Shown here: in pieces, positions 1-64,000 of the stretch
Position numbering within the stretch: the stretch's first letter is position 1
How the letters are laid out: each line of letters opens with the position of its first letter
Origin: Thermoanaerobaculia bacterium
GTDB lineage: Bacteria; Acidobacteriota; Thermoanaerobaculia; Multivoradales; JAHEKO01
DNA length: 64,000 nucleotides
Assembly: GCA_947259725.1 (NCBI GenBank)
Contig: CAMYNM010000003.1
Location: 171,968 to 235,967 of the forward strand
Direction: 5' to 3'
Position numbers and translations under genes: made by a program
Notes under the pieces: generated by a model
What the model was told of the DNA's origin: nothing
Databases searched by the model: none
What the model saw: the letters and a program-made list of their open reading frames with translations, nothing else

Positions 1-578
1 TCATCGCCAGTCTGCTCGATTCAGACGGCACCCACTCGGAGCTCGACACGGTGGTCGATGAAGTCCATCAGAAGATGGTCGACCGCCACCCGCACGTCTT
101 CGGAGACCAGAAGCTCGGCGACAGCACGCAGGTGCGACGGGCCTGGGAGGCGCAGAAGGTCGGCGACGGCAACTCGACTCTGGGCGGCGTTCCCAACACG
201 CTGCCGGCTCTTCTGGCGGCCTACCGTGTCTCCCAAAAAGCGGCGGGAGTTGGCTTCGACTGGCCCGATGTCGCCTCGGTCCTGGACAAAGTCGCGGAAG
301 AGCTGGCCGAGGTCCGTTCGGCGATCGCCGGTGGCCTCGGCGCCGGCGCGATCGAAGAGGAGGTTGGAGATCTCCTGTTTGCGACCGCCAATCTCGCTCG
401 TAAGCTCGGCTTTGATCCCGAAGCCGCTCTCCAGCATGCAAACGGAAAGTTCCGGCGACGATTCGTCGCGATGGAGGCGCGGCTAGAAACGGGAGAGACC
501 CTGGCTCAACGAACCGACGGCGAGCTGGACGAACTCTGGCAGCGGGCGAAGAAAGACACCAAGCCAACCGGCGGTTAG
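1..578 (+). CDS. mazG: Nucleoside triphosphate pyrophosphohydrolase MazG, C-terminal part (5' end lies outside the window)
   Basis: Translation EVHQKMVDRHPHVFGD...LGDLLFATANLARKLGFDPEAAL matches MazG EE/DD pyrophosphohydrolase motifs. The reading frame is open to position 1. Confidence 0.8.
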   Translation, partial: IASLLDSDGTHSELDTVVDEVHQKMVDRHPHVFGDQKLGDSTQVRRAWEAQKVGDGNSTLGGVPNTLPALLAAYRVSQKAAGVGFDWPDVASVLDKVAEELAEVRSAIAGGLGAGAIEEEVGDLLFATANLARKLGFDPEAALQHANGKFRRRFVAMEARLETGETLAQRTDGELDELWQRAKKDTKPTGG

Positions 579-594
579 TGCCCCGAGCGGGACA

Positions 595-1803
595 CTAGGC
601 CGCTTTCTTTTCCTCGGCCTCGAGCTCTCGAAGAACGCCGATCGCCCGCTCGAGCACCAGGTCATCGAGCGAAAGATCCGCTTCGCTCAGGCTTCGAGTC
701 GCGCCGGTCACACGCAGGTCCGGTTCCACTGCTTCATTGAGGACCTCTCCGTCCGGCGACACGAAAAACGACCCGGTGAAATAAAGCTCGGCTCCGTTGG
801 AGAGGGTCCTTTGCGCGGTGTTGCCGGCGTGCCCGAAAGTGCTGCCGCCGACCAGTTGCGCCGCGGCGAGCCGGCGAAGCAGAACGGCAAAGACCTCACT
901 CGCGCCCTGCGAGCCACGATTGGTCAGAACCACCAGCCGGCCCCGCCACACCGCGGGCCGCCGCGACGCGAGCCGCTCGATCGTCTCGCCGCGCTCGCGC
1001 AGCTCCCCGAACTCACCGTCGACGAGGAGATCGGCAGCCGCAAACGCCACCGACAGGTCCCCTCCGGCTATGCTGCGCAGGTCCAGAATCAAGCGACCGG
1101 TGCCGGCCAGGTCTCCTAGGGAGAGTAGTGTTTCCAGCGACTCGACCATGCCCGGCTCGAATTGCGAGACTCTGAGAATCGGGACACCGTCGTGGATCCG
1201 AAGGTCGAGCTCCTCGCCCGTCAGGTCGCCCAAGCTCAGCTCGAGATCGACGGTCTGCCCCTGGCGAAGCACCTGCACCGGCACGACGGTACCGGGCTCA
1301 CCGGCAAGAAGAACTCGGGCTTCCCAGAGAGGCGTTAGCCGCGTCGACCGGCCACCCAGCTTGGAAATGATGTCCCCGCTCTCGAACCCAGCGTCCGCAC
1401 CCGGACCTCCGGGCGTCACACCGACGACGTAGAGAAAGCCTCGCTCGCGCACAACCAGCAGGCCGCTGCGACGGGCGCCCAGTGCAAGCGCCTCGCGATA
1501 GCGCCCGACATTCGCCTCGGGAACGTAAGTCGCCAGCGGGTCGAGCCCGTCCGCGGTGCCGTCGAAGGCTCCCGAGAAGAGCCGATCGAGATCGGTCTCC
1601 TCGACATAGCGATCCCGGATCTGCTTGAGAACCTCGGTAAATACCGAGAACTCCCGGTAGAAGGAGTCTGTCTCATCGGCCCCGGCGATCGCGCGGGTAA
1701 GTGACCCGGACGCGATCGGAGCCAGCACCAGCACGGTCGCCAGAACGAAGAGCGCTCGGCTCCCGGCAAAGCTGTTGGATCGCCGCGCCATCAGCGCAGC
1801 CAA
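595..1803 (-). CDS. ctpA: S41 family C-terminal processing peptidase (tail-specific protease)
   Basis: N-terminal signal/TM segment. S41 motifs GRLILDLRSIAGGDL and VVLTNRGSQGASEVFA are present. It sits directly downstream of an envC-like gene with a 13-nt overlap. Confidence 0.85.
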   Translation of the reverse strand: MAALMARRSNSFAGSRALFVLATVLVLAPIASGSLTRAIAGADETDSFYREFSVFTEVLKQIRDRYVEETDLDRLFSGAFDGTADGLDPLATYVPEANVGRYREALALGARRSGLLVVRERGFLYVVGVTPGGPGADAGFESGDIISKLGGRSTRLTPLWEARVLLAGEPGTVVPVQVLRQGQTVDLELSLGDLTGEELDLRIHDGVPILRVSQFEPGMVESLETLLSLGDLAGTGRLILDLRSIAGGDLSVAFAAADLLVDGEFGELRERGETIERLASRRPAVWRGRLVVLTNRGSQGASEVFAVLLRRLAAAQLVGGSTFGHAGNTAQRTLSNGAELYFTGSFFVSPDGEVLNEAVEPDLRVTGATRSLSEADLSLDDLVLERAIGVLRELEAEEKKAA

Positions 1804-2942
1804 TCCATCGGATCTTGAGGCCTGTTTTCCACGCGGATTTCGAAGTACAAAGGTGACGTCGCTCTTCCCAGCAACCGGCCCAAAACTACCACATCGTTCT
1901 TGACTACCCGAAGCTCGTCGAGGCCAGCGTGAAGCGAAAAGACTCTACGATGATGGTGCACCACCACGGTCGGCCCGAAGCCTTCGAAGACCGACGCGAA
2001 GATGACCACGCCGGGAAAAACGGCCCGTACTTCGCCGCCTCCTCCGGGGACGATCTGAATCCCGTTGTGAGGCACGCCGGTTCCGTACCGTGCTTCGTAG
2101 CGCGGTCCGAAAGGCACCGACACGATTCCCTCCAGGGGCCAATCGAGAACACCTCGAAAGTCTTGAATCGGCGCACCGGACATCGAGTCCTCATCGGGAT
2201 CCGCCAGGACTGCGATCAGCAGAGCCAGCTTGCGCTCCTTGTCGCTCAGGGCAGCGGCCTCGCCGGCGAGCCGCTCGCGCTCCTTTGCCAGCGCTTGCGC
2301 CACCAAGCCTTGCTTACGGCGCGCCAAAGCCAGCTCGTTCAGCCGAGCTCGTTCCCGCCGGATCGACTTCTCGACCTCGCGGGTGCGCGACTCGAGGCGG
2401 TCCCGCTCGACTGCCAAGTCTGCTCGCTCTTCGAGATAGGACGACAAGAGCCTGGCATCGCGCCGAGCCAGAAAGCGCAGTGTCCTGAGATAGAGAAGAA
2501 GATCGGTTGGCCCCTCGACTGCCAGAAGGCCGCGAATCCAATCTGCGGGAGCCGCTCGATAGAGCGCGACAATACGACTCGAAAGACGTTGGCGTGCCTC
2601 GGTCGTCGCCGACTCCAGCTCTTCGACTCGCTGGGCCGAGAGCGACAGCGCTTCCTCGGCGAGAGCTCGCTCAGCCGTCGCCTCGATGACCATCTGTCGC
2701 TGGATCCGCACCTCGAGCTCGAGTCGCCGCAATTCGGCTTCGACCCCGGTGCCAACGCTTTCGATCTCAGCGAGCTCATCGCGCAACTCGACGGTGCGAG
2801 CTCGGATGCTGTCGAGCTCATTCCGACGGTCACGTTCCGAAGCGGGCTGCCCGAAGGCGCCGGCTGCAAGAACGGTACACAGCACTACGGTCGCCACCGG
2901 CACCGGCCGGAGGCGGACCCTAGCTGCGCAGGGATCTTGCAA
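1791..2942 (-). CDS. EnvC-like murein hydrolase activator (coiled-coil plus M23/LytM domain)
   Basis: Signal peptide, long Glu/Arg/Leu-rich coiled-coil, and a C-terminal LytM-like domain (HNGIQI...VVVHHH...SLHAGL) that may be catalytically degenerate. Confidence 0.75.
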   Translation of the reverse strand: MQDPCAARVRLRPVPVATVVLCTVLAAGAFGQPASERDRRNELDSIRARTVELRDELAEIESVGTGVEAELRRLELEVRIQRQMVIEATAERALAEEALSLSAQRVEELESATTEARQRLSSRIVALYRAAPADWIRGLLAVEGPTDLLLYLRTLRFLARRDARLLSSYLEERADLAVERDRLESRTREVEKSIRRERARLNELALARRKQGLVAQALAKERERLAGEAAALSDKERKLALLIAVLADPDEDSMSGAPIQDFRGVLDWPLEGIVSVPFGPRYEARYGTGVPHNGIQIVPGGGGEVRAVFPGVVIFASVFEGFGPTVVVHHHRRVFSLHAGLDELRVVKNDVVVLGRLLGRATSPLYFEIRVENRPQDPMDWLR

Positions 2943-2987
2943 GCTGCGACGCCGGGCGATTCGGCAGTCTTCGCCCGCTCCCGGCCT

Positions 2988-3335
2988 CTAGCCGGAGACC
3001 GACGCCACCGCCTCGGCTTCGTTGTCGAAGACGTCGAACACGGTGATCAGCTGGGTGATCTGCAACACGTCTGCGACCTTTGGCGGCAGATTGAGCAGAG
3101 CCAGTCGCCCGCCTCGGTTCTTCACCGTCGTATAAGCGGAAACCATCTCGCCGATACCTGACGAATCGATCGTGGATACCTGATTGAGGTCCAGCAAGAT
3201 GCTGGTCGAACCGGCATCGAGGGCGTCGGTGACGGCGTCGCGCAGGGCGATATCGCCGACGCCGATGGTGATCTTTCCTTTGGGCTCCAGAATCGTGACC
3301 CCGCCGGCATGGCGAACGTTAACGCTGAGTTTCAT
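2988..3335 (-). CDS. STAS-domain anti-sigma factor antagonist (SpoIIAA/RsbV-like)
   Basis: 115-aa product MKLSVNVRHAGGVTILEPKGKITIG...STIDSSGIGEMV. ATG at 3333-3335 is preceded by a GAGGAGG RBS. Its stop/start overlaps the upstream kinase gene (ATGA). Confidence 0.85.
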   Translation of the reverse strand: MKLSVNVRHAGGVTILEPKGKITIGVGDIALRDAVTDALDAGSTSILLDLNQVSTIDSSGIGEMVSAYTTVKNRGGRLALLNLPPKVADVLQITQLITVFDVFDNEAEAVASVSG

Positions 3336-3784
3336 GATCCATCCTCCTCGTGCATCGAGTCTTCGGAGCTCCCCGGAACCTGCTTGCGCAAGATCACTTC
3401 GGTGCCTCCGTTCAAGTGAAAAGTGTAGTCGATCTTGTCCATAAATTCCCGCATGAACAGAAGTCCTCGGCCTCCAGGTTTCAAGAGATTCACCGGCGCG
3501 AGAGGGTCCGAGACTCCGTCCGGGTCGAACCCCTCGCCCTCGTCGGACACCCTGACGATCAGCTCTCCGGGCAGGAGATCCATCTCGACGTGGACCTTTT
3601 TCTCCGGCGCCGAATGGTTGCCGTGCTCGATGGCATTGGCCACGGCCTCGCGCACCGCCATGCCCACCTCGTAAGAGGCCCGAACGCCCACCTTCAAGCG
3701 CTGCAACGTCTCTTCGAGAACCATCTGTACGAGCTCCAGGTTCTCGATCTTGCTCTGAATCGAAAGGCCAACTTGTAACGCCAT
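3332..3784 (-). CDS. Anti-sigma regulatory factor, RsbW/SpoIIAB-like serine kinase (HATPase_c)
   Basis: 150-aa product with REAVANAIEHGN, VSDEGEGFDP and GGRGLLFMREFMD motifs typical of RsbW-type kinases. The ORF-track extension upstream is R/G-rich and non-coding-like. Confidence 0.8.
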   Translation of the reverse strand: MALQVGLSIQSKIENLELVQMVLEETLQRLKVGVRASYEVGMAVREAVANAIEHGNHSAPEKKVHVEMDLLPGELIVRVSDEGEGFDPDGVSDPLAPVNLLKPGGRGLLFMREFMDKIDYTFHLNGGTEVILRKQVPGSSEDSMHEEDGS

Positions 3785-3810
3785 GCGGAACCGGTGGAGT
3801 GTAGCACCGG

Positions 3811-4719
3811 TCAGGCCAGTGGGCCGCCTCCCTGGAGGAACTCGAGCGCCCGCGGGATAACCACCAAAAGCTGCAAGGCGTCGAAAACCGCATGGGCGAC
3901 GACTGCCGCCCAGATGCTCTGCCGCCACTTGACCAGTGCCGCGAATACCAGCGAGAGCAAGGTCACGCCGACCAGCATCAGTGGCTGGCCGTAGCCCGCG
4001 TGCGCCAGGACGAAAAGGACGGTGGAGAACGCGACTCCTGCTCGGGGCTGCAGAAAGCCCCGAAAGAAGATCTCCTCGGCGAACCCCGCCGAGGCGCTGA
4101 GCGCGAGCCGCAGGCCGATCGGCAGTGCGGCGATCCAGGGCACGATCGCGGGAGGTTGGCGAGGCAGCGCCTCCTCGCCAGCGAGAAACCAGATCAAGAG
4201 GCCCAGTCCGATCAGCACCGCAAGTACCGCGCCCCAGGCGAGGACCCCGGCGGCCAGGCCGATTCCCAACTCCTTGGCCCATTCCCGAGACCTCAATCCG
4301 AATTGCCGGCCGAATTGCCGGCCAAACCGTCGACCGACGCGAGGCGCAGCGCCGTCTCCCACTCCCGGCTCGACCCGCTGGCTCGAATCAACGTCCGAAG
4401 GCGGGGCGGCGCGAACGAACCCGAGCGCGTACCAACTCACGAGCGTGAACAGGAAAACCGCATGCAGGAGGAACAGTTGAGCACGGCTGACCGAGGACAG
4501 GTCCGGCTCCGGACCTCCGAGAGACGCCAGCGGCAGAAAGATCGCCAGCCAGAAAACCGCGAGCAGCAGCAGGCCGGCCAGCGCGCGCCGAGGTCGAACG
4601 ATGCCGACCATCCCGGGGTCGCCCGTCCTGAAGGCGGGCGGCAAGAGCCCCTTGCGCTCGGTGCGCCGATCGAAGAAAACCGCCGCTGCCGCGGCCAGGC
4701 CGACCGTGGCAACGACCAT
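3811..4719 (-). CDS. CPBP (CAAX protease/Abi) family intramembrane metalloprotease
   Basis: Multi-TM protein with an EEIFFRGFL (EExxxR) motif and later FxxxH and HAVFD motifs. Contains an in-frame tandem repeat coding RRFGRQFGRQFG. Confidence 0.8.
   Translation of the reverse strand: MVVATVGLAAAAAVFFDRRTERKGLLPPAFRTGDPGMVGIVRPRRALAGLLLLAVFWLAIFLPLASLGGPEPDLSSVSRAQLFLLHAVFLFTLVSWYALGFVRAAPPSDVDSSQRVEPGVGDGAAPRVGRRFGRQFGRQFGLRSREWAKELGIGLAAGVLAWGAVLAVLIGLGLLIWFLAGEEALPRQPPAIVPWIAALPIGLRLALSASAGFAEEIFFRGFLQPRAGVAFSTVLFVLAHAGYGQPLMLVGVTLLSLVFAALVKWRQSIWAAVVAHAVFDALQLLVVIPRALEFLQGGGPLA
4300..4323. repeat. Perfect 12-bp tandem duplication (gaattgccggcc x2) inside the CPBP protease gene
   Basis: Direct reading of the sequence. 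It is in-frame (FGRQ FGRQ) in a predicted loop region. Confidence 0.9.
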
Positions 4720-4787
4720 GAGTGGCTTGAACAGTGGCTAACTCGCCCTTCTCATCGACAACGCGGTTCCGGCGGCGCGGGATCCGG

Positions 4788-5078
4788 TCACACCTTCCGC
4801 TTGCGCCGGTAAGCGGCCAGCACACTCCGGGCTTGCGAGATCCTCTGGAGTCTCCGGTTTCTCAGCTGCAACGCTTGAGTGTCGTTCTGATCCGGCTGGG
4901 TGCCTCGAATCTCGCGCAGCCGGCGGTCCATCTCGAAATTGACCTTGTCGAGGTCCGCGGCCGACATTTGCGCAAACGTCCGCGCGGTCACCAGCACGTA
5001 GCCGTCACCGATATCTCGCGCCATGGCCCAAGCGCTGCCTCCAGGAAACGAGCCCACAACCCACCAATCATACTTCAA
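4788..5078 (-). CDS. Small hypothetical protein (96 aa)
   Basis: ORF MKYDWWVVGSFPGG...RRKRKV has a protein-like composition. The overlapping + strand ORF is R-rich and shadow-like. No family recognised. Confidence 0.4.
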   Translation of the reverse strand: MKYDWWVVGSFPGGSAWAMARDIGDGYVLVTARTFAQMSAADLDKVNFEMDRRLREIRGTQPDQNDTQALQLRNRRLQRISQARSVLAAYRRKRKV

Positions 5079-5175
5079 GCGCGTGCTATCCTTTTAGCGG
5101 TATTTCGTCCGAATCGCGGACGACACGTACAAAAACCACGAGCCAACCCCTCGACCGATCACGGAGGTTCTTGTT

Positions 5176-6399
5176 GTGAGCCGCTTTGCTGGCGTTGACT
5201 TTCTCGACATCGATTCACTACTCACCGAAGAGGAGCGGCTGGTCCGCGAGTCCGTTCGCTCCTTTGTGGATGACCGGATCGTACCGATCATCGAAGAGTG
5301 CCACCGGGAGGCGAGGTTCCCGATCGAGCTTCTGCCCAAGATCGGCGAGTTGGGCCTGCTCGGAGCGACGATCACGGAGTACGACCTCCCGGGGCTCAAC
5401 AACGTCGCCTACGGACTCATCATGCAAGAGCTCGAGCGCGGCGACTCGGGGCTGCGCAGCTTCGTCTCGGTGCAGGGTTCCCTGGTCATGTATCCGATCC
5501 ACACGTTCGGCTCGAAGGAGCAGCGCGACCGCTGGATCCCGCCGATGGCCGCCGGCGACGCCATCGGCTGCTTCGGCCTGACCGAGCCTGACTTCGGATC
5601 GAACCCCGCCGGCATGCTGACCAACGCCAAACGGGTCGGCAATGAGTGGCTGCTCAACGGCGCCAAGCAGTGGATCACCAACGGCTCGATCGCCGATGTC
5701 GCGGTGGTCTGGGCTCGCACCGAGGACGGAGTTCGCGGTTTTCTGGTCGAGAAAGGCACTCCCGGCTACACCGCGACAGACCAGCACGGCAAGTTCTCCC
5801 TGCGAGCGTCGATCACCTCCGAGCTGGGCTTTCAAGACTGTCGCATCCCGGCCGAGAATGTTTTGCCCAAAACCGTCGGACTGAAAAACGCCCTCATGTG
5901 CCTGAACCAAGCCCGCTACGGCATCGCCTGGGGCGCTCTGGGAGCTGCCATGGACTGCTACACCACGGCGCTCGAGTACTCGAAGGAGCGCAAGCAGTTC
6001 GGCGGGCAACCGATCGCTTGTCACCAGCTGGTTCAAGACAAACTGGTGTGGATGATCAGCGAGATCACCAAAGGGCAACTCCTGGCGGTCCAGCTCGGCC
6101 GCATGAAGGACGAAAATCGCCTCAAGCATCAGCACGTCTCCCTGGGCAAGCGAAACAACGTGTGGGTTGCCCGCGAGTGCGCCAAGCTGGCCCGCGAGAT
6201 CCTCGGCGCCAACGGCATTGTGGATGACTACCCCGTGATTCGCCACATGCTCAACATCGAGTCGGTCTACACCTACGAGGGCACCCACGACATCCACGGC
6301 CTGGTGATCGGGCAGGCGGTGACCGGTATCCCTGCCTTCAACCCGCCGACGGTGCAGGCCCAGGCGGCCGCCGAACTGACCACCGACAAGACACGATGA
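5176..6399 (+). CDS. gcdH: Glutaryl-CoA dehydrogenase (acyl-CoA dehydrogenase family)
   Basis: GTG start preceded by GGAGG. Contains [13 protein letters not shown] and the YEGTHDIH C-terminal motif characteristic of GCDH-type acyl-CoA dehydrogenases. Confidence 0.75.
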
Positions 6400-7385
6400 C
6401 GGTCGTCGAATCGTCCCTCGAACAGGGATTCGTCAGGGTCTGCGAAGCCGCCGCGGTGGCGGCCGCCCAAACCATGGGCTACGGTGACCGCAAGCACTCG
6501 GACCACGTTTCGGTGGAGGCGATGCGACGCGAGCTCGACCGGCTCGCCATGCGTGGCCGGATCGTCATCGGCGAAGGCGAGCGCGACAAGGCCCCGATGC
6601 TCTACGTCGGCGAGGAGGTTGGCGCGCTCAAGGGTCAGAACGAGGGCCTCGAGGTCGACATCGCCGTCGACCCTCTCGAAGGAACCAACTTGTGCGCGAC
6701 CGGCACCGAGGGCGCGATCGCCGTGCTTGCCGCCTCGGAACGTGGCGGCCTTCTGCACGCCCCCGACATCTACATGGACAAGATCGTGGTCGGCCCGACG
6801 GCTCGGCGCACCGCCATTCATCTAGACGCGCCGCCGGCCGAGAATCTTCGAAGCATCGCCGACGCCTACGGCCGCGAGGTCAGTGATTTGACCGTCGTCG
6901 TACTCGAGCGCAAGCGGCACGAGGAGCTGATCGCCGACATTCGTCAAGCCGGTGCGCGGATACGGTTGATTCAAGACGGCGACCTCTCCGCGGGAATCGC
7001 CGCGGCGGTGCGGGGCACCGGGATTCACGCCGTCATGGGTATCGGCGGCGCGCCCGAAGGCGTCTTGACCGCAGCAGCGATGCGCTGCCTCGGCGGCGAG
7101 ATTCACGCGCGGCTGACGCCGCTCGACCCCGAGCAGGAACAACGACTGGTCGATCTTCAGATCGAAGACGTGGACCGAATCTACAGCCGAAGCGATCTGG
7201 CGCCGGGTGAGAACCTGCTGTTTTGTTGCACCGGCGTTACCGACGGCCAGTTGCTCAAGGGCATCCGGTTCTTCGGAGGCGGGTACCGCTCCTCTACGCT
7301 GTTCATGTCTCTGGAGCGCAGGCTCATCCGATTCATAGATTCGATCCGCAGAGACGAAACCGATACCCCGGTGCTGTTTCAATAG
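6396..7385 (+). CDS. glpX: Fructose-1,6-bisphosphatase class II (GlpX)
   Basis: Full-length match to the GlpX family ([16 protein letters not shown] motifs). Overlaps the gcdH stop by 4 nt. Confidence 0.85.
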
Positions 7386-7417
7386 AGCGGCAGGACTCGC
7401 TGGAGCTCTTTGCGCCG

Positions 7418-7906
7418 ATGATCAAACCCGATCACTGGATCAGGGCCTGGGCGGCGTCCGGAGGGGTCGAGCCGTTCTCGCCCGAACAGGTGAACTCGGC
7501 TAGCTACGACCTCAGGGTGGGCGACGACTGGATCTGCCCGACCCGCGACCCCGAGGACTTTCGATCGTCGAGCGTGAAGCTCTTTCCGGGCGAAGTGGTG
7601 CTGGCATCGAGTCTCGAGTACGTCAGGATTCCTCGGGATGTCGCCTGCGATCTCAAACTCAAGTCCACGCTCGGCCGGCTCTGGATCAATCACTCACTGG
7701 CGGGCTGGTGCGACCCCGGATTCCAGGGAAACATCACGCTCGAGCTGCAAAACCTCGGCCCTGAGCCCTTCGTGCTCAACGCCGGACGACGGATCGCTCA
7801 GCTCATTTTCATCGGCATGGAGAGCGAGCCCGACCACGCCTATGGTGAACCCGGCTCGTCGAGCCACTACCAGGGCCAGACCGGTACGACTCGCGCTCGC
7901 GACTGA
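7418..7906 (+). CDS. dcd: dCTP deaminase (short form)
   Basis: MIKPDHWIRAW...YDLRVGD...GWCDPGFQGNITLELQN matches dCTP deaminase/dUTPase-fold motifs. Start taken at the first ATG after the glpX stop. Confidence 0.7.
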   Translation: MIKPDHWIRAWAASGGVEPFSPEQVNSASYDLRVGDDWICPTRDPEDFRSSSVKLFPGEVVLASSLEYVRIPRDVACDLKLKSTLGRLWINHSLAGWCDPGFQGNITLELQNLGPEPFVLNAGRRIAQLIFIGMESEPDHAYGEPGSSSHYQGQTGTTRARD

Positions 7907-7947
7907 ATCGGTTCGGACCCGCCTATAATCATCGCCGCGGACACCAC

Positions 7948-9090
7948 ATGAGCATCACCGGCAACCTGCAGACGATGGAGCTTTCGGAAGTGCTCCAGTG
8001 GCTTGGTCACACCACCAAGACCGGCGTCCTCGTCCTCGGCAACGGTATGGTCGAAAAGCGGATCATGTTCCTGCGCGGCGAAGTAGTGATGACCGCGTCC
8101 ACCGACCCGAAGGAGTATCTCGGACATTTTCTGGTCAGCCACGGTCTGATCGACGAGCCGACGTTGGCCGAAGCCATGACAATGCAGGCCGAGAACAGCA
8201 TGCTGCTGGGCAAGATTCTGGTCACGATGGGCGCGATCCAGGAGCCTGAGCTCGACCGAATGCTCCGGCTCAAGCTCGAGGAGAGCGTTTACCAGGTCTT
8301 TACCTGGCCGGAAGGAGACTTTCGTTTCATCGACGAAGAGCTGGACGAGTCTTCGATCATTCCCCTGAACCTCAACGTCAACGCCCTGACTCTCGAAGGC
8401 GCCCGGCGAGCCGACGACTGGAAACGACTGCGGGCGCACATCCCGTCTAAGGACTGCGTTGCGGTTTCGACGGCTCCGCTGAAGGCCGGCGAAGGTGATT
8501 CTCTTGCGCAGCAGGTGCTCGACCTGGTCGACGATGATCGCACCGTCGAGGAGATCGCCCTGCACGCCCACTCCAGCGAGTTCCAGGTGTGCCGCGCTCT
8601 CGCCGATCAGATCGAGACCGGCAGCCTCAAGCTGGTGCGCCCGAGAATCGTCTCCACGCAGAGCGCGCCGGCGCCAGCAGAGGCCGTGGAGCTCGACAGC
8701 GCCGGCCTTCTGGCCAAGGCCGAGGCCCTGCTCACCGACGACCAGTTCGAGCAAGCCGTTGGACATTTCCGGGCGGCGCTTCATCTCGATCCCCACAACG
8801 AAAAGATCCGCGCGCGCGTCGCCAACGTCGAGCAGCAGATCGAAGAGCGACTTCAGGCCGAAGGACTACAGCCGCGGTCGGTGCCCAGGCTGCTTCGCTC
8901 CATGGAAGAGCTCGCGGCGCTCGATATCTCGCCGCATGAAGGATTCATCCTCAGCCGCGTCAACGGCACCTACGACATTCAGACCATTCTGAAGATCAGT
9001 CCGATGCCACCGATCAACGCCCTACTCGTCTTCCGGCACTTGCGCACCGCGGGCCACATCGGCCTGGGAGACTCCAAAAACGAGGCCTAG
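7948..9090 (+). CDS. DUF4388 domain protein with C-terminal helical/TPR-like region
   Basis: N-terminus SITGNLQTMELSEVLQWL is the DUF4388 signature. Function unknown. Confidence 0.65.
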   Translation: MSITGNLQTMELSEVLQWLGHTTKTGVLVLGNGMVEKRIMFLRGEVVMTASTDPKEYLGHFLVSHGLIDEPTLAEAMTMQAENSMLLGKILVTMGAIQEPELDRMLRLKLEESVYQVFTWPEGDFRFIDEELDESSIIPLNLNVNALTLEGARRADDWKRLRAHIPSKDCVAVSTAPLKAGEGDSLAQQVLDLVDDDRTVEEIALHAHSSEFQVCRALADQIETGSLKLVRPRIVSTQSAPAPAEAVELDSAGLLAKAEALLTDDQFEQAVGHFRAALHLDPHNEKIRARVANVEQQIEERLQAEGLQPRSVPRLLRSMEELAALDISPHEGFILSRVNGTYDIQTILKISPMPPINALLVFRHLRTAGHIGLGDSKNEA

Positions 9091-9714
9091 AGGGCCGACG
9101 GGGCGCGGGCGCGAGACGTTCGCGTCACCTCGAACCGCGAACCGCAAAGGCCAGCCCGCCGCCGCGCCTGCGTAGTCGACGCCAAGTCTCGGGCCAACCA
9201 CGACCCTTCGCTCGGGCACCCGTCGGCCCCGGCACACCCGGAGGTTGTCGCCGTCGAGGCCGACGCCGTCCAAACCGCGATCGATGGCCAGCGCCTGACA
9301 GAGCTTGCCCGGACCGCTGGCGATCGCGTGGTTCGGCGAATCATGCGCCAGCCCCCGCAGCCGGCGCATGACCTCGATCTCCGCGATCGCCTCGCCGGCT
9401 CTCACCAGCACCGCGCCGCCGGCTCCCTCGAAGCCGGCGACCACGTTGAACATGTTGTGGATGCCGTAGATGAGATAGACGTACGCGCAGCCACCGGCTC
9501 GAAACAGCGTCGCCGTGCGCTTGGTGGGTCGGCCGCGCCAGGCGTGACTGGCTCGGTCGCCTTCACCGAGATAGGCCTCGGTCTCGACGATCCGCAAGAT
9601 CAGCGACCGCCCCTCGTGCACGCGGAGGAGATACCGCCCCAAGAGCCCCCTCGCCACGGCGCGCGGATCGCGGCGGTAGAAAACTCGGGACAGGGACTCT
9701 AGCTCGTTTGACAT
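9022..9714 (-). CDS. mpg: DNA-3-methyladenine glycosylase (Mpg/AAG family)
   Basis: FYRRDPRAVARGLLG...IVETEAYLGEGDRASHA...YVYLIYGIHNMFNVV matches AAG-family glycosylases. Start set at MSNELE (ATG 9712-9714). The 3' end overlaps the convergent DUF4388 gene by 69 nt. Confidence 0.8.
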   Translation of the reverse strand: MSNELESLSRVFYRRDPRAVARGLLGRYLLRVHEGRSLILRIVETEAYLGEGDRASHAWRGRPTKRTATLFRAGGCAYVYLIYGIHNMFNVVAGFEGAGGAVLVRAGEAIAEIEVMRRLRGLAHDSPNHAIASGPGKLCQALAIDRGLDGVGLDGDNLRVCRGRRVPERRVVVGPRLGVDYAGAAAGWPLRFAVRGDANVSRPRPVGPLGLVFGVSQADVARGAQVPEDE

Positions 9715-9748
9715 GGCTCGGGAACCCGCGTCCCTATAATGCCCGAAG

Positions 9749-10444
9749 ATGGAACTTCCACCGCTGTTTGCGAACCTGCCGTGTGTCCTTGCCGACCGCT
9801 TCTCGCCCCAGGCGCCATGGAAGCTGCTCGGCGATCCGCTGGAGGAGCTGCTCTCCGCGCTTCCCAGCGACCGCCTGGCGGGAACGATCGAGCCGGGCGT
9901 CCATCTGGCGGGCGACCGGATCGTGATCGAGAAGGGGGCCAGGATCCGCTCGGGCGCGGTCATTCACGGTCCGGCGTTCATCGGCGAGGACTGCGACATC
10001 CGACCCGGGGCGTTCCTGCGCGGTGGCGTCTGGCTCGAGAAACACTCGATCGTCGGCGCCAGCACCGAGGTCAAGCGCGCGATCTTCCTGCCTGGCGCCC
10101 GAGCGCCCCATCTCAACTACGTCGGCGATTCGATCCTCGGCGCGGAGGTCAACCTCGGCGCCGGCACCGTGCTCTCGAACTTTCGCCACGACGGCAGCGA
10201 GATCCGCGTCGGCTCCGATCGCGACACCCTGCCCACCGGTCGCCGCAAGCTCGGAGCCATCCTCGGTGACCGGGTTCTCACCGGCTGCAACTGCGTCCTT
10301 CACCCCGGCGTCGTGATCGGCGCGGGTACCCAGCTCTACCCCGGCGTTCAGCTCAGGTCCGGCATCTACCCTGCGAACTCCATCGTCAAGCTGCGCCAGG
10401 AGCTGGAGATCGTCGAGCGCCGGGAGGAACCCGGCAACGGTTGA
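9749..10444 (+). CDS. Left-handed beta-helix (hexapeptide) acyltransferase, GlmU C-terminal-domain-like
   Basis: HLNYVGDSILGAEVNLGAGTVLSNFRHDG...VVIGAGTQL resembles the GlmU acetyltransferase LbH domain. No nucleotidyltransferase domain is present. Confidence 0.65.
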   Translation: MELPPLFANLPCVLADRFSPQAPWKLLGDPLEELLSALPSDRLAGTIEPGVHLAGDRIVIEKGARIRSGAVIHGPAFIGEDCDIRPGAFLRGGVWLEKHSIVGASTEVKRAIFLPGARAPHLNYVGDSILGAEVNLGAGTVLSNFRHDGSEIRVGSDRDTLPTGRRKLGAILGDRVLTGCNCVLHPGVVIGAGTQLYPGVQLRSGIYPANSIVKLRQELEIVERREEPGNG

Positions 10445-10545
10445 CTCGCTAGCCCTCTGGTTGTAGCGGTCGACCTCCATGTCGACCGTCGTCGAGGAGC
10501 GCCGAGCCTCGAGTAACCCCATAGACAGCCACGAATCGGTCCGCG

Positions 10546-12006
10546 CTAGCCGTGATCGACGAGGGTTCTGACGATCTCATCCTGCGCCCGCCTCGCCCTC
10601 CACACGCTTCGCACCCGATTGCACAAGATCGAAAACGCGTACACCTGTCCCGAATGCGCCTTGACGTAGCCGGACAGGGTCGAGACCCCGCTCAGAGAGC
10701 CGGTCTTGGCGAAGACCCGCTCGCGGTACGGAGGCTCCGCCAACCGCTTGCGCCAGCTCGCGTGCTCCTCGAGCCCACCGTAGGGAAGGGTCAGCACGAA
10801 CTCTCGCGCCCAGCGGTGTTCGAACATGTAGGCCAGAAGGCGGGTCAGGTGATTTGCCGAGAAACGATTTCCGCGGGACAGCCCCGAGCCGTCGGCGAGC
10901 TGGTAGCCGTCTGCGATTCCGACTTCGGCGAGGAACTCCTCGAGCACCGCCAGCCCGGCCGGCCACGTTCCGCTCCGACAGAGCCGGGCGCCGAGATGCT
11001 TGAGCAGGCTCTCGGCATAGAAGTTCTGGCTGCGGCGGTTGATGACCTCGAGCGAGGTCAAGAGATCGGTGCGATGCTCGGCGATACGGAACCAGCCTCC
11101 CCGCGGGAAGAGCTCGGAGCGCCGCGGACCGCCTCGGATCTCGACCCCCTCCTTTTCGAAAGCCTCGATCAAAGCCGCGCCGAAATACTCGACGGGATCG
11201 TCCACGCTCACCCAGACATCGACCGGCGCGATGCCCTTCAGGATCATGCCGTTGACCCGGATCACGTTTGTCCCGGACGTGCGATCCACGGCCACCCAGT
11301 GGTGCCGCGAAGAGGCGACCGTGCGCGCCCGGTTCTCGACCTCGAAAATCGGCGCGCCGCTCACGACCTCGACCCGCGCCGGGAGCCCGACTTGCGCCCC
11401 CGGGTAGATCCGAACCAGAACGCAGTTGTCGCTGTAGGAGAGCGCGGCCACCGGCGCCTCGTAGTGGCGCGCGAGCTGGTCGCGTGGCCAATCCGGATGC
11501 ACCCGCACATCGTCGAAGAGACCGTCAACCAGAAATAGATCGCCGGTGATCTCTTCGATGCCGAGCGAGCGCAGCGTCCGTGCCCAGGAGCGAAACACGG
11601 CGGTCGAATCGCCTTCGAAAAAACGACCCGAGATGTTCGGATCGCCCCCACCACGCACGGCCAGGTTCCCGACCAGCGTCTTGCCCCGGCGCTCGCCCTC
11701 GATGAAAACGCTGGTCTCGAAGAAGTGGCCCGGTCCGAGGCGGTCCAGGGCGGCCGCGGTGGTGATCAGCTTGGCATTGGAGGCGATGATCAGGGGCTCA
11801 TCCGCCTGGGAGGAGAAGACCGGCTCGCCCGAGGGAAGCGTGATCACGTGCACCGAAAGCTCCCGCGCGATCGACTTCGCCGCTCGGACCCTCGCGCCGA
11901 GCTTCGATGCCAGTTCGGTCTCGGCCGCCTGGGCGACGCCCGCGATGGCGAGGCCGACGGTCGCCAGGTGGAGGGCTCGGCGGAAAGCCACCGACCGCCG
12001 CGGCAT
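10546..12006 (-). CDS. dacB: D-alanyl-D-alanine carboxypeptidase/endopeptidase (PBP4, peptidase S13)
   Basis: Signal peptide. ASNAKLITTAAAL (SxxK), SYSDN, and KTGSL motifs typical of PBP4. Confidence 0.85.
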   Translation of the reverse strand: MPRRSVAFRRALHLATVGLAIAGVAQAAETELASKLGARVRAAKSIARELSVHVITLPSGEPVFSSQADEPLIIASNAKLITTAAALDRLGPGHFFETSVFIEGERRGKTLVGNLAVRGGGDPNISGRFFEGDSTAVFRSWARTLRSLGIEEITGDLFLVDGLFDDVRVHPDWPRDQLARHYEAPVAALSYSDNCVLVRIYPGAQVGLPARVEVVSGAPIFEVENRARTVASSRHHWVAVDRTSGTNVIRVNGMILKGIAPVDVWVSVDDPVEYFGAALIEAFEKEGVEIRGGPRRSELFPRGGWFRIAEHRTDLLTSLEVINRRSQNFYAESLLKHLGARLCRSGTWPAGLAVLEEFLAEVGIADGYQLADGSGLSRGNRFSANHLTRLLAYMFEHRWAREFVLTLPYGGLEEHASWRKRLAEPPYRERVFAKTGSLSGVSTLSGYVKAHSGQVYAFSILCNRVRSVWRARRAQDEIVRTLVDHG

Positions 12007-12938
12007 CAGGGGTTGCTTTTGTTCAGAAACCGGTAGAGCTCGCCGCGGGTCGAAAGCAGCAGCGCGGTCGATTCGTCGGTGGTCGTTATCAGGGTCTCCA
12101 TCGACTTCACGAACGCGTAGAAATCGCGTGAGTCCGCCGACCGGTTGTACGCCGCGGCGTAGATCTCGGTGGCTTCGGCGTCGGCGCGGCCGACGATCTC
12201 CTGAGCCTTTCTGTAGGCCTCCGACTCGATTTGCTTCAGCTCGCGATCGATGTCGCCGCGGATGCTGGCGGCCTCGCCCTCGCCCTCGGAACGGTAGCGC
12301 TCGGCGATACGCCGGCGCTCGGCGATCATCCGGTCGTAGACCTTGCGCCGGACCTCCTCGACATAGTTGATTCTCTTTAACTGCAAATCGAGGATCTCGA
12401 TGCCGAGATCGGAGGTGCGCCCCTGGGCGTTCCCCAGGATCTCGGAGCGAATCTGCTCGCGACCGATCTGGATCTCCTCGAGCACGGTCGCTGTCTCCGG
12501 CAGCGATTCATCCAAAGCCGGAACGCGATTGGTGGTGCGCACAAGCTCGACCAGCCGGTGCTTGGCGATGGCGTTGCGGGTCTCGCCTTCCAGAATGTCG
12601 CTCAGGCGACTCTGCGCCCGACGCTCGTCGCGCAGGCGTTGAAAGTAAAGCAGCGGATCGGTGATCCGCCAGCGGGCATAGGTATCGACGAAGATGAAGC
12701 GCTTGTCCTTGGTGGTGAGCTCAGTGGCGTCACCGTCCCATTCGAGGAAGCGTTTGTCGAACCGGTGGACCTTCTGAATGAACGGCAGCTTGAAGTGGAG
12801 ACCCGGAGTGTCGACGGGCTTACCGACCGGCTTGCCGAACTGGGTCTTGATGACCTGTTCGGTCTCCTGGACGACGAAGGCGGCGTTGGCCACGACCAGA
12901 AGCGCGATGACCAGGAGAACTACGGTCGCGGTCTTCAC
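12006..12938 (-). CDS. hflC: Protease modulator HflC (SPFH/band-7)
   Basis: N-terminal TM segment followed by an SPFH domain and a coiled-coil. Immediately downstream of hflK with a 4-nt overlap. Confidence 0.85.
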   Translation of the reverse strand: MKTATVVLLVIALLVVANAAFVVQETEQVIKTQFGKPVGKPVDTPGLHFKLPFIQKVHRFDKRFLEWDGDATELTTKDKRFIFVDTYARWRITDPLLYFQRLRDERRAQSRLSDILEGETRNAIAKHRLVELVRTTNRVPALDESLPETATVLEEIQIGREQIRSEILGNAQGRTSDLGIEILDLQLKRINYVEEVRRKVYDRMIAERRRIAERYRSEGEGEAASIRGDIDRELKQIESEAYRKAQEIVGRADAEATEIYAAAYNRSADSRDFYAFVKSMETLITTTDESTALLLSTRGELYRFLNKSNP

Positions 12939-13951
12939 GGGTTGGTTCCTCCCCCGCCGAGGTCGCCGAGCTTACCCTCGAGATCCAGCAGCGGCATGAC
13001 GCCCTCGAGCTGGTCGTCCAGAATGACTTTGCGCCCGGTCTTTGAGAGCACCTCGTTGACGGTTTCGAGGTAGATCCGCCGCCGGGTCACTTCCGGCGCC
13101 TTGCGGTACTCACCGTAGATGCTGTTGAAGCGATCCGCCTCACCCCGGGAGCGATTTACCCGGTCGAGCGCATAGCCCTCGGCGACCGAGACCGTCTTCT
13201 CGGCCTCACCGCGGGCTCGAAAAATGACCTTGTTGTATTCCGATTGCGCCTGGTTGATCTTGGTTTCACGCTCCTGCTCGGCCTGGTTGACCTCATTGAA
13301 CGAGGCCTTGACCTGATCCGGCGGGTTGACGTCCTGCAGGACGACCTGATCGACCTTGACGCCATTCTCGTACTGGTTGCAAAGCTCCTGGAGCCGCACT
13401 TCGACCAGATCGGCGACCTCTTGACGGCCGACGGTCAGCACCTCGTCGACCGTGCGATCGCCGACGACGTTGCGCATGACCGCTTCGCTCATGTCGCGAA
13501 GCGTCTCCTCGACGTTACGGACCCGAAACAGGAACTCTTGCGGATCGTCGATCCGGTACTGCACCACCCACTCGACCACCGCCGCGTTGAGGTCTCCGGT
13601 GAGCATGTTGGACTCACCCTGCAGGCTGCGCGGACCGCGATCGGCTCGCTGCGATTGAAACCCGAACTCCAGCTTGAGCTGCCGTTGCACCGGCAACTTG
13701 ATCACCTGTTCGATGCCGAGCGGCACCTTGAAATGAAGTCCCGGATCGGTCGAGCGAACGTAGGCGCCGAAGCGCAGCACCACGCCGACCTCCTCCGGAT
13801 CGATGGTGTAGATCGAGCTGAAGAGAACCACCCCCGCCAGGACCAGAAGCGCTACAAGGCGCAAGCGCCCAGCCGGAAGATCCAACTTGGGGAGTTTGGG
13901 CAGCGTCGGAAGCTCGACGATGTTTCTCGGTGGGCGGCCGGAGTTCGACAT
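12935..13951 (-). CDS. hflK: Protease modulator HflK (SPFH/band-7)
   Basis: TM segment then an SPFH domain (GVVLRFGAY...). Start set at MSNSGRPP (ATG 13949-13951). The longer upstream extension is R-rich. Confidence 0.85.
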   Translation of the reverse strand: MSNSGRPPRNIVELPTLPKLPKLDLPAGRLRLVALLVLAGVVLFSSIYTIDPEEVGVVLRFGAYVRSTDPGLHFKVPLGIEQVIKLPVQRQLKLEFGFQSQRADRGPRSLQGESNMLTGDLNAAVVEWVVQYRIDDPQEFLFRVRNVEETLRDMSEAVMRNVVGDRTVDEVLTVGRQEVADLVEVRLQELCNQYENGVKVDQVVLQDVNPPDQVKASFNEVNQAEQERETKINQAQSEYNKVIFRARGEAEKTVSVAEGYALDRVNRSRGEADRFNSIYGEYRKAPEVTRRRIYLETVNEVLSKTGRKVILDDQLEGVMPLLDLEGKLGDLGGGGTNP

Positions 13952-14119
13952 CTCTGTCAAGCTACCCCAGGAGCCGCCCGAACGCAACGCCGGGTGGTGT
14001 CCCAATAGCGACCCTGAGTACACCACCCGCCGTGAGGCTCGCTTGCGTGTCCGCCCGCTTCGGCCCATACTCGGATCGGTAGGCATTCACCCCTCCCCCG
14101 ACCCGACTGGAGGTGCGCC

Positions 14120-15412
14120 ATGAGGAGTGCTACGACGCCGACCGCTGGCAGCGGTCCGAATCTCCCTGCGACCCGAATCCGGGCGAAGGCGGGCAAAGCG
14201 GCGGCAAGAACTGCCGCCGAACCCAGTCTCAGTACCGAGTACCTCGGCGAGGAGCCTTCGAGCAGCCTCGGCGACGTGGAGCGCGGCGTGCGCGAACTCG
14301 TCGGCACGGTTCTCGACGCCGCTCGGATCTCGCCCCCGGCGCTCGTAAGCTCGGTTCTGGGCCCGCCGTGGACCTGGATTCCGCCCCACGAGCGCTACTC
14401 GGAGTTCAAGATCCTCGATCTGTGGAGATTGCGGCGGACGGTGCGGTTTCTGATCAACGCCGGCGTGCCCTCGCTGCCGATGGCGCCGCCCTCCCTCGGG
14501 CCTCCCCTTCTCGACAACCTCTTCTGGCATCCGACGCGGGTGCTCCAGCGGCCCGATCACAACGGCTGCTGCACGAGCTTTCCCGACGAGCAGTGGTTTT
14601 TCGTCAACGGCATCCTGACCGACGACAACGTGGCTCAAATCAACGCCGCCTGTCTGGCCGACCTCTTTCATCGCCCGATCACGCTGATCCAAAACAGCAC
14701 GGATGCGATCCTGATCGACCTTCTACAGTGCGCCCTGGGCCGCAGCCTGCACGACTCGACCGAGCCGCTCAAGGTCGCCTTTCCCGCGATCTACGACGCG
14801 CTCGTCGATCCCCACAAGCGGCGGGTGGTGGTCGTTTGCCACTCGCAGGGGACGATCATCATGGCGAATGTGCTGCGGTGGCTCTACCGTCTGGTCGACC
14901 GGCACAGGGCGCTGCACCGGCCCCGCCCGACGGCGACAGCCTCGACGGGGTTTGCCCCGCCCGAGCCGGTCTTTCCGGATCTGGGTCCTCTCGATCTCGA
15001 CGACTTCGAGCCCCTGGACCCGGCCGACCTCGGCAAGCTCGAGGTCTATGCCTTCGCCACCTGCGCGCAGAGGATGGGTTTCTACGGCGGGCCCCGTCGA
15101 GGCGCCCGGCGGCTGCCCTGGATCGAGCACTACGGCAACACCAACGACATCGTGGCCCGGCTGGGGATGCTCGCGCCGCGGGCCGAGCGCCGCCAGATCT
15201 CGATCGAGGGTCCGCGCTTCGAGCGCCCTGGCGCCTGGGGGCACCTGCTCAACGCCCACTATCTGACGCCCATCCGGGAGTGTCAGAAGCGAGGCCATCG
15301 CCGCGGCGGAAGCGGCAGCGCCGATCCTTTCGTTCTGGTCGACGCGGACGACGATCGGTCGGCGATACCCCGGCTCTTTGCCTACCTCAACGGCGGCACG
15401 CCCGACGCCTGA
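14120..15412 (+). CDS. Alpha/beta-hydrolase-fold protein, lipase-like (VVCHSQGT nucleophile elbow), uncharacterised
   Basis: ATG preceded by a GGAGGTG RBS. HSQG elbow after a beta-strand. Long N- and C-terminal extensions with no recognised family. Confidence 0.55.
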   Translation: MRSATTPTAGSGPNLPATRIRAKAGKAAARTAAEPSLSTEYLGEEPSSSLGDVERGVRELVGTVLDAARISPPALVSSVLGPPWTWIPPHERYSEFKILDLWRLRRTVRFLINAGVPSLPMAPPSLGPPLLDNLFWHPTRVLQRPDHNGCCTSFPDEQWFFVNGILTDDNVAQINAACLADLFHRPITLIQNSTDAILIDLLQCALGRSLHDSTEPLKVAFPAIYDALVDPHKRRVVVVCHSQGTIIMANVLRWLYRLVDRHRALHRPRPTATASTGFAPPEPVFPDLGPLDLDDFEPLDPADLGKLEVYAFATCAQRMGFYGGPRRGARRLPWIEHYGNTNDIVARLGMLAPRAERRQISIEGPRFERPGAWGHLLNAHYLTPIRECQKRGHRRGGSGSADPFVLVDADDDRSAIPRLFAYLNGGTPDA

Positions 15413-15683
15413 TCGCGACGCTCTTTCCGCGTGGCGGGAGGTGGCGGCCTGGGAACTAGCTAACCTCATCTTTCGCAATGGGTTACCGTGGATGGTGCCG
15501 TTTGGAACTCGTTCTCGATTAGCGCAGATCAAAGGGATTCGCGATGGTCTGCCGCAACTGCCGACTCACGCCGAGGCGCAAGTCTCGCGCTGCCAGCAAG
15601 TGAAACGTCAGATCGCATAGGAAACCGCCCAACGCCGGACGGCGAGCCCGCTGCGCACGCCTCTCGGGTATTCTCCCCAGGCG

Positions 15684-18224
15684 ATGGCGCCGCGCTTCGA
15701 CTCCGACAACCTGCGTCTCGAGCTCGGGGTCGCCGACCTCCTCGACACCTCGCTTTTTCGGCACATCGGCTTCGGACAGCGCGGCGGCTACGAGCGCATG
15801 TGGGTGGGCCAGGCGATCCACAGCCGCTATCAAGAGGAAGCGCAGCGCGAAGACGCCACCTACCGCGCCGAAGTGCCGATTCGGGTGGCCTTCGAGCATC
15901 GGGGCTGGGAGGTCACGATTCGAGGGCGAATCGACGGTCTGCGCCGGGAGGCAGTCGGGGATTCGGGCGCCGATCGCACGATACTCGAGGAGATCAAGTC
16001 GGTGCGCCGGGGAAGCGAGCTGGCGGACGCCACGCGGGCGATCTACCAGCGCCAGGCGCTTCTCTACGCCTGGATGTTGAGTCTCGGCGACGCCGTACGG
16101 TCCGACGCTTCGGAAGGTGAGAACGGGGCCCTGCCGGCGGGCCTCCTACCGGCGACGAGCATCGCGGCCGAGCTCGTCCTCATCGAGATCGGATCGCACC
16201 AGGTTCGCCGCGAGCCCCTGGACCTCGACCTCGAGTCGATCGACGCCTCGGTGCGCCGCCGCCTCAACAGCCTGATCCACGACCATGACCGCAACCGCGA
16301 GATTGCCCTCGAACGGCGCGAGGCCGGCGAGCGGCTGAGCTTCCCCTACTCCGAGCTGCGCGCCGGCCAGGACGACATCGTCGAAGCGGTCGCGACCGCC
16401 CTCGCGCAGCAGGAGCATCTCCTGGTGGAAGCGCCCACCGGGCTGGGAAAGACGGTCGCGGCGCTCTATCCGGCGCTCAAGTACGCGCTCGAGAACCAGA
16501 AGCGGGTTTTCGTGCTGACCGCCAAGACCCTGCAACAGGACATGGCCACGGCGGTGCTCGAGCTGCTCAACGAAGACGGCTCGTTCCGGTCGCTGCGCCT
16601 GCGCGCGAAGGCCAAGATGTGCGCCAACGAAGAAGTCATCTGCCACGAGGAATTCTGTCGCTACGCCAAGGACTACCACTTGAAGCTCCATCGCTCGCGC
16701 ATCGTGGACGACCTGATGCTGCGCTATCCGACGCTTCTTCCGGACGGCATCTTTTCTCTGGCGCGCGACGAGGAGGTCTGTCCCTTCGAGGTCAGCCTCG
16801 AGCTCTCGGGCCGCTCCCAGGTCGTGGTGTGCGACTACAACTACGCGTTTGACCCGTACGTCGCGCTGTCCGAGTTCGGCAAGGACAACGACCTCCAGGA
16901 CACCGTGCTGGTGGTCGACGAGATCCACAACCTGGTGGACCGCGGCCGGGGCTACTACAGCCCGTCGCTCTCGACCACCAAGGCGCTCGCCGCCGCCGAG
17001 TTCCTGGTCGCGACATCCCATCGCTCGCCGCAGCGGGCCGCCAAGGCCTGCCACGAGCTCGCCGCCTGGATCGCCGACACCGTCGATCGGGTGCTCGCCG
17101 ACCTCGGGGGTGCGGCCGGCGGCGGCGGACCGAGCCCGGAGCGCGAGGCGGCCGAGACGGATTTCCCCGAAGATGATCTCTGGGACCTGCGGCCGGACTT
17201 CGACGACGCCTTCGTCGACTACGTCGAGTACCAGCGGGAGACCTCCACCTACCGGGCCGAGGATCCGTTCGTGGATCTCTACTTCGATTTTCTCCGCTTT
17301 CTGGACGGTCTGGTCCTGGCGCGCTCCGACGCCTTCAGCCAGTACGTCAAACGCCGAGGCGAACGGCGGGCGGTCAACATCCTGTGCAAGGACCCGAGCC
17401 GGTTCATCGGCGGGGTCATCAACCGGACCCACTCGACCATCGGGCTCTCGGCGACCTTGTCGCCGACCGAGTTCTACCGAGACCTTCTGGGCTTTGATCG
17501 CGAGCGAACCGTGGCCAAGACCATCGCCAGCCCGTTTCCCCACGAGAATCGCTGCGTGGTGATCGACGACTCCGTCTCCACGCTATGGCGCGAGCGCGAG
17601 AGCAACTACCAGCCGATCGCCGAAAACCTGTCGAGACTGGCGGCGGCGGTGCCGGGCAACTGCCTGGCTCTTTTTCCCAGCTATGCCTTCATCGACCGGG
17701 TCGCTCCCGGGCTCAAGCCCACCGGCAAGCGGGTTCTGGTGCAGGGGCGCGACGACAGCGACCAGACCCGGCAGGAGGTGCTCGAGCTGCTGCGCACACC
17801 GATCGCCGGCGACAATCTGCTCCTGGCGGTGGCGGGTGGCGTGTTCGCCGAGGGCGTCGACTACCCCGGCGAAATCCTCAAGGCGGTCGCGATCGTCGGG
17901 CCCTGCCTGCCGGCGGTGACCCTCGAACGAGAGCTCCTCAAGATCTACTACCAGGAGCGCTTCGAGCGCGGCTTCGAGTACGCCTTCGTGGTGCCGGGGA
18001 TGACGCGGGTGGTGCAAGCAGCCGGGCGGCTGATCCGCTCCTCCGACGACACCGGGGTCATCGCCCTTCTGGACCAACGCTTCCTCAAGACCCCCTACCG
18101 CGACCACCTGCCGGAGGACTGGTGGCAGGGAGGCCGGCTCGCCGACCTGATCGCAGCGCCCGGTGAGGCCGCGGCCCGGTTCTTCGCGGAGCTGCGGAAC
18201 GCAGCGGGCCTGGGTCGGCTTTAG
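15684..18224 (+). CDS. DinG/XPD-family Fe-S SF2 DNA helicase with an N-terminal PD-(D/E)xK (RecB/Cas4-like) nuclease domain
   Basis: N-terminal domain carries GQAIHSRYQ (GxxxHxxxQ), RGRIDGL and ILEEIKS (ExK) motifs. Helicase part has Walker A VEAPTGLGKT, DEAH-like VDEIHN, a four-Cys Fe-S insertion (CANEEVICHEEFC...CPFE...VVVCDY), and the C-terminal RecA-like motifs of DinG. Confidence 0.8.
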   Translation: MAPRFDSDNLRLELGVADLLDTSLFRHIGFGQRGGYERMWVGQAIHSRYQEEAQREDATYRAEVPIRVAFEHRGWEVTIRGRIDGLRREAVGDSGADRTILEEIKSVRRGSELADATRAIYQRQALLYAWMLSLGDAVRSDASEGENGALPAGLLPATSIAAELVLIEIGSHQVRREPLDLDLESIDASVRRRLNSLIHDHDRNREIALERREAGERLSFPYSELRAGQDDIVEAVATALAQQEHLLVEAPTGLGKTVAALYPALKYALENQKRVFVLTAKTLQQDMATAVLELLNEDGSFRSLRLRAKAKMCANEEVICHEEFCRYAKDYHLKLHRSRIVDDLMLRYPTLLPDGIFSLARDEEVCPFEVSLELSGRSQVVVCDYNYAFDPYVALSEFGKDNDLQDTVLVVDEIHNLVDRGRGYYSPSLSTTKALAAAEFLVATSHRSPQRAAKACHELAAWIADTVDRVLADLGGAAGGGGPSPEREAAETDFPEDDLWDLRPDFDDAFVDYVEYQRETSTYRAEDPFVDLYFDFLRFLDGLVLARSDAFSQYVKRRGERRAVNILCKDPSRFIGGVINRTHSTIGLSATLSPTEFYRDLLGFDRERTVAKTIASPFPHENRCVVIDDSVSTLWRERESNYQPIAENLSRLAAAVPGNCLALFPSYAFIDRVAPGLKPTGKRVLVQGRDDSDQTRQEVLELLRTPIAGDNLLLAVAGGVFAEGVDYPGEILKAVAIVGPCLPAVTLERELLKIYYQERFERGFEYAFVVPGMTRVVQAAGRLIRSSDDTGVIALLDQRFLKTPYRDHLPEDWWQGGRLADLIAAPGEAAARFFAELRNAAGLGRL

Positions 18225-18460
18225 TCGCCCGAAGAGCTCTGTTGCCTTCGCCCGTACCTCTCGAGGTGCTCCTCGACCAGGCGGTGAACGCCGATCCGCT
18301 GGAGCTCGGCCGAGAGCACCAGGATCTGATTGGCCTTGAGCGGGTGATCTTTGTAGATCACCGCCAGCACCTTCTTGAGCGCCGCTGACAGCTCGGGGTC
18401 CAGGGCCTCGTCTTTTCCGCTCACGACCGGAAACTCAAGAACGGCTCTCGGCGGCTTCAT
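18221..18460 (-). CDS. Small hypothetical protein (79 aa) downstream of the ferredoxin
   Basis: ORF overlaps the ferredoxin gene by 26 nt on the same strand. No motif recognised. Coding status uncertain. Confidence 0.3.
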   Translation of the reverse strand: MKPPRAVLEFPVVSGKDEALDPELSAALKKVLAVIYKDHPLKANQILVLSAELQRIGVHRLVEEHLERYGRRQQSSSGD

Positions 18461-18803
18461 GCATCTGCTCCGGATCGTAGTCGTAGAGCAACGACCGCAC
18501 CGTCAGGCTGGGCGCGACCTCGACCCCCTCTTCCCAGCCCCACATGTCGATGGTCTCCCAGGGACAGTAGCGAGCGCACAGCTGACAACCGATGCAGCGC
18601 TCGAGATCGACTTCGACCAGCTTCATGAAATCCGGATGCTTGGGGCCGGGCACGATCTCGATGCAGTCGACCGGGCAGAAGGCGATGCAGGCCTCGCAGC
18701 CCGTGCAACCGGTCTGATCGATCACCGCCACCTGCTTGGGCGGCTTCGGCCGCGGCGCCTTGTCGATCTCGATCTTGGTCTCGTAGGGAAACTCGTCAGC
18801 CAT
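18435..18803 (-). CDS. Dicluster 4Fe-4S ferredoxin
   Basis: Two CxxCxxCxxxCP motifs (CTGCEACIAFCP and CIGCQLCARYCP). Confidence 0.85.
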   Translation of the reverse strand: MADEFPYETKIEIDKAPRPKPPKQVAVIDQTGCTGCEACIAFCPVDCIEIVPGPKHPDFMKLVEVDLERCIGCQLCARYCPWETIDMWGWEEGVEVAPSLTVRSLLYDYDPEQMHEAAESRS

Positions 18804-18826
18804 GACGCGGATACTAGCAGAGCCTT

Positions 18827-19702
18827 TTGGCGTGCGAGAATCGCGCGGTGACCACCGTCCTCAGGCAACGAATCATTGAGTTTGTTCGCAACGCCGAGGC
18901 CGGAGATTTCGGCGAACTCGCCCTCGAGCTCTTCTCCGAGCAGTATGGCCGGCTCGCGGGCTATCGCGAGGCGTGCGTACGGCAAGGCGTTACCCCGGAG
19001 ACCCTCTCCGCCTGGCGAGAGATCCCGATGGGAGCCGCCCCCGCTTCCGGCTCCATCGAGCTTGAAGCCCACGTGATCGCCACGGCTTTGCCGGAGCTGT
19101 TCCGTTCCGGTCCCTTGTCGCTCATCGTCGGATCCGGTCCCGAAGATCCCGAAACGGCCGGCACCGGCGTCGGGGCCCTCCTCGAGATCCTCTCGAGCCA
19201 CGCTCCGGAAGGAAGCTTCGTCAGTCGCAATCCGAAACTCGACACCCGTGCGCTGCGCTCGTGGCTGGGCGAGCGCCAGCGCGACCGACGGCCGGTGCGG
19301 CTCATCGGCTCGGCGGCGGGCTATGAACGCCTGCTCGAGTTTCTCGATCGCCGCGGCCTGAAGTTCCGCCTGCCACCCGGCTCGGTGGCGCATCGGCTCA
19401 TCGCCTCGCAAGCAACCGGAAGCACCCTTGGCGCGGCATCGCTTAATGACCGCTTGGGACTTTCGCCCGAGGCCTGTCCGCTCATCCTCTGCCAATCCGG
19501 CGCGACACCGTTTCTCGAAAACCCCGGCGGCTCGGGCAGGTTCCGGCTTCCCCACTGGGTCCGCGCCGTGGCCTACGGCGCCGACCGGCCGACTCTCCTC
19601 GATCTGGCCTCACTCGACGCGCCGGCGCACCGAAAAGCACCCGGCCTGAACGCTCTCGAAGGCGGTGAAGTCCCGGTTTTCGAACCGGTCGCCGGTCCCT
19701 AG
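18827..19702 (+). CDS. Hypothetical protein, possibly a truncated LuxE-like acyl-protein synthetase
   Basis: N-terminal ELALELFSEQYGRLAGYREAC resembles the start of LuxE-family proteins, but the product is only 291 aa. TTG start at 18827; an alternative GTG lies nearby. Confidence 0.45.
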   Translation: MACENRAVTTVLRQRIIEFVRNAEAGDFGELALELFSEQYGRLAGYREACVRQGVTPETLSAWREIPMGAAPASGSIELEAHVIATALPELFRSGPLSLIVGSGPEDPETAGTGVGALLEILSSHAPEGSFVSRNPKLDTRALRSWLGERQRDRRPVRLIGSAAGYERLLEFLDRRGLKFRLPPGSVAHRLIASQATGSTLGAASLNDRLGLSPEACPLILCQSGATPFLENPGGSGRFRLPHWVRAVAYGADRPTLLDLASLDAPAHRKAPGLNALEGGEVPVFEPVAGP

Positions 19703-20088
19703 GACGTCGCGGTCCACAGGCCCCACTCGTGGCCGTCGGGATCTGAGAAACGAGCGAAACGGCCCGAGCCACCGATCTCCTGAGGCTCGGCGACCACGCG
19801 GCCCCCGCAGGCAACCACCCGATCGAGGCACTCTTCGAGCGTTTCACCTTCGAGACGAACGACCGGCAGCGGGCGCTCGAGCACATCCGAAGAGCCGTCG
19901 AAAAGACCGACTCGCATACCCGCCGCGGGCGCCGCGTCGTCGCTCGCCCGCACGCGCCGGTACGCTTGGTTCGCCGGACCGGCCTCCAGCTCGGCCGTCC
20001 ATCCGAAGACTCGCTCGAGAAAGGCTGCCGCGCGCTCTGCGTTCGCCACCCGAAGATCGAAGTGGTCGAGGGTGGCGCGCACGGTCAC
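19699..20088 (-). CDS. VOC/glyoxalase-family protein
   Basis: 129-aa product with the glyoxalase-fold pattern HFDLRVANAERAAAF...GHEWGLW. Confidence 0.65.
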   Translation of the reverse strand: MTVRATLDHFDLRVANAERAAAFLERVFGWTAELEAGPANQAYRRVRASDDAAPAAGMRVGLFDGSSDVLERPLPVVRLEGETLEECLDRVVACGGRVVAEPQEIGGSGRFARFSDPDGHEWGLWTATS

Positions 20089-20146
20089 CTTCGCCAGCGG
20101 ACCGACGTCGCGATGAACCGAGTCTTCAACCTCGAGCTCCTGCCGG

Positions 20147-20986
20147 TCAGGAGCCGATCAGGTTCCAGAGGGCAGCTTCCGGCTGTCTCCAGTCGTTGCC
20201 TTGCAGGCGCCCTACCTCGCGGTCGTTCACGAAGATGACTCCGGTGGGAACCGACTCGATGTCGTACTTGGCCGCTTCGGTGTCACCCTGAAAACCCCTC
20301 GGCAATCCGTAGTACTCGAAGGACAGGGACGAGCCGTTGAGGCGCTCCGCCACGTTCAAGATGCGCGGAACCATCTGGCCGCACGCGGGGCACCAGGTAC
20401 CGAAGAAGACCCGCACCCTTACGCTCGCCTCGACCTGGCTCAGCCGGTCCAAAACGTCCTGCGCGGGACTGTAGGCCTCGGCTCGCCGAGAATAGACTTC
20501 CGATCGCTCGAGCATGCCGGCGGTGTCGTAGAGACCGATCAGCGGCGGTTTCGGCTTCAGGCGCATCTCGTTGCCATCTATCTGAAAGACGACGTTGGTG
20601 CCGACGACCTCGAAGGGGGCGTGGGTCGCGAGCACCGGATCGGTCTTGACCTCGAGGAAGCCACCGGCCAACTGCTGAACCTTCATGAAATTGAGGCTCT
20701 CGACGACTCGCTCGCGGGGCCAGACCAGAATCGGCGGGCTCATCACCGTCGCCGGCATGATCAAGATCGCCGAGGTCTGGCCCGAGCGGTAGACCTTGGC
20801 ATCCGGGCTGTCTTCGCCGTTGACGGCCACGACGAAGTCGTCGATGAGCTCGAATCCGCGCTGGATCTCGGCGCGCGGCGACTGCGCCGCCACCGGAGCC
20901 GCGGCGGTGACGGCCAAAAGCCCCACCAGGACGCCGGCCGCAACAGGAATTCGACAGAGAGAAGAACGATGGGAGCTGGTATTCAT
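20147..20986 (-). CDS. Secreted thioredoxin-like thiol-disulfide oxidoreductase (WCPAC active site)
   Basis: Signal peptide, N-terminal domain of unknown function, and a C-terminal thioredoxin fold with FFGTWCPACGQ. Start set at MNTSSHRSS (ATG 20984-20986). Confidence 0.8.
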   Translation of the reverse strand: MNTSSHRSSLCRIPVAAGVLVGLLAVTAAAPVAAQSPRAEIQRGFELIDDFVVAVNGEDSPDAKVYRSGQTSAILIMPATVMSPPILVWPRERVVESLNFMKVQQLAGGFLEVKTDPVLATHAPFEVVGTNVVFQIDGNEMRLKPKPPLIGLYDTAGMLERSEVYSRRAEAYSPAQDVLDRLSQVEASVRVRVFFGTWCPACGQMVPRILNVAERLNGSSLSFEYYGLPRGFQGDTEAAKYDIESVPTGVIFVNDREVGRLQGNDWRQPEAALWNLIGS

Positions 20987-21134
20987 CAGGTACGGGCCTC
21001 CGCAGGGCGGACCTGAAGTCTCGCCCGAGTCGTCAATGTTACCTCGGATCAAACTGCACATTTCGTTCCATCACGCTTTTCGCCACCTCGGCCACCGGGC
21101 GAGCCCGTCCGGCGAGCGTCGGAGCCCGAGACCG

Positions 21135-22111
21135 CTATCGCGTCGGATGGTCAGGATCTGGCGGATCGAGATGATCGGGCAGGCCAGCCCAGGTGGCGGT
21201 GACCGTTCCGTCTTCGACCTCGAAGGCTCGCGGCAGGGTCCGGTACAGGGGACGCAACAACGGCAACGGCGCCTCGCGGACCTCGAAGCGCGGGCCCCAC
21301 TCCCAGAAGAAGGCCTGAACGCGCTCGTTCGAGGCGTCGGCGAGCAGCCAGACCGACACCCCGGACCGCTGCGCTCCGAGCTCGTTGAGCGCATCGACGG
21401 TCGCCTCGATCTGAGCGTTGTCGAGGTCGTCGAGCGCCACCAAGTGCGTTCCTTCGAGAAGCTCGGGAACCAGAATATCGAGACAAACGCGCTCCGCTCC
21501 GGGCGCGTCGGCACCGGCGCAAAAATCGACCACCCGCGCACCCACTCCAAGCCGGGTCGCCGCGTCATCCAATGGAAGGCTCGGCGAGGCCCATGCCAGG
21601 ATCGCCATCGCCGCGGTCACCGCCGCCACCACCGCAAGGCGCCAGCGCTGGCTCGCGTAGTCACGCCGCCCCACGAAGACCGCCAGCAGAAACGGCGGCA
21701 CGAGAAGCAGCAGATCCTGCCAGAACGCCTCGGCTGGGCTGCGCTCGACCAGATTGCCGAAACACCCGCAGGCGGACCCGTCGTCGAGATCGCCGCGCAT
21801 CCAGCGCAGGTAGGACCTGGCCGTGAGAAACACGAACAGCGCGACCAGAAAACCCGTCGGCACGAGCACCCAGCGACGTCGCAGATCAAGGATCAACGCG
21901 ACCCCCAGGCAAGTCTCCGCGACGATGACCAACCAGGCCAAGAAGCCCGCAGGCAGAGCGAAGTCGAGCCCTTCGAAACGAATCTGTTCCGCGAACGCGA
22001 TCGGGTCGAGGGCCTTCGGCACCGCAGCGACCAGAAACACCAGCCCCAGAATCAGCGCGGCGACCGTACCGATCCAACTCCAGGTCTTAGAGCGCGCCGA
22101 CATGGACGTCA

Positions 22112-22115
<4 letters not shown>
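21135..22115 (-). CDS. MauE/DoxX-like integral membrane protein with a C-terminal soluble domain
   Basis: Four predicted TM helices with a conserved Cys pair (GSACGCFGN) as in MauE. Its ATG overlaps the uvrA stop (ATGA). Lies upstream of the thioredoxin-like gene. Confidence 0.6.
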
Positions 22116-24979
<2,864 letters not shown>

Positions 24980-25292
24980 CCAAAACGAGGCGCCGCCCAG
25001 CCGACCATCATAACGTCAGTGTCGCCACCTCTGTCGGCCATCCTCGGGCCCGTCGTCAAGTACACAGACACAAGGACATCGCGCCGGGGCACACCGCTAC
25101 CCGGGCCCTGCAACCGGCACCGGTTGTGTGCCTGAAGGAATCGCCGGCGTGTCTCGGAGCGAGCCTCTCCATCTGCTGATGACTCGCGCAGAGACACGCC
25201 GGCGCGACACTGTCGGTACCGGTATCTCAGAGCCGATCTTTGGTCGACACGGAGGTCGACCGCTACAGACAGGGAACCACCGCCGTCACCCG

Positions 25293-27737
25293 CTATGGTG
25301 GCGGCGCGACCCGCTTCTTCTTGCCCTTGAAGATCCGCGAAAGCCATCGCCAGGGTCGCCGCTTCGTCCTCTGCGGCCCCAGCTCCGGCTCCTCGGCCGC
25401 GGCCCAGTCAGTCCAATCCCCGTGCAGGCGACAGATCCTCTCCGGCACGTCGTCGGCGAGAAAAAACTCGGTAATGACGTCCAGACACCTGCCCGTGGCG
25501 AGCTCCCCGGTGGTCGGATCGATGACCGCCGTGACGATGCCCGGCGGCTGCGCCGGGACACCGTAGCCGCCGACCGGCCTGACCTTGAAGGTGAACCGGG
25601 TCCAGATCGGCAGCGCCGCGCGTGCGCCGGAGAGCATGGTCGCCGAGTTGTCGTCATAGCCGACCCAAACCAGAGTGGCGCGATCGGGCGAGTAGCCGGC
25701 GAACCAGCTGTCGCGGCGATCGTTGGTGGTTCCGGTCTTGCCGGCGAGTGGATCATAGAGCCCCTGGTCGCGGACGCCCGTGCCGGTTCCCCGCTCGAGA
25801 ACTCCACGTAGGATGGTCGTGGTCAGAAAGGCGGCCTCTGGACTGAGAGCGCGCACAGGCTCTTCGAGAGAGGTGCCGTCAACCGGATCTCCGGCGGGAC
25901 TCAGGACGCCCAGGAGCGAATGCACCGGCGGGCGCACGCCTCCGGCTGCAAGCGACGCATACACCGTCGCGAGATCCAGCGGGCTGACCTCGAACGCACC
26001 CAGGGCCAGCGCCGGAACCTGCTCGAGCGGGGTCTGCAGGCCGAGATCGCGGGCCGTCTCGACGATCGGCCCGAGCCCCAGATCGAGAGCGAGCCGAACC
26101 GTGGGGATGTTCAAACTGCGCTCGAGAGCTGTGCGCACCGTGACCCAGCCGCGAAAGTCGCCGTCCGAGTTCTGCGGCGACCAGCTGCGATTGGCCAACG
26201 CCACGGTCAGCGGCGAGTCCTCGATGAAGGTCGCCGGCGTCGCTGCGCCGCGCTCGAACGCAGTGGCGTACACGATCGGTTTGAAGGCGCTGCCTGCCTG
26301 ACGCCGAGCCTGAGAAGCGCGGTCGAACTGACTCGCGCGGTAGTCGCGCCCACCCAGGTAGGCGAGGATCTCGCCGGCTCTCGGATCCATCGAGATCAAC
26401 GCGGCCTGTAGCTCGCCCTGCCGCCCCCGAGATTTTTCCCAACCACCCTCGAGCGCCTCGAGGCCCCATGAGATCGATTCCTCCGCCGCGGCCTGACTGC
26501 GACGGTCGAGCGTCGAAAGCAGCACGTAACCGGCATCCTCGAGGCGCCCAACGCCGAAGCGGCGAGCCGCCTCGGCGGTCGCGAGATCCAGAAAGTACGG
26601 CGCCTGTCGCACCGGAATCGGATGCGGCCGGGAGCAGAGCGGCAGAGCGGCAGTCTGGGCGGCCAGCTCTTCCTCCAGCCAGCCGAGCTCGCGCATGCGA
26701 CCCAGCACCCAGTTGCGGCGGTCCACGGTGCGCTCGGGAGCGCTCTTGAACGAGTAGCTTCCGGGAGACCGGATGATCGCGGCCAGCACGGCCGACTCGC
26801 ACAGATCGAGCTCGGCGGGGTGCTTGCCGAAATAGGCCCAGGCCGCCGAGCCGACACCGATCAGGTTGACGGTATTCGCCGAGCCCCAGTAGATCTCGTT
26901 GAGGTAGGCAGCGAGGATCTCGTCCTTCTCGTAGCGCAGATCGACCAGCACCGCGAGGATCGCTTCGCGCAGCTTGCGGGCCACGGTCCTTTCGTGGGTC
27001 AGGAAAACGTTCTTGACCAGCTGCTGGGTGAGCGTGCTGCCGCCCTGCTGGAGCTCGAGCCCGCGCAGGTTCACCCAGGTCGCTCGCAGAATGCCTCGAA
27101 TCGAAAGTCCTTGATGCTCGAAAAACGACGCGTCCTCAGCCGCAAGAACAGCCTTGATCAGAGAATCCGGTACTTCCTCGAGAGCTACCGGCCGCTTCTC
27201 GCGGCGCTCGGCGCCGACGAAGCTCGCCAGAATCGGCGCTTCAAGAGACGACCTGTCGATCGCCTGTCCTTGCCACGCCATCCCGGAGATCCGGCCGCTG
27301 CGCACCCGAACCTCGAGAAGGCCTGGCGCTTGCCAGCCGCGCGGCGTCGGCCGCTTGCGCAGGAAAACCGCGAAGCCCGATCCCGAAACCTGGTACTCGC
27401 CCGCTTGCGACGGAGCCGCCTCGACCCGGCGGTAGCCGAGGTACTCGACCTCTTCCAGAATCTCTTTGCTGCGCACGTTGCCCCCCGCCGCGAACTCGTA
27501 GGGGCGGCCGTAGAGCCGGGTCGGCTTGCTCGCGCGAGCCTGGTCGAGCTGGGCGGAAAGCTGCCAAAACGGCCACAGCGTCCAAAGAAGGCCGAGCCCG
27601 AGTAGAAGGATCAGAACCGCAGAGACCCGCCATCGACGGCGCAAAACTCCAGCCCATAAGGACGCCTTGCGTCGCCGCTTGCGGCCGCGAGGCCGGCGTC
27701 GTGTCGCCATCGTGGTCGCCAAAACTGCAACTTCCAC
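25293..27737 (-). CDS. mrcA: Class A penicillin-binding protein 1A (glycosyltransferase GT51 plus transpeptidase)
   Basis: N-terminal TM anchor, GT51 motifs (EDASFFEHQG, GGSTLTQQLVKN), and transpeptidase motifs SAFKP, SLN, KTGT. Confidence 0.9.
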   Translation of the reverse strand: MEVAVLATTMATRRRPRGRKRRRKASLWAGVLRRRWRVSAVLILLLGLGLLWTLWPFWQLSAQLDQARASKPTRLYGRPYEFAAGGNVRSKEILEEVEYLGYRRVEAAPSQAGEYQVSGSGFAVFLRKRPTPRGWQAPGLLEVRVRSGRISGMAWQGQAIDRSSLEAPILASFVGAERREKRPVALEEVPDSLIKAVLAAEDASFFEHQGLSIRGILRATWVNLRGLELQQGGSTLTQQLVKNVFLTHERTVARKLREAILAVLVDLRYEKDEILAAYLNEIYWGSANTVNLIGVGSAAWAYFGKHPAELDLCESAVLAAIIRSPGSYSFKSAPERTVDRRNWVLGRMRELGWLEEELAAQTAALPLCSRPHPIPVRQAPYFLDLATAEAARRFGVGRLEDAGYVLLSTLDRRSQAAAEESISWGLEALEGGWEKSRGRQGELQAALISMDPRAGEILAYLGGRDYRASQFDRASQARRQAGSAFKPIVYATAFERGAATPATFIEDSPLTVALANRSWSPQNSDGDFRGWVTVRTALERSLNIPTVRLALDLGLGPIVETARDLGLQTPLEQVPALALGAFEVSPLDLATVYASLAAGGVRPPVHSLLGVLSPAGDPVDGTSLEEPVRALSPEAAFLTTTILRGVLERGTGTGVRDQGLYDPLAGKTGTTNDRRDSWFAGYSPDRATLVWVGYDDNSATMLSGARAALPIWTRFTFKVRPVGGYGVPAQPPGIVTAVIDPTTGELATGRCLDVITEFFLADDVPERICRLHGDWTDWAAAEEPELGPQRTKRRPWRWLSRIFKGKKKRVAPPP

Positions 27738-27771
27738 GCCACGCTCGAGCGCATGTTATCCTCCGCGCCCC

Positions 27772-29676
27772 ATGATCTCCGTCTCGAATCTGGGCAAGGT
27801 CTTCGGCGCCCAGATTCTCTTCGAGGGCGCGGCTTTCCAACTCAACCCCGGCGAAAGGTACGGCCTCGTCGGCGCCAATGGCTCGGGCAAGTCCACTCTC
27901 CTGCGAGTCCTCACCGGTGAGGAACCGGTCACCGACGGCACGGTGTCGATTCCAAAGCGGCTGCGTCTCGGCATTCTGCGCCAAGACCATTTCGCATTCG
28001 AGAAAGAGCGGATCATTGACGTCGCGCTGATGGGCAACGCCGACCTGTGGCAAGCCATGGAAGAGAAGGAGCGCATCCTCGATGCCGCGGAGAAGAGTTT
28101 CGACGCCGAACGCTATGCCGAGCTCGAAGACGTGATCCTGCGCAACGACGGCTACAGCGCGGAAGCTCGAGCCGCGGAGATCCTCGAAGGCCTGGGAATC
28201 GCGACCGAGCTCCACACCCAGCCGCTGTCGACGCTCTCGGGCGGCTTCAAGCTGCGGGTGCTACTCGCGCAGACCCTGGCCGCTCAACCCGAAGCCCTGT
28301 TGCTGGACGAGCCCACCAACCACCTCGACATTCTCTCGATCCGGTGGCTCGAGAAGTTCCTGCAGTCCTTTCCCGGCATCGTGGTGGTGATCTCCCACGA
28401 CCATCGGTTCCTGGACAATGTTTCGACCTACATCCTCGACGTGGACTATCAGACCGTGACTCTCTACACGGGTGACTACTCCGCCTTCGTCGAGCAGAAG
28501 CTCGCCGAGCAGGAGCGCAAAGAAAAAGACATCGACAAACGCGAGAAAGAGATCGCTCACCATCAGGCCTTCGTCGAGCGCTTCCGCGCCAAAGCCTCCA
28601 AGGCACGGCAGGCGAAGAGCAAGCAGAAGATCCTCGACCGGATCGTCCTCGAGCCCCTGCCGATGAGCTCGAGACGGTATCCACGGTTCAAGTTCGAGCA
28701 GTCGCGCCCGAGCGGCCGTAGAGTGCTCGAGCTCGAGCACATCTCGAAGGCCTTTGGCGACAACCATGTCCTCGAAGACGTTTCACTGACCGTCGAGCGC
28801 GGGGACCGCATGGCGATCATCGGACCGAACGGGATCGGCAAGTCGACGCTCCTGAAGATCGCCATGGGTGAGCTCAAGCCCGACCTCGGCGAGAGCGAGT
28901 GGGGCTACGAAGCCCGTCCCGGCTACTTCGCCCAGGATCATCACGAGCTCTTGCAGCCCGACAAGGCGACCGTCGAGAGCTGGCTCTGGGACATCTGCCC
29001 CGGGGAACCCATCGGCTTCGTCCGCGGGCAGCTGGCGTCGGTGCTGTTCAGCAAGGACGAGGTCGAAAAGCCCCTGGGAGCGCTCTCAGGCGGCGAGGCG
29101 GCCCGCCTGGTATTCGCCCGGCTCGCGGTCGAGCAACCCAACGTGCTGATTCTCGACGAGCCCACCAACCACCTGGACCTCGAAGCGATCGAGGCCCTGG
29201 TTTACGGGCTCAGAAAGTACCCGGGCACCCTGGTCGTGGTCTCTCACGACCGCTGGTTCGTCGCGCAGCTCGCCGACCGCATCGTCGAGATCACCTCCTC
29301 GGGCATCCGCGACTATCGCGGCACCTACGAGGAGTACGTCGCCGATTGCGGCGACGACCACCTCGACGTCGAGACGGTCCTGCGCCAGACCAAGACCAAG
29401 AGCCGGAAGAAAAAGACCGGCAAGGCCGGCGACGACGAGGCCAAGCGCAAACGCGAGCTCGCCAAGACGCGCGATCGCTTGACCGACGAGATCGAAAAGG
29501 ACGAGGAGCGCGTCAACGAGATCAATGAGCTCTTCTGCGACCCGACCTACTTCGAGAAGACCTCCCCCAAGCAGGTGCAAAAACTCGAGCGCGAGCAAGC
29601 CAAGTTGAAGACCGCGGTCGAGGAGAAGATCGTCGAGTGGGAGAAGGTGGAGACCGAGCTAGAGGGTATTTCGTAG
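27772..29676 (+). CDS. ABC-F family ATPase (Uup/YbiT-like, tandem ABC domains with a C-terminal coiled-coil)
   Basis: Two Walker A motifs (GANGSGKST, GPNGIGKST), two LSGG signatures, and a K/E-rich C-terminal tail. Start set at MISVSNLGKVFG (ATG 27772); the upstream extension is R-rich. Confidence 0.9.
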   Translation: MISVSNLGKVFGAQILFEGAAFQLNPGERYGLVGANGSGKSTLLRVLTGEEPVTDGTVSIPKRLRLGILRQDHFAFEKERIIDVALMGNADLWQAMEEKERILDAAEKSFDAERYAELEDVILRNDGYSAEARAAEILEGLGIATELHTQPLSTLSGGFKLRVLLAQTLAAQPEALLLDEPTNHLDILSIRWLEKFLQSFPGIVVVISHDHRFLDNVSTYILDVDYQTVTLYTGDYSAFVEQKLAEQERKEKDIDKREKEIAHHQAFVERFRAKASKARQAKSKQKILDRIVLEPLPMSSRRYPRFKFEQSRPSGRRVLELEHISKAFGDNHVLEDVSLTVERGDRMAIIGPNGIGKSTLLKIAMGELKPDLGESEWGYEARPGYFAQDHHELLQPDKATVESWLWDICPGEPIGFVRGQLASVLFSKDEVEKPLGALSGGEAARLVFARLAVEQPNVLILDEPTNHLDLEAIEALVYGLRKYPGTLVVVSHDRWFVAQLADRIVEITSSGIRDYRGTYEEYVADCGDDHLDVETVLRQTKTKSRKKKTGKAGDDEAKRKRELAKTRDRLTDEIEKDEERVNEINELFCDPTYFEKTSPKQVQKLEREQAKLKTAVEEKIVEWEKVETELEGIS

Positions 29677-29753
29677 GGGAAACGGAGAGGGTCACAGCCG
29701 GCGAGTCGGCGCCACCCGCGCCTCAATTCAACAGCGTCGAAGGCGTGTACGGT

Positions 29754-30152
29754 CTAAACCGTTTCGAGACGAGTCTTCATATCCGTGTAGGCCGTCTCGA
29801 TGAACCTAGTCAAAGCCCCGGCATCGACGCCCCCTCCTGGCCTGAGCTTCACGTGTCGCATGACCCTGCCGGTGCCTTCCAGCAAGCCCTCGGGATCGGT
29901 GAGCTCGGCACCACGAAAGAAGCCGACATTGACGTGAGCCTTAAAGGCATCGACATACGCGAATGCCGCCTCACCGACGCATGCCGTGGGATGGCCATCA
30001 TGCAGTAACTCTCGAACGTCGTCTCCACAGCCACGCATCACGTCAAACCAGTGCCGTGCGATGGCCCCAAGTTCACCGGAATGCGCTTCCATCCAGCGGT
30101 CAATGGCAGGATCCCGGCAAACTGAACTAGGGAAAAGGAATACTCCGTTCAC
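29754..30152 (-). CDS. DUF1801 (YdhG-like) domain protein
   Basis: The 132-aa product pattern is consistent with DUF1801. It lies in a locally lower-GC stretch. Confidence 0.5.
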   Translation of the reverse strand: MNGVFLFPSSVCRDPAIDRWMEAHSGELGAIARHWFDVMRGCGDDVRELLHDGHPTACVGEAAFAYVDAFKAHVNVGFFRGAELTDPEGLLEGTGRVMRHVKLRPGGGVDAGALTRFIETAYTDMKTRLETV

Positions 30153-30249
30153 GGTGGTGTCCGATGCAGCGGGTGTCAGAACCTTTCCTCGCTCGCTCTC
30201 CCCACTAATCTGATATGCCGGCGAATCTCCCGCGCCGAGAGAGGAATGC

Positions 30250-30522
30250 TCACTCCAGCTCTGTTGCCTTTAGCTTGAGGCCCTCGGGCAGCTGACAAGA
30301 AACACCATCCGTGGAGGGCGACAGCCAGAGAGTGAGAACTCTGACCGAAAATGGAGATGTCACTTCCGCGACTGAACCTTCTAAAATCTCGTGTTTCATT
30401 CGCTCAGCAAACAACATCCGAACAGGCCAGACGAGCCAGAGGAAGAGGTTCGCACCGACCAAGAGAAATGGCCACGCCAGAACGGCAACAACGCGTCTGG
30501 CAATGCCGGGGGACTCAGACAT
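30250..30522 (-). CDS. Small predicted membrane protein (90 aa, 2 TM)
   Basis: Two hydrophobic segments (VVAVLAWPFLLVGANLFLWLVWPV and others). ATG start. Sits in a lower-GC islet with an AT-rich TATTTTTAT-like element upstream. Confidence 0.35.
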   Translation of the reverse strand: MSESPGIARRVVAVLAWPFLLVGANLFLWLVWPVRMLFAERMKHEILEGSVAEVTSPFSVRVLTLWLSPSTDGVSCQLPEGLKLKATELE

Positions 30523-30832
30523 CGTTTCACCAAGCCGTCACGCTGATCTCGGATTCTTCATAAAAATAGCACACGCCACCTTCTCCCGGAGCCGTTTCCG
30601 GCCTTCCGCGCGCGCAGCCATTTGAGGCGCTTGCGAGGATCCGGCGAGGTGAGCGCGGGGGAGTCGAGGACCAGCGACTTGCCCGCACCGCAGCGAGGCG
30701 AGAGGGTCTTCCTTCTTGCCTCGCGAGGAGACGCGCAAGGCGCCCGAGACGACCCCGCGGCGAGCCCGCCGGATCGCAAGAAGCCTCACGGCGAAGCGCG
30801 CGCAAGGCCGGAAACGGCGGCCGCCGCCAGTC

Positions 30833-33800
30833 CTACACCCCGAAGTACTTCGCGTCCGGGTGATGCACCACAAGCGCCGAAACGCTCGCCTCAGGGTCCA
30901 TCATGTCGCCCTCGGTCAGCTCGACCCCGATCGACTCGGGCTTGAGCGCCGCAAACAGCTGCTGCTGGCCCGAAAGATCCGGGCAGGCCGGGTAGCCGAA
31001 GCTGTACCGGCAGCCCCGGTAGCGGTTCGAGAGGCGGTCGCGAGGGGTGAACTCGGGCGGGTCCGGGAATCCCCAGGCGGCGCGCAGGCGCAGGTGCACG
31101 AACTCGGCCGCCGCCTCCGCGGTTTCGATGGCGAGCGCGGCGAAGGCGTGGCTCTTCAGGTATTCGCCGTCGTTCTTCCAGGCTTCCACCCGATCGCGAA
31201 CTCCCTCTCCCGCGGTGGTGACGAACAGCGCCAGGTGGTCGCCGCCGAGGACGTAGTCGGCCAGGCACAGACCGTCGACGCCGGCCTGGCGGGGAAACTC
31301 CCACTCCACAACCGGACGATCGCCGTCGGGCTCATACAGGCGAATCGTGTTGCCCTCGCTCTCGGCGCGAAAAAACTGCCACACGGCTCGCGCGGTCATG
31401 GCGCCGCCCAGAGCCAGGTCTTGGAGCTCGGCGACGATCTTCTCGAGCTTGGCGAGCTTCTCGTCGCCCTGTGCGGCGAGCCGCTTGACCGAGCCCTGGA
31501 GCCCCAGATGCTTGCCATACAGCATCTGCAGGTTGAGCTCGTTCCAAACCTCGTCGAGGTCGAGCTCGGCCGTGTGCAGATCGACGTCCGAAGGAACCGG
31601 CACCACGATGTCGGCTCGAACCGAAGAGCTACGCACGGTCGACGTCGTGTCACCCACCGCCTTCGGTTTGACGTTCGCACGCGCCGCCAGATCCTCGGCG
31701 GTGAGGGTTGCGACCTCGGTCGCAAGACCGGATCGTCGTTCCGCGTCGGTCAGTCGCTCGACCAGGTCGAGACCATGCATCGCGTCCTTGGCATAGGTGC
31801 AGAGACCGCCGTACTCCGGGGCGATCCGGAGGTGGGTGAAGCGGCGGGTGAGAGCGGCGCCTCCCACGAGGAGGTCGGTATCGATGCCCACGTCCCGCAG
31901 ATCCCCGGCAGTCAGCACCATCTGCTGGGCGCTCTTGACCAGCAGACCCGAAAGTCCGATCACGTCCGGTTTGTGCTCCTGAACCGCCTGGATCAGCTGC
32001 TCGCTGGGTACCCGAATCCCCAGGTTCACGATCTCGAAACCGTTGTTGGAGAGCACGATGTCGACCAGGTTCTTGCCGATGTCGTGGACGTCGCCTTTCA
32101 CGGTGGCCAGGATTACCTTGCCTCGGGACGAGCGGTCGCTCTTTTCCATGTGAGGCTCGAGCCGCGCGACGGCGGCCTTCATGACCTCGGCGCTTTGGAG
32201 CACCTCGGCCACGATCAGCTCGTTGGCGTTGAACAGGCGCCCGACCTCCGCCATGCCACCCATCAACGGACCGTTGACGATGTCGAGCGGCGTCGGCCAG
32301 CGCTCATCGGACAGCGCCTCGTCGATGTCTTCCTCGAGACCTTCCTTCGAGCCTTCGATCACCGCGCGCGACAGACGCTCATCGAGGGGTAGATCCGTCC
32401 GCGGCACCGAGACGATCGCCGACTTGCGGCCCCGGAAGTGGGCGGCAAAGTCGGCCACCGCCTGGTCGGCGGCGGCCACGTCGCCGGGCTCGAGGTAGAT
32501 CAGGGCGTCGGCGAGACGCCGTTCCTCCTCGACGATCTCGGCATAGCGCGCGAGCCGCTGGGTATTGACGATTGCGGCGTCGAGGCCCGCCTGGGTCGCG
32601 TGGTAGAGAAACACCGAGTTGAGGACCTCGCGACCGGTCACCGGCAGCCCGAAGCTCACGTTCGAAACACCCAGGATCGTCTTAGTGAGCGGAAACTCGG
32701 CCTTGATCGCGCGCACACCCTCGATGGTGAGATTGGCCGAGCCAATATAGGTCTCGTCGCCGGTGCCGCAGGGGAAGACCAGGGGGTCCCACCATATGTC
32801 CTCGGGCGCGACTCCGTACTCCTCGGTCAAGAGATCATAGCTTCGCCGGGCGACTTCGAGCTTGCGCTCGACGGTCACCGCCATTCCGCTTTCGTCGATC
32901 GTCCCGACGATCAGGGCGGCTCCGAACCGCCGGGCGAGCGGCACGACCTCTTCGAACCGCTTGCGGCCATCCTCGAGGTTGATCGAGTTGAGCACGGCCT
33001 TGCCCTGGCAGTACTCGAGTGACCGCTTCATCACCGCGGCATCGGTCGAGTCGATCATCAGCGGGACCTTGACCAGGCGGACGACGTGCTCGAGAAGAGC
33101 CTCCATGTCGGCGACCTCGTCCCGATCCGGGTCCTGCATGCAGATATCGATCACCTGCGCCGCGGCCTTGACCTGTGCCCGCCCGACTTCCGCCGCCGCT
33201 TCGTACTCACCGTCCTTGATCAACCTCTTGAACTTGCGACTACCGAGAACATTGGTCCGCTCGCCGACGAACAGCGGCCGGTTGTCGGCGGTCAGCTCGA
33301 CCCCCTCGATTCCGGACACCAAACTGCGCTGATGCCGAGCCGGAACCTGAGGTCGCTTGCCGGCGACGAGCTTCGCCAGCGCGGTGACGTGCGCGGGGGA
33401 GGTCCCGCAGCACCCACCGACCAGGTTGAGCCACTTGTGATCGATGAACCGCCCGATGACTTCGACAAAATGATCGGGCCCCTGATGGTAGAGGCCATCC
33501 TCGTCGGGAAGCCCGGCGTTGGGAACGCACGCCACCCGGCTGCGCGACAGCTCCGAGAGCGTACGCAGGTGCTCGGTCATGAGCTCGGGGCCGGTGGCGC
33601 AGTTCAGGCCGATGTAGAGAAGGTCGCGATGCAAAAGGGAGACTGCCAGCGCTTCGGCGTCCTGCCCGGCGAGCATGGTACCGGTGGTTTCGATCGTGAC
33701 CGAGACCGCCACCGGAATCGACCAGCCCGCCTGGTCGAAGGCCCGGTCGATGCCCAGGAGGCCCGCCTTGATGTTGCGAGTGTCCTGGCAGGTCTCGAGC

Positions 33801-34324
33801 AGCAGGTAGTCGGCGCCACCAGCCATGAGCCCCGCGGCCTGGACGTAGAAATGCTCGATCAGTCCCTCGAAGGTGACGCCGCCGGTGACCGAGATCGCGG
33901 TTGTCGTCGGCCCCATCGAACCGCACACGAAGCGCAGCCTTCCTGGTTTGTCGAATCGAGTACAGGCGGTGCGCGCTTGCTCGGCCGACAGCCGGTTGAG
34001 CTCGAACGCCTGGTCCGCGAGCCCGTATTCCGCGAGCACCAGGGGAGTGCCGCCGAACGAGTTGGTCTCGACGACATCCGCGCCGGCCTGGAGGTAGGTC
34101 TCGTGCAGTCGCTCTACGACATCGGGTCGGGTCGCGCACAGATTCTCGTTGCAGCCCTCGAGATCCGGACCGCCGAAATCCTCCGCGGTGAGGTTCTCGC
34201 TCTGCAGAGCGGTCCCGGTGGCGCCGTCGAGCACCAGAATGCGCTCATCCAGTGCGTCGATCAAAGCCGCCGTGCGGGCCTCTCGGTCGCCGGGAGCCGG
34301 AATCACAAAGTCATGTGTGCTCAT
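30833..34324 (-). CDS. metH: Cobalamin-dependent methionine synthase
   Basis: Homocysteine-binding, pterin-binding, B12-binding and AdoMet-activation domains are all recognisable across the 1163-aa product. Confidence 0.95.
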   Translation of the reverse strand: MSTHDFVIPAPGDREARTAALIDALDERILVLDGATGTALQSENLTAEDFGGPDLEGCNENLCATRPDVVERLHETYLQAGADVVETNSFGGTPLVLAEYGLADQAFELNRLSAEQARTACTRFDKPGRLRFVCGSMGPTTTAISVTGGVTFEGLIEHFYVQAAGLMAGGADYLLLETCQDTRNIKAGLLGIDRAFDQAGWSIPVAVSVTIETTGTMLAGQDAEALAVSLLHRDLLYIGLNCATGPELMTEHLRTLSELSRSRVACVPNAGLPDEDGLYHQGPDHFVEVIGRFIDHKWLNLVGGCCGTSPAHVTALAKLVAGKRPQVPARHQRSLVSGIEGVELTADNRPLFVGERTNVLGSRKFKRLIKDGEYEAAAEVGRAQVKAAAQVIDICMQDPDRDEVADMEALLEHVVRLVKVPLMIDSTDAAVMKRSLEYCQGKAVLNSINLEDGRKRFEEVVPLARRFGAALIVGTIDESGMAVTVERKLEVARRSYDLLTEEYGVAPEDIWWDPLVFPCGTGDETYIGSANLTIEGVRAIKAEFPLTKTILGVSNVSFGLPVTGREVLNSVFLYHATQAGLDAAIVNTQRLARYAEIVEEERRLADALIYLEPGDVAAADQAVADFAAHFRGRKSAIVSVPRTDLPLDERLSRAVIEGSKEGLEEDIDEALSDERWPTPLDIVNGPLMGGMAEVGRLFNANELIVAEVLQSAEVMKAAVARLEPHMEKSDRSSRGKVILATVKGDVHDIGKNLVDIVLSNNGFEIVNLGIRVPSEQLIQAVQEHKPDVIGLSGLLVKSAQQMVLTAGDLRDVGIDTDLLVGGAALTRRFTHLRIAPEYGGLCTYAKDAMHGLDLVERLTDAERRSGLATEVATLTAEDLAARANVKPKAVGDTTSTVRSSSVRADIVVPVPSDVDLHTAELDLDEVWNELNLQMLYGKHLGLQGSVKRLAAQGDEKLAKLEKIVAELQDLALGGAMTARAVWQFFRAESEGNTIRLYEPDGDRPVVEWEFPRQAGVDGLCLADYVLGGDHLALFVTTAGEGVRDRVEAWKNDGEYLKSHAFAALAIETAEAAAEFVHLRLRAAWGFPDPPEFTPRDRLSNRYRGCRYSFGYPACPDLSGQQQLFAALKPESIGVELTEGDMMDPEASVSALVVHHPDAKYFGV

Positions 34325-34350
34325 CTGCGTCCATCCATCTCTTTCTTGTT

Positions 34351-34386
34351 CAAACCAAACAATCCGCTTCGTGCATCACGAAGCGG
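34351..34386 (-). terminator. Rho-independent terminator (expression platform of the candidate riboswitch)
   Basis: Perfect 10-bp stem with a 3-nt loop (CCGCUUCGUG-AUG-CACGAAGCGG) followed by AUUGUUUGGUUUG, about 30 nt upstream of the metH ATG. Confidence 0.55.
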
Positions 34387-34535
34387 ATCGTTGGACCGCC
34401 GGACAATTCGTTGCCGCCTTCCGGCGACCGCATCCCCGCTCTGTTCTTTCGTCTCGAGCGAGATGGCACCTTGGGTGTCCGTCCCAGGTTGCCGCGTCCG
34501 GTCTCGCAACCGAACCACTCCTGATGCGCGGTCAG
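34351..34535 (-). ncRNA. Candidate SAM-I (S-box) riboswitch with intrinsic terminator in the metF-metH spacer
   Basis: Read on the minus strand there is a P1 helix CGCAUC/GAUGCG, AUCAGGAGUGG (close to the consensus AUCAAGAGAGG), a P3 hairpin GUUCGG...CCGGAC followed by GGCAACC, then GGUGCCA and GAAAG. A terminator hairpin and U-tract follow the aptamer. No covariance-model search was run. Confidence 0.5.
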
Positions 34536-34572
34536 CCTAGCCCAGCGCGGAAACAGGTGTCAATAGCCAGCT

Positions 34573-35529
34573 CTAGACGTCGAGCCTGTCGAGCAGCATC
34601 GAGACCGCCTTCGAGCTCTGCATGACGTAGAAGTGGACCGAAGGCACACCTCGATCGAGCAGATCCTCGGTCTGGCGTCGCGCCCAATCGACCCCCACCT
34701 CGAGCACTTCCTCGCTGGACCGCGCGGAATCAACGGCATCCGCCAGGAGCGGCGGAATCTCGCAGTGAAAGAAGCTCGGCAGGCTCTTCGTGTGCTTGCG
34801 CGTCGTCAAGATCTTCAAGCCCGGAATGATCGGGACCGTGATGCCGGCTTCCCGGCACTTTTCCACATAACGGAAGTAATGATCATTGTTGAAGAACATC
34901 TGGGTAACGATGTACTCGCCGCCGGCTTCCACCTTGGCCTTGGCGTGGCGCACGTCGGTCTCGAGATTGGGCGCCTCAAAGTGCTTCTCCGGATAGCCGG
35001 CGACTCCGATGCAGAAGTTCGACGGCTCCGCGTCCAGAAGGATCTCGCCCTCCAGATACTTACCGCCATTCATGTCGGAGATCTGGCCGACCAGATCGAT
35101 CGCATAGGAGTTGACGCTTCGCCCTGGCGGGAGCGGCTTTTTGAATCCGATGTCATCGCCTTTGATCGCCAAGACATTGTCGATCCCGAGGTACTTGAGC
35201 TCGATCAGGAAGTCCTCGGTCTCTTCGCGGGTAAATCCTTCGCAGAGAACGTGTGGAACCGCGTCACATTCGTACTTGTTCTGGATCAGGGCGCACAGGC
35301 CGAGTGTTCCCGGGCGCTTGCGCTTGATCACCCGGCGAATGCCGTCCTTGGTCTCGTGGTAGATGACCTGCGCCGAATGGCTGGTGATGTCGATGAACGG
35401 CGGCTTGTACCTCGCCAGATCTTCGGTCAGCCTGAGCAGCTTCTGCAGATTGCCACCCCGCAGCGGCGGGATGATCTCGAAGCTGATTAGCGGATCCTTG
35501 GCCCGTTCCAGATGTTCGATGACCTTCAT
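34573..35529 (-). CDS. metF: 5,10-methylenetetrahydrofolate reductase
   Basis: MKVIEHLERAKDPLISFEIIPP... is the MetF TIM-barrel family. Confidence 0.9.
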   Translation of the reverse strand: MKVIEHLERAKDPLISFEIIPPLRGGNLQKLLRLTEDLARYKPPFIDITSHSAQVIYHETKDGIRRVIKRKRPGTLGLCALIQNKYECDAVPHVLCEGFTREETEDFLIELKYLGIDNVLAIKGDDIGFKKPLPPGRSVNSYAIDLVGQISDMNGGKYLEGEILLDAEPSNFCIGVAGYPEKHFEAPNLETDVRHAKAKVEAGGEYIVTQMFFNNDHYFRYVEKCREAGITVPIIPGLKILTTRKHTKSLPSFFHCEIPPLLADAVDSARSSEEVLEVGVDWARRQTEDLLDRGVPSVHFYVMQSSKAVSMLLDRLDV

Positions 35530-35550
35530 CGCTCGAGCCGGGAGTATAGG

Positions 35551-35922
35551 TCACCGCTGCTCGTCGGCGCGACCCTTGACCCAGCGATCCCGAAACACCC
35601 ACCCGATACCGAGACATCCCATCGCGATGTCGGGAAACTCGAAGGTCCGATTCGGAATCCAGATTTGGGCAACCTCGAGAATCACGCAGAAGGTCGCCAA
35701 AATGACAATGACCGAGCTGCTGTCGCGCGTACCCGAACGACGAACCAGCCAGGCGAGCACCAGAAACAGCACGAAGTGCACGCACAGCGCCAGCACCTGC
35801 TCGAAACGCTCCCAGCCCGGGGCGGCAGCCTGGAACGCCGAACCGGGCAGAAGCAACAGCACCGCCGTGAAGGCCGCCCACACCAGTGCCGCCAGCCGAG
35901 CGATGACCGCGAGTTCTGGCAT
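35551..35922 (-). CDS. VanZ-like family membrane protein
   Basis: 123-aa protein with several TM segments and the VanZ C-terminal pattern EVAQIWIPNRTFEFPDIAMGCLGIG. Confidence 0.6.
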   Translation of the reverse strand: MPELAVIARLAALVWAAFTAVLLLLPGSAFQAAAPGWERFEQVLALCVHFVLFLVLAWLVRRSGTRDSSSVIVILATFCVILEVAQIWIPNRTFEFPDIAMGCLGIGWVFRDRWVKGRADEQR

Positions 35923-35961
35923 CCGGTTCTATCCTAAGATGTTTCTCGACTGCGAGAACCC

Positions 35962-37548
35962 ATGCCCAGGTTCACTCGTGCCCAGATCGTATTGCTTGCC
36001 GCCGCGGTGGTGCTCGGCCTCGGCCTTGCGACCAGCTACTGGGCCCTGCGCAAGTCGACCGCAAATCTGATCGGACGACTCGACGAGTTCGGCACCAGCG
36101 GCCGCAACCCGGGTGCGGTTCACGACGTTGCGCGGGAAACGAATCGCTCGACTGCCGGCCTGATGGCCGCCCGCGCCCTGCTGGCCGAAGAGCTCGACCG
36201 CCGCTGGCTAAGGGAGCTCGACCCCGAAGAGCTCGGCCGCGCCGTGGGCCAGGGCGAGGCGAAGCTCGAACTGGCGAGAGACCTGGCGCTCGAGGCGCTG
36301 CGCGAGCAACCGAGCTCCTGGCAAGCACTGATGATCCTCGGCGGAGCACGCTATCTGCTCGCCAGCCGCCGCAACGTCCCCGGCCGCTGGAGCGATCGCG
36401 ACTCGTGGGCGTTACCCCTGAGCACGGCGATCGCACGAGCTCCCGCCCAGCCGGAGCCCAAACGCGTTCTGGCTGCCGCCTATTTGAGCGAGTGGTCGAT
36501 CGCCAGCGACGCCGAGCGCCAAGCGCTACTTCCATTCCTGCAGGAGGCATTTCGCGATCTGAACACTCTCGAGCAGCTGCTGCCGGCTTGGCTCAACCGC
36601 GCCGGCTCGTTCGAACAGGCCCTCTCGGTGATCTCCCCCGACCCCCGAGCCTGGCGACAGCTCGACCACTACTACCGCCAGCGCGAGGACTGGCAGCGGC
36701 TTGCGGAGGTTCTCGACCGCCTCGACCGGTCACTGCCGGAGTACTTGCACTCCCGCCTCGAGCTTGCACACAAGATGCTCGATGGCGGCGAGGCCGAGTC
36801 GGCGCGCCGGGTGGTGCTCACGACAATCGACGAGATCCCGATGCGCGCCGAGTACGCCGATCATCTCGCAAAAGCGATCAACCAGCTGCCGCCGGGACCG
36901 ATCTCGGCCCGCAGAGCCGAGCGGCTCGGAGAGTGGATCGAGTGGTCGGCGGAGCGCTGCCTTCTTGCCGATTGCCCGTTCTCGGTCGAGGTATTCGAGC
37001 GGCTCACCCGCCTGGCTCGTTCGGATGAGCCCGGCCGCCAGGCCCTCGGCGCTCTACTACGGGGAGATCTCGCGGCCGGCGTCTCGATCGAGCAACGAAA
37101 CTCGGCGCGCGTCAAGACGCCGGCCTGGATGACCTACGACCTCCTCAAGGCCAAGGTGCTGGCAAACCTCGGCCAGACGCGGGAAGCGGGGCGTCTCTTC
37201 CAAGAGGCCGGCACACATCCCGGAGGAGGGGTGCTCGCCCGCCACCTGGCTCAACAGCTCGGCAGCGAACAGAACGGGGGTATCGGCACCGTCGATTCGG
37301 GCTGGCGGGGGTGGAAGCGTGGCTACCGCCGGGAGCTTCTCGCCGAAACCGCCGGTAGCTTCGAGATTCGCTTTCCCGAGGTCGCCGGCGGTGGCGCCGT
37401 CGTCGAGGTCAGGGTCAATCAATCCCTGGAGGGTTTTCACCCTATCGAAGCCGGCACGGCCGTGCGGATCGATCTCGGGCCCGGCTACGTGCGGGTGGAT
37501 CTCCTGCGCGAGGCGGGCTCCACCTTCCGGCCAGCGGAAGCGATGTGA
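35962..37548 (+). CDS. Hypothetical membrane-anchored protein (528 aa), function unknown
   Basis: N-terminal TM anchor followed by a large Ala/Leu/Arg-rich helical domain. No motif recognised. Its 3' end overlaps the convergent ligase gene. Confidence 0.5.
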   Translation: MPRFTRAQIVLLAAAVVLGLGLATSYWALRKSTANLIGRLDEFGTSGRNPGAVHDVARETNRSTAGLMAARALLAEELDRRWLRELDPEELGRAVGQGEAKLELARDLALEALREQPSSWQALMILGGARYLLASRRNVPGRWSDRDSWALPLSTAIARAPAQPEPKRVLAAAYLSEWSIASDAERQALLPFLQEAFRDLNTLEQLLPAWLNRAGSFEQALSVISPDPRAWRQLDHYYRQREDWQRLAEVLDRLDRSLPEYLHSRLELAHKMLDGGEAESARRVVLTTIDEIPMRAEYADHLAKAINQLPPGPISARRAERLGEWIEWSAERCLLADCPFSVEVFERLTRLARSDEPGRQALGALLRGDLAAGVSIEQRNSARVKTPAWMTYDLLKAKVLANLGQTREAGRLFQEAGTHPGGGVLARHLAQQLGSEQNGGIGTVDSGWRGWKRGYRRELLAETAGSFEIRFPEVAGGGAVVEVRVNQSLEGFHPIEAGTAVRIDLGPGYVRVDLLREAGSTFRPAEAM

Positions 37549-38939
37549 GCCGCGCCGCCAGTGGCCCGAGGAGCGACGGCCAGTGCGGCGCCGACGACAA
37601 CAGCTACCAACAAGCCGTTCGCGGGAAGCGTCAGACCAAAGTCCAGGAACTCGTGGATACCGACGGAGGCCAGCGCACCCAAGGCGCCCAGCACAAACAA
37701 GCGATCTTCGTTTCGCTCGGCTGCCGCGAACTTGCCGATCAGCGATCTCAACGTCCAGACCGAGCCGAGTACGAGAATCGCCAGGCCGGCAAGACCGCCG
37801 GTGATCCACAGCTCGAGGTAGTCGTTGTGCGCCTTCGCCCAAGTGATCGCGACGCTCGAGTCGCGCCCCACAAGTGCATGCGCCTCTCGAAAGCCACCGA
37901 TCCCGGTGCCCAGCCAGGGGAACCGGGCGATCAGCGGTAGCGACTCCCGCCAGACGCCGATTCGACCGCTGGTAGCGATGTCGTACCAGGAGGTACCCAG
38001 GAGCCTGGAGAACAACTGGCTCGCTCCTACCCAGCTCACGAAGCCAGCTATCGCTGTCACAGGAATCAGCGCCGCCACGAGCGTTCGGCGCAGGCCGCGG
38101 CTGCGGATCAGCAGCCCTCCCTGGGCGACGAGCCCGCCGAGCGTCGCGAGAGCCGCCGCCCTCGAGCCGGTGAGCGCGTTCCCGACCAGCAAGGCGAGAA
38201 GCGCCAGGCTCAGGGCGGCGACCCATAACCAGCGAGCCTCGCTCACCTTCGACCATCGGCGACTGACCAGCGCCCAGACCAGGGCAGCGAAGCACATGGC
38301 CGTGCCGACCTCCAGAAGCAGCGCCAGGTGATCGGAATTGATGTAGGAACCCCGCAACCTCGGCACTCGCCCTGCCACCAGCGGACCGGCCCCCAGAACC
38401 ACCTGAGTCAGACCGGCGATCAGCGCCGCTCCAAAGAGCCAGCGTCGGCGCGACCGCCGGCGAAAGACGACGCCCGCGGCCGCGATCGCGGCTGCGAGGC
38501 TCGCCAGCTCGAAGCCCACCCACCGTGAGGTCGATGCGGCGAGCGACAGCGGGATGCGAGTCGCGCCGACCGCACCGGTCACCTCGGCGGTTTCGCGAGC
38601 CAGCTCCAACCGCTCGGGGGACAAGACGGCGACAAGCCGAGAGGGCAGCCCGACCGACTGAAGCCAGGCAAGAACCGCCAAGGCCAAGACCGCCAGCACC
38701 GTGCCCCAAGTGCGCTCCCACACCGACGTCGGCCGGCGCGAACCGGCGGCGATCGAGAAGGCCAGGAGCGCGAACCCGTAGCCGGCCAAGGACGCGCCCG
38801 GCGTCGCCCCACCGTGAAAGACGGGCAAAGTAGCCACCGTCGCGCACAAGACACCCGCTGCGAGGTCTCGAGAAGACGGTATGATCTGCCGCGGCCCGAG
38901 CACCTGCGCAGGATACCGAGAGACCAGAACCGCCGACAA
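37485..38939 (-). CDS. O-antigen ligase (WaaL/Wzy_C) family membrane protein
   Basis: At least 10 TM segments and a WAKAHNDYLELWITGG Wzy_C motif. The true start is probably an internal GTG/TTG, because the ATG at 38939 leaves only 5 nt to the divergent gene. Confidence 0.75.
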   Translation of the reverse strand: MSAVLVSRYPAQVLGPRQIIPSSRDLAAGVLCATVATLPVFHGGATPGASLAGYGFALLAFSIAAGSRRPTSVWERTWGTVLAVLALAVLAWLQSVGLPSRLVAVLSPERLELARETAEVTGAVGATRIPLSLAASTSRWVGFELASLAAAIAAAGVVFRRRSRRRWLFGAALIAGLTQVVLGAGPLVAGRVPRLRGSYINSDHLALLLEVGTAMCFAALVWALVSRRWSKVSEARWLWVAALSLALLALLVGNALTGSRAAALATLGGLVAQGGLLIRSRGLRRTLVAALIPVTAIAGFVSWVGASQLFSRLLGTSWYDIATSGRIGVWRESLPLIARFPWLGTGIGGFREAHALVGRDSSVAITWAKAHNDYLELWITGGLAGLAILVLGSVWTLRSLIGKFAAAERNEDRLFVLGALGALASVGIHEFLDFGLTLPANGLLVAVVVGAALAVAPRATGGAAHIASAGRKVEPASRRRSTRT

Positions 38940-38944
38940 ACTCG

Positions 38945-40219
38945 ATGCCTCGACCCGTTCTCGTATTGCTCCTGCTGGTCGCAGGAGCGCCGCTTCCCAG
39001 CCTCGCGCAGTTCGATCAATACACCGCTCCCGGCAGCCTGGCCAGCGCGCAGACCAAAACGAGGGCCGACCAGGCGCGAGAGAGCTCCGAGAGCGCGCGC
39101 TGGCACCTCGGCCGTCTGGCGCTCGAGCCGAGCGTGGTAGTGCGCGATGTCGGCTACTTTCGCAATGCGCTGGCCACCCCCGATGAAAACAGCCAGGTCG
39201 ATGACTATCGGGCCACCCTCGCAGCCGGCCTGTCGGCCTTTCAGAAGCTCGGATCGAAGTCGCTGTTCTCGGCGTACGTGGCGCCCGAGTACTCGTGGTG
39301 GCGGGATCAGAGCGAGCTCAGCAGCTTGAACCTCAACTGGGGCGCCGGATGGTTCGGCTACTTCAATCGGTTGACGATCGGCGCGAACGTCGGCCGGACG
39401 AAGCGCGAGCGCCCGCTCAGCGACGAGCTCGAGGCGCCCTTGACGATCGAGCAAGACCGCCGCGAGGTCAGCGCCGAGTTGGTCTTAACCGACGCGATAA
39501 CAGTTTTCGGCGAGACGACCGAGACCGAGACGCGCCATACGACGGAGGTGCAACGTCTGATTCCCGGCCTGATGAGCCAGACCCTCGACCGAGATTCCGA
39601 TACGACGAGAATCGGCGCGGTGCTCGAGGTTCGGCGGTGGCGGATTGGCGCAGGAGTCGAAAGCACCGACATCCGGCTCCTCATCGACCCGGACGGCAGG
39701 TCGAATTCCGGGGACAGTCCCTTCGCGCTGGTCCGCTACGACAGTGAGAGCCTCGACCTCGATCTGAGCTGGGTTGACCGGGAGCTCGAGTTCGACAACC
39801 CTTTGCTCGGCCGTGAGTCGCTCACCGACGGCTACGCTCGCGTCGCGCTTGACCTCAGCGAGGGCGCTCGCATCAGCGTGTATGGGGCGCGTACGCTGGG
39901 CCTTTCGGTCCTGGCCACGAACAGCTATCTGGTCAATACCCGAGGGGGGGCCTCCCTGGGGCTGGACGTGGGTCGCCGAGCTCGGCTCACCGTCTTCGCC
40001 GAGCAGGGAGAAGCGGACTTTCGAGGTCCGAGCTTGGATCCCAGAACCGACGATCTCGACGCCCTGGGTGCCCAGCTCGACTGGCGGCTGACCGGCGATC
40101 TCGAGCTCGGACTTTACTTTCGAGATTCGACCTGGGATTCCAGCCTCGACGACTTCGACCGGTCTCAGAGCTCCTTCGGCGTCAATCTCGAGATCGGGAC
40201 CGACCTGTTCCCTTGGTAA
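38945..40219 (+). CDS. Putative outer-membrane beta-barrel protein (first gene of the polysaccharide export operon)
   Basis: Clear signal peptide MPRPVLVLLLLVAGAPLPSLAQ, alternating amphipathic beta-strand pattern, and a C-terminal aromatic residue (FPW). Confidence 0.55.
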   Translation: MPRPVLVLLLLVAGAPLPSLAQFDQYTAPGSLASAQTKTRADQARESSESARWHLGRLALEPSVVVRDVGYFRNALATPDENSQVDDYRATLAAGLSAFQKLGSKSLFSAYVAPEYSWWRDQSELSSLNLNWGAGWFGYFNRLTIGANVGRTKRERPLSDELEAPLTIEQDRREVSAELVLTDAITVFGETTETETRHTTEVQRLIPGLMSQTLDRDSDTTRIGAVLEVRRWRIGAGVESTDIRLLIDPDGRSNSGDSPFALVRYDSESLDLDLSWVDRELEFDNPLLGRESLTDGYARVALDLSEGARISVYGARTLGLSVLATNSYLVNTRGGASLGLDVGRRARLTVFAEQGEADFRGPSLDPRTDDLDALGAQLDWRLTGDLELGLYFRDSTWDSSLDDFDRSQSSFGVNLEIGTDLFPW

Positions 40220-40255
40220 CAGTCAGCCGGCGAAAAGCCTCGGTATAATCGCGAG

Positions 40256-41098
40256 ATGCGCCGGATCTTCACGCGATCCTGGACCACGGTGACCCTCGCG
40301 GTCTGCCTTGTCTCGTCAGCCGGGATGGCCCAGTCGGGAGCCTCGCTCGACCGCTACCGGATCGGGCCACGGGACGTCGTCAGGGTCGAGGTCCTGGAGG
40401 ACGAGTCCCTCAATCTCGACAGGGCCCGCGTCGATCAGGACGGCGCCATCGAGCTCCTTCACGTCGGCCCGGTTGTCGTTTCCGGAATGACCGAGTCCCA
40501 AGCCCGCATCGCTGTCGAGGAGGCGCTCTCGCGCTATCTTCAGAGAGCCACGGTTTCGCTTCGAATCTTGGAGTTTCGCTCCAAGCCGATCACGATCCTG
40601 GGAGCGGTCCACAAGCCGGGACCGCTCGAATTCTCGGGGCGCTGGACGCTGCTCGAGGCACTGATGGAGGCTGGTGGCCCGACCGAGAACGCCGGCGCGA
40701 CGGTCCACGTCACTCGCCGCGCGACCAACGGGCTGACCGACCAGCTCACCATCGGCCTACGCGACCTGATCGAACGCGGCGATCCTCTGGCCAACATCCC
40801 GCTGACCGCCAACGATCTTGTGACGGTCTCGACCGCAGCCGACGTCACAGTGTTTTGCATCGGCGAGTTCGCCACGGCCGGCGCGATCACGTTCCGGAGC
40901 ACCGAACGAGTCACCTTGCTCGCGGCAATCGCCAGGGCGGGCGGGCTCACCAATAGCGCCGCCAATCGCATCGTCGTCCGGCGGCCCGCTACCGGAGAAG
41001 AGATCGTGGTGTCGTGGAAGAAGCTCCTGGCCAACCGCACCCCGGACATATCGCTCCATGAAGGCGATTTCGTGATCGTCAAGGAGTCCTTCTTTTGA
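40256..41098 (+). CDS. wza: Polysaccharide export protein (Wza/KpsD family; Poly_export plus SLBB domains)
   Basis: Signal peptide and YRIGPRDVVRVEV, the Poly_export signature YxIGxGDxL. SLBB repeats downstream. Confidence 0.85.
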   Translation: MRRIFTRSWTTVTLAVCLVSSAGMAQSGASLDRYRIGPRDVVRVEVLEDESLNLDRARVDQDGAIELLHVGPVVVSGMTESQARIAVEEALSRYLQRATVSLRILEFRSKPITILGAVHKPGPLEFSGRWTLLEALMEAGGPTENAGATVHVTRRATNGLTDQLTIGLRDLIERGDPLANIPLTANDLVTVSTAADVTVFCIGEFATAGAITFRSTERVTLLAAIARAGGLTNSAANRIVVRRPATGEEIVVSWKKLLANRTPDISLHEGDFVIVKESFF

Positions 41099-43329
41099 AG
41101 CCCTCGAACATCCCGCTGAGCCCGCAGGATCCGCTCGCCGAGACGGGTCGTTCATTCGGCGTTTCTGCCCGCGAATACGCCGCGATCGTCACGTCGCGAT
41201 GGAGGCTGATCGCAGTGGTTACAGCCCTGACAGTCGCTTTGGGGTTGTTGCATTTCTATCTGACGCCGCGGCTGTACCGGGCGCAAACCCTGCTTCAGAT
41301 AGAACAGCGAAGCCCGTTGAGCGTGGGGCGCGAGGCAAACCCGTATCTCCAGGCCTACCTGACCCAGAAGTACTACCCCACCCAGTACCGGCTTCTGAGA
41401 AGCCGGGACCTCGCCGAGCGAGTCGTCAAACGCCTCAATCTCAACGACGATCCCCGATTTGCGGCTCGGCCCGGCGGGAACACCGACCCCGCGTCCGACG
41501 AGCTCGCTCTTGCGCGATTCGCCAGCCGAATCCTAGGGGGGCTCTCGATCAAGCCGGTTCCAGGAACCGAGCTCGTCTCGGTCGAGTACGTCGCCTCGGA
41601 CCCCAACCTCGCGATCGAGGTGATCAACACTCTCGCGCAGGAATACATCAATTGGAATCTCGAGAACCGCTCGCTCGAGGTGGACAAGACATCTCAGTTC
41701 CTGCAGACCGAGCTTCAGGCCCTTCGACAGGAGATCGCCGACAAGGAAAAGCAGCTCGAGGAGTACAGCCGCCGCTCCGACATCGTCACGCTCGACCCAT
41801 CGTCCAACCTGACGCTCCAGCGGCTCGAACGGCTCAACGCCGATCTCATCACCGCCCAGGGAGCCCGCCGAGAGAAGCAGGCCGGTCTGCGCGAGCTCGA
41901 GGCCCTGCCGCGGGCCAGCGTCGCCGACGAGGAGGCCAACGGCCTGGTCTCGGCCATGCGACGTGATCAGCTCAAACGCCAGAGCGAGTACGACTCAAAG
42001 CTCCAGGTCTACAAGCCCGACTGGCCCGAGATGGTGGAGCTCAAGGCTGCGATCGACGAAGGCGAACGAGCCATCAATCGGGAGATCGAGAAGCAGTACG
42101 GTGAGGCGAGGCGCCGACGAGAGGCCGAATACCAGACGGCCCTCCGACAGGAGCGTGGCCTGGAGAGCGAAATCGCCAGGGTCAAGTCTCAGGCCCTGGA
42201 TCTCAACTCGGTGTCGGTCGAGTTCAACAGTCTCAAAATGGAGATCGGCGCCCGCCGCGACCGGCAGGACACCCTTCTCCAGGAGCTCGCCACCGCCGAC
42301 ATGTCGGCCCGCATGTTTCAACAGCGAGAATCCAACATCCGAGTGGTCGAAAGCGCCCTGATACCTTCGAAGCCCTTTCGTCCCTCGCTGCGGCTCGACC
42401 TCGCGACCGGCCTGACCGCCGGAGTCGCGCTCGGCATCGCCCTGGCCCTCCTGCTCCACTTCCTCGATCGCACGGTCAAGACGCCCGAGGAGCTTGAGCG
42501 ACTCCTGGGATTGCCGCTTCTCGGAGTCATTCCGGACGCCAACGACAAGGGGCGAAGCTACGCCTCGTACGGCTACGGACGAACCCGACGAAAGACAGCG
42601 GAAGTTCCCGACAAGTCTCAAGAGCGCAATATCGAGCTGGTGCCCGCGCTCCATCCCCGGCTCGCCATCTCGGAGTCCTACCGCTCGCTGCGCACCGCGC
42701 TGCTCCTGTCGAGCGCCGAACAGCTAAATGTCATCTCGGTCACCTCGGCAGAGTCAGGTGAAGGCAAGACCTCGACCGCCGCCAACCTGGGCGTGGTCAT
42801 GGCTCAGCTCGGCAAGCGGGTGCTCATCGTGGACGCCGATCTTCGCAAGCCGCGGCTCTTCAAGGTCTTCGGAGTTTCGAACCGAACCGGCCTGGTGCAT
42901 TACCTGACCGGCTCGGCGTCCGCGGAGTCGCTTTGCCTGCCGACCTCGGAAAAGGATCTCTTTCTGTGCCCGGCCGGACCTCACCCTCCAAACCCCTCGG
43001 AGCTTCTTGCGTCGGACCGGATGGACAGCTTTTTGGAGTTCGCCGCGAGCGCATTCGATTTCGTAATCGTCGACTCACCCCCGGTCTTGGCGGTCACCGA
43101 CGCCGTTCTGATCGGCGGCAAGTGTCAAGGCACGGCACTGTGCTTTCGCGCGAACACGGTCGAGCGCTCGAGCGTCCAGGCGTGCAAGCATCGTCTCGGG
43201 CTCTCAGAGATCCGAGTGCTCGGCGCGATACTCAATCGCTACTCTCCTTCCCGCGTCGGCTACGGCGCCAGGTACGACTACTACTACGACGCGTATGGCG
43301 AAGAGTCCAAGAGCTCTTCGGCCGCCTGA
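41095..43329 (+). CDS. wzc: Polysaccharide co-polymerase / BY-kinase (Wzc/EpsB-like tyrosine autokinase)
   Basis: Wzz-like N-terminal TM domain, coiled-coil, C-terminal P-loop SGEGKTSTAANLG, DADLRKP, and a Tyr-rich tail YGARYDYYYDAYGE. Confidence 0.9.
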   Translation: MKPSNIPLSPQDPLAETGRSFGVSAREYAAIVTSRWRLIAVVTALTVALGLLHFYLTPRLYRAQTLLQIEQRSPLSVGREANPYLQAYLTQKYYPTQYRLLRSRDLAERVVKRLNLNDDPRFAARPGGNTDPASDELALARFASRILGGLSIKPVPGTELVSVEYVASDPNLAIEVINTLAQEYINWNLENRSLEVDKTSQFLQTELQALRQEIADKEKQLEEYSRRSDIVTLDPSSNLTLQRLERLNADLITAQGARREKQAGLRELEALPRASVADEEANGLVSAMRRDQLKRQSEYDSKLQVYKPDWPEMVELKAAIDEGERAINREIEKQYGEARRRREAEYQTALRQERGLESEIARVKSQALDLNSVSVEFNSLKMEIGARRDRQDTLLQELATADMSARMFQQRESNIRVVESALIPSKPFRPSLRLDLATGLTAGVALGIALALLLHFLDRTVKTPEELERLLGLPLLGVIPDANDKGRSYASYGYGRTRRKTAEVPDKSQERNIELVPALHPRLAISESYRSLRTALLLSSAEQLNVISVTSAESGEGKTSTAANLGVVMAQLGKRVLIVDADLRKPRLFKVFGVSNRTGLVHYLTGSASAESLCLPTSEKDLFLCPAGPHPPNPSELLASDRMDSFLEFAASAFDFVIVDSPPVLAVTDAVLIGGKCQGTALCFRANTVERSSVQACKHRLGLSEIRVLGAILNRYSPSRVGYGARYDYYYDAYGEESKSSSAA

Positions 43330-44066
43330 TGATCGACATCCACGCGCACGTTCTACCCTCCATCGACGACGGCGCGGAGAATCTGAAGATCGCCGCCGCG
43401 ATGTGCCGATTCGCGGCCGATGACGGCTGCACCGCTCTCTTGGCTACACCCCATCAGCGGACGCCCAGCTGGTGGAACTGTGACCCTCGGAAACTGCAGC
43501 GCGACCTCGACGAGGTTCGAGCGGAGGTGGGAGATACCCCCCGGCTTTACCTCGGCGGCGAGATCCGAGTCGACGCGAGCCTACTCGAGGCACTGGGCGA
43601 CATTGAAGGAAGTGGCGTGCAACCACTCGCCGGCTCACGGTACCTCTTGCTCGAGCTCAGCCGCCGCGGGCTCGGCCGCCTGGATCCCGAGGCGCTCGCT
43701 CACGAGCTTCGGCTGCTTGGCTGGCGCCCCATCTTTGCGCACCCCGAGTTCATCCCCGATCTCTCGGCCTCTCCGCGGCTGATCGAGAAGATGGCCCGGA
43801 GCGGTGCGTTGTTCCAACTGACCGCGATGAGCCTCACCGGCGGCTACGGTCGCAAGATCCAGCGATTCTCGGAGAAGCTGGTGGCCGACGGATTGGTGCA
43901 CTTCGTTGCGAGCGACGCTCACGACCTGACGCGACGCCCGCCGGGCTTGCGCAAGGTCCATGATGCGTTGAGCAGGAAATTCGGCAGGGACCGCGCCGAC
44001 CAACTGACGATGAAGAATCCCGGCGCGATTCTCGCCAACCGGCCGATCGAGGCGAGCGCCAATTGA
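43329..44066 (+). CDS. PHP-family protein-tyrosine phosphatase (CpsB/Wzb-type)
   Basis: MIDIHAHVLPSIDDGA... and FVASDAHD PHP motifs. Its ATG overlaps the wzc stop (TGATG). Confidence 0.85.
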   Translation: MIDIHAHVLPSIDDGAENLKIAAAMCRFAADDGCTALLATPHQRTPSWWNCDPRKLQRDLDEVRAEVGDTPRLYLGGEIRVDASLLEALGDIEGSGVQPLAGSRYLLLELSRRGLGRLDPEALAHELRLLGWRPIFAHPEFIPDLSASPRLIEKMARSGALFQLTAMSLTGGYGRKIQRFSEKLVADGLVHFVASDAHDLTRRPPGLRKVHDALSRKFGRDRADQLTMKNPGAILANRPIEASAN

Positions 44067-44074
44067 GGAAGTCG

Positions 44075-45535
44075 ATGAACCAGCCGAGAACCAGCCGGCT
44101 GGTAGGCACGCGCGCGCAACCGCTGTTCGTCGCTGCGATCCTGATTGCTCTCCTCTGCATGGCACCCGAGCTGCGGGGCGAAGTCGACCGCTTCTATTCG
44201 GGCCTTCTCGAGCGTGGCACTCGTGATCTGGCGTCGGGACGAATCGAGGATGCCGAGAAGCAGCTGCGCATCGCCAGCTTCGGGTTGTTGGACCAACCGG
44301 CTCTCCTTGCCGAGTGCCTGATCAGATTGGGCCAGGCGCAGGCCGCTGCTGGGAACCTTTCGGATCTATCGGTGACCGTAGGGCGGTTGGTCGAGATCGA
44401 GGCCGAGTTCGGCGCTTACACAGCGCTCGGGGAAACCCGAGAGAAAGCCGCCTTCGAGGAAATCTTGCGCAGTGGCCCGCCGGGCCTCGACGAACGCCGC
44501 CTCCTGCTCGGACCGACTCCGGGATCCGCGCCGATACCCCAAAAGGAAGCACCCGTCTCAGGCCGCGCTCAGCGAAAAGCGCTCGAGGAGCGAGTGTCAG
44601 CCGATCCCGCCGACCGGGAGGCGTTCTGGGAGCTCGCCCGTCTGGACCTCTCAGACGGCAAGCCGAAGCGAGCAGCAGCCCGGCTCGACCGCCTGCTCGA
44701 AGCGCAGCCCGGCGATGTTCCGGCTCTCTGCCTGCGGGCGGAGATCGGCGTGCCGCGCGGCGAGTGCGCGCCGGCGCTGGCCGCCGCTGGCGCATGCCCG
44801 ACCCTCCTCGGGCAGGACGACACCGCCGCGTTCGTCCTCGAGTGCCTGACCTCAGCCGGACGACACGCCGAGGCAGCCGAGCTTCTCGATGGGCTTCCCA
44901 CCGAACGCCGCCAGGCTCCGGCCATGGCACGGGCGGCCGCCCGGATTCAGACTCCGCTGGAGGAGCCCGCACTCGCGGCTGAAGCTCTCGCCGAGGTCAC
45001 GTCGCCGGTCGATCCAGCCGCCGAATCGGCGCCTCCTTCCGGCCAGGGCAGCGAGTCGATCCCTCCGGTGACCGATCCGGCAATCGCTCCCACCTCTCCG
45101 ACCGAGCTCCCTTCCGAGCCCCGAGTTCTGATCGGCATTCCACTGGATGAGCAATTGCGGCGACTGCGCACGACCCTCGCCTCGGCTCGAGTGCGCTCGG
45201 ACCTCATCGAGCCAATGGCCCGCGCCGGCCGGCTCGCAGACCAGCACCCCGATTCCGCCGCCGCTCAGCATCTCGCAGCCGAGATCGCGTTTCGTAGCGC
45301 CGACTATCCCCAGGCGGTCGAGTACTTTTCGCGGGGAGGACAGCCCGATCCCGAACAGCATGTGCTGCTCTTCTTCCTCGCCGTGTCTTTGTTCGAGACC
45401 GGCGAGATCGAAGAAGCCAGGCGGGTCCTGCTCGAGGCGCTCCCGGGCCTCGAGGCTTCCGAGCCATCGGCCTACGTGCGCGCCAGCATCGAGAGGATTC
45501 TCGGCTCACCGCCGGCCAGTGACGCATTTCCTTGA
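44075..45535 (+). CDS. Hypothetical TM-anchored protein with TPR-like helical repeats
   Basis: ATG with a GAGGAAG RBS. N-terminal TM segment, Ala/Leu/Glu-rich helical repeats, and a Pro-rich linker. Confidence 0.5.
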   Translation: MNQPRTSRLVGTRAQPLFVAAILIALLCMAPELRGEVDRFYSGLLERGTRDLASGRIEDAEKQLRIASFGLLDQPALLAECLIRLGQAQAAAGNLSDLSVTVGRLVEIEAEFGAYTALGETREKAAFEEILRSGPPGLDERRLLLGPTPGSAPIPQKEAPVSGRAQRKALEERVSADPADREAFWELARLDLSDGKPKRAAARLDRLLEAQPGDVPALCLRAEIGVPRGECAPALAAAGACPTLLGQDDTAAFVLECLTSAGRHAEAAELLDGLPTERRQAPAMARAAARIQTPLEEPALAAEALAEVTSPVDPAAESAPPSGQGSESIPPVTDPAIAPTSPTELPSEPRVLIGIPLDEQLRRLRTTLASARVRSDLIEPMARAGRLADQHPDSAAAQHLAAEIAFRSADYPQAVEYFSRGGQPDPEQHVLLFFLAVSLFETGEIEEARRVLLEALPGLEASEPSAYVRASIERILGSPPASDAFP

Positions 45536-45605
45536 CGAAATCCCTTTACTCCCCGTAGTGTTGTCGTGGTCGCCCCGCGTGGCGGCTTGAACTCGAAAGG
45601 TCTCC

Positions 45606-46364
45606 ATGAATACCAATAAACCTTTGTTTTGCCTGACCTTCGGCGCCGCCCTGCTCGCCGCTGCCACTCTCTCGGCCCAAGAGATCTCCGCGGATGCGAT
45701 CGAGTGCCTGCCGAACGAGGCCAATACCATGCTCGCCGCGAAGGTGACACCCGAGATCGACGGCAGCGAGAGCATGAGGCTCTATTTCAGGCGCCTCAAT
45801 CGCACCGGCGCCTTCTACTGGGTAGAAATGAACTCCAAGGGCGACGGCAACTACTGGACCGTCTTTCCGAAGCCCGAGGAGCGCGACCAACGGGAGCTGA
45901 CCGACGAGTGGTTCGAGATCCTCGAGGACCGCGACTGGATGGAGGGCCACGACCGCGAGTGGCTGGAGGACTGGCTCGAACAGCAGGAACATGAAGCCGC
46001 GGAGTATTACCTTGCCGTGGCCGACGTCGGCGGCAACGAGATCAGCCGTACGCCGACGCAACTGACGAAGGTGCTCGACCGCGACGATTGCAGAAATGAG
46101 CTCGACGCGTTCGAAGCCGGTCAGTCCCACAACCTCACGATCGGCGAAACTACCGAGATCCAGCAGGGTAAGGAAGTGTTTCATTGGCTGTGTGACGGAG
46201 TGATCAGCAGGGTCAATGTCGATGGTGTTTTGCGGGGCGACGAAACTTGCCGTGCGTGCGTGGTCGCGGGCTGGTTGCCGATCGCCACCACTGCCGGCGC
46301 CATCGTCGCGGGAACCACAATCGAGAACCGCGTGCCCCGTCGCGCTTCGGACATTCAACCCTGA
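45606..46364 (+). CDS. Secreted acidic hypothetical protein (252 aa, multiple Cys)
   Basis: Signal peptide MNTNKPLFCLTFGAALLAAATLSAQE, then an Asp/Glu/Trp-rich region and a Cys cluster near the C-terminus. No family recognised. Confidence 0.5.
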   Translation: MNTNKPLFCLTFGAALLAAATLSAQEISADAIECLPNEANTMLAAKVTPEIDGSESMRLYFRRLNRTGAFYWVEMNSKGDGNYWTVFPKPEERDQRELTDEWFEILEDRDWMEGHDREWLEDWLEQQEHEAAEYYLAVADVGGNEISRTPTQLTKVLDRDDCRNELDAFEAGQSHNLTIGETTEIQQGKEVFHWLCDGVISRVNVDGVLRGDETCRACVVAGWLPIATTAGAIVAGTTIENRVPRRASDIQP

Positions 46365-46447
46365 CCCTCCCACCGGCCTGACCGAATCGGCCGGTTAGTG
46401 CGGCTACCGCGGCTACCGAAAACCGGGTTCAATCGCCGCTTCGCCTC

Positions 46448-47770
46448 GTGAGCGACCTCTACCAGCGACTCTCCGACGCGATTGCGAGCCGCTCGGCTAC
46501 CGTCGGGGTGATTGGTTTGGGATACGTCGGATTGCCTCTGGCCCTGGCTTTTGCGAGAGCGGGGTTCCGGGTTCTCGGCTTCGACCTCGATGCCGGCAAG
46601 GTCGCGACCCTCAACCGGGGCGAGACCTACCTGCTGGACTTCCCCGACGAGCAAGTCGCGGAGCAGGTCCGCTCACAACGGCTTTCGGCCACGACGGACT
46701 CCGACCGGCTGACCGAGGTCGATGCGGTGATCATCTGCGTGCCGACGCCACTGACGGACAAGGGACAACCGGACCTCGGCTTCGTCGAGGAAACGGCGCG
46801 AAGCATCCAGACGAAGCTCGCGCCCGGCCAGCTCGTCGTGCTCGAATCCACCACCTACCCGGGGACCACCGAAGAGGTGGTTCGACCCCTGCTCGAAGCC
46901 GGCGGGCTGCGCGCCGGCCGTGACTTCTTCCTCGCCTATTCTCCCGAGCGCGAAGATCCCGGCAGCGCGAGCTTCCGGCTGGAATCGATTCCCAAGGTGG
47001 TCGGCGGCGTCGATTCGCTCTCCACCCGCCTCGCGGAAGCTCTCTACGCCGCGGTGGTTTCATCCACCGTCGCGGTCTCGAGCACAAGGGTCGCGGAGGC
47101 ATCGAAGCTGACCGAGAACATCTTCCGCGCGGTCAACATCGCGCTGGTCAATGAGCTCAAGATCATCTTCGACAGCCTGGGCGTCGATGTCTGGGAAGTT
47201 CTCGATGCGGCCGCTACCAAACCGTTCGGCTTCATGCGCTTCGACCCGGGCCCCGGCTGGGGAGGTCACTGCATTCCGATCGATCCGTTTTATCTCGCGT
47301 GGAAAGCGCGAGAGGCGGGCACCGAGGCGCGATTCATCGAGCTGGCGGGCGTTATCAACACCCAAATGCCCCGATACGTCCTCTCCAAGCTCGAAGCGGC
47401 TCTGGCGACGGGCGGAGGCGAGCTCCGAGGATCCCGCGTTTTGCTCATCGGAATCGCCTACAAGAGAAACGTGGCCGATCCGCGAGAGAGCCCCGCCTTC
47501 GCATTTCTCGACCTGCTGATTCGCGCGGGCGCCCTTCCCGCCTACCACGACCCCTTCCTGCCCGCGGCTCCTCGAATGCGTAACTGGCCCGAGCTCGAGG
47601 TGCTCGAATCACAGCCGCTCACTCCCGAAACGCTCCAGTCACACGACGCTGTCGTCATCGTCACCGATCACGACTCGATCGACTACGACCTCATCGCCGA
47701 ACACGCGCGCCTGGTCATCGACGCCCGGGGCCGCTATCGGACTCGCTCCGAGAACATCGTTCCGGCCTGA
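46448..47770 (+). CDS. Nucleotide-sugar dehydrogenase (UDP-N-acetyl-D-glucosamine/mannosamine dehydrogenase family, WbpA/WecC-like)
   Basis: N-terminal Rossmann motif GVIGLGYVGLPLA, catalytic Cys region GGHCIPIDP, and the UDPG_MGDP_dh C-terminal domain. Confidence 0.9.
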   Translation: MSDLYQRLSDAIASRSATVGVIGLGYVGLPLALAFARAGFRVLGFDLDAGKVATLNRGETYLLDFPDEQVAEQVRSQRLSATTDSDRLTEVDAVIICVPTPLTDKGQPDLGFVEETARSIQTKLAPGQLVVLESTTYPGTTEEVVRPLLEAGGLRAGRDFFLAYSPEREDPGSASFRLESIPKVVGGVDSLSTRLAEALYAAVVSSTVAVSSTRVAEASKLTENIFRAVNIALVNELKIIFDSLGVDVWEVLDAAATKPFGFMRFDPGPGWGGHCIPIDPFYLAWKAREAGTEARFIELAGVINTQMPRYVLSKLEAALATGGGELRGSRVLLIGIAYKRNVADPRESPAFAFLDLLIRAGALPAYHDPFLPAAPRMRNWPELEVLESQPLTPETLQSHDAVVIVTDHDSIDYDLIAEHARLVIDARGRYRTRSENIVPA

Positions 47771-47790
47771 GCCGGCACTCGCCCGCGCTG

Positions 47791-48729
47791 ATGCCACAGA
47801 TACTGATCTCGACCTCGACCTTCGGGCGAGTTTCGCAAGCGCCACTCAATCTGCTGCGTGACGCCGGAATCGAATGTCACTTGAATCCGCACGGAAGAGT
47901 GCTCGAACCCGAGGAGTCGAAAGAGCTTCTGACGGGCGCCGACGGCTTGATCGCCGGCACCGAGCGGCTGGACCGCGAGGTCCTCTCCCAGGCGCCTCGG
48001 CTCAGGGTGATTGCCCGAGTCGGCGCGGGCGTGGAGAATGTGGATCTCGAGGCCGCCCGAGAGCTCGGGATCGAAGTCGCCAACACACCCGAGCCTCCCG
48101 CGCGCGCGGTTGCGGAGCTGGCTCTGGCCGGAATCCTGGCCTCGCTTCGGGACCTGTGCGCCGCCGATCGCCGGCTCCGCGAGGGTCGGTGGCAGAAACC
48201 CATGGGCCGGCTCCTCAGTGGCAAGACTGTGGGAATCGTCGGCACCGGACGCGCCGGTCGGATGCTCGTCGATCTGCTCGCACCCTTTCGCTGCCGCCTC
48301 CTGGCGTTCGACATCGCACCCGATTCTGAATGGGCCGCTTCCAGTGGAGTTTCTTATGTCTCGCTGGAAGCGCTTCTCGGCTCCTCGGACGTCGTCTCGC
48401 TTCACGTGCCACTCACCGACGACACACGAGGTCTTCTCGACCGGCGCCGGATCGAAAGCATGCAGGCCGGCTCGATCCTGGTCAATTGCGCGCGCGGCGG
48501 CCTTGTGGACGAGGCGGCTTTGGCCGACAATCTACGAGGCGGCCGGCTCGGTGGCGCCTATCTCGACGTCTTCGAGGCTGAGCCGTATACCGGACCCTTG
48601 ACCGATTTGCCCAACATCGTCTTGAGCCCCCATATCGGATCGTACGCCGCGGAGTGCCGGCTCGAGATGGAGATGCAGGCGGCGGCCGCGGTGATCCGGG
48701 CGCTGGCATCGGAACGAGGCCGGGCATGA
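47791..48729 (+). CDS. D-isomer-specific 2-hydroxyacid dehydrogenase family oxidoreductase
   Basis: NAD-binding GIVGTGRAGR and the conserved catalytic region SLHVPLTDDTRGL...NCARGGLVDE. Confidence 0.85.
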   Translation: MPQILISTSTFGRVSQAPLNLLRDAGIECHLNPHGRVLEPEESKELLTGADGLIAGTERLDREVLSQAPRLRVIARVGAGVENVDLEAARELGIEVANTPEPPARAVAELALAGILASLRDLCAADRRLREGRWQKPMGRLLSGKTVGIVGTGRAGRMLVDLLAPFRCRLLAFDIAPDSEWAASSGVSYVSLEALLGSSDVVSLHVPLTDDTRGLLDRRRIESMQAGSILVNCARGGLVDEAALADNLRGGRLGGAYLDVFEAEPYTGPLTDLPNIVLSPHIGSYAAECRLEMEMQAAAAVIRALASERGRA

Positions 48730-49613
48730 AGCGGGCGCTGGTTACCGGCGGCTCGGGGTTTCTGGGCAGCTTCATCGCCGACGAGCTCAGCCGAACCGAC
48801 TTCGAGGTCCGCGTCTTCGATCGAGACCCGTCGCCCTATCTGAGCGATGGCCAGGAAATGATCCAAGGTGACGTCCTCGACGCCGAAGGCCTTCGGGACG
48901 CGGCAAACGGCTGCTCGGTTGTCTACCACCTCGCGGCGCTGGCCAATCTGGACACCGCACACGGAGCCGCCGTCGAGGCCGCCCAGCAGAACATCCTGGG
49001 GACACTTCACGCGCTCGAAGCAGCTCGACTGGCCGGCGCAGAGCGTTTCGTCCTCGCGAGCACGATCTACGTTTACAGCCGCGCGGGCGGTTTCTACCGG
49101 TGCTCGAAGCAGGCCGCCGAGTCCTTCGTGGAGGAGTACCAGCACCAGTTCGAGCTGCCCTACACGATCCTGCGCTACGGCAGCCTCTACGGCCCCAGAA
49201 GCGACCGGTCGAACGGCGTCTTCCGACTCCTCGAGACCGCCGTGCGGGAGGGCAAGATCGTTCATCACGGCACGCAGGAAGATACCCGCGAATACATCCA
49301 CGTTCGGGATGCCGCGCGGCTGTCGGTCGAGTCCCTGGGCGCGGAGTACGCCAATCAGCACCTGACCTTGACCGGTTCCCATCCGACCCGACTACGGGAC
49401 CTCTTCGTGATGTTCGAGGAGATTCTCGCCAAGCCGATCGAGATCGAGTACCAGACCGAGAAGACCGCGGCCGAAGAGCGCCATTACCGGGTCACGCCCT
49501 ACGCCTACATGCCGCGGGCCGGGCGCACGCTCACCGCGCGCCATCACGTCGACATGGGCCAGGGACTGCTCGAGCTGATTCACGCGCTGGAACATCCGCC
49601 CCGAGTTGACTGA
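48726..49613 (+). CDS. NAD-dependent epimerase/dehydratase (extended SDR)
   Basis: MKRALVTGGSGFLGS Rossmann motif and a YxxxK catalytic dyad region (YRCSK). Overlaps the upstream stop (ATGA). Confidence 0.85.
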   Translation: MKRALVTGGSGFLGSFIADELSRTDFEVRVFDRDPSPYLSDGQEMIQGDVLDAEGLRDAANGCSVVYHLAALANLDTAHGAAVEAAQQNILGTLHALEAARLAGAERFVLASTIYVYSRAGGFYRCSKQAAESFVEEYQHQFELPYTILRYGSLYGPRSDRSNGVFRLLETAVREGKIVHHGTQEDTREYIHVRDAARLSVESLGAEYANQHLTLTGSHPTRLRDLFVMFEEILAKPIEIEYQTEKTAAEERHYRVTPYAYMPRAGRTLTARHHVDMGQGLLELIHALEHPPRVD

Positions 49614-49631
49614 CCCGGCAGCCGAGCCGTC

Positions 49632-50351
49632 TTGAACGCAGCCATCATCACCGCGAGAGCGGGCAGCAAATCGATCCGAGACAAGAACGTTCTGCCGGTG
49701 GCCGGTGAGCCGCTGGTGACCTACCCGGCACGAGCGGCGCTCCAAGCGCGCAGGATCGAAAAGGTGTTCGTCTCCACTGACGGCGACTCCATCGCCAAGG
49801 CCTGCGCCGCGATCGGCGTAGAAGTCATCCACCGTCCCGAGGAACTGGGCGGTGACCAGGTCAATCACGGCGACGTGATCCAGCACGCGGTCGAGTGGGT
49901 CGACGAGCGACATCCCGACCTCGAGAACGTCGTCCTGCTGCTCGGCAACACCGTGATGCTCGACGCCGAGACGATCGACCACTGCCTCGAGATCCTGGAG
50001 GCCGATCGCGACCTCGACTCCGTGATGACCGTCTGGGAAGCCGCCGATGACCACCCGCTGCGCGCGCTCGAGATCCACGACGGCCTGCTGCGACCCTACG
50101 GCGACCCCGAGCGGGACGTTTCGACCGAACGCCAGTCCTACACCAAGGCCTACTACTACGATCAGGGCGTGTGGGCGTTCCGGAAAGACTGCGTACAGCG
50201 GCGGGAAGGTCCCAATCCGTGGTGGTGGATGGGCAAGAGGTGCCGGCCGGTGGTGCGGACCTGGGTCACGGGACGAGACATTCACACGCCCTTCGACGCC
50301 GAGATCGCCGAGTGGTGGCTCGGGCGGCCCGATCGCCGACCGAAAGGCTAG
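49632..50351 (+). CDS. Acylneuraminate cytidylyltransferase family protein (CMP-sugar synthetase, CTP_transf_3)
   Basis: AIITARAGSKSIRDKN matches the NeuA/PseF/KdsB-type N-terminal motif. TTG start. Confidence 0.8.
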   Translation: MNAAIITARAGSKSIRDKNVLPVAGEPLVTYPARAALQARRIEKVFVSTDGDSIAKACAAIGVEVIHRPEELGGDQVNHGDVIQHAVEWVDERHPDLENVVLLLGNTVMLDAETIDHCLEILEADRDLDSVMTVWEAADDHPLRALEIHDGLLRPYGDPERDVSTERQSYTKAYYYDQGVWAFRKDCVQRREGPNPWWWMGKRCRPVVRTWVTGRDIHTPFDAEIAEWWLGRPDRRPKG

Positions 50352-50366
50352 GAGACACCGCGCGCC

Positions 50367-51095
50367 GTGACCGAGACCGACCATGCCGCGCCCGCTGGAG
50401 AGCGACCGACCTGGCCTCGAACGGCGGATCTGCGCGCCGTTTTCTTCGACTTCGACGGTGTCGTGCTCGACTCCGCGAACATCAAGGACCGGGCGTTTCG
50501 CGACCTCTTCGCCCACCTACCCGAGCTCCAAGAGCAGATCCTGGAGCACCATCGCGAGCATCTGGGGCGCTCTCGCTTCGAGAAGTTCGACTGGATCTAT
50601 CGCGTGCTACTGGGCAGAGAGCTCGAGCCGGATGAATCGGCGGCCCTCGGAGATCGCTTTTCCGAATTGTGCGAAGAAGAGATGCTCTCCTGTCCTTTCG
50701 TCCCCGGAGCTTGCGACCTCCTGGAGGCTCTTCAAGGCCGAATCGACTGCTGGCTAGTGTCCGCGACTCCACAGGAGGATCTCGACCGCCTGGTCGATCG
50801 GCGACGGCTGCGAGGCTATTTTCGGGAGATCTGCGGCTGGCCTCCGGCAAAGACCGCGGTCTTCGCCGGGCTCATGAGTCGCCACGACCTCGCGCCCGAC
50901 GAGGTGCTCTCGATCGGAGACGGCCTCTCCGACTACCGCGCCGCCCGGGCCACCGGCGTACACTTCGTCGCGCGCGCCTGCGACTCGAGCCGTCAGGATT
51001 GGTCCTCCATGCCGGTTGCGACGGTCCGAGACCTGACCGAGATCCTCGACCGGCTCGGGCTGGCCGGAACAAGGGAAGCCAGCCGCGATGACTGA
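50367..51095 (+). CDS. HAD-superfamily hydrolase (phosphatase)
   Basis: VFFDFDGVVLDS (motif I DxDGT/V) and downstream SIGDGLSD motif IV. Confidence 0.8.
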   Translation: MTETDHAAPAGERPTWPRTADLRAVFFDFDGVVLDSANIKDRAFRDLFAHLPELQEQILEHHREHLGRSRFEKFDWIYRVLLGRELEPDESAALGDRFSELCEEEMLSCPFVPGACDLLEALQGRIDCWLVSATPQEDLDRLVDRRRLRGYFREICGWPPAKTAVFAGLMSRHDLAPDEVLSIGDGLSDYRAARATGVHFVARACDSSRQDWSSMPVATVRDLTEILDRLGLAGTREASRDD

Positions 51096-51870
51096 GGGCT
51101 CACGCGCGGGCTCCGAGCGGTCCCGCGAGGAGATCCAAGATGCCCAGTACGGATTCCCTTACCATTTCATCCCGCGCCAGACCGAAGCCGGCTTCGAGCA
51201 GTCGGTCACCGTACGGTGGGGATACCTCTACTGGTCCTACCTCGGCGTTGTCCTGGAACACCTCGAGAAGCTGCGACCGGCTTCCGTTCTGGATGTCGGT
51301 TCAGGCGACGGACGGCTGGTTTTTGAAGTCGCCACCAGGCTGCCGGGCGCGCGGGTTCTGGGTATCGACACTTCGGAGCGAGCGGTGGCGTTGGCGCAGG
51401 CGATGCACCCGGGCGGCGACTTCCGATCGGGCGACGTGACCCAACCCGGTTTCTTGAAGGAGGTCTTCGACGCGATCACCCTGGTGGAAGTCCTCGAGCA
51501 TGTTCCCAACGGGCAGATCCCCGCGCTCCGGAGCGCTCTGCGCCAGCACCTCGGTCCCGACGGACGGCTGGTCGTCACCGTACCCACCAAGAACGTGGTG
51601 ATCCACCCCAAGCACTACCAGCACTTCGATCTCGATTCTCTGAAGTCCGTGCTCGAGCCGGACTTCGAGTACGAAGTCGGAGCTTATTTGAATCGTCAGA
51701 GCCGGATCACGAGACTCATCGACCGCCTTGTGACCAATCGCTTCTTCGCGGTCCGCGAGCCCCGGCTGCTCGGCTGGCTTTTCGGCCTCTACCGGCGCCG
51801 TTTCCTCCACGCCACCCCGGCGACCGCCATGCGAATCTGCGCGGTGTTCAAGCCCGCCTCAGGAGACTAG
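51088..51870 (+). CDS. Class I SAM-dependent methyltransferase
   Basis: VLDVGSGDGRL glycine-rich SAM-binding motif and LVEVLEHV. Confidence 0.8.
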   Translation: MTEGSRAGSERSREEIQDAQYGFPYHFIPRQTEAGFEQSVTVRWGYLYWSYLGVVLEHLEKLRPASVLDVGSGDGRLVFEVATRLPGARVLGIDTSERAVALAQAMHPGGDFRSGDVTQPGFLKEVFDAITLVEVLEHVPNGQIPALRSALRQHLGPDGRLVVTVPTKNVVIHPKHYQHFDLDSLKSVLEPDFEYEVGAYLNRQSRITRLIDRLVTNRFFAVREPRLLGWLFGLYRRRFLHATPATAMRICAVFKPASGD

Positions 51871-51875
51871 GCGGC

Positions 51876-53393
51876 GTGGAAGCACGACCCGAGCCGTCCC
51901 TGACCCATCGGGCCTTCTCGGGCGCGCTCTGGACCGCTTCGGGGTGGGGCCTGAGCGCCGTCTTTCAGCTCGCCTTCGGCATCGCCCTCGCCCGGCTGCT
52001 GGGCCCCGAGATTCTCGGCGTCTATGCGGCCGCGCTGGTCGTGATCCGCTTCTCGGACGTCTTTGCCAACATCGGCATCGGACCGGCTCTGGTCCAGCGA
52101 GGGGCGCTCGAGCGCCGTCATCTGACCACCGGGGTCACGCTGGCGGTCGGCCTGTCCTTCGCGATCGCCGCCGTCACCTGGTTTGGAGCGCCGGCGATTT
52201 CGCGCTTCTATCGCATGCCCGAGGTCGAGCGTGCGGTCCGGCTGCTGACCCTGGTCTTTCCGCTACGTGGACTGGCCGTCGTGCCGCAGGCTCTGCTCCA
52301 GCGCAGCCTCCGGTTTCGCGATCTGGCCGCAATCGAAGCTTCGACCTACGTCTTCGGCTTCGGCATCGTGGGCGTGTCGCTGGCCTTTGCGGGCTACGGG
52401 CTCGACGCCCTCATCATCGCGACGATCAGCCAGGCGTTCCTGCACCTCGCGCTGCTCTCCTGGATCCAATCCTTCCCGCTCGTCCCGTCGGTCAAGTGGT
52501 CCGCCGTCCGCGAGCTGCTCAGCTTCGGCGGCGGGATCACCCTGGTCAGCATCTTCGGCTTCCTCGCGTTCCAGGCGGACAAGCTCATCGTCGGGCGATT
52601 CCTCGGGGCCGCTTCGCTCGGTCTCTACTCGCGCGCCTACAGCCTGTTCTCGACCTCGACCCGGCTTTACCAGAAGATCGCATCGACAGCTTTCTTTCCG
52701 CTTCTGTCACGGGTTCAGGACGACCGCGAACGGCTCGGACGGGGGTTTCGCCGTGGTCTCGCCCTCAACGTCATGACCGTCCTCCCGATGTCCGCCGTGC
52801 TGTTCGTGATCGCGCCCGACCTGATCCCCGCACTGCTCGGCTCCGCGTGGCAAGGCGTCGTGACTCCCTTTCGGGTGCTCATTCTCCTCGCCTTTCTGCG
52901 AGGTATCGCCAAGCTCTGCGGCCCGGTGCTGATGGCGGCTGCCAAGGTCTATTCGCTGGCCTGGATCCAGGCGCTGTTTGCGGCCTGCGTCGCCGCCGGC
53001 GCCTGGCTCGGAAGCCAGTGGGGGATCCCGGGCGTCGCGCTCGGCGTCGGCGTCGCGATCGTGGTTCAGTCGATTCTGCTCCTCGAGCTGAGCCTCCGAG
53101 TCACCGGTGTATCCAGGGGAATGGCCCTGCGAACGCTTATCCGGCCCGCCGCTCTGGCGCTCACGAGCGGAGCGGTGAGCCGGCTCCTGGTCGAGTTCTT
53201 GCGCTCGATGACGCCCGCTCCGGCTCTGGTGGTCGCCGGAACGCTGGCGGCGCTCGGGCTGCTGGCAGCGATCGCGATATGGGTTGCACCCGGGCTTGTT
53301 CTCGGCGACGACGCGCTGGCGGCCCTGCGCCAGCTCCCTGCTTTCCGAAGCTTCGAAAAGAAGCTGCGGCGATTCGGGAAGGCGGCCGTGTGA
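51876..53393 (+). CDS. wzx: Polysaccharide flippase (Wzx, MOP superfamily)
   Basis: About 14 predicted TM segments. The N-terminus has the polysaccharide-biosynthesis-protein pattern. Confidence 0.85.
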   Translation: MEARPEPSLTHRAFSGALWTASGWGLSAVFQLAFGIALARLLGPEILGVYAAALVVIRFSDVFANIGIGPALVQRGALERRHLTTGVTLAVGLSFAIAAVTWFGAPAISRFYRMPEVERAVRLLTLVFPLRGLAVVPQALLQRSLRFRDLAAIEASTYVFGFGIVGVSLAFAGYGLDALIIATISQAFLHLALLSWIQSFPLVPSVKWSAVRELLSFGGGITLVSIFGFLAFQADKLIVGRFLGAASLGLYSRAYSLFSTSTRLYQKIASTAFFPLLSRVQDDRERLGRGFRRGLALNVMTVLPMSAVLFVIAPDLIPALLGSAWQGVVTPFRVLILLAFLRGIAKLCGPVLMAAAKVYSLAWIQALFAACVAAGAWLGSQWGIPGVALGVGVAIVVQSILLLELSLRVTGVSRGMALRTLIRPAALALTSGAVSRLLVEFLRSMTPAPALVVAGTLAALGLLAAIAIWVAPGLVLGDDALAALRQLPAFRSFEKKLRRFGKAAV

Positions 53394-54160
53394 AGTTCGA
53401 CGAACGTCGCGAGCCGAATGGACGGAAGAGCTATCCGGCGAGAACCCACTACACCGGTAGCGTCGCGCGCGAGTATCTCGCCCGGCGAGCCGGAGAGCCG
53501 AAGTGGATCCTCGAGAACGAGGCTGTGGCCCGATTGCTCGGAAGACTCCCAGAGTCAGCCCGGATCCTCGACGCTCCCATCGGCACCGCCCGACTCCAGC
53601 CGATCTACAACGAGCTCGGCGTCGCGGCGATCGGCGTCGACGTGTCGCTCGCGATGCTCGAGCAAGCTCCCGGAGCACTGCGCGGCTCGATCGTACGCGG
53701 CGACGTCGCCCGGCTGCCCTTCCCCGACCGGAGCGTTGACTATGTCGTTTCCATGCGGTTTCTCAACTGGCTTCCCGCCGCCGAGCTCGAACAAGTGCTC
53801 GGCGAGTTTCTCCGGGTCGCGAAACAGGGACTGATTGTCCAGATCCGAGTCCGCGAACCCGGCCGCCCGTCGCACGTTCTGCGGGCTCTGCGCAGCCTGG
53901 CAGGCAGTCCGATCAAGACCCTCGGGCGCCTGTCCGGTCCGCTGCGAAGGCGGCTCGCGAATGGGCCGCCGAGCATCTCGATTCCGGACGCCGCCGATGT
54001 GAAGGCGCTCTTCGATCGGAGCCGGCTCGACGTAGCCGCGATCGAGACCGTCGCCGATGGCACCGAGTACAGCCGACGTCTCTTCCGCTACACCCCCCTG
54101 AGGCTCTTTCTACTTCAACCCTGTGCCACGGGAGCGGCTTCGGGGCCGGATCGACCTTGA
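53390..54160 (+). CDS. Class I SAM-dependent methyltransferase (Methyltransf_11/25-like)
   Basis: ILDAPIGTARL...VGVDVSLAMLEQA...VARLPFPDRSVDYVVS. GTG start overlapping the wzx stop (GTGA). Hidden inside a longer artefactual ORF in the track. Confidence 0.75.
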   Translation: MKFDERREPNGRKSYPARTHYTGSVAREYLARRAGEPKWILENEAVARLLGRLPESARILDAPIGTARLQPIYNELGVAAIGVDVSLAMLEQAPGALRGSIVRGDVARLPFPDRSVDYVVSMRFLNWLPAAELEQVLGEFLRVAKQGLIVQIRVREPGRPSHVLRALRSLAGSPIKTLGRLSGPLRRRLANGPPSISIPDAADVKALFDRSRLDVAAIETVADGTEYSRRLFRYTPLRLFLLQPCATGAASGPDRP

Positions 54161-54864
54161 ATCGGTTACTCGTCGAGTTCGCCGGACTTCCCGGAGCGGG
54201 CAAGAGCACGCTCGCGAGCGCGGTCGCCGAGATCCTCGAAGATCTCGGCTTCTCTCTGGCAACCGATCCGCGCTCGCCGGCCGTGTCGCTGCCGACTCGA
54301 CTGACCTACGTCAGGCTTCTCGCGTCGCGGCCGGCGTTCGTGCTCGGGTCGGTTGCGACCATCGCGCGGACTCGTCCGCTGACGGCACGGGATCTGCGTT
54401 GGGCGACCGGCACCTGGCTCAAACGCGTCGCGCGGCTCGTTCAGGCGTCCCGAAAGCCCGGCATCCACCTGTTCGACCCCGGCGTCGCGCAGGCTCTCTG
54501 GTCGATCGGCGCTCGCAGCCGGATGGCCGCGTTTTCTCAATCGGCGCATGTTCTGCTTCGGCGCGCGCCGCGGCCCGATCTCCTCGCGGTCATCGACGCG
54601 CCCAACGAAACGCTCGTTTCGCGTTTGCGGCGCCGTCCGGGCTCGACCAGCGTCCTTGAGCGAGACACGCTCTCACCGGAGGCGATCGCGCGCGGTCGCC
54701 AGCGGATGGATGAGGTGCTCGGCGCACTCGGTCGGCTCGAAGCGGGGCCCGGCGTCGAGCGGTTTGTCAATCCGGACGCCGCGCAACCGTCCGCCACCGC
54801 TAGGCGAATCGTCGACTGGATCGACGACCGAGTGGATTTCGCGCCTCGGGAAGCCTCTGAATGA
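54157..54864 (+). CDS. P-loop NTPase / small-molecule kinase-like protein (Walker A GLPGAGKST)
   Basis: Walker A immediately at the N-terminus, as in AAA_33/APS-kinase-like kinases. Downstream APS-kinase motifs are absent. TTG start overlapping the upstream stop. Confidence 0.55.
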   Translation: MNRLLVEFAGLPGAGKSTLASAVAEILEDLGFSLATDPRSPAVSLPTRLTYVRLLASRPAFVLGSVATIARTRPLTARDLRWATGTWLKRVARLVQASRKPGIHLFDPGVAQALWSIGARSRMAAFSQSAHVLLRRAPRPDLLAVIDAPNETLVSRLRRRPGSTSVLERDTLSPEAIARGRQRMDEVLGALGRLEAGPGVERFVNPDAAQPSATARRIVDWIDDRVDFAPREASE

Positions 54865-55990
54865 GAATTCTCTACGTCTCGTTCTCCTACGTACCGTCCA
54901 GACGTGCCAGCAGCGTCCACGTCGTCAAGATGTGCCACGCGCTGGCCGGCACGGGCCATTCGGTGACCCTGGTCACCAAAAAGTGCGCGGCCCGCCAGGA
55001 ACCCGGCGTCGCCGACGACTTCACGACTTCGCGTTCTACGGAGTCGAGCCCGGCTTCTTGATCGAGAAGCTGCCCCGGCCCGAGCTCCGCGGCGGCGGCG
55101 CGGTCTACTTGGCGTTCGTGCTCGTGCGACTCCTCCGAAGCCGCGGCGCGCTCGTCTACACGCGTGATCCCTTTACCGCCTGGCTCGCCGCCAAGCTCGG
55201 AAAGCCGCTGATCTTCGAGCAGCACGGCGTGCTGCGTCGCCCTTGGGTGAATCGCTTGATCGACTCGACGCTGCGCGCGCGCTCTCTGAGGCGCCTGGTC
55301 CTGGTTTCGGGCCAGCTCGAGGCGAGCTTCCGCAGCGCGGGCCGGATTCCGAGCCATGGCGACGTCGTCGTCGCTCACGACGGCGCCGATGCGGTGCCGC
55401 TTCCCGACGCGGCACGAGCCGTCACAGCAAAGCCGCGCATCGGATATGTCGGCAACCTCTACCCCGGCCGAGGCGTCGATCTTGTCGTCGAGCTGGCCCG
55501 ACGCATACGGGAAGCCGACTTCGAGATCGTGGGCGGTGACGACGCCGAGCTCGAGAGGCTCGCCGCCTCGGACCTGCCAGCAAATCTGCGTCTGGCAGGC
55601 TTCGTCTCCCCTGGGCGGTTAGGAGAACGCTACCTCCGCTTCGACGTGCTGCTCATGCCCTATGCCCGAGAGGTCATGGTCGCAGGCGGAGGTCTCGACA
55701 CGAGCCGCTTCATGTCGCCGCTCAAGATGTTCGAGTACATGGCCGCAGGCCGCGCCATCGTTTCCTCGGATCTGCCGGTTCTGAGAGAAGTCCTGGAAAA
55801 CGAACGCAACGCGCTCCTGGTGCCTCCTGAAGAACCCGAGCTCTGGGAGCGCGCGGTCCGCCGTTTGATGGTCGAGTCCGACCTTCGCCGGCGCCTCGGC
55901 CGGAGCGCCCGACTCGACCTCGAACGTCACTACACCTGGGCTGCCAGAGCTCGCCGGGTACTCGACGGCGCCGGAGCGAATCATCGCTAG
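54861..55990 (+). pseudogene. GT4 family glycosyltransferase interrupted by a frameshift (8-bp tandem duplication)
   Basis: N-terminus MRILYVSFSYVPSRRASSVHVV is in frame 0 and stops at 55061. The rest of the GT4 domain, including the catalytic C-terminal region, continues in another frame to 55990. Removing one 8-bp copy (cgacttca) restores a continuous ...GVADDFAFYGVEPGF... protein. Confidence 0.6.
55016..55031. repeat. 8-bp tandem duplication cgacttca/cgacttcg at the frameshift site of the GT4 gene
   Basis: Direct reading of the sequence: cgacttcacgacttcg. Confidence 0.85.
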
Positions 55991-56040
55991 ACTGTGTGTG
56001 GCGAACCCTCGTCGTATCGGGGCCGCCCCGTGAGTGGATC

Positions 56041-57213
56041 ATGCCGGCATCTCCAATGACCTCCCCCCGGAAGCTTCTCGTGGTCCGACCCACGCTGGGG
56101 CAAGGTGGCGCCGACCGCGTTACTGCAACCCTGCTGCGCAACATGGACCCCACTCGGTTCGACACGAGCCTGCTGCTTTTCAGGCGCGAGGGCCCCCACC
56201 TCGGCGACGTCCCCGACGAGATACCGGTCAGGGCGCTCGGAGCTCGCAGCTTGTGGACGGCCTGGTGGCCCTTGGCCCGGCACTTGCGCGCCCAGCCACC
56301 CGATGTTCTCTTCTCGACCTGCAGCGGCACCAACGTCGTCGCGTGTATCGCGAGTGCGCTCGCCGGCCGGCCCGCCCGCCTGGTTCTTTCGGAGCGCAAC
56401 GTTCTCCTGAGAGACCAGCCCTTCTTCAAAAAGTGGCTGATGTTACTCGCCAAACGAGTGCTCTATCGGTCGGCCGATACTGTCACCGCGGTATCCCGGG
56501 GCGTCGCCGACGACCTGATCGAGAAGCTCTCGGTGTCACCCGATCGGGTTCGGGTCGTCTACAACCCGATCGTCGAGCCGGGGATCGACGAGCTCGCCGT
56601 CGAGCCTCTCGACGAACCTCCGTACGGCGGGGCCGAGCCGATTCTTCTCGCCGCGGGCCGGCTGGTCCCTGCCAAGGGCTTCGACGTCCTCCTTCGGGCC
56701 TTCGCCGAGATCACCCGCCGGAAGGACGCCAGCCTGGTGATCCTGGGGGACGGCCCGGCGAGAAGAGCGCTTCGGGCTCTAGCCGCCTCCCTTGGGATAG
56801 AAAGCCGGGTCTTTTTCCCCGGCTTCGTCAAGAACCCCTTCCGCTACATGGCCCGATCGACGGTGTTCGTTCTTTCCTCCCGATATGAAGGACTTCCGGG
56901 AGTCTTGATCCAGGCGATGGCCTGCGGCGTACCGGTCGTCTCGACCGACTGCCCGGCGGGCCCGAACGAGATCATCACCCAGGGAAAGGACGGCATCCTG
57001 GTTCCAGTCGGATCGGCCGAGGCGCTCGCCACCGAGATCACCCGCCTGCTTCACGATGCCGACCTTCGCCAACGGCTGGGAGCCGCCGGACGGGAACGCG
57101 CCCAGCGTTTTTCGGTCGCGACCGTTACCGATGACTATCTGCGCGCGCTCACCGGCGGCGCGAGCTTCACGACGCCCGATGCCCACGGGTCGTCGCGGTC
57201 CACGACCGGATAG
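56041..57213 (+). CDS. GT4 family glycosyltransferase
   Basis: EGLPGVLIQAMACGVPVVSTD (the EX7E region) and the N-terminal GT-B domain. Start uncertain: a GTG at 55996 would extend the product. Confidence 0.85.
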   Translation: MPASPMTSPRKLLVVRPTLGQGGADRVTATLLRNMDPTRFDTSLLLFRREGPHLGDVPDEIPVRALGARSLWTAWWPLARHLRAQPPDVLFSTCSGTNVVACIASALAGRPARLVLSERNVLLRDQPFFKKWLMLLAKRVLYRSADTVTAVSRGVADDLIEKLSVSPDRVRVVYNPIVEPGIDELAVEPLDEPPYGGAEPILLAAGRLVPAKGFDVLLRAFAEITRRKDASLVILGDGPARRALRALAASLGIESRVFFPGFVKNPFRYMARSTVFVLSSRYEGLPGVLIQAMACGVPVVSTDCPAGPNEIITQGKDGILVPVGSAEALATEITRLLHDADLRQRLGAAGRERAQRFSVATVTDDYLRALTGGASFTTPDAHGSSRSTTG

Positions 57214-57216
57214 GCG

Positions 57217-58410
57217 ATGCCGGCCGAGATCGTCTTTCTGATCTCCAACGATCGGCACCACCCGGCGATGGTGGAACCGGTCATGCGGCAAATACTGGAG
57301 CGCGGCCAGGCCGGCTGCCGGGTCGTCTCACTGTGCGAGCTGCGGGGCCAGACCTCTCCGACCGACACTTTCCGGCGGATTGGAGTCGACTGCCGGCGCG
57401 TTCTGCCGTTTCACCTGCGCCGAGGCGCGGTCGCCCGGGGCGTCACCGCCTCCAAGTCGGTCTCCGGCCGTCACAAGCATCTTCAAGACCTGGTCTGGCG
57501 GCTCGCGGTCGGACCTCGGCTCGCCGCCCTGCTCTCGCCGGACCCGGCGGTAGTGGTTCTACCCAACGACGCCGCCTATCCCTACGATCGTCTGGTCCGG
57601 CGGCTCCGGCGGCGCAAGACGCCTTTCGTCCTGTTGCAAGAGGGGATTCGCTTCGAGCTACCGGGGGTTCCCCTTTCGCGCGCCTACGGAAGCGGCGGCG
57701 CTGCAGCGATCGCCGCCTGGGGCGACTCGAGCGCCGGCTACTTCCAAAGCGCCGGGGTCGAGCCTCAGCGGATACACGTCACCGGCAACCCGCGCTTCGA
57801 CGGAATCGAGAGCCTGCGTCCGAAGCAGCGTCCGCAGAAACAGGCAGCGATATCAGAGCCCAAGAAACTCCTGGTGGTCACCAATCCGATCGACGAGCAA
57901 GGTTTCTGCTCGAGTGACGAAAAGCTCGCGCTCGTTCGTCGTTTTGCCGACGAGATCACAACTCTGGTCGAGGACCGGACTCTGCGCCTCGAGCTCAAGC
58001 TGCATGCGAGTGAGTCGGCCGACGACTACCGCAGGGCGCTCGCCGGCTCTTCGATTCTGAGCCAACTCTCGATCTTCGAGAACGAACCTCTCTTTCCGCT
58101 GCTCCAATCGGCCGACGCCGTGGTCATCATGGCCTCGACCGTCGGACTGGAGGCACTTCTCTTCGACGTTTCGCTCGGCGTTCTCGAGCTTCCCGGAACG
58201 GGCTTCGTATTCGACTACGTTCGCGACGGAGCGGCAATCGGGCTCACCTGGTCGAGGCCCATGGCCCCTCAGGTTCTAGCTCTGCTGGACTATCATTCCT
58301 CAGACACCGCGCGGTTTCTCATGAAGCACCTACACCGATCGCCCGACCGGCCGGCATCGGAGGCGGTCGCCCTGCTGATCGTCGATCTCGCATCGCCGGG
58401 CGCCGGCTGA
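57217..58410 (+). CDS. Uncharacterised protein in the polysaccharide locus (possible glycosyl/phosphotransferase; VTGNPRFD motif)
   Basis: 397-aa soluble protein with no clear family. Weak resemblance to capsule-biosynthesis or glycerophosphotransferase-like proteins. Confidence 0.5.
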   Translation: MPAEIVFLISNDRHHPAMVEPVMRQILERGQAGCRVVSLCELRGQTSPTDTFRRIGVDCRRVLPFHLRRGAVARGVTASKSVSGRHKHLQDLVWRLAVGPRLAALLSPDPAVVVLPNDAAYPYDRLVRRLRRRKTPFVLLQEGIRFELPGVPLSRAYGSGGAAAIAAWGDSSAGYFQSAGVEPQRIHVTGNPRFDGIESLRPKQRPQKQAAISEPKKLLVVTNPIDEQGFCSSDEKLALVRRFADEITTLVEDRTLRLELKLHASESADDYRRALAGSSILSQLSIFENEPLFPLLQSADAVVIMASTVGLEALLFDVSLGVLELPGTGFVFDYVRDGAAIGLTWSRPMAPQVLALLDYHSSDTARFLMKHLHRSPDRPASEAVALLIVDLASPGAG

Positions 58411-58420
58411 ATAAGGAACC

Positions 58421-59791
58421 ATGAACCAACCCGAAACGCGATCGATTCTGCACCTGCTTCTGCCGGCCCTGGTTTTTTCGGCGTTCTTGACCGAGATCAA
58501 GTTCATCCCCGCAATCGCCAACAACGTCGGGCTCTTCGAAGTGCTCGGCGGGCTCGCCATCGCTCTGTTCTTCCTGATACCGCACGGCAGCGCGATCTCC
58601 GGGAATCCTCTGATCGCGATGGTCGGATTGATGGTCGTAGCGGCAGTGGCGTCTCTGGTCAACGTGCAGGCGGGCTCGCTGCAAACCGGGCTGATTCAGG
58701 TCACGATTCTGGTCTTTCTTCTGCTGTTCCTGTTGGTCTTCTACAACCTGTTCCTGCAGCGTCAGATCGATCCCAGCTACCTCTTGCGATGGATCACCTT
58801 GTCGGCTGCCATCGTGGGTCCGTGGATTCTCCGGCAAGGATTCCTCTACTCGACGGACATCGAAGCGGTGGGCCCGTTCCGGAATCGGTCACACATGGGC
58901 ATCTACATGCTGACCGCCTTCTGGTTGGTGCTCGTCTATACGTTCTGGCCGGATCGGCGCCGAGTCAGATGGACCAAGTGGATCAAGACACCCGTGTGTC
59001 TGGTGGCCCTGGCGCTAAGCCTGTACGCGGTAGCGATCTCGGGACGACGGTCGGTCTACTTGTCGCTATTTCTCGGTCTGGTCGGTCTGGTGCTGGTTTT
59101 CAATCTCGTCTTGCGACGGCGCCGCGCGGTGGTCGCCGTCATCCTCGCCTTCGCTGTCGGCTTCTTAGGTCTGCTTTACACCGGCGGCGGCGATTTCCTG
59201 CCGCGCAGCGACTTCTTCCAGGCGCGGGTAGACATGATCGGAAGCCGGCTGCGCACGGCCTCGGACGCCATCTCGGGAGCTTCCGAGTCCGGATTCATGG
59301 CCATGCAGATGCAGGGCGTCAAGACTGCCGTCAGCACGCATCCTCTGCTGGGGATCGGCTGGGGCACCTTCCACGAATGGGTCCTCAACCCGAGCCGACA
59401 CGAGGTTCACAGCACGCCCTTGAAGTTCCTGGCCGAGACCGGCTTCTTCGGCTTGGCTATCTATCTCACCTTCCTGTTTCGCCTGGTGTTCGGCGCCGGC
59501 CGCCTCGCGGTGCGCATGCGCGGCTCGCCGTATGCCGCCAGTTACCTGGTGCTTTCTGTGGCAACGGCGAGCCTGTCGGTGAGTTATCTGTACAACCGGC
59601 ATCTCACTGAGCGAACCTTCTGGCTGCTTCTCCTCGTCTTTCTGGTGCTCGAGGCCTTCGCCTTCGGGTACGAAAGCGAGATACTGAAACGACAAGCCGC
59701 GCGCAGCCAAGCCGCCGCGCGCCTCGAGCCGGCTCCTCCGCTATCGCACGGCCAGCCGATCAACGTCCCCGCCGGCCATGACCGCGCCTGA
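58421..59791 (+). CDS. O-antigen polymerase-like (Wzy_C family) membrane protein
   Basis: At least 10 TM segments and a large periplasmic loop with HEVHSTPLKFLAETG, a Wzy_C motif. Confidence 0.75.
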   Translation: MNQPETRSILHLLLPALVFSAFLTEIKFIPAIANNVGLFEVLGGLAIALFFLIPHGSAISGNPLIAMVGLMVVAAVASLVNVQAGSLQTGLIQVTILVFLLLFLLVFYNLFLQRQIDPSYLLRWITLSAAIVGPWILRQGFLYSTDIEAVGPFRNRSHMGIYMLTAFWLVLVYTFWPDRRRVRWTKWIKTPVCLVALALSLYAVAISGRRSVYLSLFLGLVGLVLVFNLVLRRRRAVVAVILAFAVGFLGLLYTGGGDFLPRSDFFQARVDMIGSRLRTASDAISGASESGFMAMQMQGVKTAVSTHPLLGIGWGTFHEWVLNPSRHEVHSTPLKFLAETGFFGLAIYLTFLFRLVFGAGRLAVRMRGSPYAASYLVLSVATASLSVSYLYNRHLTERTFWLLLLVFLVLEAFAFGYESEILKRQAARSQAAARLEPAPPLSHGQPINVPAGHDRA

Positions 59792-60968
59792 TCGAGCCCC
59801 AAGATCGGCCCCGGGCATCACGTTCGTGGTCACCGATTCGTTGACGGCTCGCTACCTGCTCCGTGGCCAACTCGCGTTCCTTGCACGAAGCGGATTCAAG
59901 ATCGACCTGGTCTGCTCGCCGGGCCGATGGGTCGAGGAAATCCGGGCGCACGAGGGGGTCCGCTGCCACGAGCTTGCCATGGAACGTGAGATCCGTCCGC
60001 TGCGCGATCTTCGGAGCCTGTTCGGTCTGGTTCGCTTGCTGCGCCGTCTTCGCCCGGACATCGTCTGCGCCAGCACTCCCAAGGCCGGCGTCCTCGGGAT
60101 GCTGGCGAGCGCGATCAGCCGTGTCCCGATGAGGATACGGGTCGTCCGGGGGCTTCGGCTCGAGACGACTCGGGGCTGGAAGCGATGGGTGCTTTCGGCG
60201 GCCGAGAGCGCCGCGGCGGGCTGCGCTCATCGGGTCATCTGCGTCAGCGACAGCTTGCGTGCCGAGCTTCTGAGACAAGGCCTGGCGTCCGCCGGCAAGA
60301 CCCAGGTGCTGGGAGCGGGCTCTTCGAACGGCGTCGACGCCAGCCGGTTCCGGCCGGCCCGCGATGCCGCGGAGTCCGCGCCGCTTCGGCAAACCTTGGG
60401 CCTGGGAACCGACACGCCGGTAATCGGCTTCGTAGGCCGCTTGACGCGCGACAAGGGCATCCAGGACCTCATCCACGCTTTCACCGAAGTCGTCCAAGAG
60501 AAACTTCCGAGCTCCCGTCTGCTGGTTCTGGGAGCTCCCGACGCCGGTGATTCCGTCACCTCGTCAACCGAGATGTTCCTGCGAGACGACGACTCGGTGA
60601 TCTTTCCCGGTTTCGTTACCGACACCGCGCCCTACTATCGGCTGATGCAGGTACTGGCCTTTCCCTCCTACCGGGAGGGCTTTCCGAACGCGCCTCTAGA
60701 AGCGGCGGCCTCGGCGGTGCCGACGGTCGGCTACGCCGCCACCGGCACCCGAGACGCGGTCGTCGACGGCCTTACGGGCTCCCTCGTGCCGGTCGGAGAC
60801 TGGCGAGCTCTCGGAGACCTTCTATGTGACTATCTCCTCGATCCGGAGCGGTGCCGTTCTCGAGGCGAAGCCGGCCGGCAACGTGCGCGGGCGGCCTTTT
60901 CGAACCAGGTAGTCTGGACGCGTTGGAAAAACCTCTACGCTGAGCTGAGCGACCGCCCAACACAGTAA
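59778..60968 (+). CDS. GT4 family glycosyltransferase
   Basis: EGFPNAPLEAAASAVPTV EX7E motif and the N-terminal GT-B domain. Confidence 0.85.
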   Translation: MTAPDRAPRSAPGITFVVTDSLTARYLLRGQLAFLARSGFKIDLVCSPGRWVEEIRAHEGVRCHELAMEREIRPLRDLRSLFGLVRLLRRLRPDIVCASTPKAGVLGMLASAISRVPMRIRVVRGLRLETTRGWKRWVLSAAESAAAGCAHRVICVSDSLRAELLRQGLASAGKTQVLGAGSSNGVDASRFRPARDAAESAPLRQTLGLGTDTPVIGFVGRLTRDKGIQDLIHAFTEVVQEKLPSSRLLVLGAPDAGDSVTSSTEMFLRDDDSVIFPGFVTDTAPYYRLMQVLAFPSYREGFPNAPLEAAASAVPTVGYAATGTRDAVVDGLTGSLVPVGDWRALGDLLCDYLLDPERCRSRGEAGRQRARAAFSNQVVWTRWKNLYAELSDRPTQ

Positions 60969-60983
60969 GCTCGGAAGGGCCGC

Positions 60984-61616
60984 ATGAACTTCTTCTATAG
61001 GCGATACGGCAAACGCGTGCTGGATCTCGGCATCACCATCCTGCTATCGCCCATCGCGCTTCCGCTCTCCCTTCTGACGGCTTTGGTCGTCCGGCTCGCT
61101 CTCGGCTCACCGATTCTTTTCACTCAGCAGCGCATCGGCCTCGACTCCCGACCCTTTCTCATGCGCAAGTTCCGGACAATGCGAAACGCAGCCGCTGAAA
61201 GCGCCGCCGAAGCCCCGGACGCGGATCGCCTCTCGAAGACAGGGACCCTGCTTCGCCGGCTGAGCCTCGACGAGCTTCCGGAGCTGGTCCATGTGGTCAA
61301 GGGCGAGATGAGCCTCGTCGGGCCGCGGCCGCTCTTGCCTCGCTATCTCCCGCTCTATTCGGCCGAACAGGCTCGCAGACACGAGGTTCGGCCCGGGCTT
61401 ACCGGACTGGCGCAAGTTCGGGGGCGCAACGCGCTGAGCTGGGACGACAAACTCGCCTACGACGTCCGGTACGTAGATACGCTGAGCCTGCGAAATGACC
61501 TGACCATCCTGGCGATGACCTGCTGGACACTTCTGCGTGGCCAAGGCGTTTCCGCGCCAGGCCACACCACCATGCCTGAGTTCCGTGGCAGATCCGATCC
61601 GGGGCAGGAAACGTGA
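60984..61616 (+). CDS. Initiating polyprenyl-phosphate sugar-phosphotransferase (small PglC/WbaP-C-type bacterial sugar transferase)
   Basis: Single N-terminal TM segment plus conserved DELPQL-like (DELPELVHVVKGEMSLVGPRP) and PGLTG motifs. Confidence 0.9.
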   Translation: MNFFYRRYGKRVLDLGITILLSPIALPLSLLTALVVRLALGSPILFTQQRIGLDSRPFLMRKFRTMRNAAAESAAEAPDADRLSKTGTLLRRLSLDELPELVHVVKGEMSLVGPRPLLPRYLPLYSAEQARRHEVRPGLTGLAQVRGRNALSWDDKLAYDVRYVDTLSLRNDLTILAMTCWTLLRGQGVSAPGHTTMPEFRGRSDPGQET

Positions 61617-62271
61617 CCAGAAAACGACTGGCAATCGTCGGCGCCGGCGGCTTCGCTCGTGAGCTCCGCTGGCTGGTGTCCGAGATCAATTCGAGCGCAG
61701 AAAAGTTCGAGTTCTCCGGATTCGTGGTCAGCGATCTGGAGCGTCTCGGGAGCCGCGACAGCCAAGACAGCGTCCTCGGAGACTTCTCGGTCTTCAGCTC
61801 ATCGCGATTGACCTTCGACGCGATCGCGCTGGGCATCGGCTCTCCCAAGGTGCGGGTCGACATGGCGCGCGAGATCCGTCGGCTGAATCCCAATCTCGAA
61901 TGGCCCGCCTTGGTCCATCCTTCCGTCAAGTTCGACGCCGCAACCTGCGAGTTTCAGGAGGGAGCCGTAGTGTGCGCCGGCGTTATCGCCACGGTCCACG
62001 TCACGGTGGCGCCGCTGGCGCTCGTCAACCTTGCCTGCACCCTCGGGCACGAGACCGTTGTCGGCGCCGGGTCGGTCTTGAATCCCACCGTCAACGTCTC
62101 CGGCGGAGCCCGCATCGGAGAACGGGTTCTGGTCGGAACCGGCGCGCAGATCCTCCAGTACCTAGCGATAGGAGACGACGCCGTCGTCGGCGCCGGCGCA
62201 GTGGTGACGCGAGACGTCGCTTCGGGGCAGACGGTCGTCGGCGTTCCGGCGCGACCGAAAGGATCGGGGTG

Positions 62272-62272
<1 letters not shown>
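61613..62272 (+). CDS. Sugar N-acetyltransferase (PglD/NeuD/WbpD-like hexapeptide transferase)
   Basis: N-terminal Rossmann-like LAIVGAGGFARE and a C-terminal LbH domain. GTG start overlapping the upstream stop. Confidence 0.85.
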
Positions 62273-63411
<1,139 letters not shown>

Positions 63412-63416
63412 GCTCC

Positions 63417-64000
63417 TTGCTCGATCTACGAGAGCTCAAGCCTCCGGAGCCCGACGTCACACCCGAGCTCGTGTGGGTCTTGAGGGCCGCTTTCGCACTG
63501 GAGGCCCCCACGCCTCCAGCCAATCTCGACTCCGGGCTGGTGACGTCGCAAGCCCGGGACCTGGCCGTAACCGAGCGCATCGGAGCCCGTCACGACCTCG
63601 GGGAGCTCACCGCGGAACTTCATGGCCCATTTCAGGCATCCCGAGCACGCGCCGCCGCGATCGGGTTGCACTACGAGCGCCTCGCCCGCGAGGTCGCGGA
63701 GGTCGCCTCCGGCCTCGAAACGCCGGTCGTATTCCTGAAGGGCCTGGCGCTGGTGCTTGCGGGATGGAGCGATCCCGGGGCGCGCTCCTTCAGCGACCTC
63801 GACATACTCGTCCCCGAGGAGCGCGCCCACGACCTCTTCAACGCCCTGGTCGGACGGAAGTTCCGGCCCGCCAGGGCCGAACCCACCGAACAGCACCTAC
63901 CGGAGCTCGCGCCGCCCGGCGGCGGCTCGCTCGAGGTGCATTTCGCGCTTCGAGGCATCCAGGTCAACGGCCGATTCGCCGGATACGACGACCTCGCCGA
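63417..64000 (+). CDS. Nucleotidyltransferase-family protein (NTP_transf_5-like), 3' end outside the window
   Basis: I translated this frame by hand; it is not in the ORF track. It runs LDLRELKPPEP...GLALVLAGWSDPGARSFSDLDILVPEE..., open to the window end, with a TTG start at 63417. Confidence 0.5.
   Translation, partial: MLDLRELKPPEPDVTPELVWVLRAAFALEAPTPPANLDSGLVTSQARDLAVTERIGARHDLGELTAELHGPFQASRARAAAIGLHYERLAREVAEVASGLETPVVFLKGLALVLAGWSDPGARSFSDLDILVPEERAHDLFNALVGRKFRPARAEPTEQHLPELAPPGGGSLEVHFALRGIQVNGRFAGYDDLA

What the first reader, a model, noticed from the sequence alone, without database searches (positions are those of the whole stretch)
15684..18224. Single polypeptide fusing a RecB/Cas4-like PD-(D/E)xK nuclease domain to a DinG/XPD Fe-S helicase
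The first ~200 aa carry nuclease motifs GQAIHSRYQ, RGRIDGL and EEIKS. The remainder is a complete SF2 DinG-type helicase with a four-Cys Fe-S insertion. Described bacterial DinG variants carry either no extra domain or a DnaQ-like exonuclease, so a Cas4/RecB-type nuclease N-terminus is an uncommon architecture. It might be a repair nuclease-helicase or a stand-alone defence-type effector. Its neighbour is a lipase-like hydrolase, and no methyltransferase or other defence genes are adjacent.
Basis: partly seen in the sequence, partly recalled or inferred. Interest (0 to 1): 0.6.

Follow-up and report, generated by a model that had tools for sequence, protein, structure and literature searches.

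The report
EndoDinG-type nuclease-helicase, a known family
The gene does encode one protein joining a RecB/Cas4-like DNA-cutting domain to an iron-sulfur XPD/DinG DNA-unwinding motor, but this "EndoDinG" architecture was named in 2025, solved and assayed in 2026, and is common, so this is an ordinary new member.

Summary

The architecture is not novel. A profile of the protein and its relatives aligns end to end with PDB 9KQH, Finegoldia magna "EndoDinG" (E = 7e-132; model TM-score 0.80). Cheng named that subgroup in 2025, and Li et al. characterised it in 2026 as a Mn2+-preferring endonuclease coupled to an ATP-driven 5'-3' helicase. The window protein keeps 20 of the 22 mapped FmaDinG residues identically, plus the D75 equivalent (D84) and the fourth Fe-S cysteine. 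Two changes are conservative; only R10 differs (A17). H46, E63, R82, D84, E103, K105, Q124 and Y128 are invariant in 47 diverse relatives.

The family is abundant: more than 2,390 proteins and at least 576 species genomes, the closest all Acidobacteriota/Thermoanaerobaculia. The gene sits among housekeeping genes. No defence genes were found among the ORFs scanned from 9.7 to 25 kb. The in vivo role, probably DNA repair, is inferred. Verdict: new member of a known kind, low interest.

The parts
15684..18224 (+). Complete EndoDinG-type gene (846 aa plus stop)
   Evidence: It is a single ORF with GC3 0.88. The family profile aligns end to end with FmaDinG 9kqh_A at E 7.4e-132. The AlphaFold2 model has pLDDT 81.5, and its best Foldseek match is 9kqh_A (E 4e-54, target TM-score 0.80).
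15684..16223 (+). N-terminal PD-(D/E)xK (RecB/Cas4/MGME1-like) endonuclease domain, aa 1-180 (approximate boundary)
15807..16067 (+). Catalytic core motifs, aa 42-128: H46 (GQAIH), E63, R82/D84 (GRIDG), E103/K105 (EEIKS) and Q124...Y128 (QxxxY)
   Evidence: All eight residues are invariant in 47 diverse full-length relatives of 27-60% identity. They map onto the FmaDinG residues H40, E54, R73, D75, E88 and K90, whose alanine substitutions nearly abolish nuclease activity (PMC13650095).
15741..15803 (+). Probable mobile 'gate' segment of the nuclease domain, aa 20-40
   Evidence: This segment has low model confidence (pLDDT below 50 at aa 24-40). [quoted passage not shown] This correspondence is an inference.
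16083..16160 (+). Clade-specific disordered insertion in the nuclease domain, aa 134-159
   Evidence: The segment is 27 residues here against about 7 in most relatives. pLDDT is below 50 at aa 139-148.
16230..16334 (+). Long linker helix joining nuclease and helicase, aa 183-217
   Evidence: The secondary structure of both models shows a helix at aa 183-217.
16335..16598 (+). Motor domain 1, first part, with Walker A APTGLGKT (aa 250-257, nt 16431-16454)
   Evidence: Pfam DEAD and ResIII match here. G253, G255, K256 and T257 are invariant.
16599..16823 (+). Fe-S cluster domain, aa 306-380, with C313, C320, C325 and C366
   Evidence: The cysteines are conserved in 46-47 of 47 relatives. Three map to FmaDinG C282, C289 and C294. 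C366 corresponds to the Cys of FmaDinG's VCPLEL motif (C333) in the profile alignment. Pfam DEAD_2 matches at E 1e-9.
16824..16973 (+). Motor domain 1, middle part, with DEIH box (aa 412-415, nt 16917-16928)
   Evidence: D412, E413 and H415 are invariant. D412 maps to FmaDinG D378, the residue mutated to make the ATPase-dead enzyme (PMC13650095).
16974..17408 (+). Arch domain, aa ~431-575 (approximate boundaries)
   Evidence: Pfam HBB (the XPD helical and beta-bridge domain) matches at E 2.9e-10, above its cutoff. The FmaDinG Arch residues that contact DNA, D475, F478 and K482, map to D531, F534 and R538.
17604..18122 (+). Motor domain 2, aa ~641-813
   Evidence: Pfam Helicase_C_2 matches aa 650-813 at E 6e-34. 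The FmaDinG translocation residues R578, P677, F698 and R733 map to R638, P743, F764 and R799.
18123..18221 (+). C-terminal tail, aa 814-846, with a conserved aromatic pair (F833, F834); absent from the crystallised FmaDinG
   Evidence: A tail of 19-51 aa follows W813 in 45 of 47 relatives. Position 833 is F in 42 of 47, and position 834 is F or W in 40 of 47. The FmaDinG chain (748 aa) ends one residue after the equivalent Trp. The model predicts a helix at aa 826-845. Its function is unknown.

Best explanation
The gene encodes an EndoDinG: an XPD-family, [4Fe-4S]-containing SF2 DNA helicase with a RecB/Cas4/MGME1-like PD-(D/E)xK endonuclease fused to its N-terminus.

The mechanism is inferred by homology to Finegoldia magna FmaDinG. 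The two RecA-like motor domains load on a 5' single-stranded tail and translocate 5'->3' using ATP. The Fe-S and Arch domains separate the duplex. The 3'-ended strand is threaded through a gated opening into the N-terminal nuclease. There H46, E63, D84 and E103 bind the metal (Mn2+ preferred in FmaDinG) and K105 binds the scissile phosphate. DNA is cut endonucleolytically, and cutting reaches deep into duplex DNA only when the motor runs.

Homology, fold, conservation of the residues tested in FmaDinG, and housekeeping context are shown here. The activities of this particular protein are inferred. So is its cellular role, which is most likely chromosomal DNA repair or processing of ends, flaps or stalled forks rather than immunity.
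For: - **Homology to FmaDinG.** The profile of 25 relatives aligns with 9kqh_A in one stretch, profile positions 11-779 against chain residues 4-747, at E 7.4e-132. The single sequence gives E 1.1e-90.
- **Whole-protein fold.** The full-length AlphaFold2 model (pLDDT 81.5) has 9kqh_A as its best Foldseek match (E 4e-54, target TM-score 0.80, 813 alignment columns). Archaeal and eukaryotic XPDs come next, then E. coli DinG.
- **Residues characterised in FmaDinG.** Of the 22 wild-type FmaDinG residues mapped, 20 are identical in the window protein (H40/E54/R73/E88/K90; K249, K278, K280; C282/C289/C294; D378; D475, F478; R578, P677, F698, R733 among them). K482->R538 and I679->V745 are conservative, F575->W635 stays aromatic, and only R10 becomes A17. 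D84 stands where the crystallised D75A mutant has alanine, and C366 matches the fourth Fe-S cysteine (residue roles from PMC13650095).
- **Family-wide conservation.** H46, E63, R82, D84, E103, K105, Q124, Y128, K256, D412, E413, H415 and C366 are invariant in 47 relatives of 27-60% identity.
- **Distribution.** At least 576 species genomes carry a relative, and the 80 closest are almost all labelled Acidobacteriota.
- **Context.** The neighbours are housekeeping genes: S13 peptidase, two Band_7 genes, ferredoxin, glyoxalase, thioredoxin-like, MauE/DoxX and UvrA. The closest relatives share this order.
- **Repair association elsewhere.** Distant homologs (29% identity, collinear from H46 to W814) on two Legionella plasmids overlap a GIY-YIG nuclease gene. 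They sit among Ku, LigD, UdgX, DinB, UmuD/Y-family polymerase and SRAP genes.
Against: - No activity of this protein has been measured.
- Identity to FmaDinG is only 33% over 740 aligned residues.
- A profile of the N-terminal domain alone does not retrieve 9kqh by sequence, finding only Cas4 4ic1 at E 2.8e-4. The link between the two nuclease domains therefore rests on the full-length alignment, shared catalytic residues and the fold.
- The FmaDinG substrate-binding residue R10 is A17 here and is variable in the family (R in 14 of 47).
- The in vivo function is unknown even for FmaDinG (PMC13650095).
- Synteny, including the nearby UvrA, holds in only 6-23 of 53 related loci. No conserved partner gene was found.
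- No LexA-box-like motif lies upstream, so damage-inducibility is not supported.
Confidence: 0.85

Rival explanations
1. It is a stand-alone anti-phage or anti-plasmid defence effector, a helicase-nuclease that degrades invading DNA (in the manner of Hna or CasDinG-HNH).
For: A PADLOC model labelled typeIV_DinG (PDLC01439) matches aa 217-815 at E 3.5e-105. Helicase-nuclease fusions are common among defence proteins (general knowledge). Distant homologs occur on Legionella plasmids. The in vivo role of the family is untested, and its describers list defence against mobile elements as one possibility (PMC13650095).
Against: The PADLOC match covers only the generic helicase core. Other defence models score weakly. 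The gene lies in a housekeeping neighbourhood that the closest relatives share, on chromosome-size contigs of 1.3 and 5.1 Mb. Relatives are found in at least 576 species genomes. The pattern looks like vertical inheritance of a core gene, not a patchy defence island. No methyltransferase, cas or other defence genes were found among the ORFs scanned between about 9.7 and 25 kb, and the window has no CRISPR array. On the Legionella plasmids the neighbours are repair and translesion genes, not defence genes. The Foldseek match to the defence protein Hna is weak (E 5e-11, TM 0.41).
Confidence: 0.07
2. It is a plain XPD/DinG-type repair helicase whose N-terminal domain is a degenerate, non-catalytic DNA-binding or regulatory module, analogous to the pseudo-exonuclease domain of pExoDinG.
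For: The N-terminal domain scores below the curated cutoffs of Pfam PDDEXK_1 and NCBIfam cas4. The R10 equivalent is lost. The domain carries a 27-aa disordered insertion.
Against: Every metal-binding and phosphate-binding residue (H46, E63, D84, E103, K105) and the QxxxY motif are invariant across 47 diverse relatives. Such conservation is not expected for a dead domain. In FmaDinG the same residues are needed for activity (PMC13650095).
Confidence: 0.04
3. It is a CRISPR-associated component, either a CasDinG of a type IV system or a Cas4-helicase fusion acting in spacer acquisition.
Against: The window has no CRISPR array. None of the neighbouring ORFs scanned matches a cas family. CasDinG proteins have a degenerate Fe-S module without cluster ligands (PMC13650095), whereas all four cysteines are conserved here. 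Cas4 proteins carry their own Fe-S cluster (PMC11981726; the four-Cys ligands are from my own knowledge), whereas the N-terminal domain here has no cysteine. The cas4 score is 15.9 bits against a cutoff of 65.
Confidence: 0.01
4. It is an annotation artefact: two adjacent genes (a nuclease and a helicase) joined by an unnoticed frameshift, or a chance ORF in GC-rich DNA.
For: Long spurious ORFs are common in this 66% GC sequence. One example is the 465-aa antisense ORF at 16146-17543.
Against: The ORF is continuous with GC3 0.88. More than 100 relatives have the same length and are collinear over 96-100% of the protein. The crystallised FmaDinG is itself a single chain with both domains.
Confidence: 0.005

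Closest known systems
EndoDinG subgroup of DinG-like helicases; type example Finegoldia magna FmaDinG (PDB 9KQH; Li et al. 2026, PMC13650095; subgroup named in Cheng 2025, PMC11981726)
   Same: The domain order is the same: PD-(D/E)xK nuclease, linker, motor domain 1 with inserted Fe-S and Arch domains, then motor domain 2. The two proteins align end to end (E 7e-132), and the model has a target TM-score of 0.80. The catalytic H/E/D/E/K residues, the four Fe-S cysteines, Walker A, the DE(A/I)H box, and the Arch and translocation residues are all conserved.
   Different: Identity is only 33%. The R10 equivalent is A17. The nuclease domain carries an extra 27-aa disordered insertion. A conserved 33-aa C-terminal tail with an aromatic pair is absent from FmaDinG. 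The host clade (Thermoanaerobaculia-like Acidobacteriota) is not among the orders named in the papers, although another acidobacterial order, Acanthopleuribacterales, is. The activities of this protein have not been measured.
Archaeal and eukaryotic XPD/Rad3 (e.g. Thermoplasma acidophilum XPD, PDB 4A15, 2VSF, 9P55)
   Same: It shares the four-domain Fe-S helicase core. After FmaDinG, XPDs are the best sequence and structure matches (E 1e-53 to 6e-54; target TM-score 0.71-0.75). The Pfam HBB Arch-domain model matches above its cutoff. NCBIfam rad3 is the top-scoring model.
   Different: XPD has no N-terminal nuclease. The rad3 TIGR00604 score of 162.6 is below its cutoff of 246.95. XPD works within TFIIH or with partner nucleases, whereas here the nuclease is built in.
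E. coli DinG and YoaA
   Same: They are bacterial Fe-S XPD-family 5'-3' helicases.
   Different: They have no nuclease domain. Similarity is much weaker: DinG 6FWR gives E 1.5e-19 and target TM-score 0.57. The equivalog models score far below cutoff (115.7 against 598 for DinG; 130.8 against 680 for YoaA). No LexA box was found upstream here.
ExoDinG (Staphylococcus aureus DinG, PDB 8ZEF/9II8)
   Same: It also has an N-terminal nuclease fused to a DinG-like helicase, with nuclease action coupled to translocation (PMC13650095).
   Different: Its nuclease is a DnaQ/DEDD 3'-5' exonuclease, not a PD-(D/E)xK endonuclease. TIGR01407 scores 106.9 against a cutoff of 547.7. The match to 8zef is weak (E 1e-21).
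RecB-family PD-(D/E)xK nucleases: Cas4 (4IC1, 7MI4), MGME1, EXO5, Dna2, and the AddA/AdnAB/RecB nuclease domains
   Different: Cas4, EXO5, Dna2 and AddA contain Fe-S clusters of their own (PMC11981726). Here the only Fe-S cysteines lie in the helicase, and the nuclease domain has none. The motors of AddAB, RecBCD and Dna2 are SF1 rather than SF2/XPD (established knowledge). In those enzymes the nuclease is C-terminal or lies in a different position.
CasDinG (type IV CRISPR helicase; PDB 7XEX, 8E2W, 8S35)
   Same: It has a DinG-like SF2 core, and a PADLOC model labelled typeIV_DinG matches the helicase part.
   Different: CasDinG lacks Fe-S ligands and the N-terminal PD-(D/E)xK domain, and it is encoded next to csf genes (PMC13650095). 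None of this applies here. Structural similarity is low (target TM-score 0.52-0.63).

Membership tests
EndoDinG (DinG-like helicase with N-terminal PD-(D/E)xK endonuclease) | N-terminal domain with a PD-(D/E)xK fold of the RecB/Cas4/MGME1 type | tested here: met
EndoDinG (DinG-like helicase with N-terminal PD-(D/E)xK endonuclease) | Catalytic H, E, D and E metal ligands plus the Lys after beta-4 (FmaDinG H40, E54, D75, E88, K90), and R73 | tested here: met
   The window equivalents are H46, E63, D84, E103, K105 and R82. All are invariant in 47 diverse relatives.
EndoDinG (DinG-like helicase with N-terminal PD-(D/E)xK endonuclease) | Substrate-binding Arg in alpha-1 (FmaDinG R10) | tested here: not met
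   The window has A17 at this position. The position is variable across the family (R in 14 of 47), so it does not define the family.
EndoDinG (DinG-like helicase with N-terminal PD-(D/E)xK endonuclease) | XPD-like core: two motor domains with Walker A and DExH, an Arch domain, and an Fe-S domain with a CCCC motif | tested here: met
   Pfam DEAD_2, HBB and Helicase_C_2 match. K256, D412, E413 and H415 are invariant, and C313, C320, C325 and C366 are conserved in 46-47 of 47 relatives.
EndoDinG (DinG-like helicase with N-terminal PD-(D/E)xK endonuclease) | Full-length collinear homology and structural similarity to the type structure 9KQH | tested here: met
   The profile gives E 7.4e-132 over chain residues 4-747. 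Foldseek gives E 4e-54 and target TM-score 0.80.
EndoDinG (DinG-like helicase with N-terminal PD-(D/E)xK endonuclease) | Mn2+-preferring ssDNA endonuclease activity and ATP-dependent 5'-3' helicase activity, coupled to each other | not testable with these tools
   This was measured biochemically for FmaDinG only (PMC13650095).
Cas4 (TIGR00372) | Score above the curated model cutoff | tested here: not met
   The score is 15.9 bits against a cutoff of 65.
Cas4 (TIGR00372) | Fe-S cluster within the nuclease domain (four Cys ligands, from my own knowledge) | tested here: not met
   Residues 1-312 contain no cysteine. That Cas4 contains an Fe-S cluster is stated in PMC11981726.
Cas4 (TIGR00372) | Genomic association with cas1/cas2 and a CRISPR array | tested here: not met
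   None of the neighbouring ORFs scanned matches a cas family. The window has no repeat array.
CasDinG (type IV CRISPR) | Degenerate Fe-S module without cluster ligands, encoded next to csf genes | tested here: not met
   The four Cys are conserved, and no csf genes or array are present. Csf4 models score only 19.6-46.8 bits; the one with a listed cutoff, TIGR03117, scores 24.9 against 400.
Canonical DinG / YoaA (NF008729, NF053712) | Score above the equivalog cutoff | tested here: not met
   DinG scores 115.7 against 598, and YoaA scores 130.8 against 680.
ExoDinG (TIGR01407, NF005981) | N-terminal DnaQ-like 3'-5' exonuclease domain | tested here: not met
   Only the helicase C-terminal part matches (aa 578-809), at 106.9 bits against a cutoff of 547.7. 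The N-terminal fold is PD-(D/E)xK.
XPD/Rad3 (TIGR00604) | Score above the subfamily cutoff, and no fused nuclease | tested here: not met
   The score is 162.6 bits against a cutoff of 246.95, and a fused nuclease is present. The helicase core nevertheless resembles XPD more than E. coli DinG.

The most novel reading that the evidence does not exclude
In Thermoanaerobaculia-like Acidobacteriota, EndoDinG could be a vertically inherited core repair enzyme that does strand resection or flap and fork processing through an XPD-type motor. It would be recruited by a partner (for example SSB or a clamp or repair factor) through the conserved C-terminal aromatic tail, which the crystallised FmaDinG lacks. 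In distant relatives on Legionella plasmids, the association with Ku/LigD, translesion polymerases and a coupled GIY-YIG nuclease would then point to a family-wide role in double-strand-break or lesion processing that has not been described.
Probability: 0.25. Interest if true: 0.4.

Novelty: new member of a known kind. Interest (0 to 1): 0.15.

Why it matters
The residual value is modest:

- The family is far more abundant than the published survey implies, and it dominates in uncultured Acidobacteriota. That survey took one genome per order from KEGG.
- The helicase core is nearer to archaeal XPD than to E. coli DinG.
- Most members carry a conserved C-terminal aromatic tail that the solved protein lacks.
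- Plasmid-borne relatives sit in repair islands, which gives a testable lead for the still unknown in vivo role.

Tried and rejected
- **Exact look-up of the window protein.** It returned no contig, so I annotated the neighbours from ORFs, GC3 and Pfam instead.
- **Genome scan with the diverse alignment A2.** This biased the 80 returned loci towards Acidobacteriota.
- **N-terminal profile against PDB sequences.** It did not recover 9kqh and found only Cas4 4ic1. The link was made by the full-length profile and by fold comparison.
- **Upstream regulation.** There was no sigma-70-like promoter on the gene's strand and no inverted repeat. No LexA box of six known types was found. No GAAC/GTTC-type motif recurred upstream in 59 related loci. 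SOS control is therefore unsupported.
- **Conserved partner genes.** The Band_7, ferredoxin, thioredoxin, MauE and UvrA synteny holds in only 6-23 of 53 loci. It is absent in another lineage, so it reflects shared ancestry rather than a functional operon.
- **Legionella partners.** The GIY-YIG, Ku and UdgX proteins have no homolog in the window or in the acidobacterial loci.
- **CRISPR or defence reading.** There are no arrays and no defence neighbours. The strong PADLOC typeIV_DinG hit covers only the generic helicase core.
- **Phage hits.** The Listeria and Enterococcus 'phage' records repeat the scores of the host records for the same genera. I did not treat them as evidence of a phage-borne gene.
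- **'Lipase-like' neighbour.** It has no significant Pfam, NCBIfam or PDB match.


Full report
**Observation.** Window 15684-18224 on the + strand is one uninterrupted ORF of 846 codons starting with ATG. GC at the third codon position is 0.88, the signature of a real gene in this ~66% GC sequence. The overlapping antisense ORFs are by-products of the high GC content. Four cysteines lie at C313, C320, C325 and C366. An identical protein and more than 100 relatives of 58-83% identity cover 96-100% of the sequence collinearly, and the N-terminus MAPRFD is conserved. The start codon is therefore correct and there is no hidden frameshift.

**What the two halves are.** Pfam places Helicase_C_2 (E 6e-34), DEAD_2, DEAD and the XPD Arch model HBB (E 2.9e-10) on residues 224-813. 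The first 220 residues alone give only a borderline PDDEXK_1 hit (E 3.9e-4, 20.9 bits against a cutoff of 22) and a weak cas4 hit. I therefore tested the fold directly.
- An AlphaFold2 model of residues 1-215 has pLDDT 86.7.
- This is the RecB/Cas4 branch of the PD-(D/E)xK superfamily.
- The full-length model (pLDDT 81.5, pTM 0.77) matches 9kqh_A best (Foldseek E 4e-54, target TM-score 0.80, 813 columns). XPD from Thermoplasma and from TFIIH comes next (target TM-score 0.6-0.75), then E. coli DinG (0.57), S. aureus DinG and CasDinG.

**It belongs to a described family.** The best PDB sequence match is 9kqh_A (E 1.1e-90). With a profile of 25 relatives the match becomes one end-to-end alignment, profile positions 11-779 against chain residues 4-747, at E 7.4e-132.

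9KQH is Finegoldia magna DinG, published as the first structure of the "EndoDinG" subgroup (Li et al., Cell Mol Life Sci 2026, PMC13650095). The subgroup is defined as DinG-like helicases with an N-terminal PD-(D/E)xK nuclease and was named in a 2025 review (Cheng, PMC11981726). The paper reports the following for FmaDinG:
- Mn2+-preferred ssDNA endonuclease activity.
- 5'-3' helicase activity.
- ATP-dependent digestion into duplex regions, which an ATPase-dead mutant loses.
- A gate in the nuclease domain, proposed from comparing the crystal structure with an AlphaFold3 model of the DNA complex.
- Direct DNA contacts by the Arch domain.
- Near-loss of nuclease activity in H40A, E54A, R73A, D75A, E88A and K90A.

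I rebuilt the FmaDinG sequence from the printed alignment and mapped its characterised residues onto the window protein:

| FmaDinG | Window protein | Role |
|---|---|---|
| H40, E54, R73, D75, E88, K90 | H46, E63, R82, D84, E103, K105 | Nuclease catalysis and substrate binding |
| K249, K278, K280 | K281, K309, K311 | DNA binding (motor domain 1 and Fe-S domain) |
| C282, C289, C294 | C313, C320, C325 | Fe-S ligands |
| D378 | D412 | ATPase |
| D475, F478, K482 | D531, F534, R538 | Arch contacts with DNA |
| F575, R578, P677, I679, F698, R733 | W635, R638, P743, V745, F764, R799 | DNA binding and translocation |
| R10 | A17 | Substrate binding (the only non-conservative change) |

The fourth Fe-S cysteine, C366, corresponds to the Cys of FmaDinG's VCPLEL motif (C333) in the profile alignment. 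The R10 position is variable across the family (R in 14 of 47).

In an alignment of 47 full-length relatives of 27-60% identity, several residues are invariant. These relatives were drawn from a search of 1.84 billion cluster representatives.
- In the nuclease domain: H46, E63, G81, R82, D84, E103, K105, Q124 and Y128.
- In the helicase: K256, D412, E413, H415 and C366.
- The other three cysteines are present in 46 of 47.

The membership test for EndoDinG is met on every sequence and structure criterion. Only the activities are untested.

**How common is it, and where does it occur?**
- The word-indexed search found more than 2,390 relatives. Many carry a precomputed PF12705 PDDEXK_1 hit in addition to DEAD_2 and Helicase_C_2.
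- The N-terminal domain alone finds 208 clusters at 50% identity. The full-length hits are 750-890 aa with the domain at the N-terminus. The many short hits may be contig-end fragments, which I could not verify.
The 80 best are almost all labelled Acidobacteriota, Thermoanaerobaculia, Holophagales or "Ca. Multivoradales", at up to 78% identity.
- The window therefore most likely comes from an uncultured Thermoanaerobaculia-like acidobacterium.
- This clade is not in the published list of EndoDinG-bearing orders, which names Acanthopleuribacterales among Acidobacteriota. That is a taxonomic extension only.

**Context.** The neighbours, in order along the window, are as follows:
- S13 D-Ala-D-Ala carboxypeptidase (10546-12006, -).
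- Two Band_7/SPFH genes (12006-14086, -).
- A 430-aa ORF of unknown family (14120-15412, +).
- EndoDinG.
- A 79-aa ORF and a 2x[4Fe-4S] ferredoxin (18221-18803, -).
- A glyoxalase-fold protein, a thioredoxin-like protein, a MauE/DoxX membrane protein and UvrA (22112-24979, -).

Relatives of 62-66% identity on 1.3-Mb and 5.1-Mb contigs share the same order from the S13 peptidase through to UvrA and PBP1. Each of these genes is found in only 6-23 of 53 loci with full flanks, and not at all in another lineage. The arrangement is inherited synteny, not a functional operon. No conserved partner emerges. No methyltransferase, cas or other defence genes were found among the ORFs scanned, and the window has no CRISPR array. 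The strong PADLOC hit (typeIV_DinG PDLC01439, E 3.5e-105) covers only the helicase core, aa 217-815. CasDinG proteins lack Fe-S ligands and sit beside csf genes, and neither applies here. No promoter on the gene's strand, inverted repeat or LexA-box-like element was found upstream, either here or recurrently in 59 related loci.

**A lead on function from distant relatives.** tblastn against plasmids found collinear homologs. One example has 29% identity and E 9e-111, aligned from H46 to W814 with the H, E, GRxDG and EEIK motifs conserved. On two Legionella plasmids the gene overlaps a downstream GIY-YIG nuclease gene. It lies among Ku, LigD, a UdgX-family protein, DinB, a Y-family polymerase with UmuD, and an SOS-response-associated peptidase. 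That is a DNA-damage island, which supports a repair role for the family by association. In Listeria and Enterococcus the neighbours are housekeeping genes. None of the Legionella partners occurs in the window or in the acidobacterial loci. The "phage" hits from Listeria and Enterococcus repeat the scores of the host records for the same genera and are not good evidence of phage carriage.

**Mechanism.** Homology, fold, conserved catalytic and DNA-contact residues, and intact Fe-S ligands are shown here. The rest is inferred from FmaDinG.
1. The motor domains bind a 5' ssDNA tail and translocate 5'-3' on ATP hydrolysis (Walker A K256, DEIH D412).
2. The Fe-S and Arch domains act as the unwinding wedge.
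3. The 3'-ended strand enters the N-terminal nuclease through a mobile gate. This is probably aa ~20-40, which is the low-confidence segment in both models.
4. A metal bound by H46, E63, D84 and E103, together with K105, cuts the strand endonucleolytically. Extensive degradation depends on the motor.

The cellular role is not known for any member. DNA repair or processing is the best-supported guess, and I put it at about 0.6.

**Differences from the solved example.**
- Identity to FmaDinG is 33%.
- The nuclease domain has a 27-aa disordered insertion (aa 134-159) where most relatives have about 7 residues.
- A 33-aa C-terminal tail (aa 814-846) carries a conserved aromatic pair. F833 is F in 42 of 47 relatives, and position 834 is F or W in 40 of 47. 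The tail is present in 45 of 47 relatives but missing in FmaDinG.
- The helicase core is closer to archaeal XPD than to E. coli DinG by sequence (E 1e-53 against 1.5e-19) and by structure.

**Verdict.** The claim of an uncommon, undescribed architecture does not hold. This is a new, uncharacterised member of the known EndoDinG family in an ordinary chromosomal setting. Interest is low.

Noticed in passing
window 14120-15412 (+): This 430-aa ORF has strong coding signal (GC3 0.84) and lies between the Band_7 pair and the EndoDinG gene. It has no significant Pfam, NCBIfam or PDB match (Abhydrolase_6 only at E 2.6). It carries a VVVCHSQGTII segment resembling a GxSxG nucleophile elbow. It is absent from all 53 related loci with full flanks, so it is a lineage-specific insertion of unknown function.
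   Followed up: partly
window 18123-18221 (aa 814-846 of the protein): The C-terminal tail is predicted to be helical and carries a conserved aromatic pair. F833 is F in 42 of 47 relatives, and position 834 is F or W in 40 of 47. The tail is present in 45 of 47 diverse relatives but absent from the crystallised FmaDinG. It may be a partner-binding motif.
   Followed up: partly
L084 6890-10886 and L086 6890-10868 (Legionella plasmids pLlyPCM2298_2 and pLA01-117_113k): Distant EndoDinG homologs (29% identity) overlap a downstream GIY-YIG nuclease family gene by 8 nt. They sit among Ku, LigD, UdgX-family, DinB, Y-family polymerase/UmuD and SRAP genes. This is a plasmid-borne DNA-damage island, and neither EndoDinG paper I read mentions it.
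   Followed up: partly
window 22112-24979 (-): A UvrA gene (955 aa) lies about 4 kb downstream on the opposite strand. The closest relatives share this arrangement, but only 6 of 53 related loci do. It is probably inherited synteny rather than a functional link.
   Followed up: yes
window 18221-18803 (-): A small 79-aa ORF of unknown family partly overlaps a 122-aa 2x[4Fe-4S] ferredoxin, and both converge on the 3' end of the EndoDinG gene. The pair is conserved in the closest relatives (13-15 of 53 loci). The 79-aa ORF has no family match.
   Followed up: partly
window 16083-16160 (aa 134-159): A low-complexity, low-confidence insertion lies between the QxxxY helix and the next strand of the nuclease domain. 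It is 27 aa here, about 7 aa in most relatives and up to 47 aa in one.
   Followed up: partly
phage-collection hits H16-H21 (Listeria and Enterococcus 'phage' records): Unannotated records labelled as Listeria or Enterococcus phages carry a homologous gene, with scores identical to those of the Listeria host records. They look like packaged or mis-assigned host DNA rather than phage genes.
   Followed up: no

What the first reader, a model, noticed from the sequence alone, without database searches (positions are those of the whole stretch)
34351..34572. Candidate SAM-I riboswitch with its own terminator sits between metF and metH
The 248-nt metF-metH spacer folds, on the minus strand, into an aptamer with a P1 helix CGCAUC/GAUGCG, AUCAGGAGUGG, a P3 hairpin followed by GGCAACC, then GGUGCCA and GAAAG. 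A near-perfect intrinsic terminator (10-bp stem plus U-tract) follows about 30 nt before the metH ATG. SAM-sensing attenuators normally sit at the 5' end of an operon. Here it is internal, so it could uncouple metH from the upstream vanZ-like/metF transcript.
Basis: partly seen in the sequence, partly recalled or inferred. Interest (0 to 1): 0.55.

Follow-up and report, generated by a model that had tools for sequence, protein, structure and literature searches.

The report
SAM-I/IV riboswitch controlling metH
The metF-metH spacer holds a real S-adenosylmethionine riboswitch with its own promoter and terminator, but it belongs to the already crystallised SAM-I/IV class rather than SAM-I, so it is an ordinary new member of a known family.

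Summary
On the minus strand, the 248-nt metF-metH spacer encodes a SAM-clan aptamer followed by a 12-bp terminator.

It is SAM-I/IV (RF01725), not SAM-I:
- P2 is unbroken (no K-turn), and there is no P2-loop pseudoknot.
- A hairpin follows P1, and the P3 loop pairs with the 3' tail (PK-2).
- The P3 segment is identical over 28 nt to the crystallised SAM-I/IV RNA (PDB 4L81), which also has the in-junction P4.

The window copy scores 38.3 bits against a gathering score of 41.1. Eleven orthologous copies score 43-52 bits. Across 64 copies from Thermoanaerobaculia (Acidobacteriota), 94.8% of cells pair and 20 pairs show compensatory changes.

The "internal attenuator" reading is only partly right. 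All 69 copies have a -10 box 6-8 nt before P1, and 64 have a 5-6/6 TTGACA -35 box, whatever gene lies upstream. So the riboswitch heads the metH transcript. In some relatives it sits before metF-metH instead.

One extra point: the antiterminator appears to pair the terminator's 5' arm with the aptamer's 5' side (P1 5' strand, J1/2, start of P2), not with the P1 3' strand.

Verdict: new member of a known kind, low interest.

The parts
34558..34563 (-). -35 box TTGACA of the riboswitch/metH promoter, 9 nt after the metF stop codon
   Evidence: a TTGACA-like hexamer 17-18 nt upstream of the -10 box, 6/6 in 39 and 5/6 in 25 of 69 copies. for coordinates. Function inferred from conservation.
34534..34539 (-). 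-10 box TAGGCT; the transcript is predicted to start about 34529..34527, at the base of P1
   Evidence: TAnnnT lies 6-8 nt upstream of the P1 G in 69/69 copies. The simple consensus scan did not call it because it matches TATAAT at only 3 of 6 positions.
34400..34528 (-). Complete SAM-I/IV aptamer, from the P1 5' strand to the PK-2 3' strand
   Evidence: RF01725 38.3 bits, E = 8e-5; 121.7 bits with the clade model R1, and it is the only copy in the window; aligns with the PDB 4L81 RNA.
34523..34528 (-). P1 5' strand CGCAUC; pairs with 34429..34434
   Evidence: C-G, A-U and U-A are invariant in 63 distinct sequences and the closing pairs change on one side only (93.4% of cells paired).
34518..34522 (-). 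J1/2 AGGA plus G14. GAG is invariant and G14 pairs with C38 (34494). This is part of the ligand-pocket strand of the SAM clan and the proposed toehold for the antiterminator.
   Evidence: invariant G12, A13, G14; G14-C38 is invariant; the two variable positions covary with the terminator's 5' arm.
34496..34515 (-). P2: 7-bp uninterrupted hairpin GUUCGGU/ACCGGAC with loop UGCGAG; no K-turn or internal loop
   Evidence: 6 of 8 pairs show compensatory changes, 94% of cells paired.
34465..34493 (-). P3 with the asymmetric internal loop of the SAM clan (GGC-AA-CCUGGG ... CCC-A-AGG-U-GCC); loop ACGGACA
   Evidence: nearly invariant; 28 nt identical to the crystallised SAM-I/IV RNA (sequence from PMC5393176).
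34435..34462 (-). P4: in-junction hairpin CUCGCUC/GAGCGGG with a 14-nt loop. Its 3' strand abuts P1.
   Evidence: all 7 pairs show compensatory changes. Length varies between relatives. Rfam's model treats it as an insertion.
34429..34434 (-). P1 3' strand GAUGCG
34413..34428 (-). Hairpin 3' of P1 (P5 in SAM-IV numbering), GUCGCC-GGAA-GGCGGC
   Evidence: 3 pairs with compensatory changes, 88% of cells paired.
34400..34412 (-). Conserved tail AACGAAU, then the PK-2 3' strand UGUCCG (34405..34400), which pairs with the P3 loop CGGACA (34481..34476)
   Evidence: 98.1% of cells paired, 3 pairs with compensatory changes (e.g. GGACA/UGUCC to AGACA/UGUCU in 6 loci).
34352..34388 (-). Intrinsic terminator: 12-bp stem (34388..34377 with 34373..34362), loop AUG, U-tract UUGUUUGGUUU (34362..34352)
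   Evidence: -18.8 kcal/mol; a hairpin plus U-tract at this position in 63/69 copies. The consensus scan missed it.
34373..34386 (-). Switching segment CCGCUUCGUGAUGC (terminator 5' arm, loop and the first base of the 3' arm), which can pair instead with GCAUCAGGAGUGG (34527..34515) to form the antiterminator
   Evidence: 13 bp with one bulge, -17.4 kcal/mol; complementarity is conserved and covaries across 63 copies.
30833..34324 (-). metH, cobalamin-dependent methionine synthase (1163 aa); the regulated gene
   Evidence: Pfam S-methyl_trans, Pterin_bind, B12-binding_2, B12-binding, Met_synt_B12.
34573..35529 (-). metF, methylenetetrahydrofolate reductase (318 aa); the upstream neighbour, not preceded by a riboswitch in this window
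   Evidence: Pfam MTHFR 195 bits; no other SAM riboswitch in the 64 kb.

Best explanation
This is a SAM-I/IV riboswitch that switches off transcription of metH, the last enzyme of methionine synthesis, when S-adenosylmethionine (SAM) is plentiful.

1. A sigma-70-type promoter (TTGACA, 18 nt, TAGGCT) just after the metF stop codon starts the transcript at the base of P1. This is inferred from conservation.
2. The RNA folds into a four-helix junction (P1 to P4), a hairpin after P1, and a pseudoknot between the P3 loop and the 3' tail. This is shown by covariation and by near-identity to the crystallised SAM-I/IV RNA.
3. SAM is expected to bind between P1/J1-2 and P3, as in that structure. This is inferred by homology; every core nucleotide is invariant.
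4. With SAM bound, P1 and J1/2 are locked. The downstream segment CCGCUUCGUG then pairs with CACGAAGCGG to form a 12-bp terminator with a U-tract, and transcription stops before metH.
5. Without SAM, that same segment uses the unpaired J1/2 bases as a toehold, displaces the P1 3' strand, and pairs with GCAUCAGGAGUGG (P1 5' strand, J1/2, start of P2). This antiterminator leaves the terminator's 3' arm without a partner, so metH is transcribed. Steps 4 and 5 are inferred, with comparative support.
6. Transcripts reading through from metF would meet the same switch. This is inference only.
For: Family and fold:
- RF01725 is the best Rfam match (38.3 bits, E = 8e-5).
- Eleven orthologous copies pass its gathering score at 43-52 bits.
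- In a MAFFT alignment of 64 copies, 94.8% of cells pair against 45% or less when partners are slid. Twenty pairs have compensatory changes, spread over P2, P4, P5 and PK-2.
- 28 nt of P3 are identical to PDB 4L81, which has the same P4, hairpin after P1 and tail.

Promoter: 69/69 copies have TAnnnT 6-8 nt before P1, and 64/69 have a 5-6/6 TTGACA at 17-18 nt spacing, regardless of the upstream gene.

Terminator: a hairpin plus U-tract in 63/69 copies.

Antiterminator:
- 51/63 copies have at least 9 of 10 ungapped pairs between GCAUYNNGAG and the top of the terminator's 5' arm. The two J1/2 positions that are unpaired in the aptamer covary with it. No permutation of 2000 reached the observed value.
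- 90.3% of cells pair against 31-52% when slid.
- The aptamer's 5' side is the best partner for the terminator's 5' arm (z = -3.4). The P1 3' region gives z = -0.5 and the tail z = -0.1.
- Transcripts truncated before the terminator's 3' arm fold into this antiterminator in 61/63 copies. Full-length transcripts form the terminator in 58/63.

Gene logic: the regulated gene is a complete MetH.
Against: - The window copy is 2.8 bits below Rfam's gathering score, and nothing in the window passes that threshold.
- The U-tract is interrupted by G (UUGUUUGGUUU), and the simple terminator scan did not call it.
- The -10 box matches TATAAT at only 3 of 6 positions and was not called by the promoter scan.
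- There is no experimental evidence for ligand binding, transcript start or termination. All relatives are metagenome-assembled genomes.
- Covariation in the antiterminator rests on three positions. The sequences are phylogenetically related, so the shuffle tests overstate significance.
- Without ligand, the full-length minimum-energy fold is still the terminator. The antiterminator must therefore act kinetically.
Confidence: 0.9

Rival explanations
1. It is a canonical SAM-I (S-box) riboswitch.
For: It has a four-helix junction with a P4 hairpin and the shared SAM-clan core AUCAGGAG ... GGCAACC ... GGUGCC. One related genome (L060) does carry a true SAM-I at this position, scoring 80.4 bits.
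Against: RF00162 is outranked by RF01725 both on the whole element and on the junction alone, so it scores below 29.8 bits against a gathering score of 44.4. P2 is an uninterrupted helix with no K-turn. J3/4 is only 2-3 nt, so the SAM-I pseudoknot between the P2 loop and J3/4 cannot form. The hairpin after P1 and PK-2, which SAM-I lacks, are present and covary.
Confidence: 0.03
2. It is a SAM-I/IV riboswitch, but the antiterminator is the classical one: the P1 3' strand and neighbouring bases, or the PK-2 3' strand, pair with the terminator's 5' arm.
For: This is the usual wiring of S-box and L-box leaders, with helix 1 acting as the anti-antiterminator (PMC3384330; otherwise my own knowledge). 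From my own recollection of the abstract of Trausch et al. 2014 (paper not held), PK-2 is described there as part of the regulatory switch in SAM-I/IV. GCGG in the P1 3' strand/P5 region can pair with CCGC of the terminator arm (reading of the sequence).
Against: Duplex energies of the terminator's 5' arm with the P1 3' region (mean -14.8, z = -0.5) or with the tail and linker (mean -11.6, z = -0.1) are no better than with shuffled arms. The aptamer's 5' side gives -21.4, z = -3.4. The conserved GUGAUGC at the top of the terminator copies the P1 3' strand rather than complementing it.
Confidence: 0.15
3. The spacer holds only an ordinary terminator for metF plus chance G+C-rich hairpins, with no ligand-sensing RNA.
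For: No Rfam family reaches its gathering score in the window. The isolated aptamer folds only modestly better than shuffles (z = -1.9).
Against: The same element sits in front of metH in about 60 related genomes, including about 40 with no metF upstream. Compensatory changes occur in four helices and a pseudoknot. The core is identical to a crystallised SAM-binding RNA.
Confidence: 0.01
4. Regulation is mainly translational or Rho-dependent rather than by intrinsic termination.
For: Many marine SAM-I/IV members place a GGAG-like sequence in or next to the PK-2 3' strand (seed alignment). Six of 69 copies here lack a clear U-tract, and the window's own U-tract is interrupted.
Against: Here the PK-2 3' strand lies about 75 nt upstream of the start codon and does not overlap a ribosome-binding site. 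A strong hairpin plus U-tract is conserved in 63/69 copies.
Confidence: 0.07

Closest known systems
SAM-I/IV riboswitch (Rfam RF01725; crystallised env87 aptamer, PDB 4L81)
   Same: - Unbroken P2 and no P2-loop pseudoknot.
- P3 with the same 28-nt sequence.
- An in-junction P4 that abuts P1.
- A hairpin 3' of P1, an AACGAA-type tail, and a pseudoknot between the P3 loop and the tail.
- The original seed alignment already contains acidobacterial and soil members with the P4 hairpin.
   Different: - P4 is longer here (7 bp plus a 14-nt loop). The Rfam model has no P4 pairs, so the window copy falls 2.8 bits short of the gathering score.
- The expression platform is an intrinsic terminator.
- The antiterminator appears to use the 5' half of the aptamer.
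SAM-I (S-box) riboswitch, RF00162
   Same: - Same ligand-binding core and four-helix junction.
- Same type of regulon. From my own knowledge, the SAM-I RNA first crystallised came from a metF-metH2 leader of Thermoanaerobacter tengcongensis.
- A transcriptional OFF switch with a terminator.
- A related genome (L060) uses SAM-I at this very position.
   Different: SAM-I has a K-turn in P2 and a pseudoknot between the P2 loop and J3/4. It has no hairpin after P1 and no PK-2 (PMC6890682). None of the SAM-I peripheral features is present here.
SAM-IV riboswitch, RF00634
   Same: PK-2 between the P3 loop and the 3' tail, the hairpin after P1, and the same core.
   Different: SAM-IV lacks P4. Its P2 is split by an internal loop, and it has a P2-loop pseudoknot. 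Here P4 is present and covaries, and P2 is continuous.

Membership tests
SAM-I/IV riboswitch (RF01725) | SAM-clan core: invariant A-U and U-A pairs in P1, xGAG in J1/2, and P3 GCAACC...GGUGC with its asymmetric internal loop | tested here: met
   Invariant columns in 64 copies. 28 nt of P3 are identical to PDB 4L81.
SAM-I/IV riboswitch (RF01725) | P2 without an internal loop or K-turn (Weinberg 2010 supplement; PMC6890682) | tested here: met
   A continuous 7-8 bp helix; 6 of 8 pairs show compensatory changes.
SAM-I/IV riboswitch (RF01725) | No pseudoknot between the P2 loop and the junction 3' of P3 | tested here: met
   J3/4 is only 2-3 nt and the P2 loop is not conserved.
SAM-I/IV riboswitch (RF01725) | A hairpin 3' of P1, followed by a tail that pairs with the P3 loop (PK-2) | tested here: met
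   Hairpin: 88% of cells paired, 3 pairs with compensatory changes. PK-2: 98.1% paired, 3 pairs with compensatory changes.
SAM-I/IV riboswitch (RF01725) | Score at or above Rfam's gathering score (41.1 bits). This is an operational cut-off, not a structural feature. | tested here: inconclusive
   The window copy scores 38.3 bits. Eleven orthologous copies at the same position score 43.2-51.7 bits. The model has no P4 pairs, so the 28-nt P4 is scored as an insertion.
SAM-I/IV riboswitch (RF01725) | Binds S-adenosylmethionine | not testable with these tools
   Inferred from core identity to a SAM-bound crystal structure and from the methionine-synthesis gene downstream.
SAM-I riboswitch (RF00162) | K-turn in P2 and a pseudoknot between the P2 loop and J3/4 | tested here: not met
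   P2 is continuous and J3/4 is 2-3 nt.
SAM-I riboswitch (RF00162) | Rfam gathering score of 44.4 bits | tested here: not met
   It is outranked by RF01725 at 38.3 and 29.8 bits in two searches, so it scores below 29.8 bits.
SAM-I riboswitch (RF00162) | P4 hairpin inside the junction | tested here: met
   All 7 pairs show compensatory changes. SAM-I/IV members, including PDB 4L81, share this feature.
SAM-IV riboswitch (RF00634) | No P4; P2 split by an internal loop; P2-loop pseudoknot PK-1 (PMC6890682) | tested here: not met
   P4 is present and P2 is continuous, and PK-1 is not possible.
Intrinsic (Rho-independent) terminator | A G+C-rich hairpin immediately followed by a U-tract | tested here: met
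   12-bp stem, -18.8 kcal/mol, then UUGUUUGGUUU. Conserved in 63/69 copies. The consensus scan missed it.
Sigma-70-type promoter | -35 and -10 hexamers at 16-18 nt spacing, placed upstream of the RNA | tested here: inconclusive
   -35 is 6/6, the spacer is 18 nt, and -10 TAGGCT is 3/6. The scan did not call it, but the layout is conserved in 69/69 copies. The transcript start was not mapped.

The most novel reading that the evidence does not exclude
In this clade of SAM-I/IV riboswitches the expression platform may be wired the 'other way round'. The terminator's 5' arm carries a copy of the P1 3' strand. When SAM is absent, it invades the aptamer from the unpaired, ligend-contacting J1/2 bases and pairs with the P1 5' strand, J1/2 and the start of P2. 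In the classical wiring the P1 3' strand is the shared element. In addition, the whole promoter-riboswitch-terminator cassette has moved between 'before metF-metH' and 'between metF and metH' in closely related genomes. I did not find this wiring described in the papers I could read, but I could not read the main SAM-I/IV structure paper (Trausch et al. 2014).
Probability: 0.3. Interest if true: 0.4.

Novelty: new member of a known kind. Interest (0 to 1): 0.2.

Why it matters
Mostly as annotation. It shows that metH in this Thermoanaerobaculia genome is feedback-controlled by SAM while metF is not.

It also exposes a blind spot in the Rfam SAM-I/IV model. The model has no P4 pairs, so members with a long P4 fall just under the gathering threshold (window copy, L003, L026).

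The comparative set of 69 copies, with promoter, aptamer, terminator and a covarying antiterminator, is a clean natural data set for anyone studying how SAM-clan expression platforms are wired. It does not change what is known about riboswitch classes.

Tried and rejected
- **SAM-I membership:** rejected (no K-turn or PK-1).
- **SAM-IV membership:** rejected, because P4 is present and P2 is continuous.
- **Four-way junction plus PK-2 as a new hybrid architecture:** I considered this briefly. I rejected it after finding the same P4 hairpin in the 2010 seed alignment and in the crystallised RNA.
- **Classical antiterminator using the P1 3' strand or the PK-2 tail:** no better than shuffled controls.
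- **Alternative helix CGCCGGA/UCCGGCG** seen in the window's minimum-energy fold: by eye I saw no matching complementarity in L014, and I did not check it systematically.
- **A second riboswitch in front of vanZ-like/metF in the window:** none found by Rfam or by the clade model.
- **Exact-protein look-up of MetF** to find the source contig: nothing on record.
- **The simple promoter/terminator scan:** missed both elements.
- **Trausch et al. 2014 (PMC4020084):** could not be read.
- **The metagenome scan:** not used, because the genome loci gave enough.

Full report
**What is in the sequence**

On the minus strand the window encodes a weak VanZ-like ORF (35922..35551), metF (35529..34573) and a full five-domain metH (34324..30833). 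They are separated by a 248-nt spacer. The whole leader folds better than shuffled versions (z = -3.9). The predicted fold has a four-helix junction, an extra hairpin after P1, and the terminator.

**Which family**

At gathering thresholds Rfam finds nothing in the 64 kb. A permissive search of the spacer gives SAM-I/IV (RF01725) at 38.3 bits against a gathering score of 41.1, E = 8e-5. SAM-I does not win even when only the junction is offered; RF01725 still leads at 29.8 bits. The Rfam alignment shows why the score is low. The model has no base pairs between P3 and the P1 3' strand, so the 28-nt hairpin there is scored as an insertion.

The published definitions fit SAM-I/IV:
- SAM-I has a K-turn, a P2-loop pseudoknot (PK-1) and P4.
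- SAM-IV lacks P4 and has PK-1, PK-2 and a hairpin after P1.
- SAM-I/IV has an unsplit P2, no PK-1, a P4 and PK-2 (PMC6890682; Weinberg 2010 supplement).

The 2010 seed alignment already includes members with this optional hairpin, among them an acidobacterial genome and soil reads. The crystallised SAM-I/IV RNA (PDB 4L81; sequence in PMC5393176) shares 28 identical nucleotides of P3 with the window. It also has the same in-junction P4 abutting P1, the same hairpin after P1, and the same AACGAAG-UCCG tail.

**Comparative test**

Using the MetH N-terminus I fetched 80 loci. Nearly all are labelled Acidobacteriota, mostly class Thermoanaerobaculia, and their MetH is 67-89% identical to the window's. 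Sixty-three carry the same element upstream of metH.

On a MAFFT alignment of 64 copies with the structure written explicitly, 94.8% of cells form pairs, against 36-45% when partners are slid. Twenty of 42 pairs show compensatory changes:
- P2: 6 pairs.
- P4: all 7 pairs.
- The hairpin after P1: 3 pairs.
- PK-2: 3 pairs, for example GGACA/UGUCC changing to AGACA/UGUCU.

P1 and P3 are almost invariant. Eleven orthologous copies pass Rfam's gathering score for RF01725 at 43-52 bits. A covariance model built from the alignment finds exactly one copy in the window (121.7 bits).

**Is it internal to an operon?**

A tblastn search with MetF shows three arrangements:
- metF-riboswitch-metH, as in the window, in about 19 loci.
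- Riboswitch-metH with no metF within about 2 kb, in about 40 loci.
- Riboswitch-metF-metH with metF abutting metH, in 5 loci (L004, L006, L008, L011, L040).

In all 69 copies a TAnnnT box lies 6-8 nt before the P1 G. A TTGACA-like box lies 17-18 nt further upstream, perfect in 39 copies and 5/6 in 25. In the window these are TTGACA at 34563..34558 and TAGGCT at 34539..34534, and the metF stop codon is only 9 nt upstream of the -35 box. So the riboswitch heads its own transcript.

The reason, though, is a separate promoter plus riboswitch, not an attenuator buried in a polycistronic RNA. No terminator separates metF from the promoter, so metF read-through would also be subject to the switch. 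That last point is inference.

**Expression platform**

A strong hairpin plus U-tract follows the aptamer in 63 of 69 copies. The top of the terminator's 5' arm and its loop, CGUGAUGC, is conserved, which is unusual for a terminator. It is a copy of the P1 3' strand, and so it is complementary to the P1 5' strand plus J1/2.
- Without gaps, GCAUYNNGAG pairs with this segment at 10 of 10 positions in 32 copies and at 9 of 10 in 19 more, out of 63.
- The two J1/2 positions that are unpaired in the aptamer covary with it (A-U, G-C and C-G at one; C-G and G-C at the other). No permutation of 2000 reached the observed complementarity.
- On a MAFFT alignment of the concatenated segments, 90.3% of cells pair against 31-52% when slid, with 17 double-sided changes against 5.4 +/- 1.9 in shuffles.
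- Compared with shuffled arms, the aptamer's 5' side is a far better partner for the terminator's 5' arm (mean -21.4 kcal/mol, z = -3.4) than the P1 3' region (z = -0.5) or the PK-2 tail and linker (z = -0.1).
- Transcripts cut just before the terminator's 3' arm fold with the 5' arm on the aptamer's 5' side in 61 of 63 copies. Full-length transcripts form the terminator in 58 of 63.
- In the window the antiterminator is GCAUCAGGAGUGG (34527..34515) with CCGCUUCGUGAUGC (34386..34373): 13 bp with one bulge, -17.4 kcal/mol, against -18.8 for the terminator stem.

**Mechanism**

With SAM bound, P1 and J1/2 are locked, the terminator forms, and metH is not transcribed. Without SAM, the terminator's 5' arm uses J1/2 as a toehold, displaces the P1 3' strand, and forms the antiterminator, so metH is transcribed.
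- Shown here: the aptamer fold and the family assignment.
- Supported by conservation: the promoter, the terminator and the antiterminator.
- Inferred: SAM binding and the switching itself.

**Limits**

Nothing here is experimental, and all relatives are metagenome-assembled genomes. The related sequences are not independent, so the shuffle-based counts overstate significance. The slid controls are the fairer comparison. I could not read the SAM-I/IV structure paper, so I cannot say whether this antiterminator wiring has already been described.

**Verdict**

This is a genuine SAM riboswitch of the known, structurally solved SAM-I/IV class, sitting at the start of the metH transcript: a new member of a known kind. 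Interest is low (0.2). The expression-platform wiring and the movement of the cassette around metF are the only mildly unusual points.

Noticed in passing
L060:2222-2337: One related genome (labelled Candidatus Multivoraceae) carries a canonical SAM-I riboswitch (RF00162, 80.4 bits) upstream of metH, where the others carry SAM-I/IV. One SAM-clan class has replaced another at the same locus.
   Followed up: partly
L004:1332-1476, L006:1095-1218, L008:1351-1480, L011:1336-1481, L040:1329-1458: In five relatives metF abuts metH, and the same promoter-riboswitch-terminator cassette sits upstream of metF instead. The cassette has moved relative to metF within the clade.
   Followed up: partly
L044, L057, L072 (metF ends within about 120 nt of the metH match): Three loci with adjacent metF-metH show no significant SAM-I/IV hit with the clade model in the roughly 1.4 kb held upstream of metF. 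L044 and L057 also have no Rfam hit at gathering thresholds. How these genes are regulated there is unknown.
   Followed up: no
window 34435-34462; L003:2298-2423; L026:2285-2406: The Rfam RF01725 model has no P4 base pairs. The window copy, L003 and L026 fall below the gathering score although they score 120 bits or more (window, L003) with the clade model or align well (L026). This looks like a systematic false-negative class for Rfam annotation.
   Followed up: partly
L003 (JAZDDE010000325.1): This contig is labelled Gemmatimonadota. Its MetH is 87% identical and its riboswitch nearly identical to those of the Thermoanaerobaculia loci. The cause could be a binning or labelling error, or a recent transfer.
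   Followed up: no
It ends 21 nt before metF.
   Followed up: no
window 35962-37548 (+), 37057-38847 (-), 38945-40219 (+): Three long ORFs next to the locus have no Pfam match. Two of them overlap on opposite strands, so at least one is probably not a gene (high-G+C artefact).
   Followed up: no
L005, L021, L033, L046, L058, L065 (downstream of the aptamer): Six copies have the hairpin but only a weak or interrupted U-tract. They may terminate poorly or use another mode of control.
   Followed up: no

Follow-up and report, generated by a model that had tools for sequence, protein, structure and literature searches.

A conserved four-gene cytidylyltransferase module in a Thermoanaerobaculia polysaccharide locus and the possible oxidative synthesis of a CMP-activated 2-keto sugar acid

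Results

The cytidylyltransferase of a Wzx/Wzy-dependent exopolysaccharide or capsule locus in this Thermoanaerobaculia bacterium forms one unit with a 2-hydroxyacid dehydrogenase, an extended SDR and a HAD phosphatase, and this four-gene module is conserved in six or more bacterial phyla. We put at about even the chance that the module is sufficient in itself to make, by oxidative steps, a CMP-activated 2-keto sugar acid, which is probably added to the polymer by a linked 397-aa GT-B protein. If this is true, an activated keto-sugar acid is made by oxidation, a route that we have not found described. The evidence for the whole account is genomic: gene content, conservation, linkage and the absence of a synthase.

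Pfam and NCBIfam scans of the window (the whole 64,000-nt stretch analysed) recovered, at 37485-64000, almost all of the families named in a preliminary description of this DNA, confirming a polysaccharide locus; a complete Wzx/Wzy toolkit bears out the proposed type (Table 1). The genes are co-directional, almost all on the + strand, and the locus runs off the 3' edge of the window, where the NTP_transf_5 gene is cut. Three genes in the locus, those of the 424-aa, 252-aa and 397-aa proteins, have no Pfam match, and neither has the ORF at 35962-37548 beside it. The syntenic relative L085 extends 4.7 kb beyond the point equivalent to the window end.

Table 1. Genes of the polysaccharide locus, in window coordinates
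Coordinates	Strand	Feature	Basis
37485..38939	-	Wzy_C-family polytopic membrane protein (first)	Pfam Wzy_C E 8e-17
38945..40219	+	Secreted 424-aa protein	Signal peptide, no Cys, C-terminal ...LFPW
40256..41098	+	Class-3-type OPX (Wza-like)	Pfam Poly_export + 2 SLBB; 280 aa
41095..43329	+	Wzc-type polysaccharide co-polymerase/BY-kinase	Wzz, GNVR, CbiA/AAA_31 P-loop domains
43329..44066	+	CpsB/CapC PHP-type tyrosine phosphatase	PF19567 E 1.5e-49
44063..45535	+	TPR protein	TPR_19 and other TPR matches
45606..46364	+	Secreted 252-aa protein	No Pfam or NCBIfam match
46448..47770	+	UDP-HexNAc (ManNAc/GlcNAc-type) 6-dehydrogenase	TIGR03026, 410 bits
47791..48729	+	D-2-hydroxyacid dehydrogenase, core gene 1	2-Hacid_dh_C E 4e-54
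48726..49613	+	Extended SDR (epimerase/dehydratase), core gene 2	Epimerase E 2e-37
49632..50351	+	NeuA/PseF-like cytidylyltransferase, core gene 3	CTP_transf_3
50367..51095	+	HAD-IA phosphatase, core gene 4	HAD_2 and Hydrolase; DFDGV and GDGLSD motifs
51088..51870	+	SAM methyltransferase 1	Methyltransf_25/23
51876..53393	+	Wzx flippase	Polysacc_synt_3 E 1e-70
53390..54160	+	SAM methyltransferase 2	Methyltransf_11/25
54157..54864	+	P-loop protein	Weak AAA_33, 27.7 bits; Walker A only
54861..55990	+	GT4 glycosyltransferase GT4a, frameshifted	True start 54861
56041..57213	+	GT4 glycosyltransferase GT4b	Glycos_transf_1 E 6e-43; start as called in L001
57217..58410	+	397-aa GT-B protein, linked to module	GT-B fold
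58421..59791	+	Wzy polymerase (second Wzy_C protein)	Wzy_C E 4.5e-11
59778..60968	+	GT4 glycosyltransferase GT4c	Pfam
60984..61616	+	Small PglC-type phosphoglycosyl transferase (initiating enzyme)	Bac_transf E 2e-54
61613..62272	+	PglD-like N-acetyltransferase	PglD_N + Hexapep
62272..63411	+	DegT/PglE-like sugar aminotransferase	DegT_DnrJ_EryC1 E 3e-95
63402..64000	+	NTP_transf_5 gene, cut by window edge	PF14907 E 4e-12

The cytidylyltransferase had been singled out as an orphan CMP enzyme and an oddity of this locus, but with its three neighbours it is a conserved core across 80 species-level loci, of which 71 have the 2-hydroxyacid dehydrogenase beside it, 68 the SDR and 61 the HAD phosphatase. 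The same partners recur in an independent metagenome sample (26, 24 and 20 of 32 loci, respectively). Module genes occur in two recurrent orders among the 80 loci; in 33 the module is immediately preceded by a UDP-sugar dehydrogenase, in the order UDP-sugar dehydrogenase, 2-hydroxyacid dehydrogenase, SDR, cytidylyltransferase, with or without HAD. Of 759 cytidylyltransferase homologues, the 120 listed share 70-82% identity with the query, bar one identical sequence, and the family is 65-82% identical in Acidobacteriota, Chloroflexota (where the module is common), Bacteroidota, Planctomycetota, Gammaproteobacteria and Limnochordia.

Sequence comparison places the cytidylyltransferase among the ulosonate-activating enzymes, as a distinct and very conserved subfamily. 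It scores under all equivalog cutoffs (PseF, 94 bits against 206; KdsB, 30-44 bits against 155-281), its best solved relatives are CMP-Neu5Ac synthetases (6ifd, 88 bits), with which the RQ...AY stretch aligns, and in a tree it forms a tight clade of its own on a long branch from PseF. Catalytic motifs are intact in all three partner enzymes. The D-2-hydroxyacid dehydrogenase, which also has its cofactor motif, matches phosphoglycerate dehydrogenase (PGDH) 1wwk best in the PDB (204 bits), with 2-ketogluconate reductase 9m0t at 147 bits. Its assignment as a GFO/WbpB-type oxidoreductase is ruled out, and the WbpA/B-like branch proposed earlier is not supported: the dehydrogenase and SDR are not a Wbp-type pair but part of the cross-phylum module. 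The SDR has its best PDB match in 6wj9/6wjb (103 bits), which we take to be the UDP-GlcNAc 4-epimerase PelX, and because this is its closest solved relative the SDR may act on a nucleotide sugar. Uronate dehydrogenases score 39-42 bits and the Azf G6PDH match is weak, with GxxGxxG and YxxxK intact; we propose that the SDR is a sugar 1-dehydrogenase or an epimerase, the least certain role in the module.

The preliminary description was right that the cytidylyltransferase lacks a NeuB/KdsA partner in the window, where no homologue of either was found. NeuB/KdsA-type synthases are likewise absent from L085, including its additional 4.7 kb, and a KdsA-type synthase occurs in none of the 80 loci or the 32 metagenome loci, in counts that cover the loci and their flanking stretches. 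A PseI/NeuB-like gene lies within 10 kb in nine of the 80 loci, with weak NeuB-like matches in L060 and L065 besides; at least five of the nine carry a second, separate cytidylyltransferase, and in L019, L029, L037 and L071 none was seen in the stretch examined. The polymer had been presented as one that sequence alone does not match to a described repeat unit; in the stretches covered we found no synthase for the module, and in the literature no description of the four-gene module or its route.

The recurrent module neighbours are, by sequence, sugar-acid enzymes. In nine Bacteroidota loci the HAD gene is directly followed by a 6-phosphogluconolactonase scoring above the curated TIGR01198 cutoff, and in L022 an unrelated SMP-30/gluconolactonase lies directly upstream of the cytidylyltransferase, bringing lactonases to 10 of the 80 loci. 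Six loci without SDR and HAD, which fall at three separate places in the cytidylyltransferase tree, have a GarL/HpaI/YfaU-type class-II pyruvate aldolase directly downstream; a single locus, L124, combines the aldolase with the oxidative module.

Of 40 full loci, 25 have the 397-aa protein linked to the module. Members of its family show weak Pfam matches, chiefly to KpsC/KpsS, Kdo-transferase and polysialyltransferase families, with Capsule_synth (KpsC/KpsS) matched in 55 of 60 members and exceeding Epimerase_2 in both number and score. Its top structural matches are 2-epimerases, not transferases, and an hhalign comparison with WecB gave 3% probability. We favour a role as a putative CMP-ulosonate transferase over the alternative of a 2-epimerase-like enzyme.

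Discussion

How might a cytidylyltransferase of this family obtain its substrate when no synthase is encoded beside it? In the route that we propose, whose substrate and step sequence we infer, as we do the part of the 397-aa protein as transferase, the SDR would oxidise a hexose phosphate at C1, the lactone would open, helped in some genomes by a recruited lactonase, and the 2-hydroxyacid dehydrogenase would oxidise C2 of the phospho-aldonate (e.g. 6-phosphogluconate) to the 2-keto acid. After removal of the phosphate by HAD, the cytidylyltransferase would make the CMP-sugar, whose sugar the 397-aa protein would transfer to the repeat unit, so that a CMP-activated 2-keto (ulosonic) sugar acid would arise without a PEP-condensing NeuB/KdsA synthase. 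The dehydrogenase matches both phospho-substrate and 2-ketoaldonate enzymes, which speaks for the oxidative route, but its higher scores against 3-phosphoglycerate dehydrogenases than against 2-ketogluconate reductase speak against it. 2-Hydroxyacid dehydrogenases usually favour reduction, and oxidation would therefore need pull from later steps. No precedent for a CMP-hex-2-ulosonate was found in the literature. Also against the route are the small numbers of loci with a lactonase (10 of 80) or the aldolase (6), the co-occurrence of aldolase and oxidative module in L124, and the 2-epimerase matches of the 397-aa protein.

Alternatively, the cytidylyltransferase could activate a canonical ulosonic acid (Kdo, Kdn or a nonulosonic acid) from a synthase encoded elsewhere, with the dehydrogenase, SDR and HAD modifying that sugar or making its substituent. 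The E. coli group-2 capsule is the analogue, its synthase lying outside a locus that draws on housekeeping Kdo through KpsU and has KpsC/KpsS as the Kdo transferases. The NeuA/PseF/KdsB likeness of the cytidylyltransferase, the Capsule_synth matches of the 397-aa family and the nearby PseI/NeuB-like genes, four without a second cytidylyltransferase in the stretch examined, fit this view. We nevertheless consider it unlikely: the PseF and KdsB scores are below cutoff and the branch from PseF is long, about 70 of the 80 loci have no NeuB-like gene, and loci having a synthase usually carry a dedicated second cytidylyltransferase too. Moreover, the module is common in Chloroflexota, which mostly lack LPS and Kdo, and the near-obligate linkage to the 2-hydroxyacid dehydrogenase, the recruited lactonases and the aldolase would be left unexplained.

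In a further reading the module would make a small three-carbon acid unit: the PGDH-like dehydrogenase and HAD would turn 3-phosphoglycerate into hydroxypyruvate or glycerate, and the cytidylyltransferase would convert a phospho-acid into an activated donor of CDP-glycerate type, the source of a phosphodiester or acyl substituent. This seems improbable, because the group that characterised CTP_transf_3 enzymes activate is the anomeric hydroxyl of 2-ulosonic acids whereas IspD/TarI- or TagD-type enzymes produce CDP-alcohol donors, the phosphatase would destroy the phospho-substrate that such a cytidylyltransferase needs, the SDR would have no role, and the 6-phosphogluconolactonase and gluconolactonase point to hexose-level chemistry. 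Least probable of all is that the four genes are conserved neighbours and not one pathway. In that case the SDR would serve as a UDP-HexNAc(A) 4-epimerase alongside the UDP-sugar dehydrogenase, for which the 397-aa protein, as a divergent UDP-GlcNAc 2-epimerase, would provide substrate, and the 2-hydroxyacid dehydrogenase and HAD would have accessory or redox roles. In the Bacteroidota gene arrangement, however, the 2-hydroxyacid dehydrogenase-SDR pair adjoins the cytidylyltransferase with no UDP-sugar dehydrogenase within 10 kb, and the 397-aa protein does not track that enzyme (both in 6 of the 40 full loci, dehydrogenase only in 10, GT-B protein only in 19) and is present in L085, where the adjacent UDP-sugar dehydrogenase is absent. 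The hhalign result and the predominance of Capsule_synth over Epimerase_2 matches also argue against it, and the cytidylyltransferase would be left without a substrate.

In addition to the keto-sugar acid of the oxidative route, a second acidic sugar would be supplied by the UDP-HexNAc dehydrogenase, whose nearest equivalogs (UDP-ManNAc dehydrogenases) score under cutoff, and methylation of the polymer by the methyltransferases would be peculiar to this lineage. A methylated acidic heteropolymer is a fair prediction. What had looked like an eclectic tailoring set is lineage-specific: each of the two methyltransferases, the P-loop protein and the two Wzy_C proteins occurs in 0-2 of the 80 loci. 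Methyltransferase 1 is restricted to close relatives (two of the 80 loci, and L085 at 65% identity) and methyltransferase 2 to one locus. The "kinase-like" P-loop protein keeps a weak P-loop/AAA_33 match, but this is confined to a Walker A stretch and every PDB match has E > 0.08; L085 carries an unrelated sulfotransferase at its position.

Repeat-unit synthesis would begin with transfer by the PglC-type enzyme, onto undecaprenyl phosphate, of a diamino sugar resembling bacillosamine (DegT and PglD-like enzymes); the GT4 enzymes would extend the unit, Wzx would flip it and Wzy polymerise it. Export would proceed via Wzc, which has a Tyr-rich C-terminus, the PHP phosphatase and a short OPX, for which the neighbouring 424-aa protein is probably the porin. 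A Wza-like export protein is present as described earlier, but unlike Wza it is only 280 aa long and lacks the Wza_C domain; its length and Poly_export + SLBB content fit the Class-3 OPX definition (PMC9603273). The gene of the 424-aa protein adjoins the OPX gene and is syntenic in Thermoanaerobaculia relatives, and its product is a candidate outer-membrane beta-barrel (Wzp-like) partner of the OPX; a single-sequence AF2 model reached pLDDT 33 only. The second Wzy_C protein is 69% identical to its L085 counterpart. The first, with at least nine hydrophobic segments and a homologue in none of the 80 loci, may be a ligase or a second polymerase; its start codon is uncertain, a TTG 5 bp from the divergent gene or one of the other possible starts at 38903-38789.

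The TPR protein is kept in 9-11 related Thermoanaerobaculia loci (cluster c18 and tblastn), and the 252-aa secreted protein, in 12 of the 80 loci at up to 75% identity, is likewise conserved within that clade, upstream of the module. A PglF-like dehydratase would be expected just past the window end; in L085 the genes after NTP_transf_5 encode a PglF-like dehydratase, an SDR, a methyltransferase and a carbamoyltransferase. GT4c homologues occur in 26-37 loci and those of GT4a in 32 of 80, often adjoining the cytidylyltransferase. In this assembly a tandem duplication of 8 bp (55015-55030) splits GT4a; two sister assemblies are without the duplication, and the gene is intact (373 aa) in L001 and L002.

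Gene content and locus type

GC content is uniform across the window (61-68%, about 65% overall), which gives no sign of a foreign-island origin for the polysaccharide locus; genes were therefore picked by third-position GC and length, and their families were assigned with Pfam and NCBIfam. Only housekeeping genes occupy positions 1-35,500 (S41 protease, acyl-CoA dehydrogenase, GlpX, PBP1, UvrA-like, ABC-F, MetH and MTHFR), and a polysaccharide locus, in which all genes save the first are co-directional, takes up the sequence from 37,485 to the 3' edge. The domain assignments confirm the gene inventory of the preliminary description apart from a few corrections, and its interpretation held in part. 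A Wzx/Wzy-dependent locus type is supported, since an initiating phosphoglycosyl transferase, Wzx, Wzy, PCP/BY-kinase, phosphatase and OPX export protein are all present, and as a locus type it is ordinary. A WbpA/B-like branch had also been proposed, but its "oxidoreductase" is a D-2-hydroxyacid dehydrogenase, and there is no GFO-family gene in the window locus and so no WbpB-type 3-dehydrogenase; a WbpA/B/E/D/I route to UDP-ManNAc3NAcA is rejected for this reason.

Features of the window, with the number of the 80 cytidylyltransferase-bearing genome loci (one genome per species) in which a search with the window protein found a homologue
Gene	Feature	Coordinates	Strand	Assignment	Loci of 80
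	MetH and methylenetetrahydrofolate reductase	30833-35529	opposite to locus		
	528-aa ORF	35962-37548	convergent with gene 1	no Pfam match	
1	First Wzy_C protein	37485-38939	minus	Pfam	0
2	Secreted 424-aa protein	38945-40219		no Pfam match	
3	OPX protein, 280 aa	40256-41098		Poly_export+SLBB	
4	Wzc			Wzz+GNVR+P-loop	
5	Phosphatase			CpsB/CapC PHP	
6	TPR protein	44063-45535			
7	Secreted 252-aa protein	45606-46364		no family match	
8	UDP-sugar 6-dehydrogenase				36
9	D-2-hydroxyacid dehydrogenase				71
10	Extended SDR				68
11	Cytidylyltransferase	49632-50351		CTP_transf_3	
12	HAD phosphatase				61
13	Methyltransferase 1				2
14	Wzx			Polysacc_synt_3, E 1e-70	
15	Methyltransferase 2				1
16	P-loop protein				2
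17	First GT4 glycosyltransferase (GT4a)	54861-55990			32
18	Second GT4 glycosyltransferase				
19	397-aa protein	57217-58410		no Pfam/NCBIfam match	29
20	Second Wzy_C protein	58421-59791			2
21	Third GT4 glycosyltransferase (GT4c)				
22	PglC-like transferase	60984-61616		Bac_transf, E 2e-54	
23	PglD-like acetyltransferase			weak match, PglD_N, E 5e-5	
24	DegT aminotransferase				
last	NTP_transf_5 gene	cut by window edge			

A cytidylyltransferase module without a PEP-condensing synthase

What might supply the substrate of a NeuA/PseF-like cytidylyltransferase in a locus where no synthase accompanies it? The enzyme is a member of the CTP_transf_3 superfamily (PF02348, 67.6 bits against a gathering threshold of 22.6), and among solved structures those of CMP-Neu5Ac synthetases come nearest to it: N-terminal residues 3-187, the RQ...AY stretch included, align to 6ifd (88 bits), and the tryptophan-rich C-terminus carries a motif (PNPWWWMGKRC) that stays unaligned to the solved synthetase. 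It lies under every NCBIfam equivalog cutoff, with 94 bits against 205.7 for PseF (TIGR03584), to one representative of which type it is about 29% identical, and 30-44 bits against cutoffs of 155-281 for the KdsB models, so it is not KdsB-type. The database holds 759 homologues, and among the 120 listed, identity is 70-82% save for one identical sequence. A scan limited to one genome for each species gave 80 loci (65-82% identity) from Thermoanaerobaculia/Acidobacteriota, Chloroflexota, Bacteroidota (cultured Roseivirga and Neolewinella included), Planctomycetota, Gammaproteobacteria, Limnochordia and Tectomicrobia. Neighbour-joining places the family in a single tight clade, joined by a very long branch to a PseF-type enzyme, and branching inside the clade largely tracks taxonomy, so the enzyme evolves slowly and has not spread recently.

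Three further proteins accompany it as a module, namely the 2-hydroxyacid dehydrogenase, the SDR and the HAD phosphatase, which are the window proteins most often found in the 80 loci (table) and which recur in an independent sample of 32 metagenome loci (26, 24 and 20 of them, respectively). Environmental genomes with the module number in the hundreds and represent at least six phyla. Median identity across phyla is higher for the cytidylyltransferase (68%) than for the 2-hydroxyacid dehydrogenase (53%), SDR (53%) and HAD (41%) in loci L003-L082. Two main gene orders occur: UDP-sugar dehydrogenase, 2-hydroxyacid dehydrogenase, SDR, cytidylyltransferase, HAD, as in the window, and, in Bacteroidota, cytidylyltransferase, 2-hydroxyacid dehydrogenase, SDR, HAD and then the 397-aa protein. 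In Thermoanaerobaculia relatives the module sits in a conserved left half beside the export genes, and the glycosyltransferase half is variable. Catalytic and cofactor motifs of the three accompanying enzymes are all intact. The best solved relative of the 2-hydroxyacid dehydrogenase is a short 3-phosphoglycerate dehydrogenase (1wwk, 204 bits), with 2-ketogluconate reductase at 147 bits, and the SDR has weak matches to Azf glucose-6-phosphate dehydrogenase and uronate dehydrogenases.

The preliminary description had remarked on the missing NeuB/KdsA-type synthase, and none came to light. No homologue of a NeuB/PseI/LegI-type PEP-condensing synthase is present in the window, and a tblastn search with E. 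coli KdsA found no match to the window, nor to any of the 80 genome loci or the metagenome set. The syntenic relative L085, in which nearly all genes from the dehydrogenase to NTP_transf_5 are 53-77% identical to those of the window (exceptions being GT4a, 46%, and PglD, 26%), runs past the window's end, and here too there is no synthase; the NTP_transf_5 gene is followed by a PglF-like dehydratase, an SDR, a methyltransferase and a carbamoyltransferase. A NeuB-like gene, clearly PseI (516 bits), is found in nine of the 80 loci, all from Roseivirgaceae and relatives, and two further loci (L060 and L065) have weak NeuB-like matches. At least five of the nine (L030, L031, L035, L058 and L039) encode a separate second cytidylyltransferase, which in the Roseivirga chromosome of L039 is a 676-aa fusion of CTP_transf_3 with a class-III aminotransferase (747-2777), about 3 kb upstream of PseI. 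The NeuB loci thus usually have their own cytidylyltransferase, indicating that the nonulosonic-acid pathway brings its own enzyme and that the cytidylyltransferase of the module is additional.

A predicted oxidative route to a CMP-activated sugar acid

In CMP-Kdo, CMP-Kdn and nonulosonic acid biosynthesis a keto-acid phosphate is dephosphorylated by a phosphatase and then activated with CMP, and the gene set of the module matches this logic. The KdsA-KdsC-KdsB, Kdn9P and NeuB/PseI/LegI routes likewise combine a NeuA/PseF/KdsB-family cytidylyltransferase with a HAD phosphatase, although KdsC is a type IIIA HAD and the module HAD is type IA. In the module, however, the 2-hydroxyacid dehydrogenase and SDR take the place of the PEP-condensing synthase, and the cytidylyltransferase, unlike the enzymes of those routes, forms a separate clade below all equivalog cutoffs. 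We infer an oxidative route in the module to a CMP-activated 2-keto sugar acid. The SDR would oxidize a hexose-6-phosphate to the lactone, which would open to the phospho-aldonate by lactonase action or spontaneously; the 2-hydroxyacid dehydrogenase would then oxidize C2, the HAD would dephosphorylate the product by analogy with KdsC or the Neu5Ac-9-P phosphatase, and the cytidylyltransferase would form the CMP-sugar. SDR-type sugar 1-dehydrogenases exist, and the 2-hydroxyacid dehydrogenase relatives SerA, PdxB and KguD act on phosphorylated 2-hydroxy or 2-keto acids. This most economical scheme uses every module gene. Our best guess for the sugar, held with low confidence, is a hexulosonic acid of the 2-ketogluconate type.

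Enzymes recruited to the module in particular lineages are of the same kind. In nine Bacteroidota loci a 6-phosphogluconolactonase directly follows the HAD (125-154 bits against the curated TIGR01198 cutoff of 124), and in one gammaproteobacterial locus an unrelated SMP-30/gluconolactonase (E 5e-60) directly precedes the cytidylyltransferase. In six loci, which are without SDR and without HAD, a GarL/HpaI/YfaU-group class-II pyruvate aldolase immediately follows the cytidylyltransferase, and these aldolase-linked enzymes occupy three separate places within the tight family tree, a pattern suggesting that one substrate, or two very similar ones, can be reached by two routes. In the genome set no locus combines the oxidative and aldolase modules, but the exclusivity is not strict, since one metagenome locus holds both. 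Three contigs (L054, L059 and L066) of a single MAG, SMAG_U4708, each hold a cytidylyltransferase and HpcH-aldolase pair, and all three pairs lie in sulfotransferase-rich polysaccharide loci. Together, the recruited and core enzymes belong to the chemistry of sugar acids, covering the conversion of lactones to aldonates and of aldonates to 2-ketoaldonates as well as 2-keto-3-deoxy acids. Oxidative sugar-acid metabolism draws on the same families, SDR-type sugar 1-dehydrogenases, (6-phospho)gluconolactonases, D-2-hydroxyacid dehydrogenases such as the 2-ketoaldonate reductases KguD and GhrB, and GarL/HpaI/YfaU- or HpcH-type 2-keto-3-deoxy-acid aldolases. Those pathways are catabolic, whereas here the genes lie in polysaccharide loci beside a CMP-activating enzyme, implying anabolic use, and apart from the recruited 6-phosphogluconolactonase (TIGR01198) none of them reaches an equivalog cutoff.

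The Neu/Pse/Leg pathway has a PEP-condensing synthase, which is absent here from the window, L085 and about 70 of the 80 loci, and NeuB as the general missing partner is rejected on its occurrence in just nine loci, usually with a cytidylyltransferase of its own; KdsA as the partner is rejected on the absence of any match in all loci searched. The group-2/3 capsule loci of E. coli are a closer parallel, in that a cytidylyltransferase (the CMP-Kdo synthetase KpsU) is encoded without KdsA and the beta-Kdo transferases KpsC/KpsS have a possible counterpart in the GT-B 397-aa protein, with its weak Capsule_synth similarity. However, these capsules depend on ABC transporters, with KpsU a true paralogue of KdsB, whereas the window locus is Wzx/Wzy dependent and its cytidylyltransferase is NeuA-like, far from KdsB, and accompanied by its own dehydrogenase, SDR and HAD. 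The fullest form of the oxidative route we put forward tentatively, as less likely than not: an unrecognized, widespread route to a nucleotide sugar of a new class, a CMP-hex-2-ulosonic acid of the 2-ketogluconate type, in which the dehydrogenases would act on hexose phosphate or 6-phosphogluconate with no PEP condensation, a new GT-B family would install the sugar, and in some lineages the same cytidylyltransferase would be supplied by an alternative, aldolase-based route. Literature searches on the module, on CMP-hexulosonates and on glycans of the 2-ketogluconate type found no description of such a pathway; judged by genomic context, the module is apparently an undescribed and widespread form of CMP-ulosonate biosynthesis.

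To our knowledge, a PEP-condensing synthase supplies the keto-acid function of all the well-known CMP-sugars (Kdo, Kdn, sialic, pseudaminic and legionaminic acids). Searches of genomes for acidic, "sialic-like" surface sugars depend on finding that synthase, and would miss a conserved cytidylyltransferase module fed by dehydrogenases, lactonases or a pyruvate aldolase. If correct, the proposal would extend the glycobiology toolbox by a cytidylyltransferase subfamily and a GT-B family, and would offer a candidate route for hexulosonic acids reported from capsules with unresolved genetics, for example that of E. coli K3, for which a 4-deoxy-2-hexulosonic acid is cited in PMC10433991. If, conservatively, the synthase is encoded elsewhere, this is simply another uncharacterized EPS locus.

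The 397-aa protein as a candidate transferase

The 397-aa protein resembles the KpsC/KpsS family without being a member (Capsule_synth, PF05159, 13.4 bits against a cutoff of 20). Within its family, 55 of 60 members match Capsule_synth weakly at E <= 1 (best 5e-8), and other weak Pfam matches are to Epimerase_2 (35/60), Kdo transferase (24/60) and polysialyltransferase (11/60); a comparison with a Roseivirga Capsule_synth protein gave no similarity. An epimerase-like enzyme is the competing reading, and invariant D118 and E142 do align with the catalytic residues of WecB. The protein nevertheless falls outside Epimerase_2 (PF02350), and a plain WecB homologue is rejected on an hhalign probability of 3%, which is not significant. 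Of 40 full-flank loci, 25 have its gene no more than 10 kb from the cytidylyltransferase, independently of the presence of the UDP-sugar dehydrogenase. On balance a CMP-ulosonate transferase seems the likelier function by a modest measure.

Export, polymerization and initiation

The Wza of the preliminary description proved to be an OPX protein without a Wza_C domain. With Poly_export and SLBB domains only, and neither Wza_C nor GfcC, it fits the definition of Class-3 OPX proteins, whose reported partner is an adjacently encoded 18-strand integral outer-membrane β-barrel (PMC9603273). The neighbouring 424-aa protein is the obvious candidate for that partner, having a signal peptide, an aromatic C-terminus and a size compatible with a barrel; its single-sequence AF2 model (pLDDT 33) is too low in confidence for use. 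The EPS/BPS/MASC-type Wzx/Wzy pathways of Myxococcus xanthus (PMC9603273, PMC9601211, PMC12819527) similarly have a short Poly_export-SLBB OPX without Wza_C, its gene adjoining one for a secreted protein of some 420 aa, and they also include Wzc and a phosphatase, but there the barrel of the composite translocon is Wzp, whereas the 424-aa counterpart is a candidate only, and the sugar-precursor genes are unrelated to those of the window.

The PglC-like, PglD-like and DegT genes, together with the PglF-like gene downstream in L085, indicate an initiating sugar predicted to be of the bacillosamine type. There is no PglF-type membrane-associated 4,6-dehydratase inside the window, and the PglF-like protein of L085 is a 647-aa Polysacc_synt_2 protein. 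The UDP-diNAcBac branch (PglF/E/D/C) of the Campylobacter Pgl system has the same PglC-, PglD- and DegT/PglE-like genes in a row, but it includes PglF and serves an N-glycan, whereas here PglF lies outside the window, the PglD-like match is weak and the branch would start a Wzy-polymerized repeat unit. The order GT4a...397-aa protein-Wzy-GT4c-PglC-PglD-DegT is found again in Roseivirga, so much of the repeat-unit machinery travels with the module. As for the first Wzy_C ORF, its TTG start and the ATG of the divergent 424-aa gene are only 5 bp apart, which makes a true start 36-150 bp further in probable, and its 3' end overlaps the convergent 528-aa ORF by 64 bp.

Variation between close relatives

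An identical cytidylyltransferase is encoded on a Thermoanaerobaculia-type MAG contig (GCA_945787635.1) that matches window positions 44777-60359 at 99.9% identity. An 8-bp tandem duplication at 55015-55030 (ACGACTTC twice) sets the window apart from this contig and a second sister, frameshifting GT4a after about 54 codons; both near-identical sister contigs (L001 and L002) encode an intact 373-aa GT4a. The duplication may reflect slipped-strand on/off switching, strain-level inactivation to a pseudogene, or a mistake in the assembly. L085 has a Sulfotransfer_3 gene (8001-8840) in the position taken in the window by a methyltransferase and the P-loop protein (53390-54864), and close lineages seem to have exchanged decorations on a repeat unit that is otherwise common to them. 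Of the "kinase-like" character first ascribed to the P-loop protein the Walker-A match stands and nothing further kinase-like was matched; a diverged sulfotransferase is rejected, there being no similarity to that of L085 and no significant solved relative.

The methyl-cycle genes for B12-dependent methionine synthase (MetH) and MTHFR lie about 2 kb upstream of the locus, with its two SAM methyltransferases, and are set off from it by the 528-aa ORF, which has no homologue among related loci; their nearness is probably coincidence. Between the phosphatase and the sugar-precursor genes sit the TPR and secreted 252-aa proteins, which hold this position in Thermoanaerobaculia/Multivoradales relatives at up to 75% identity.
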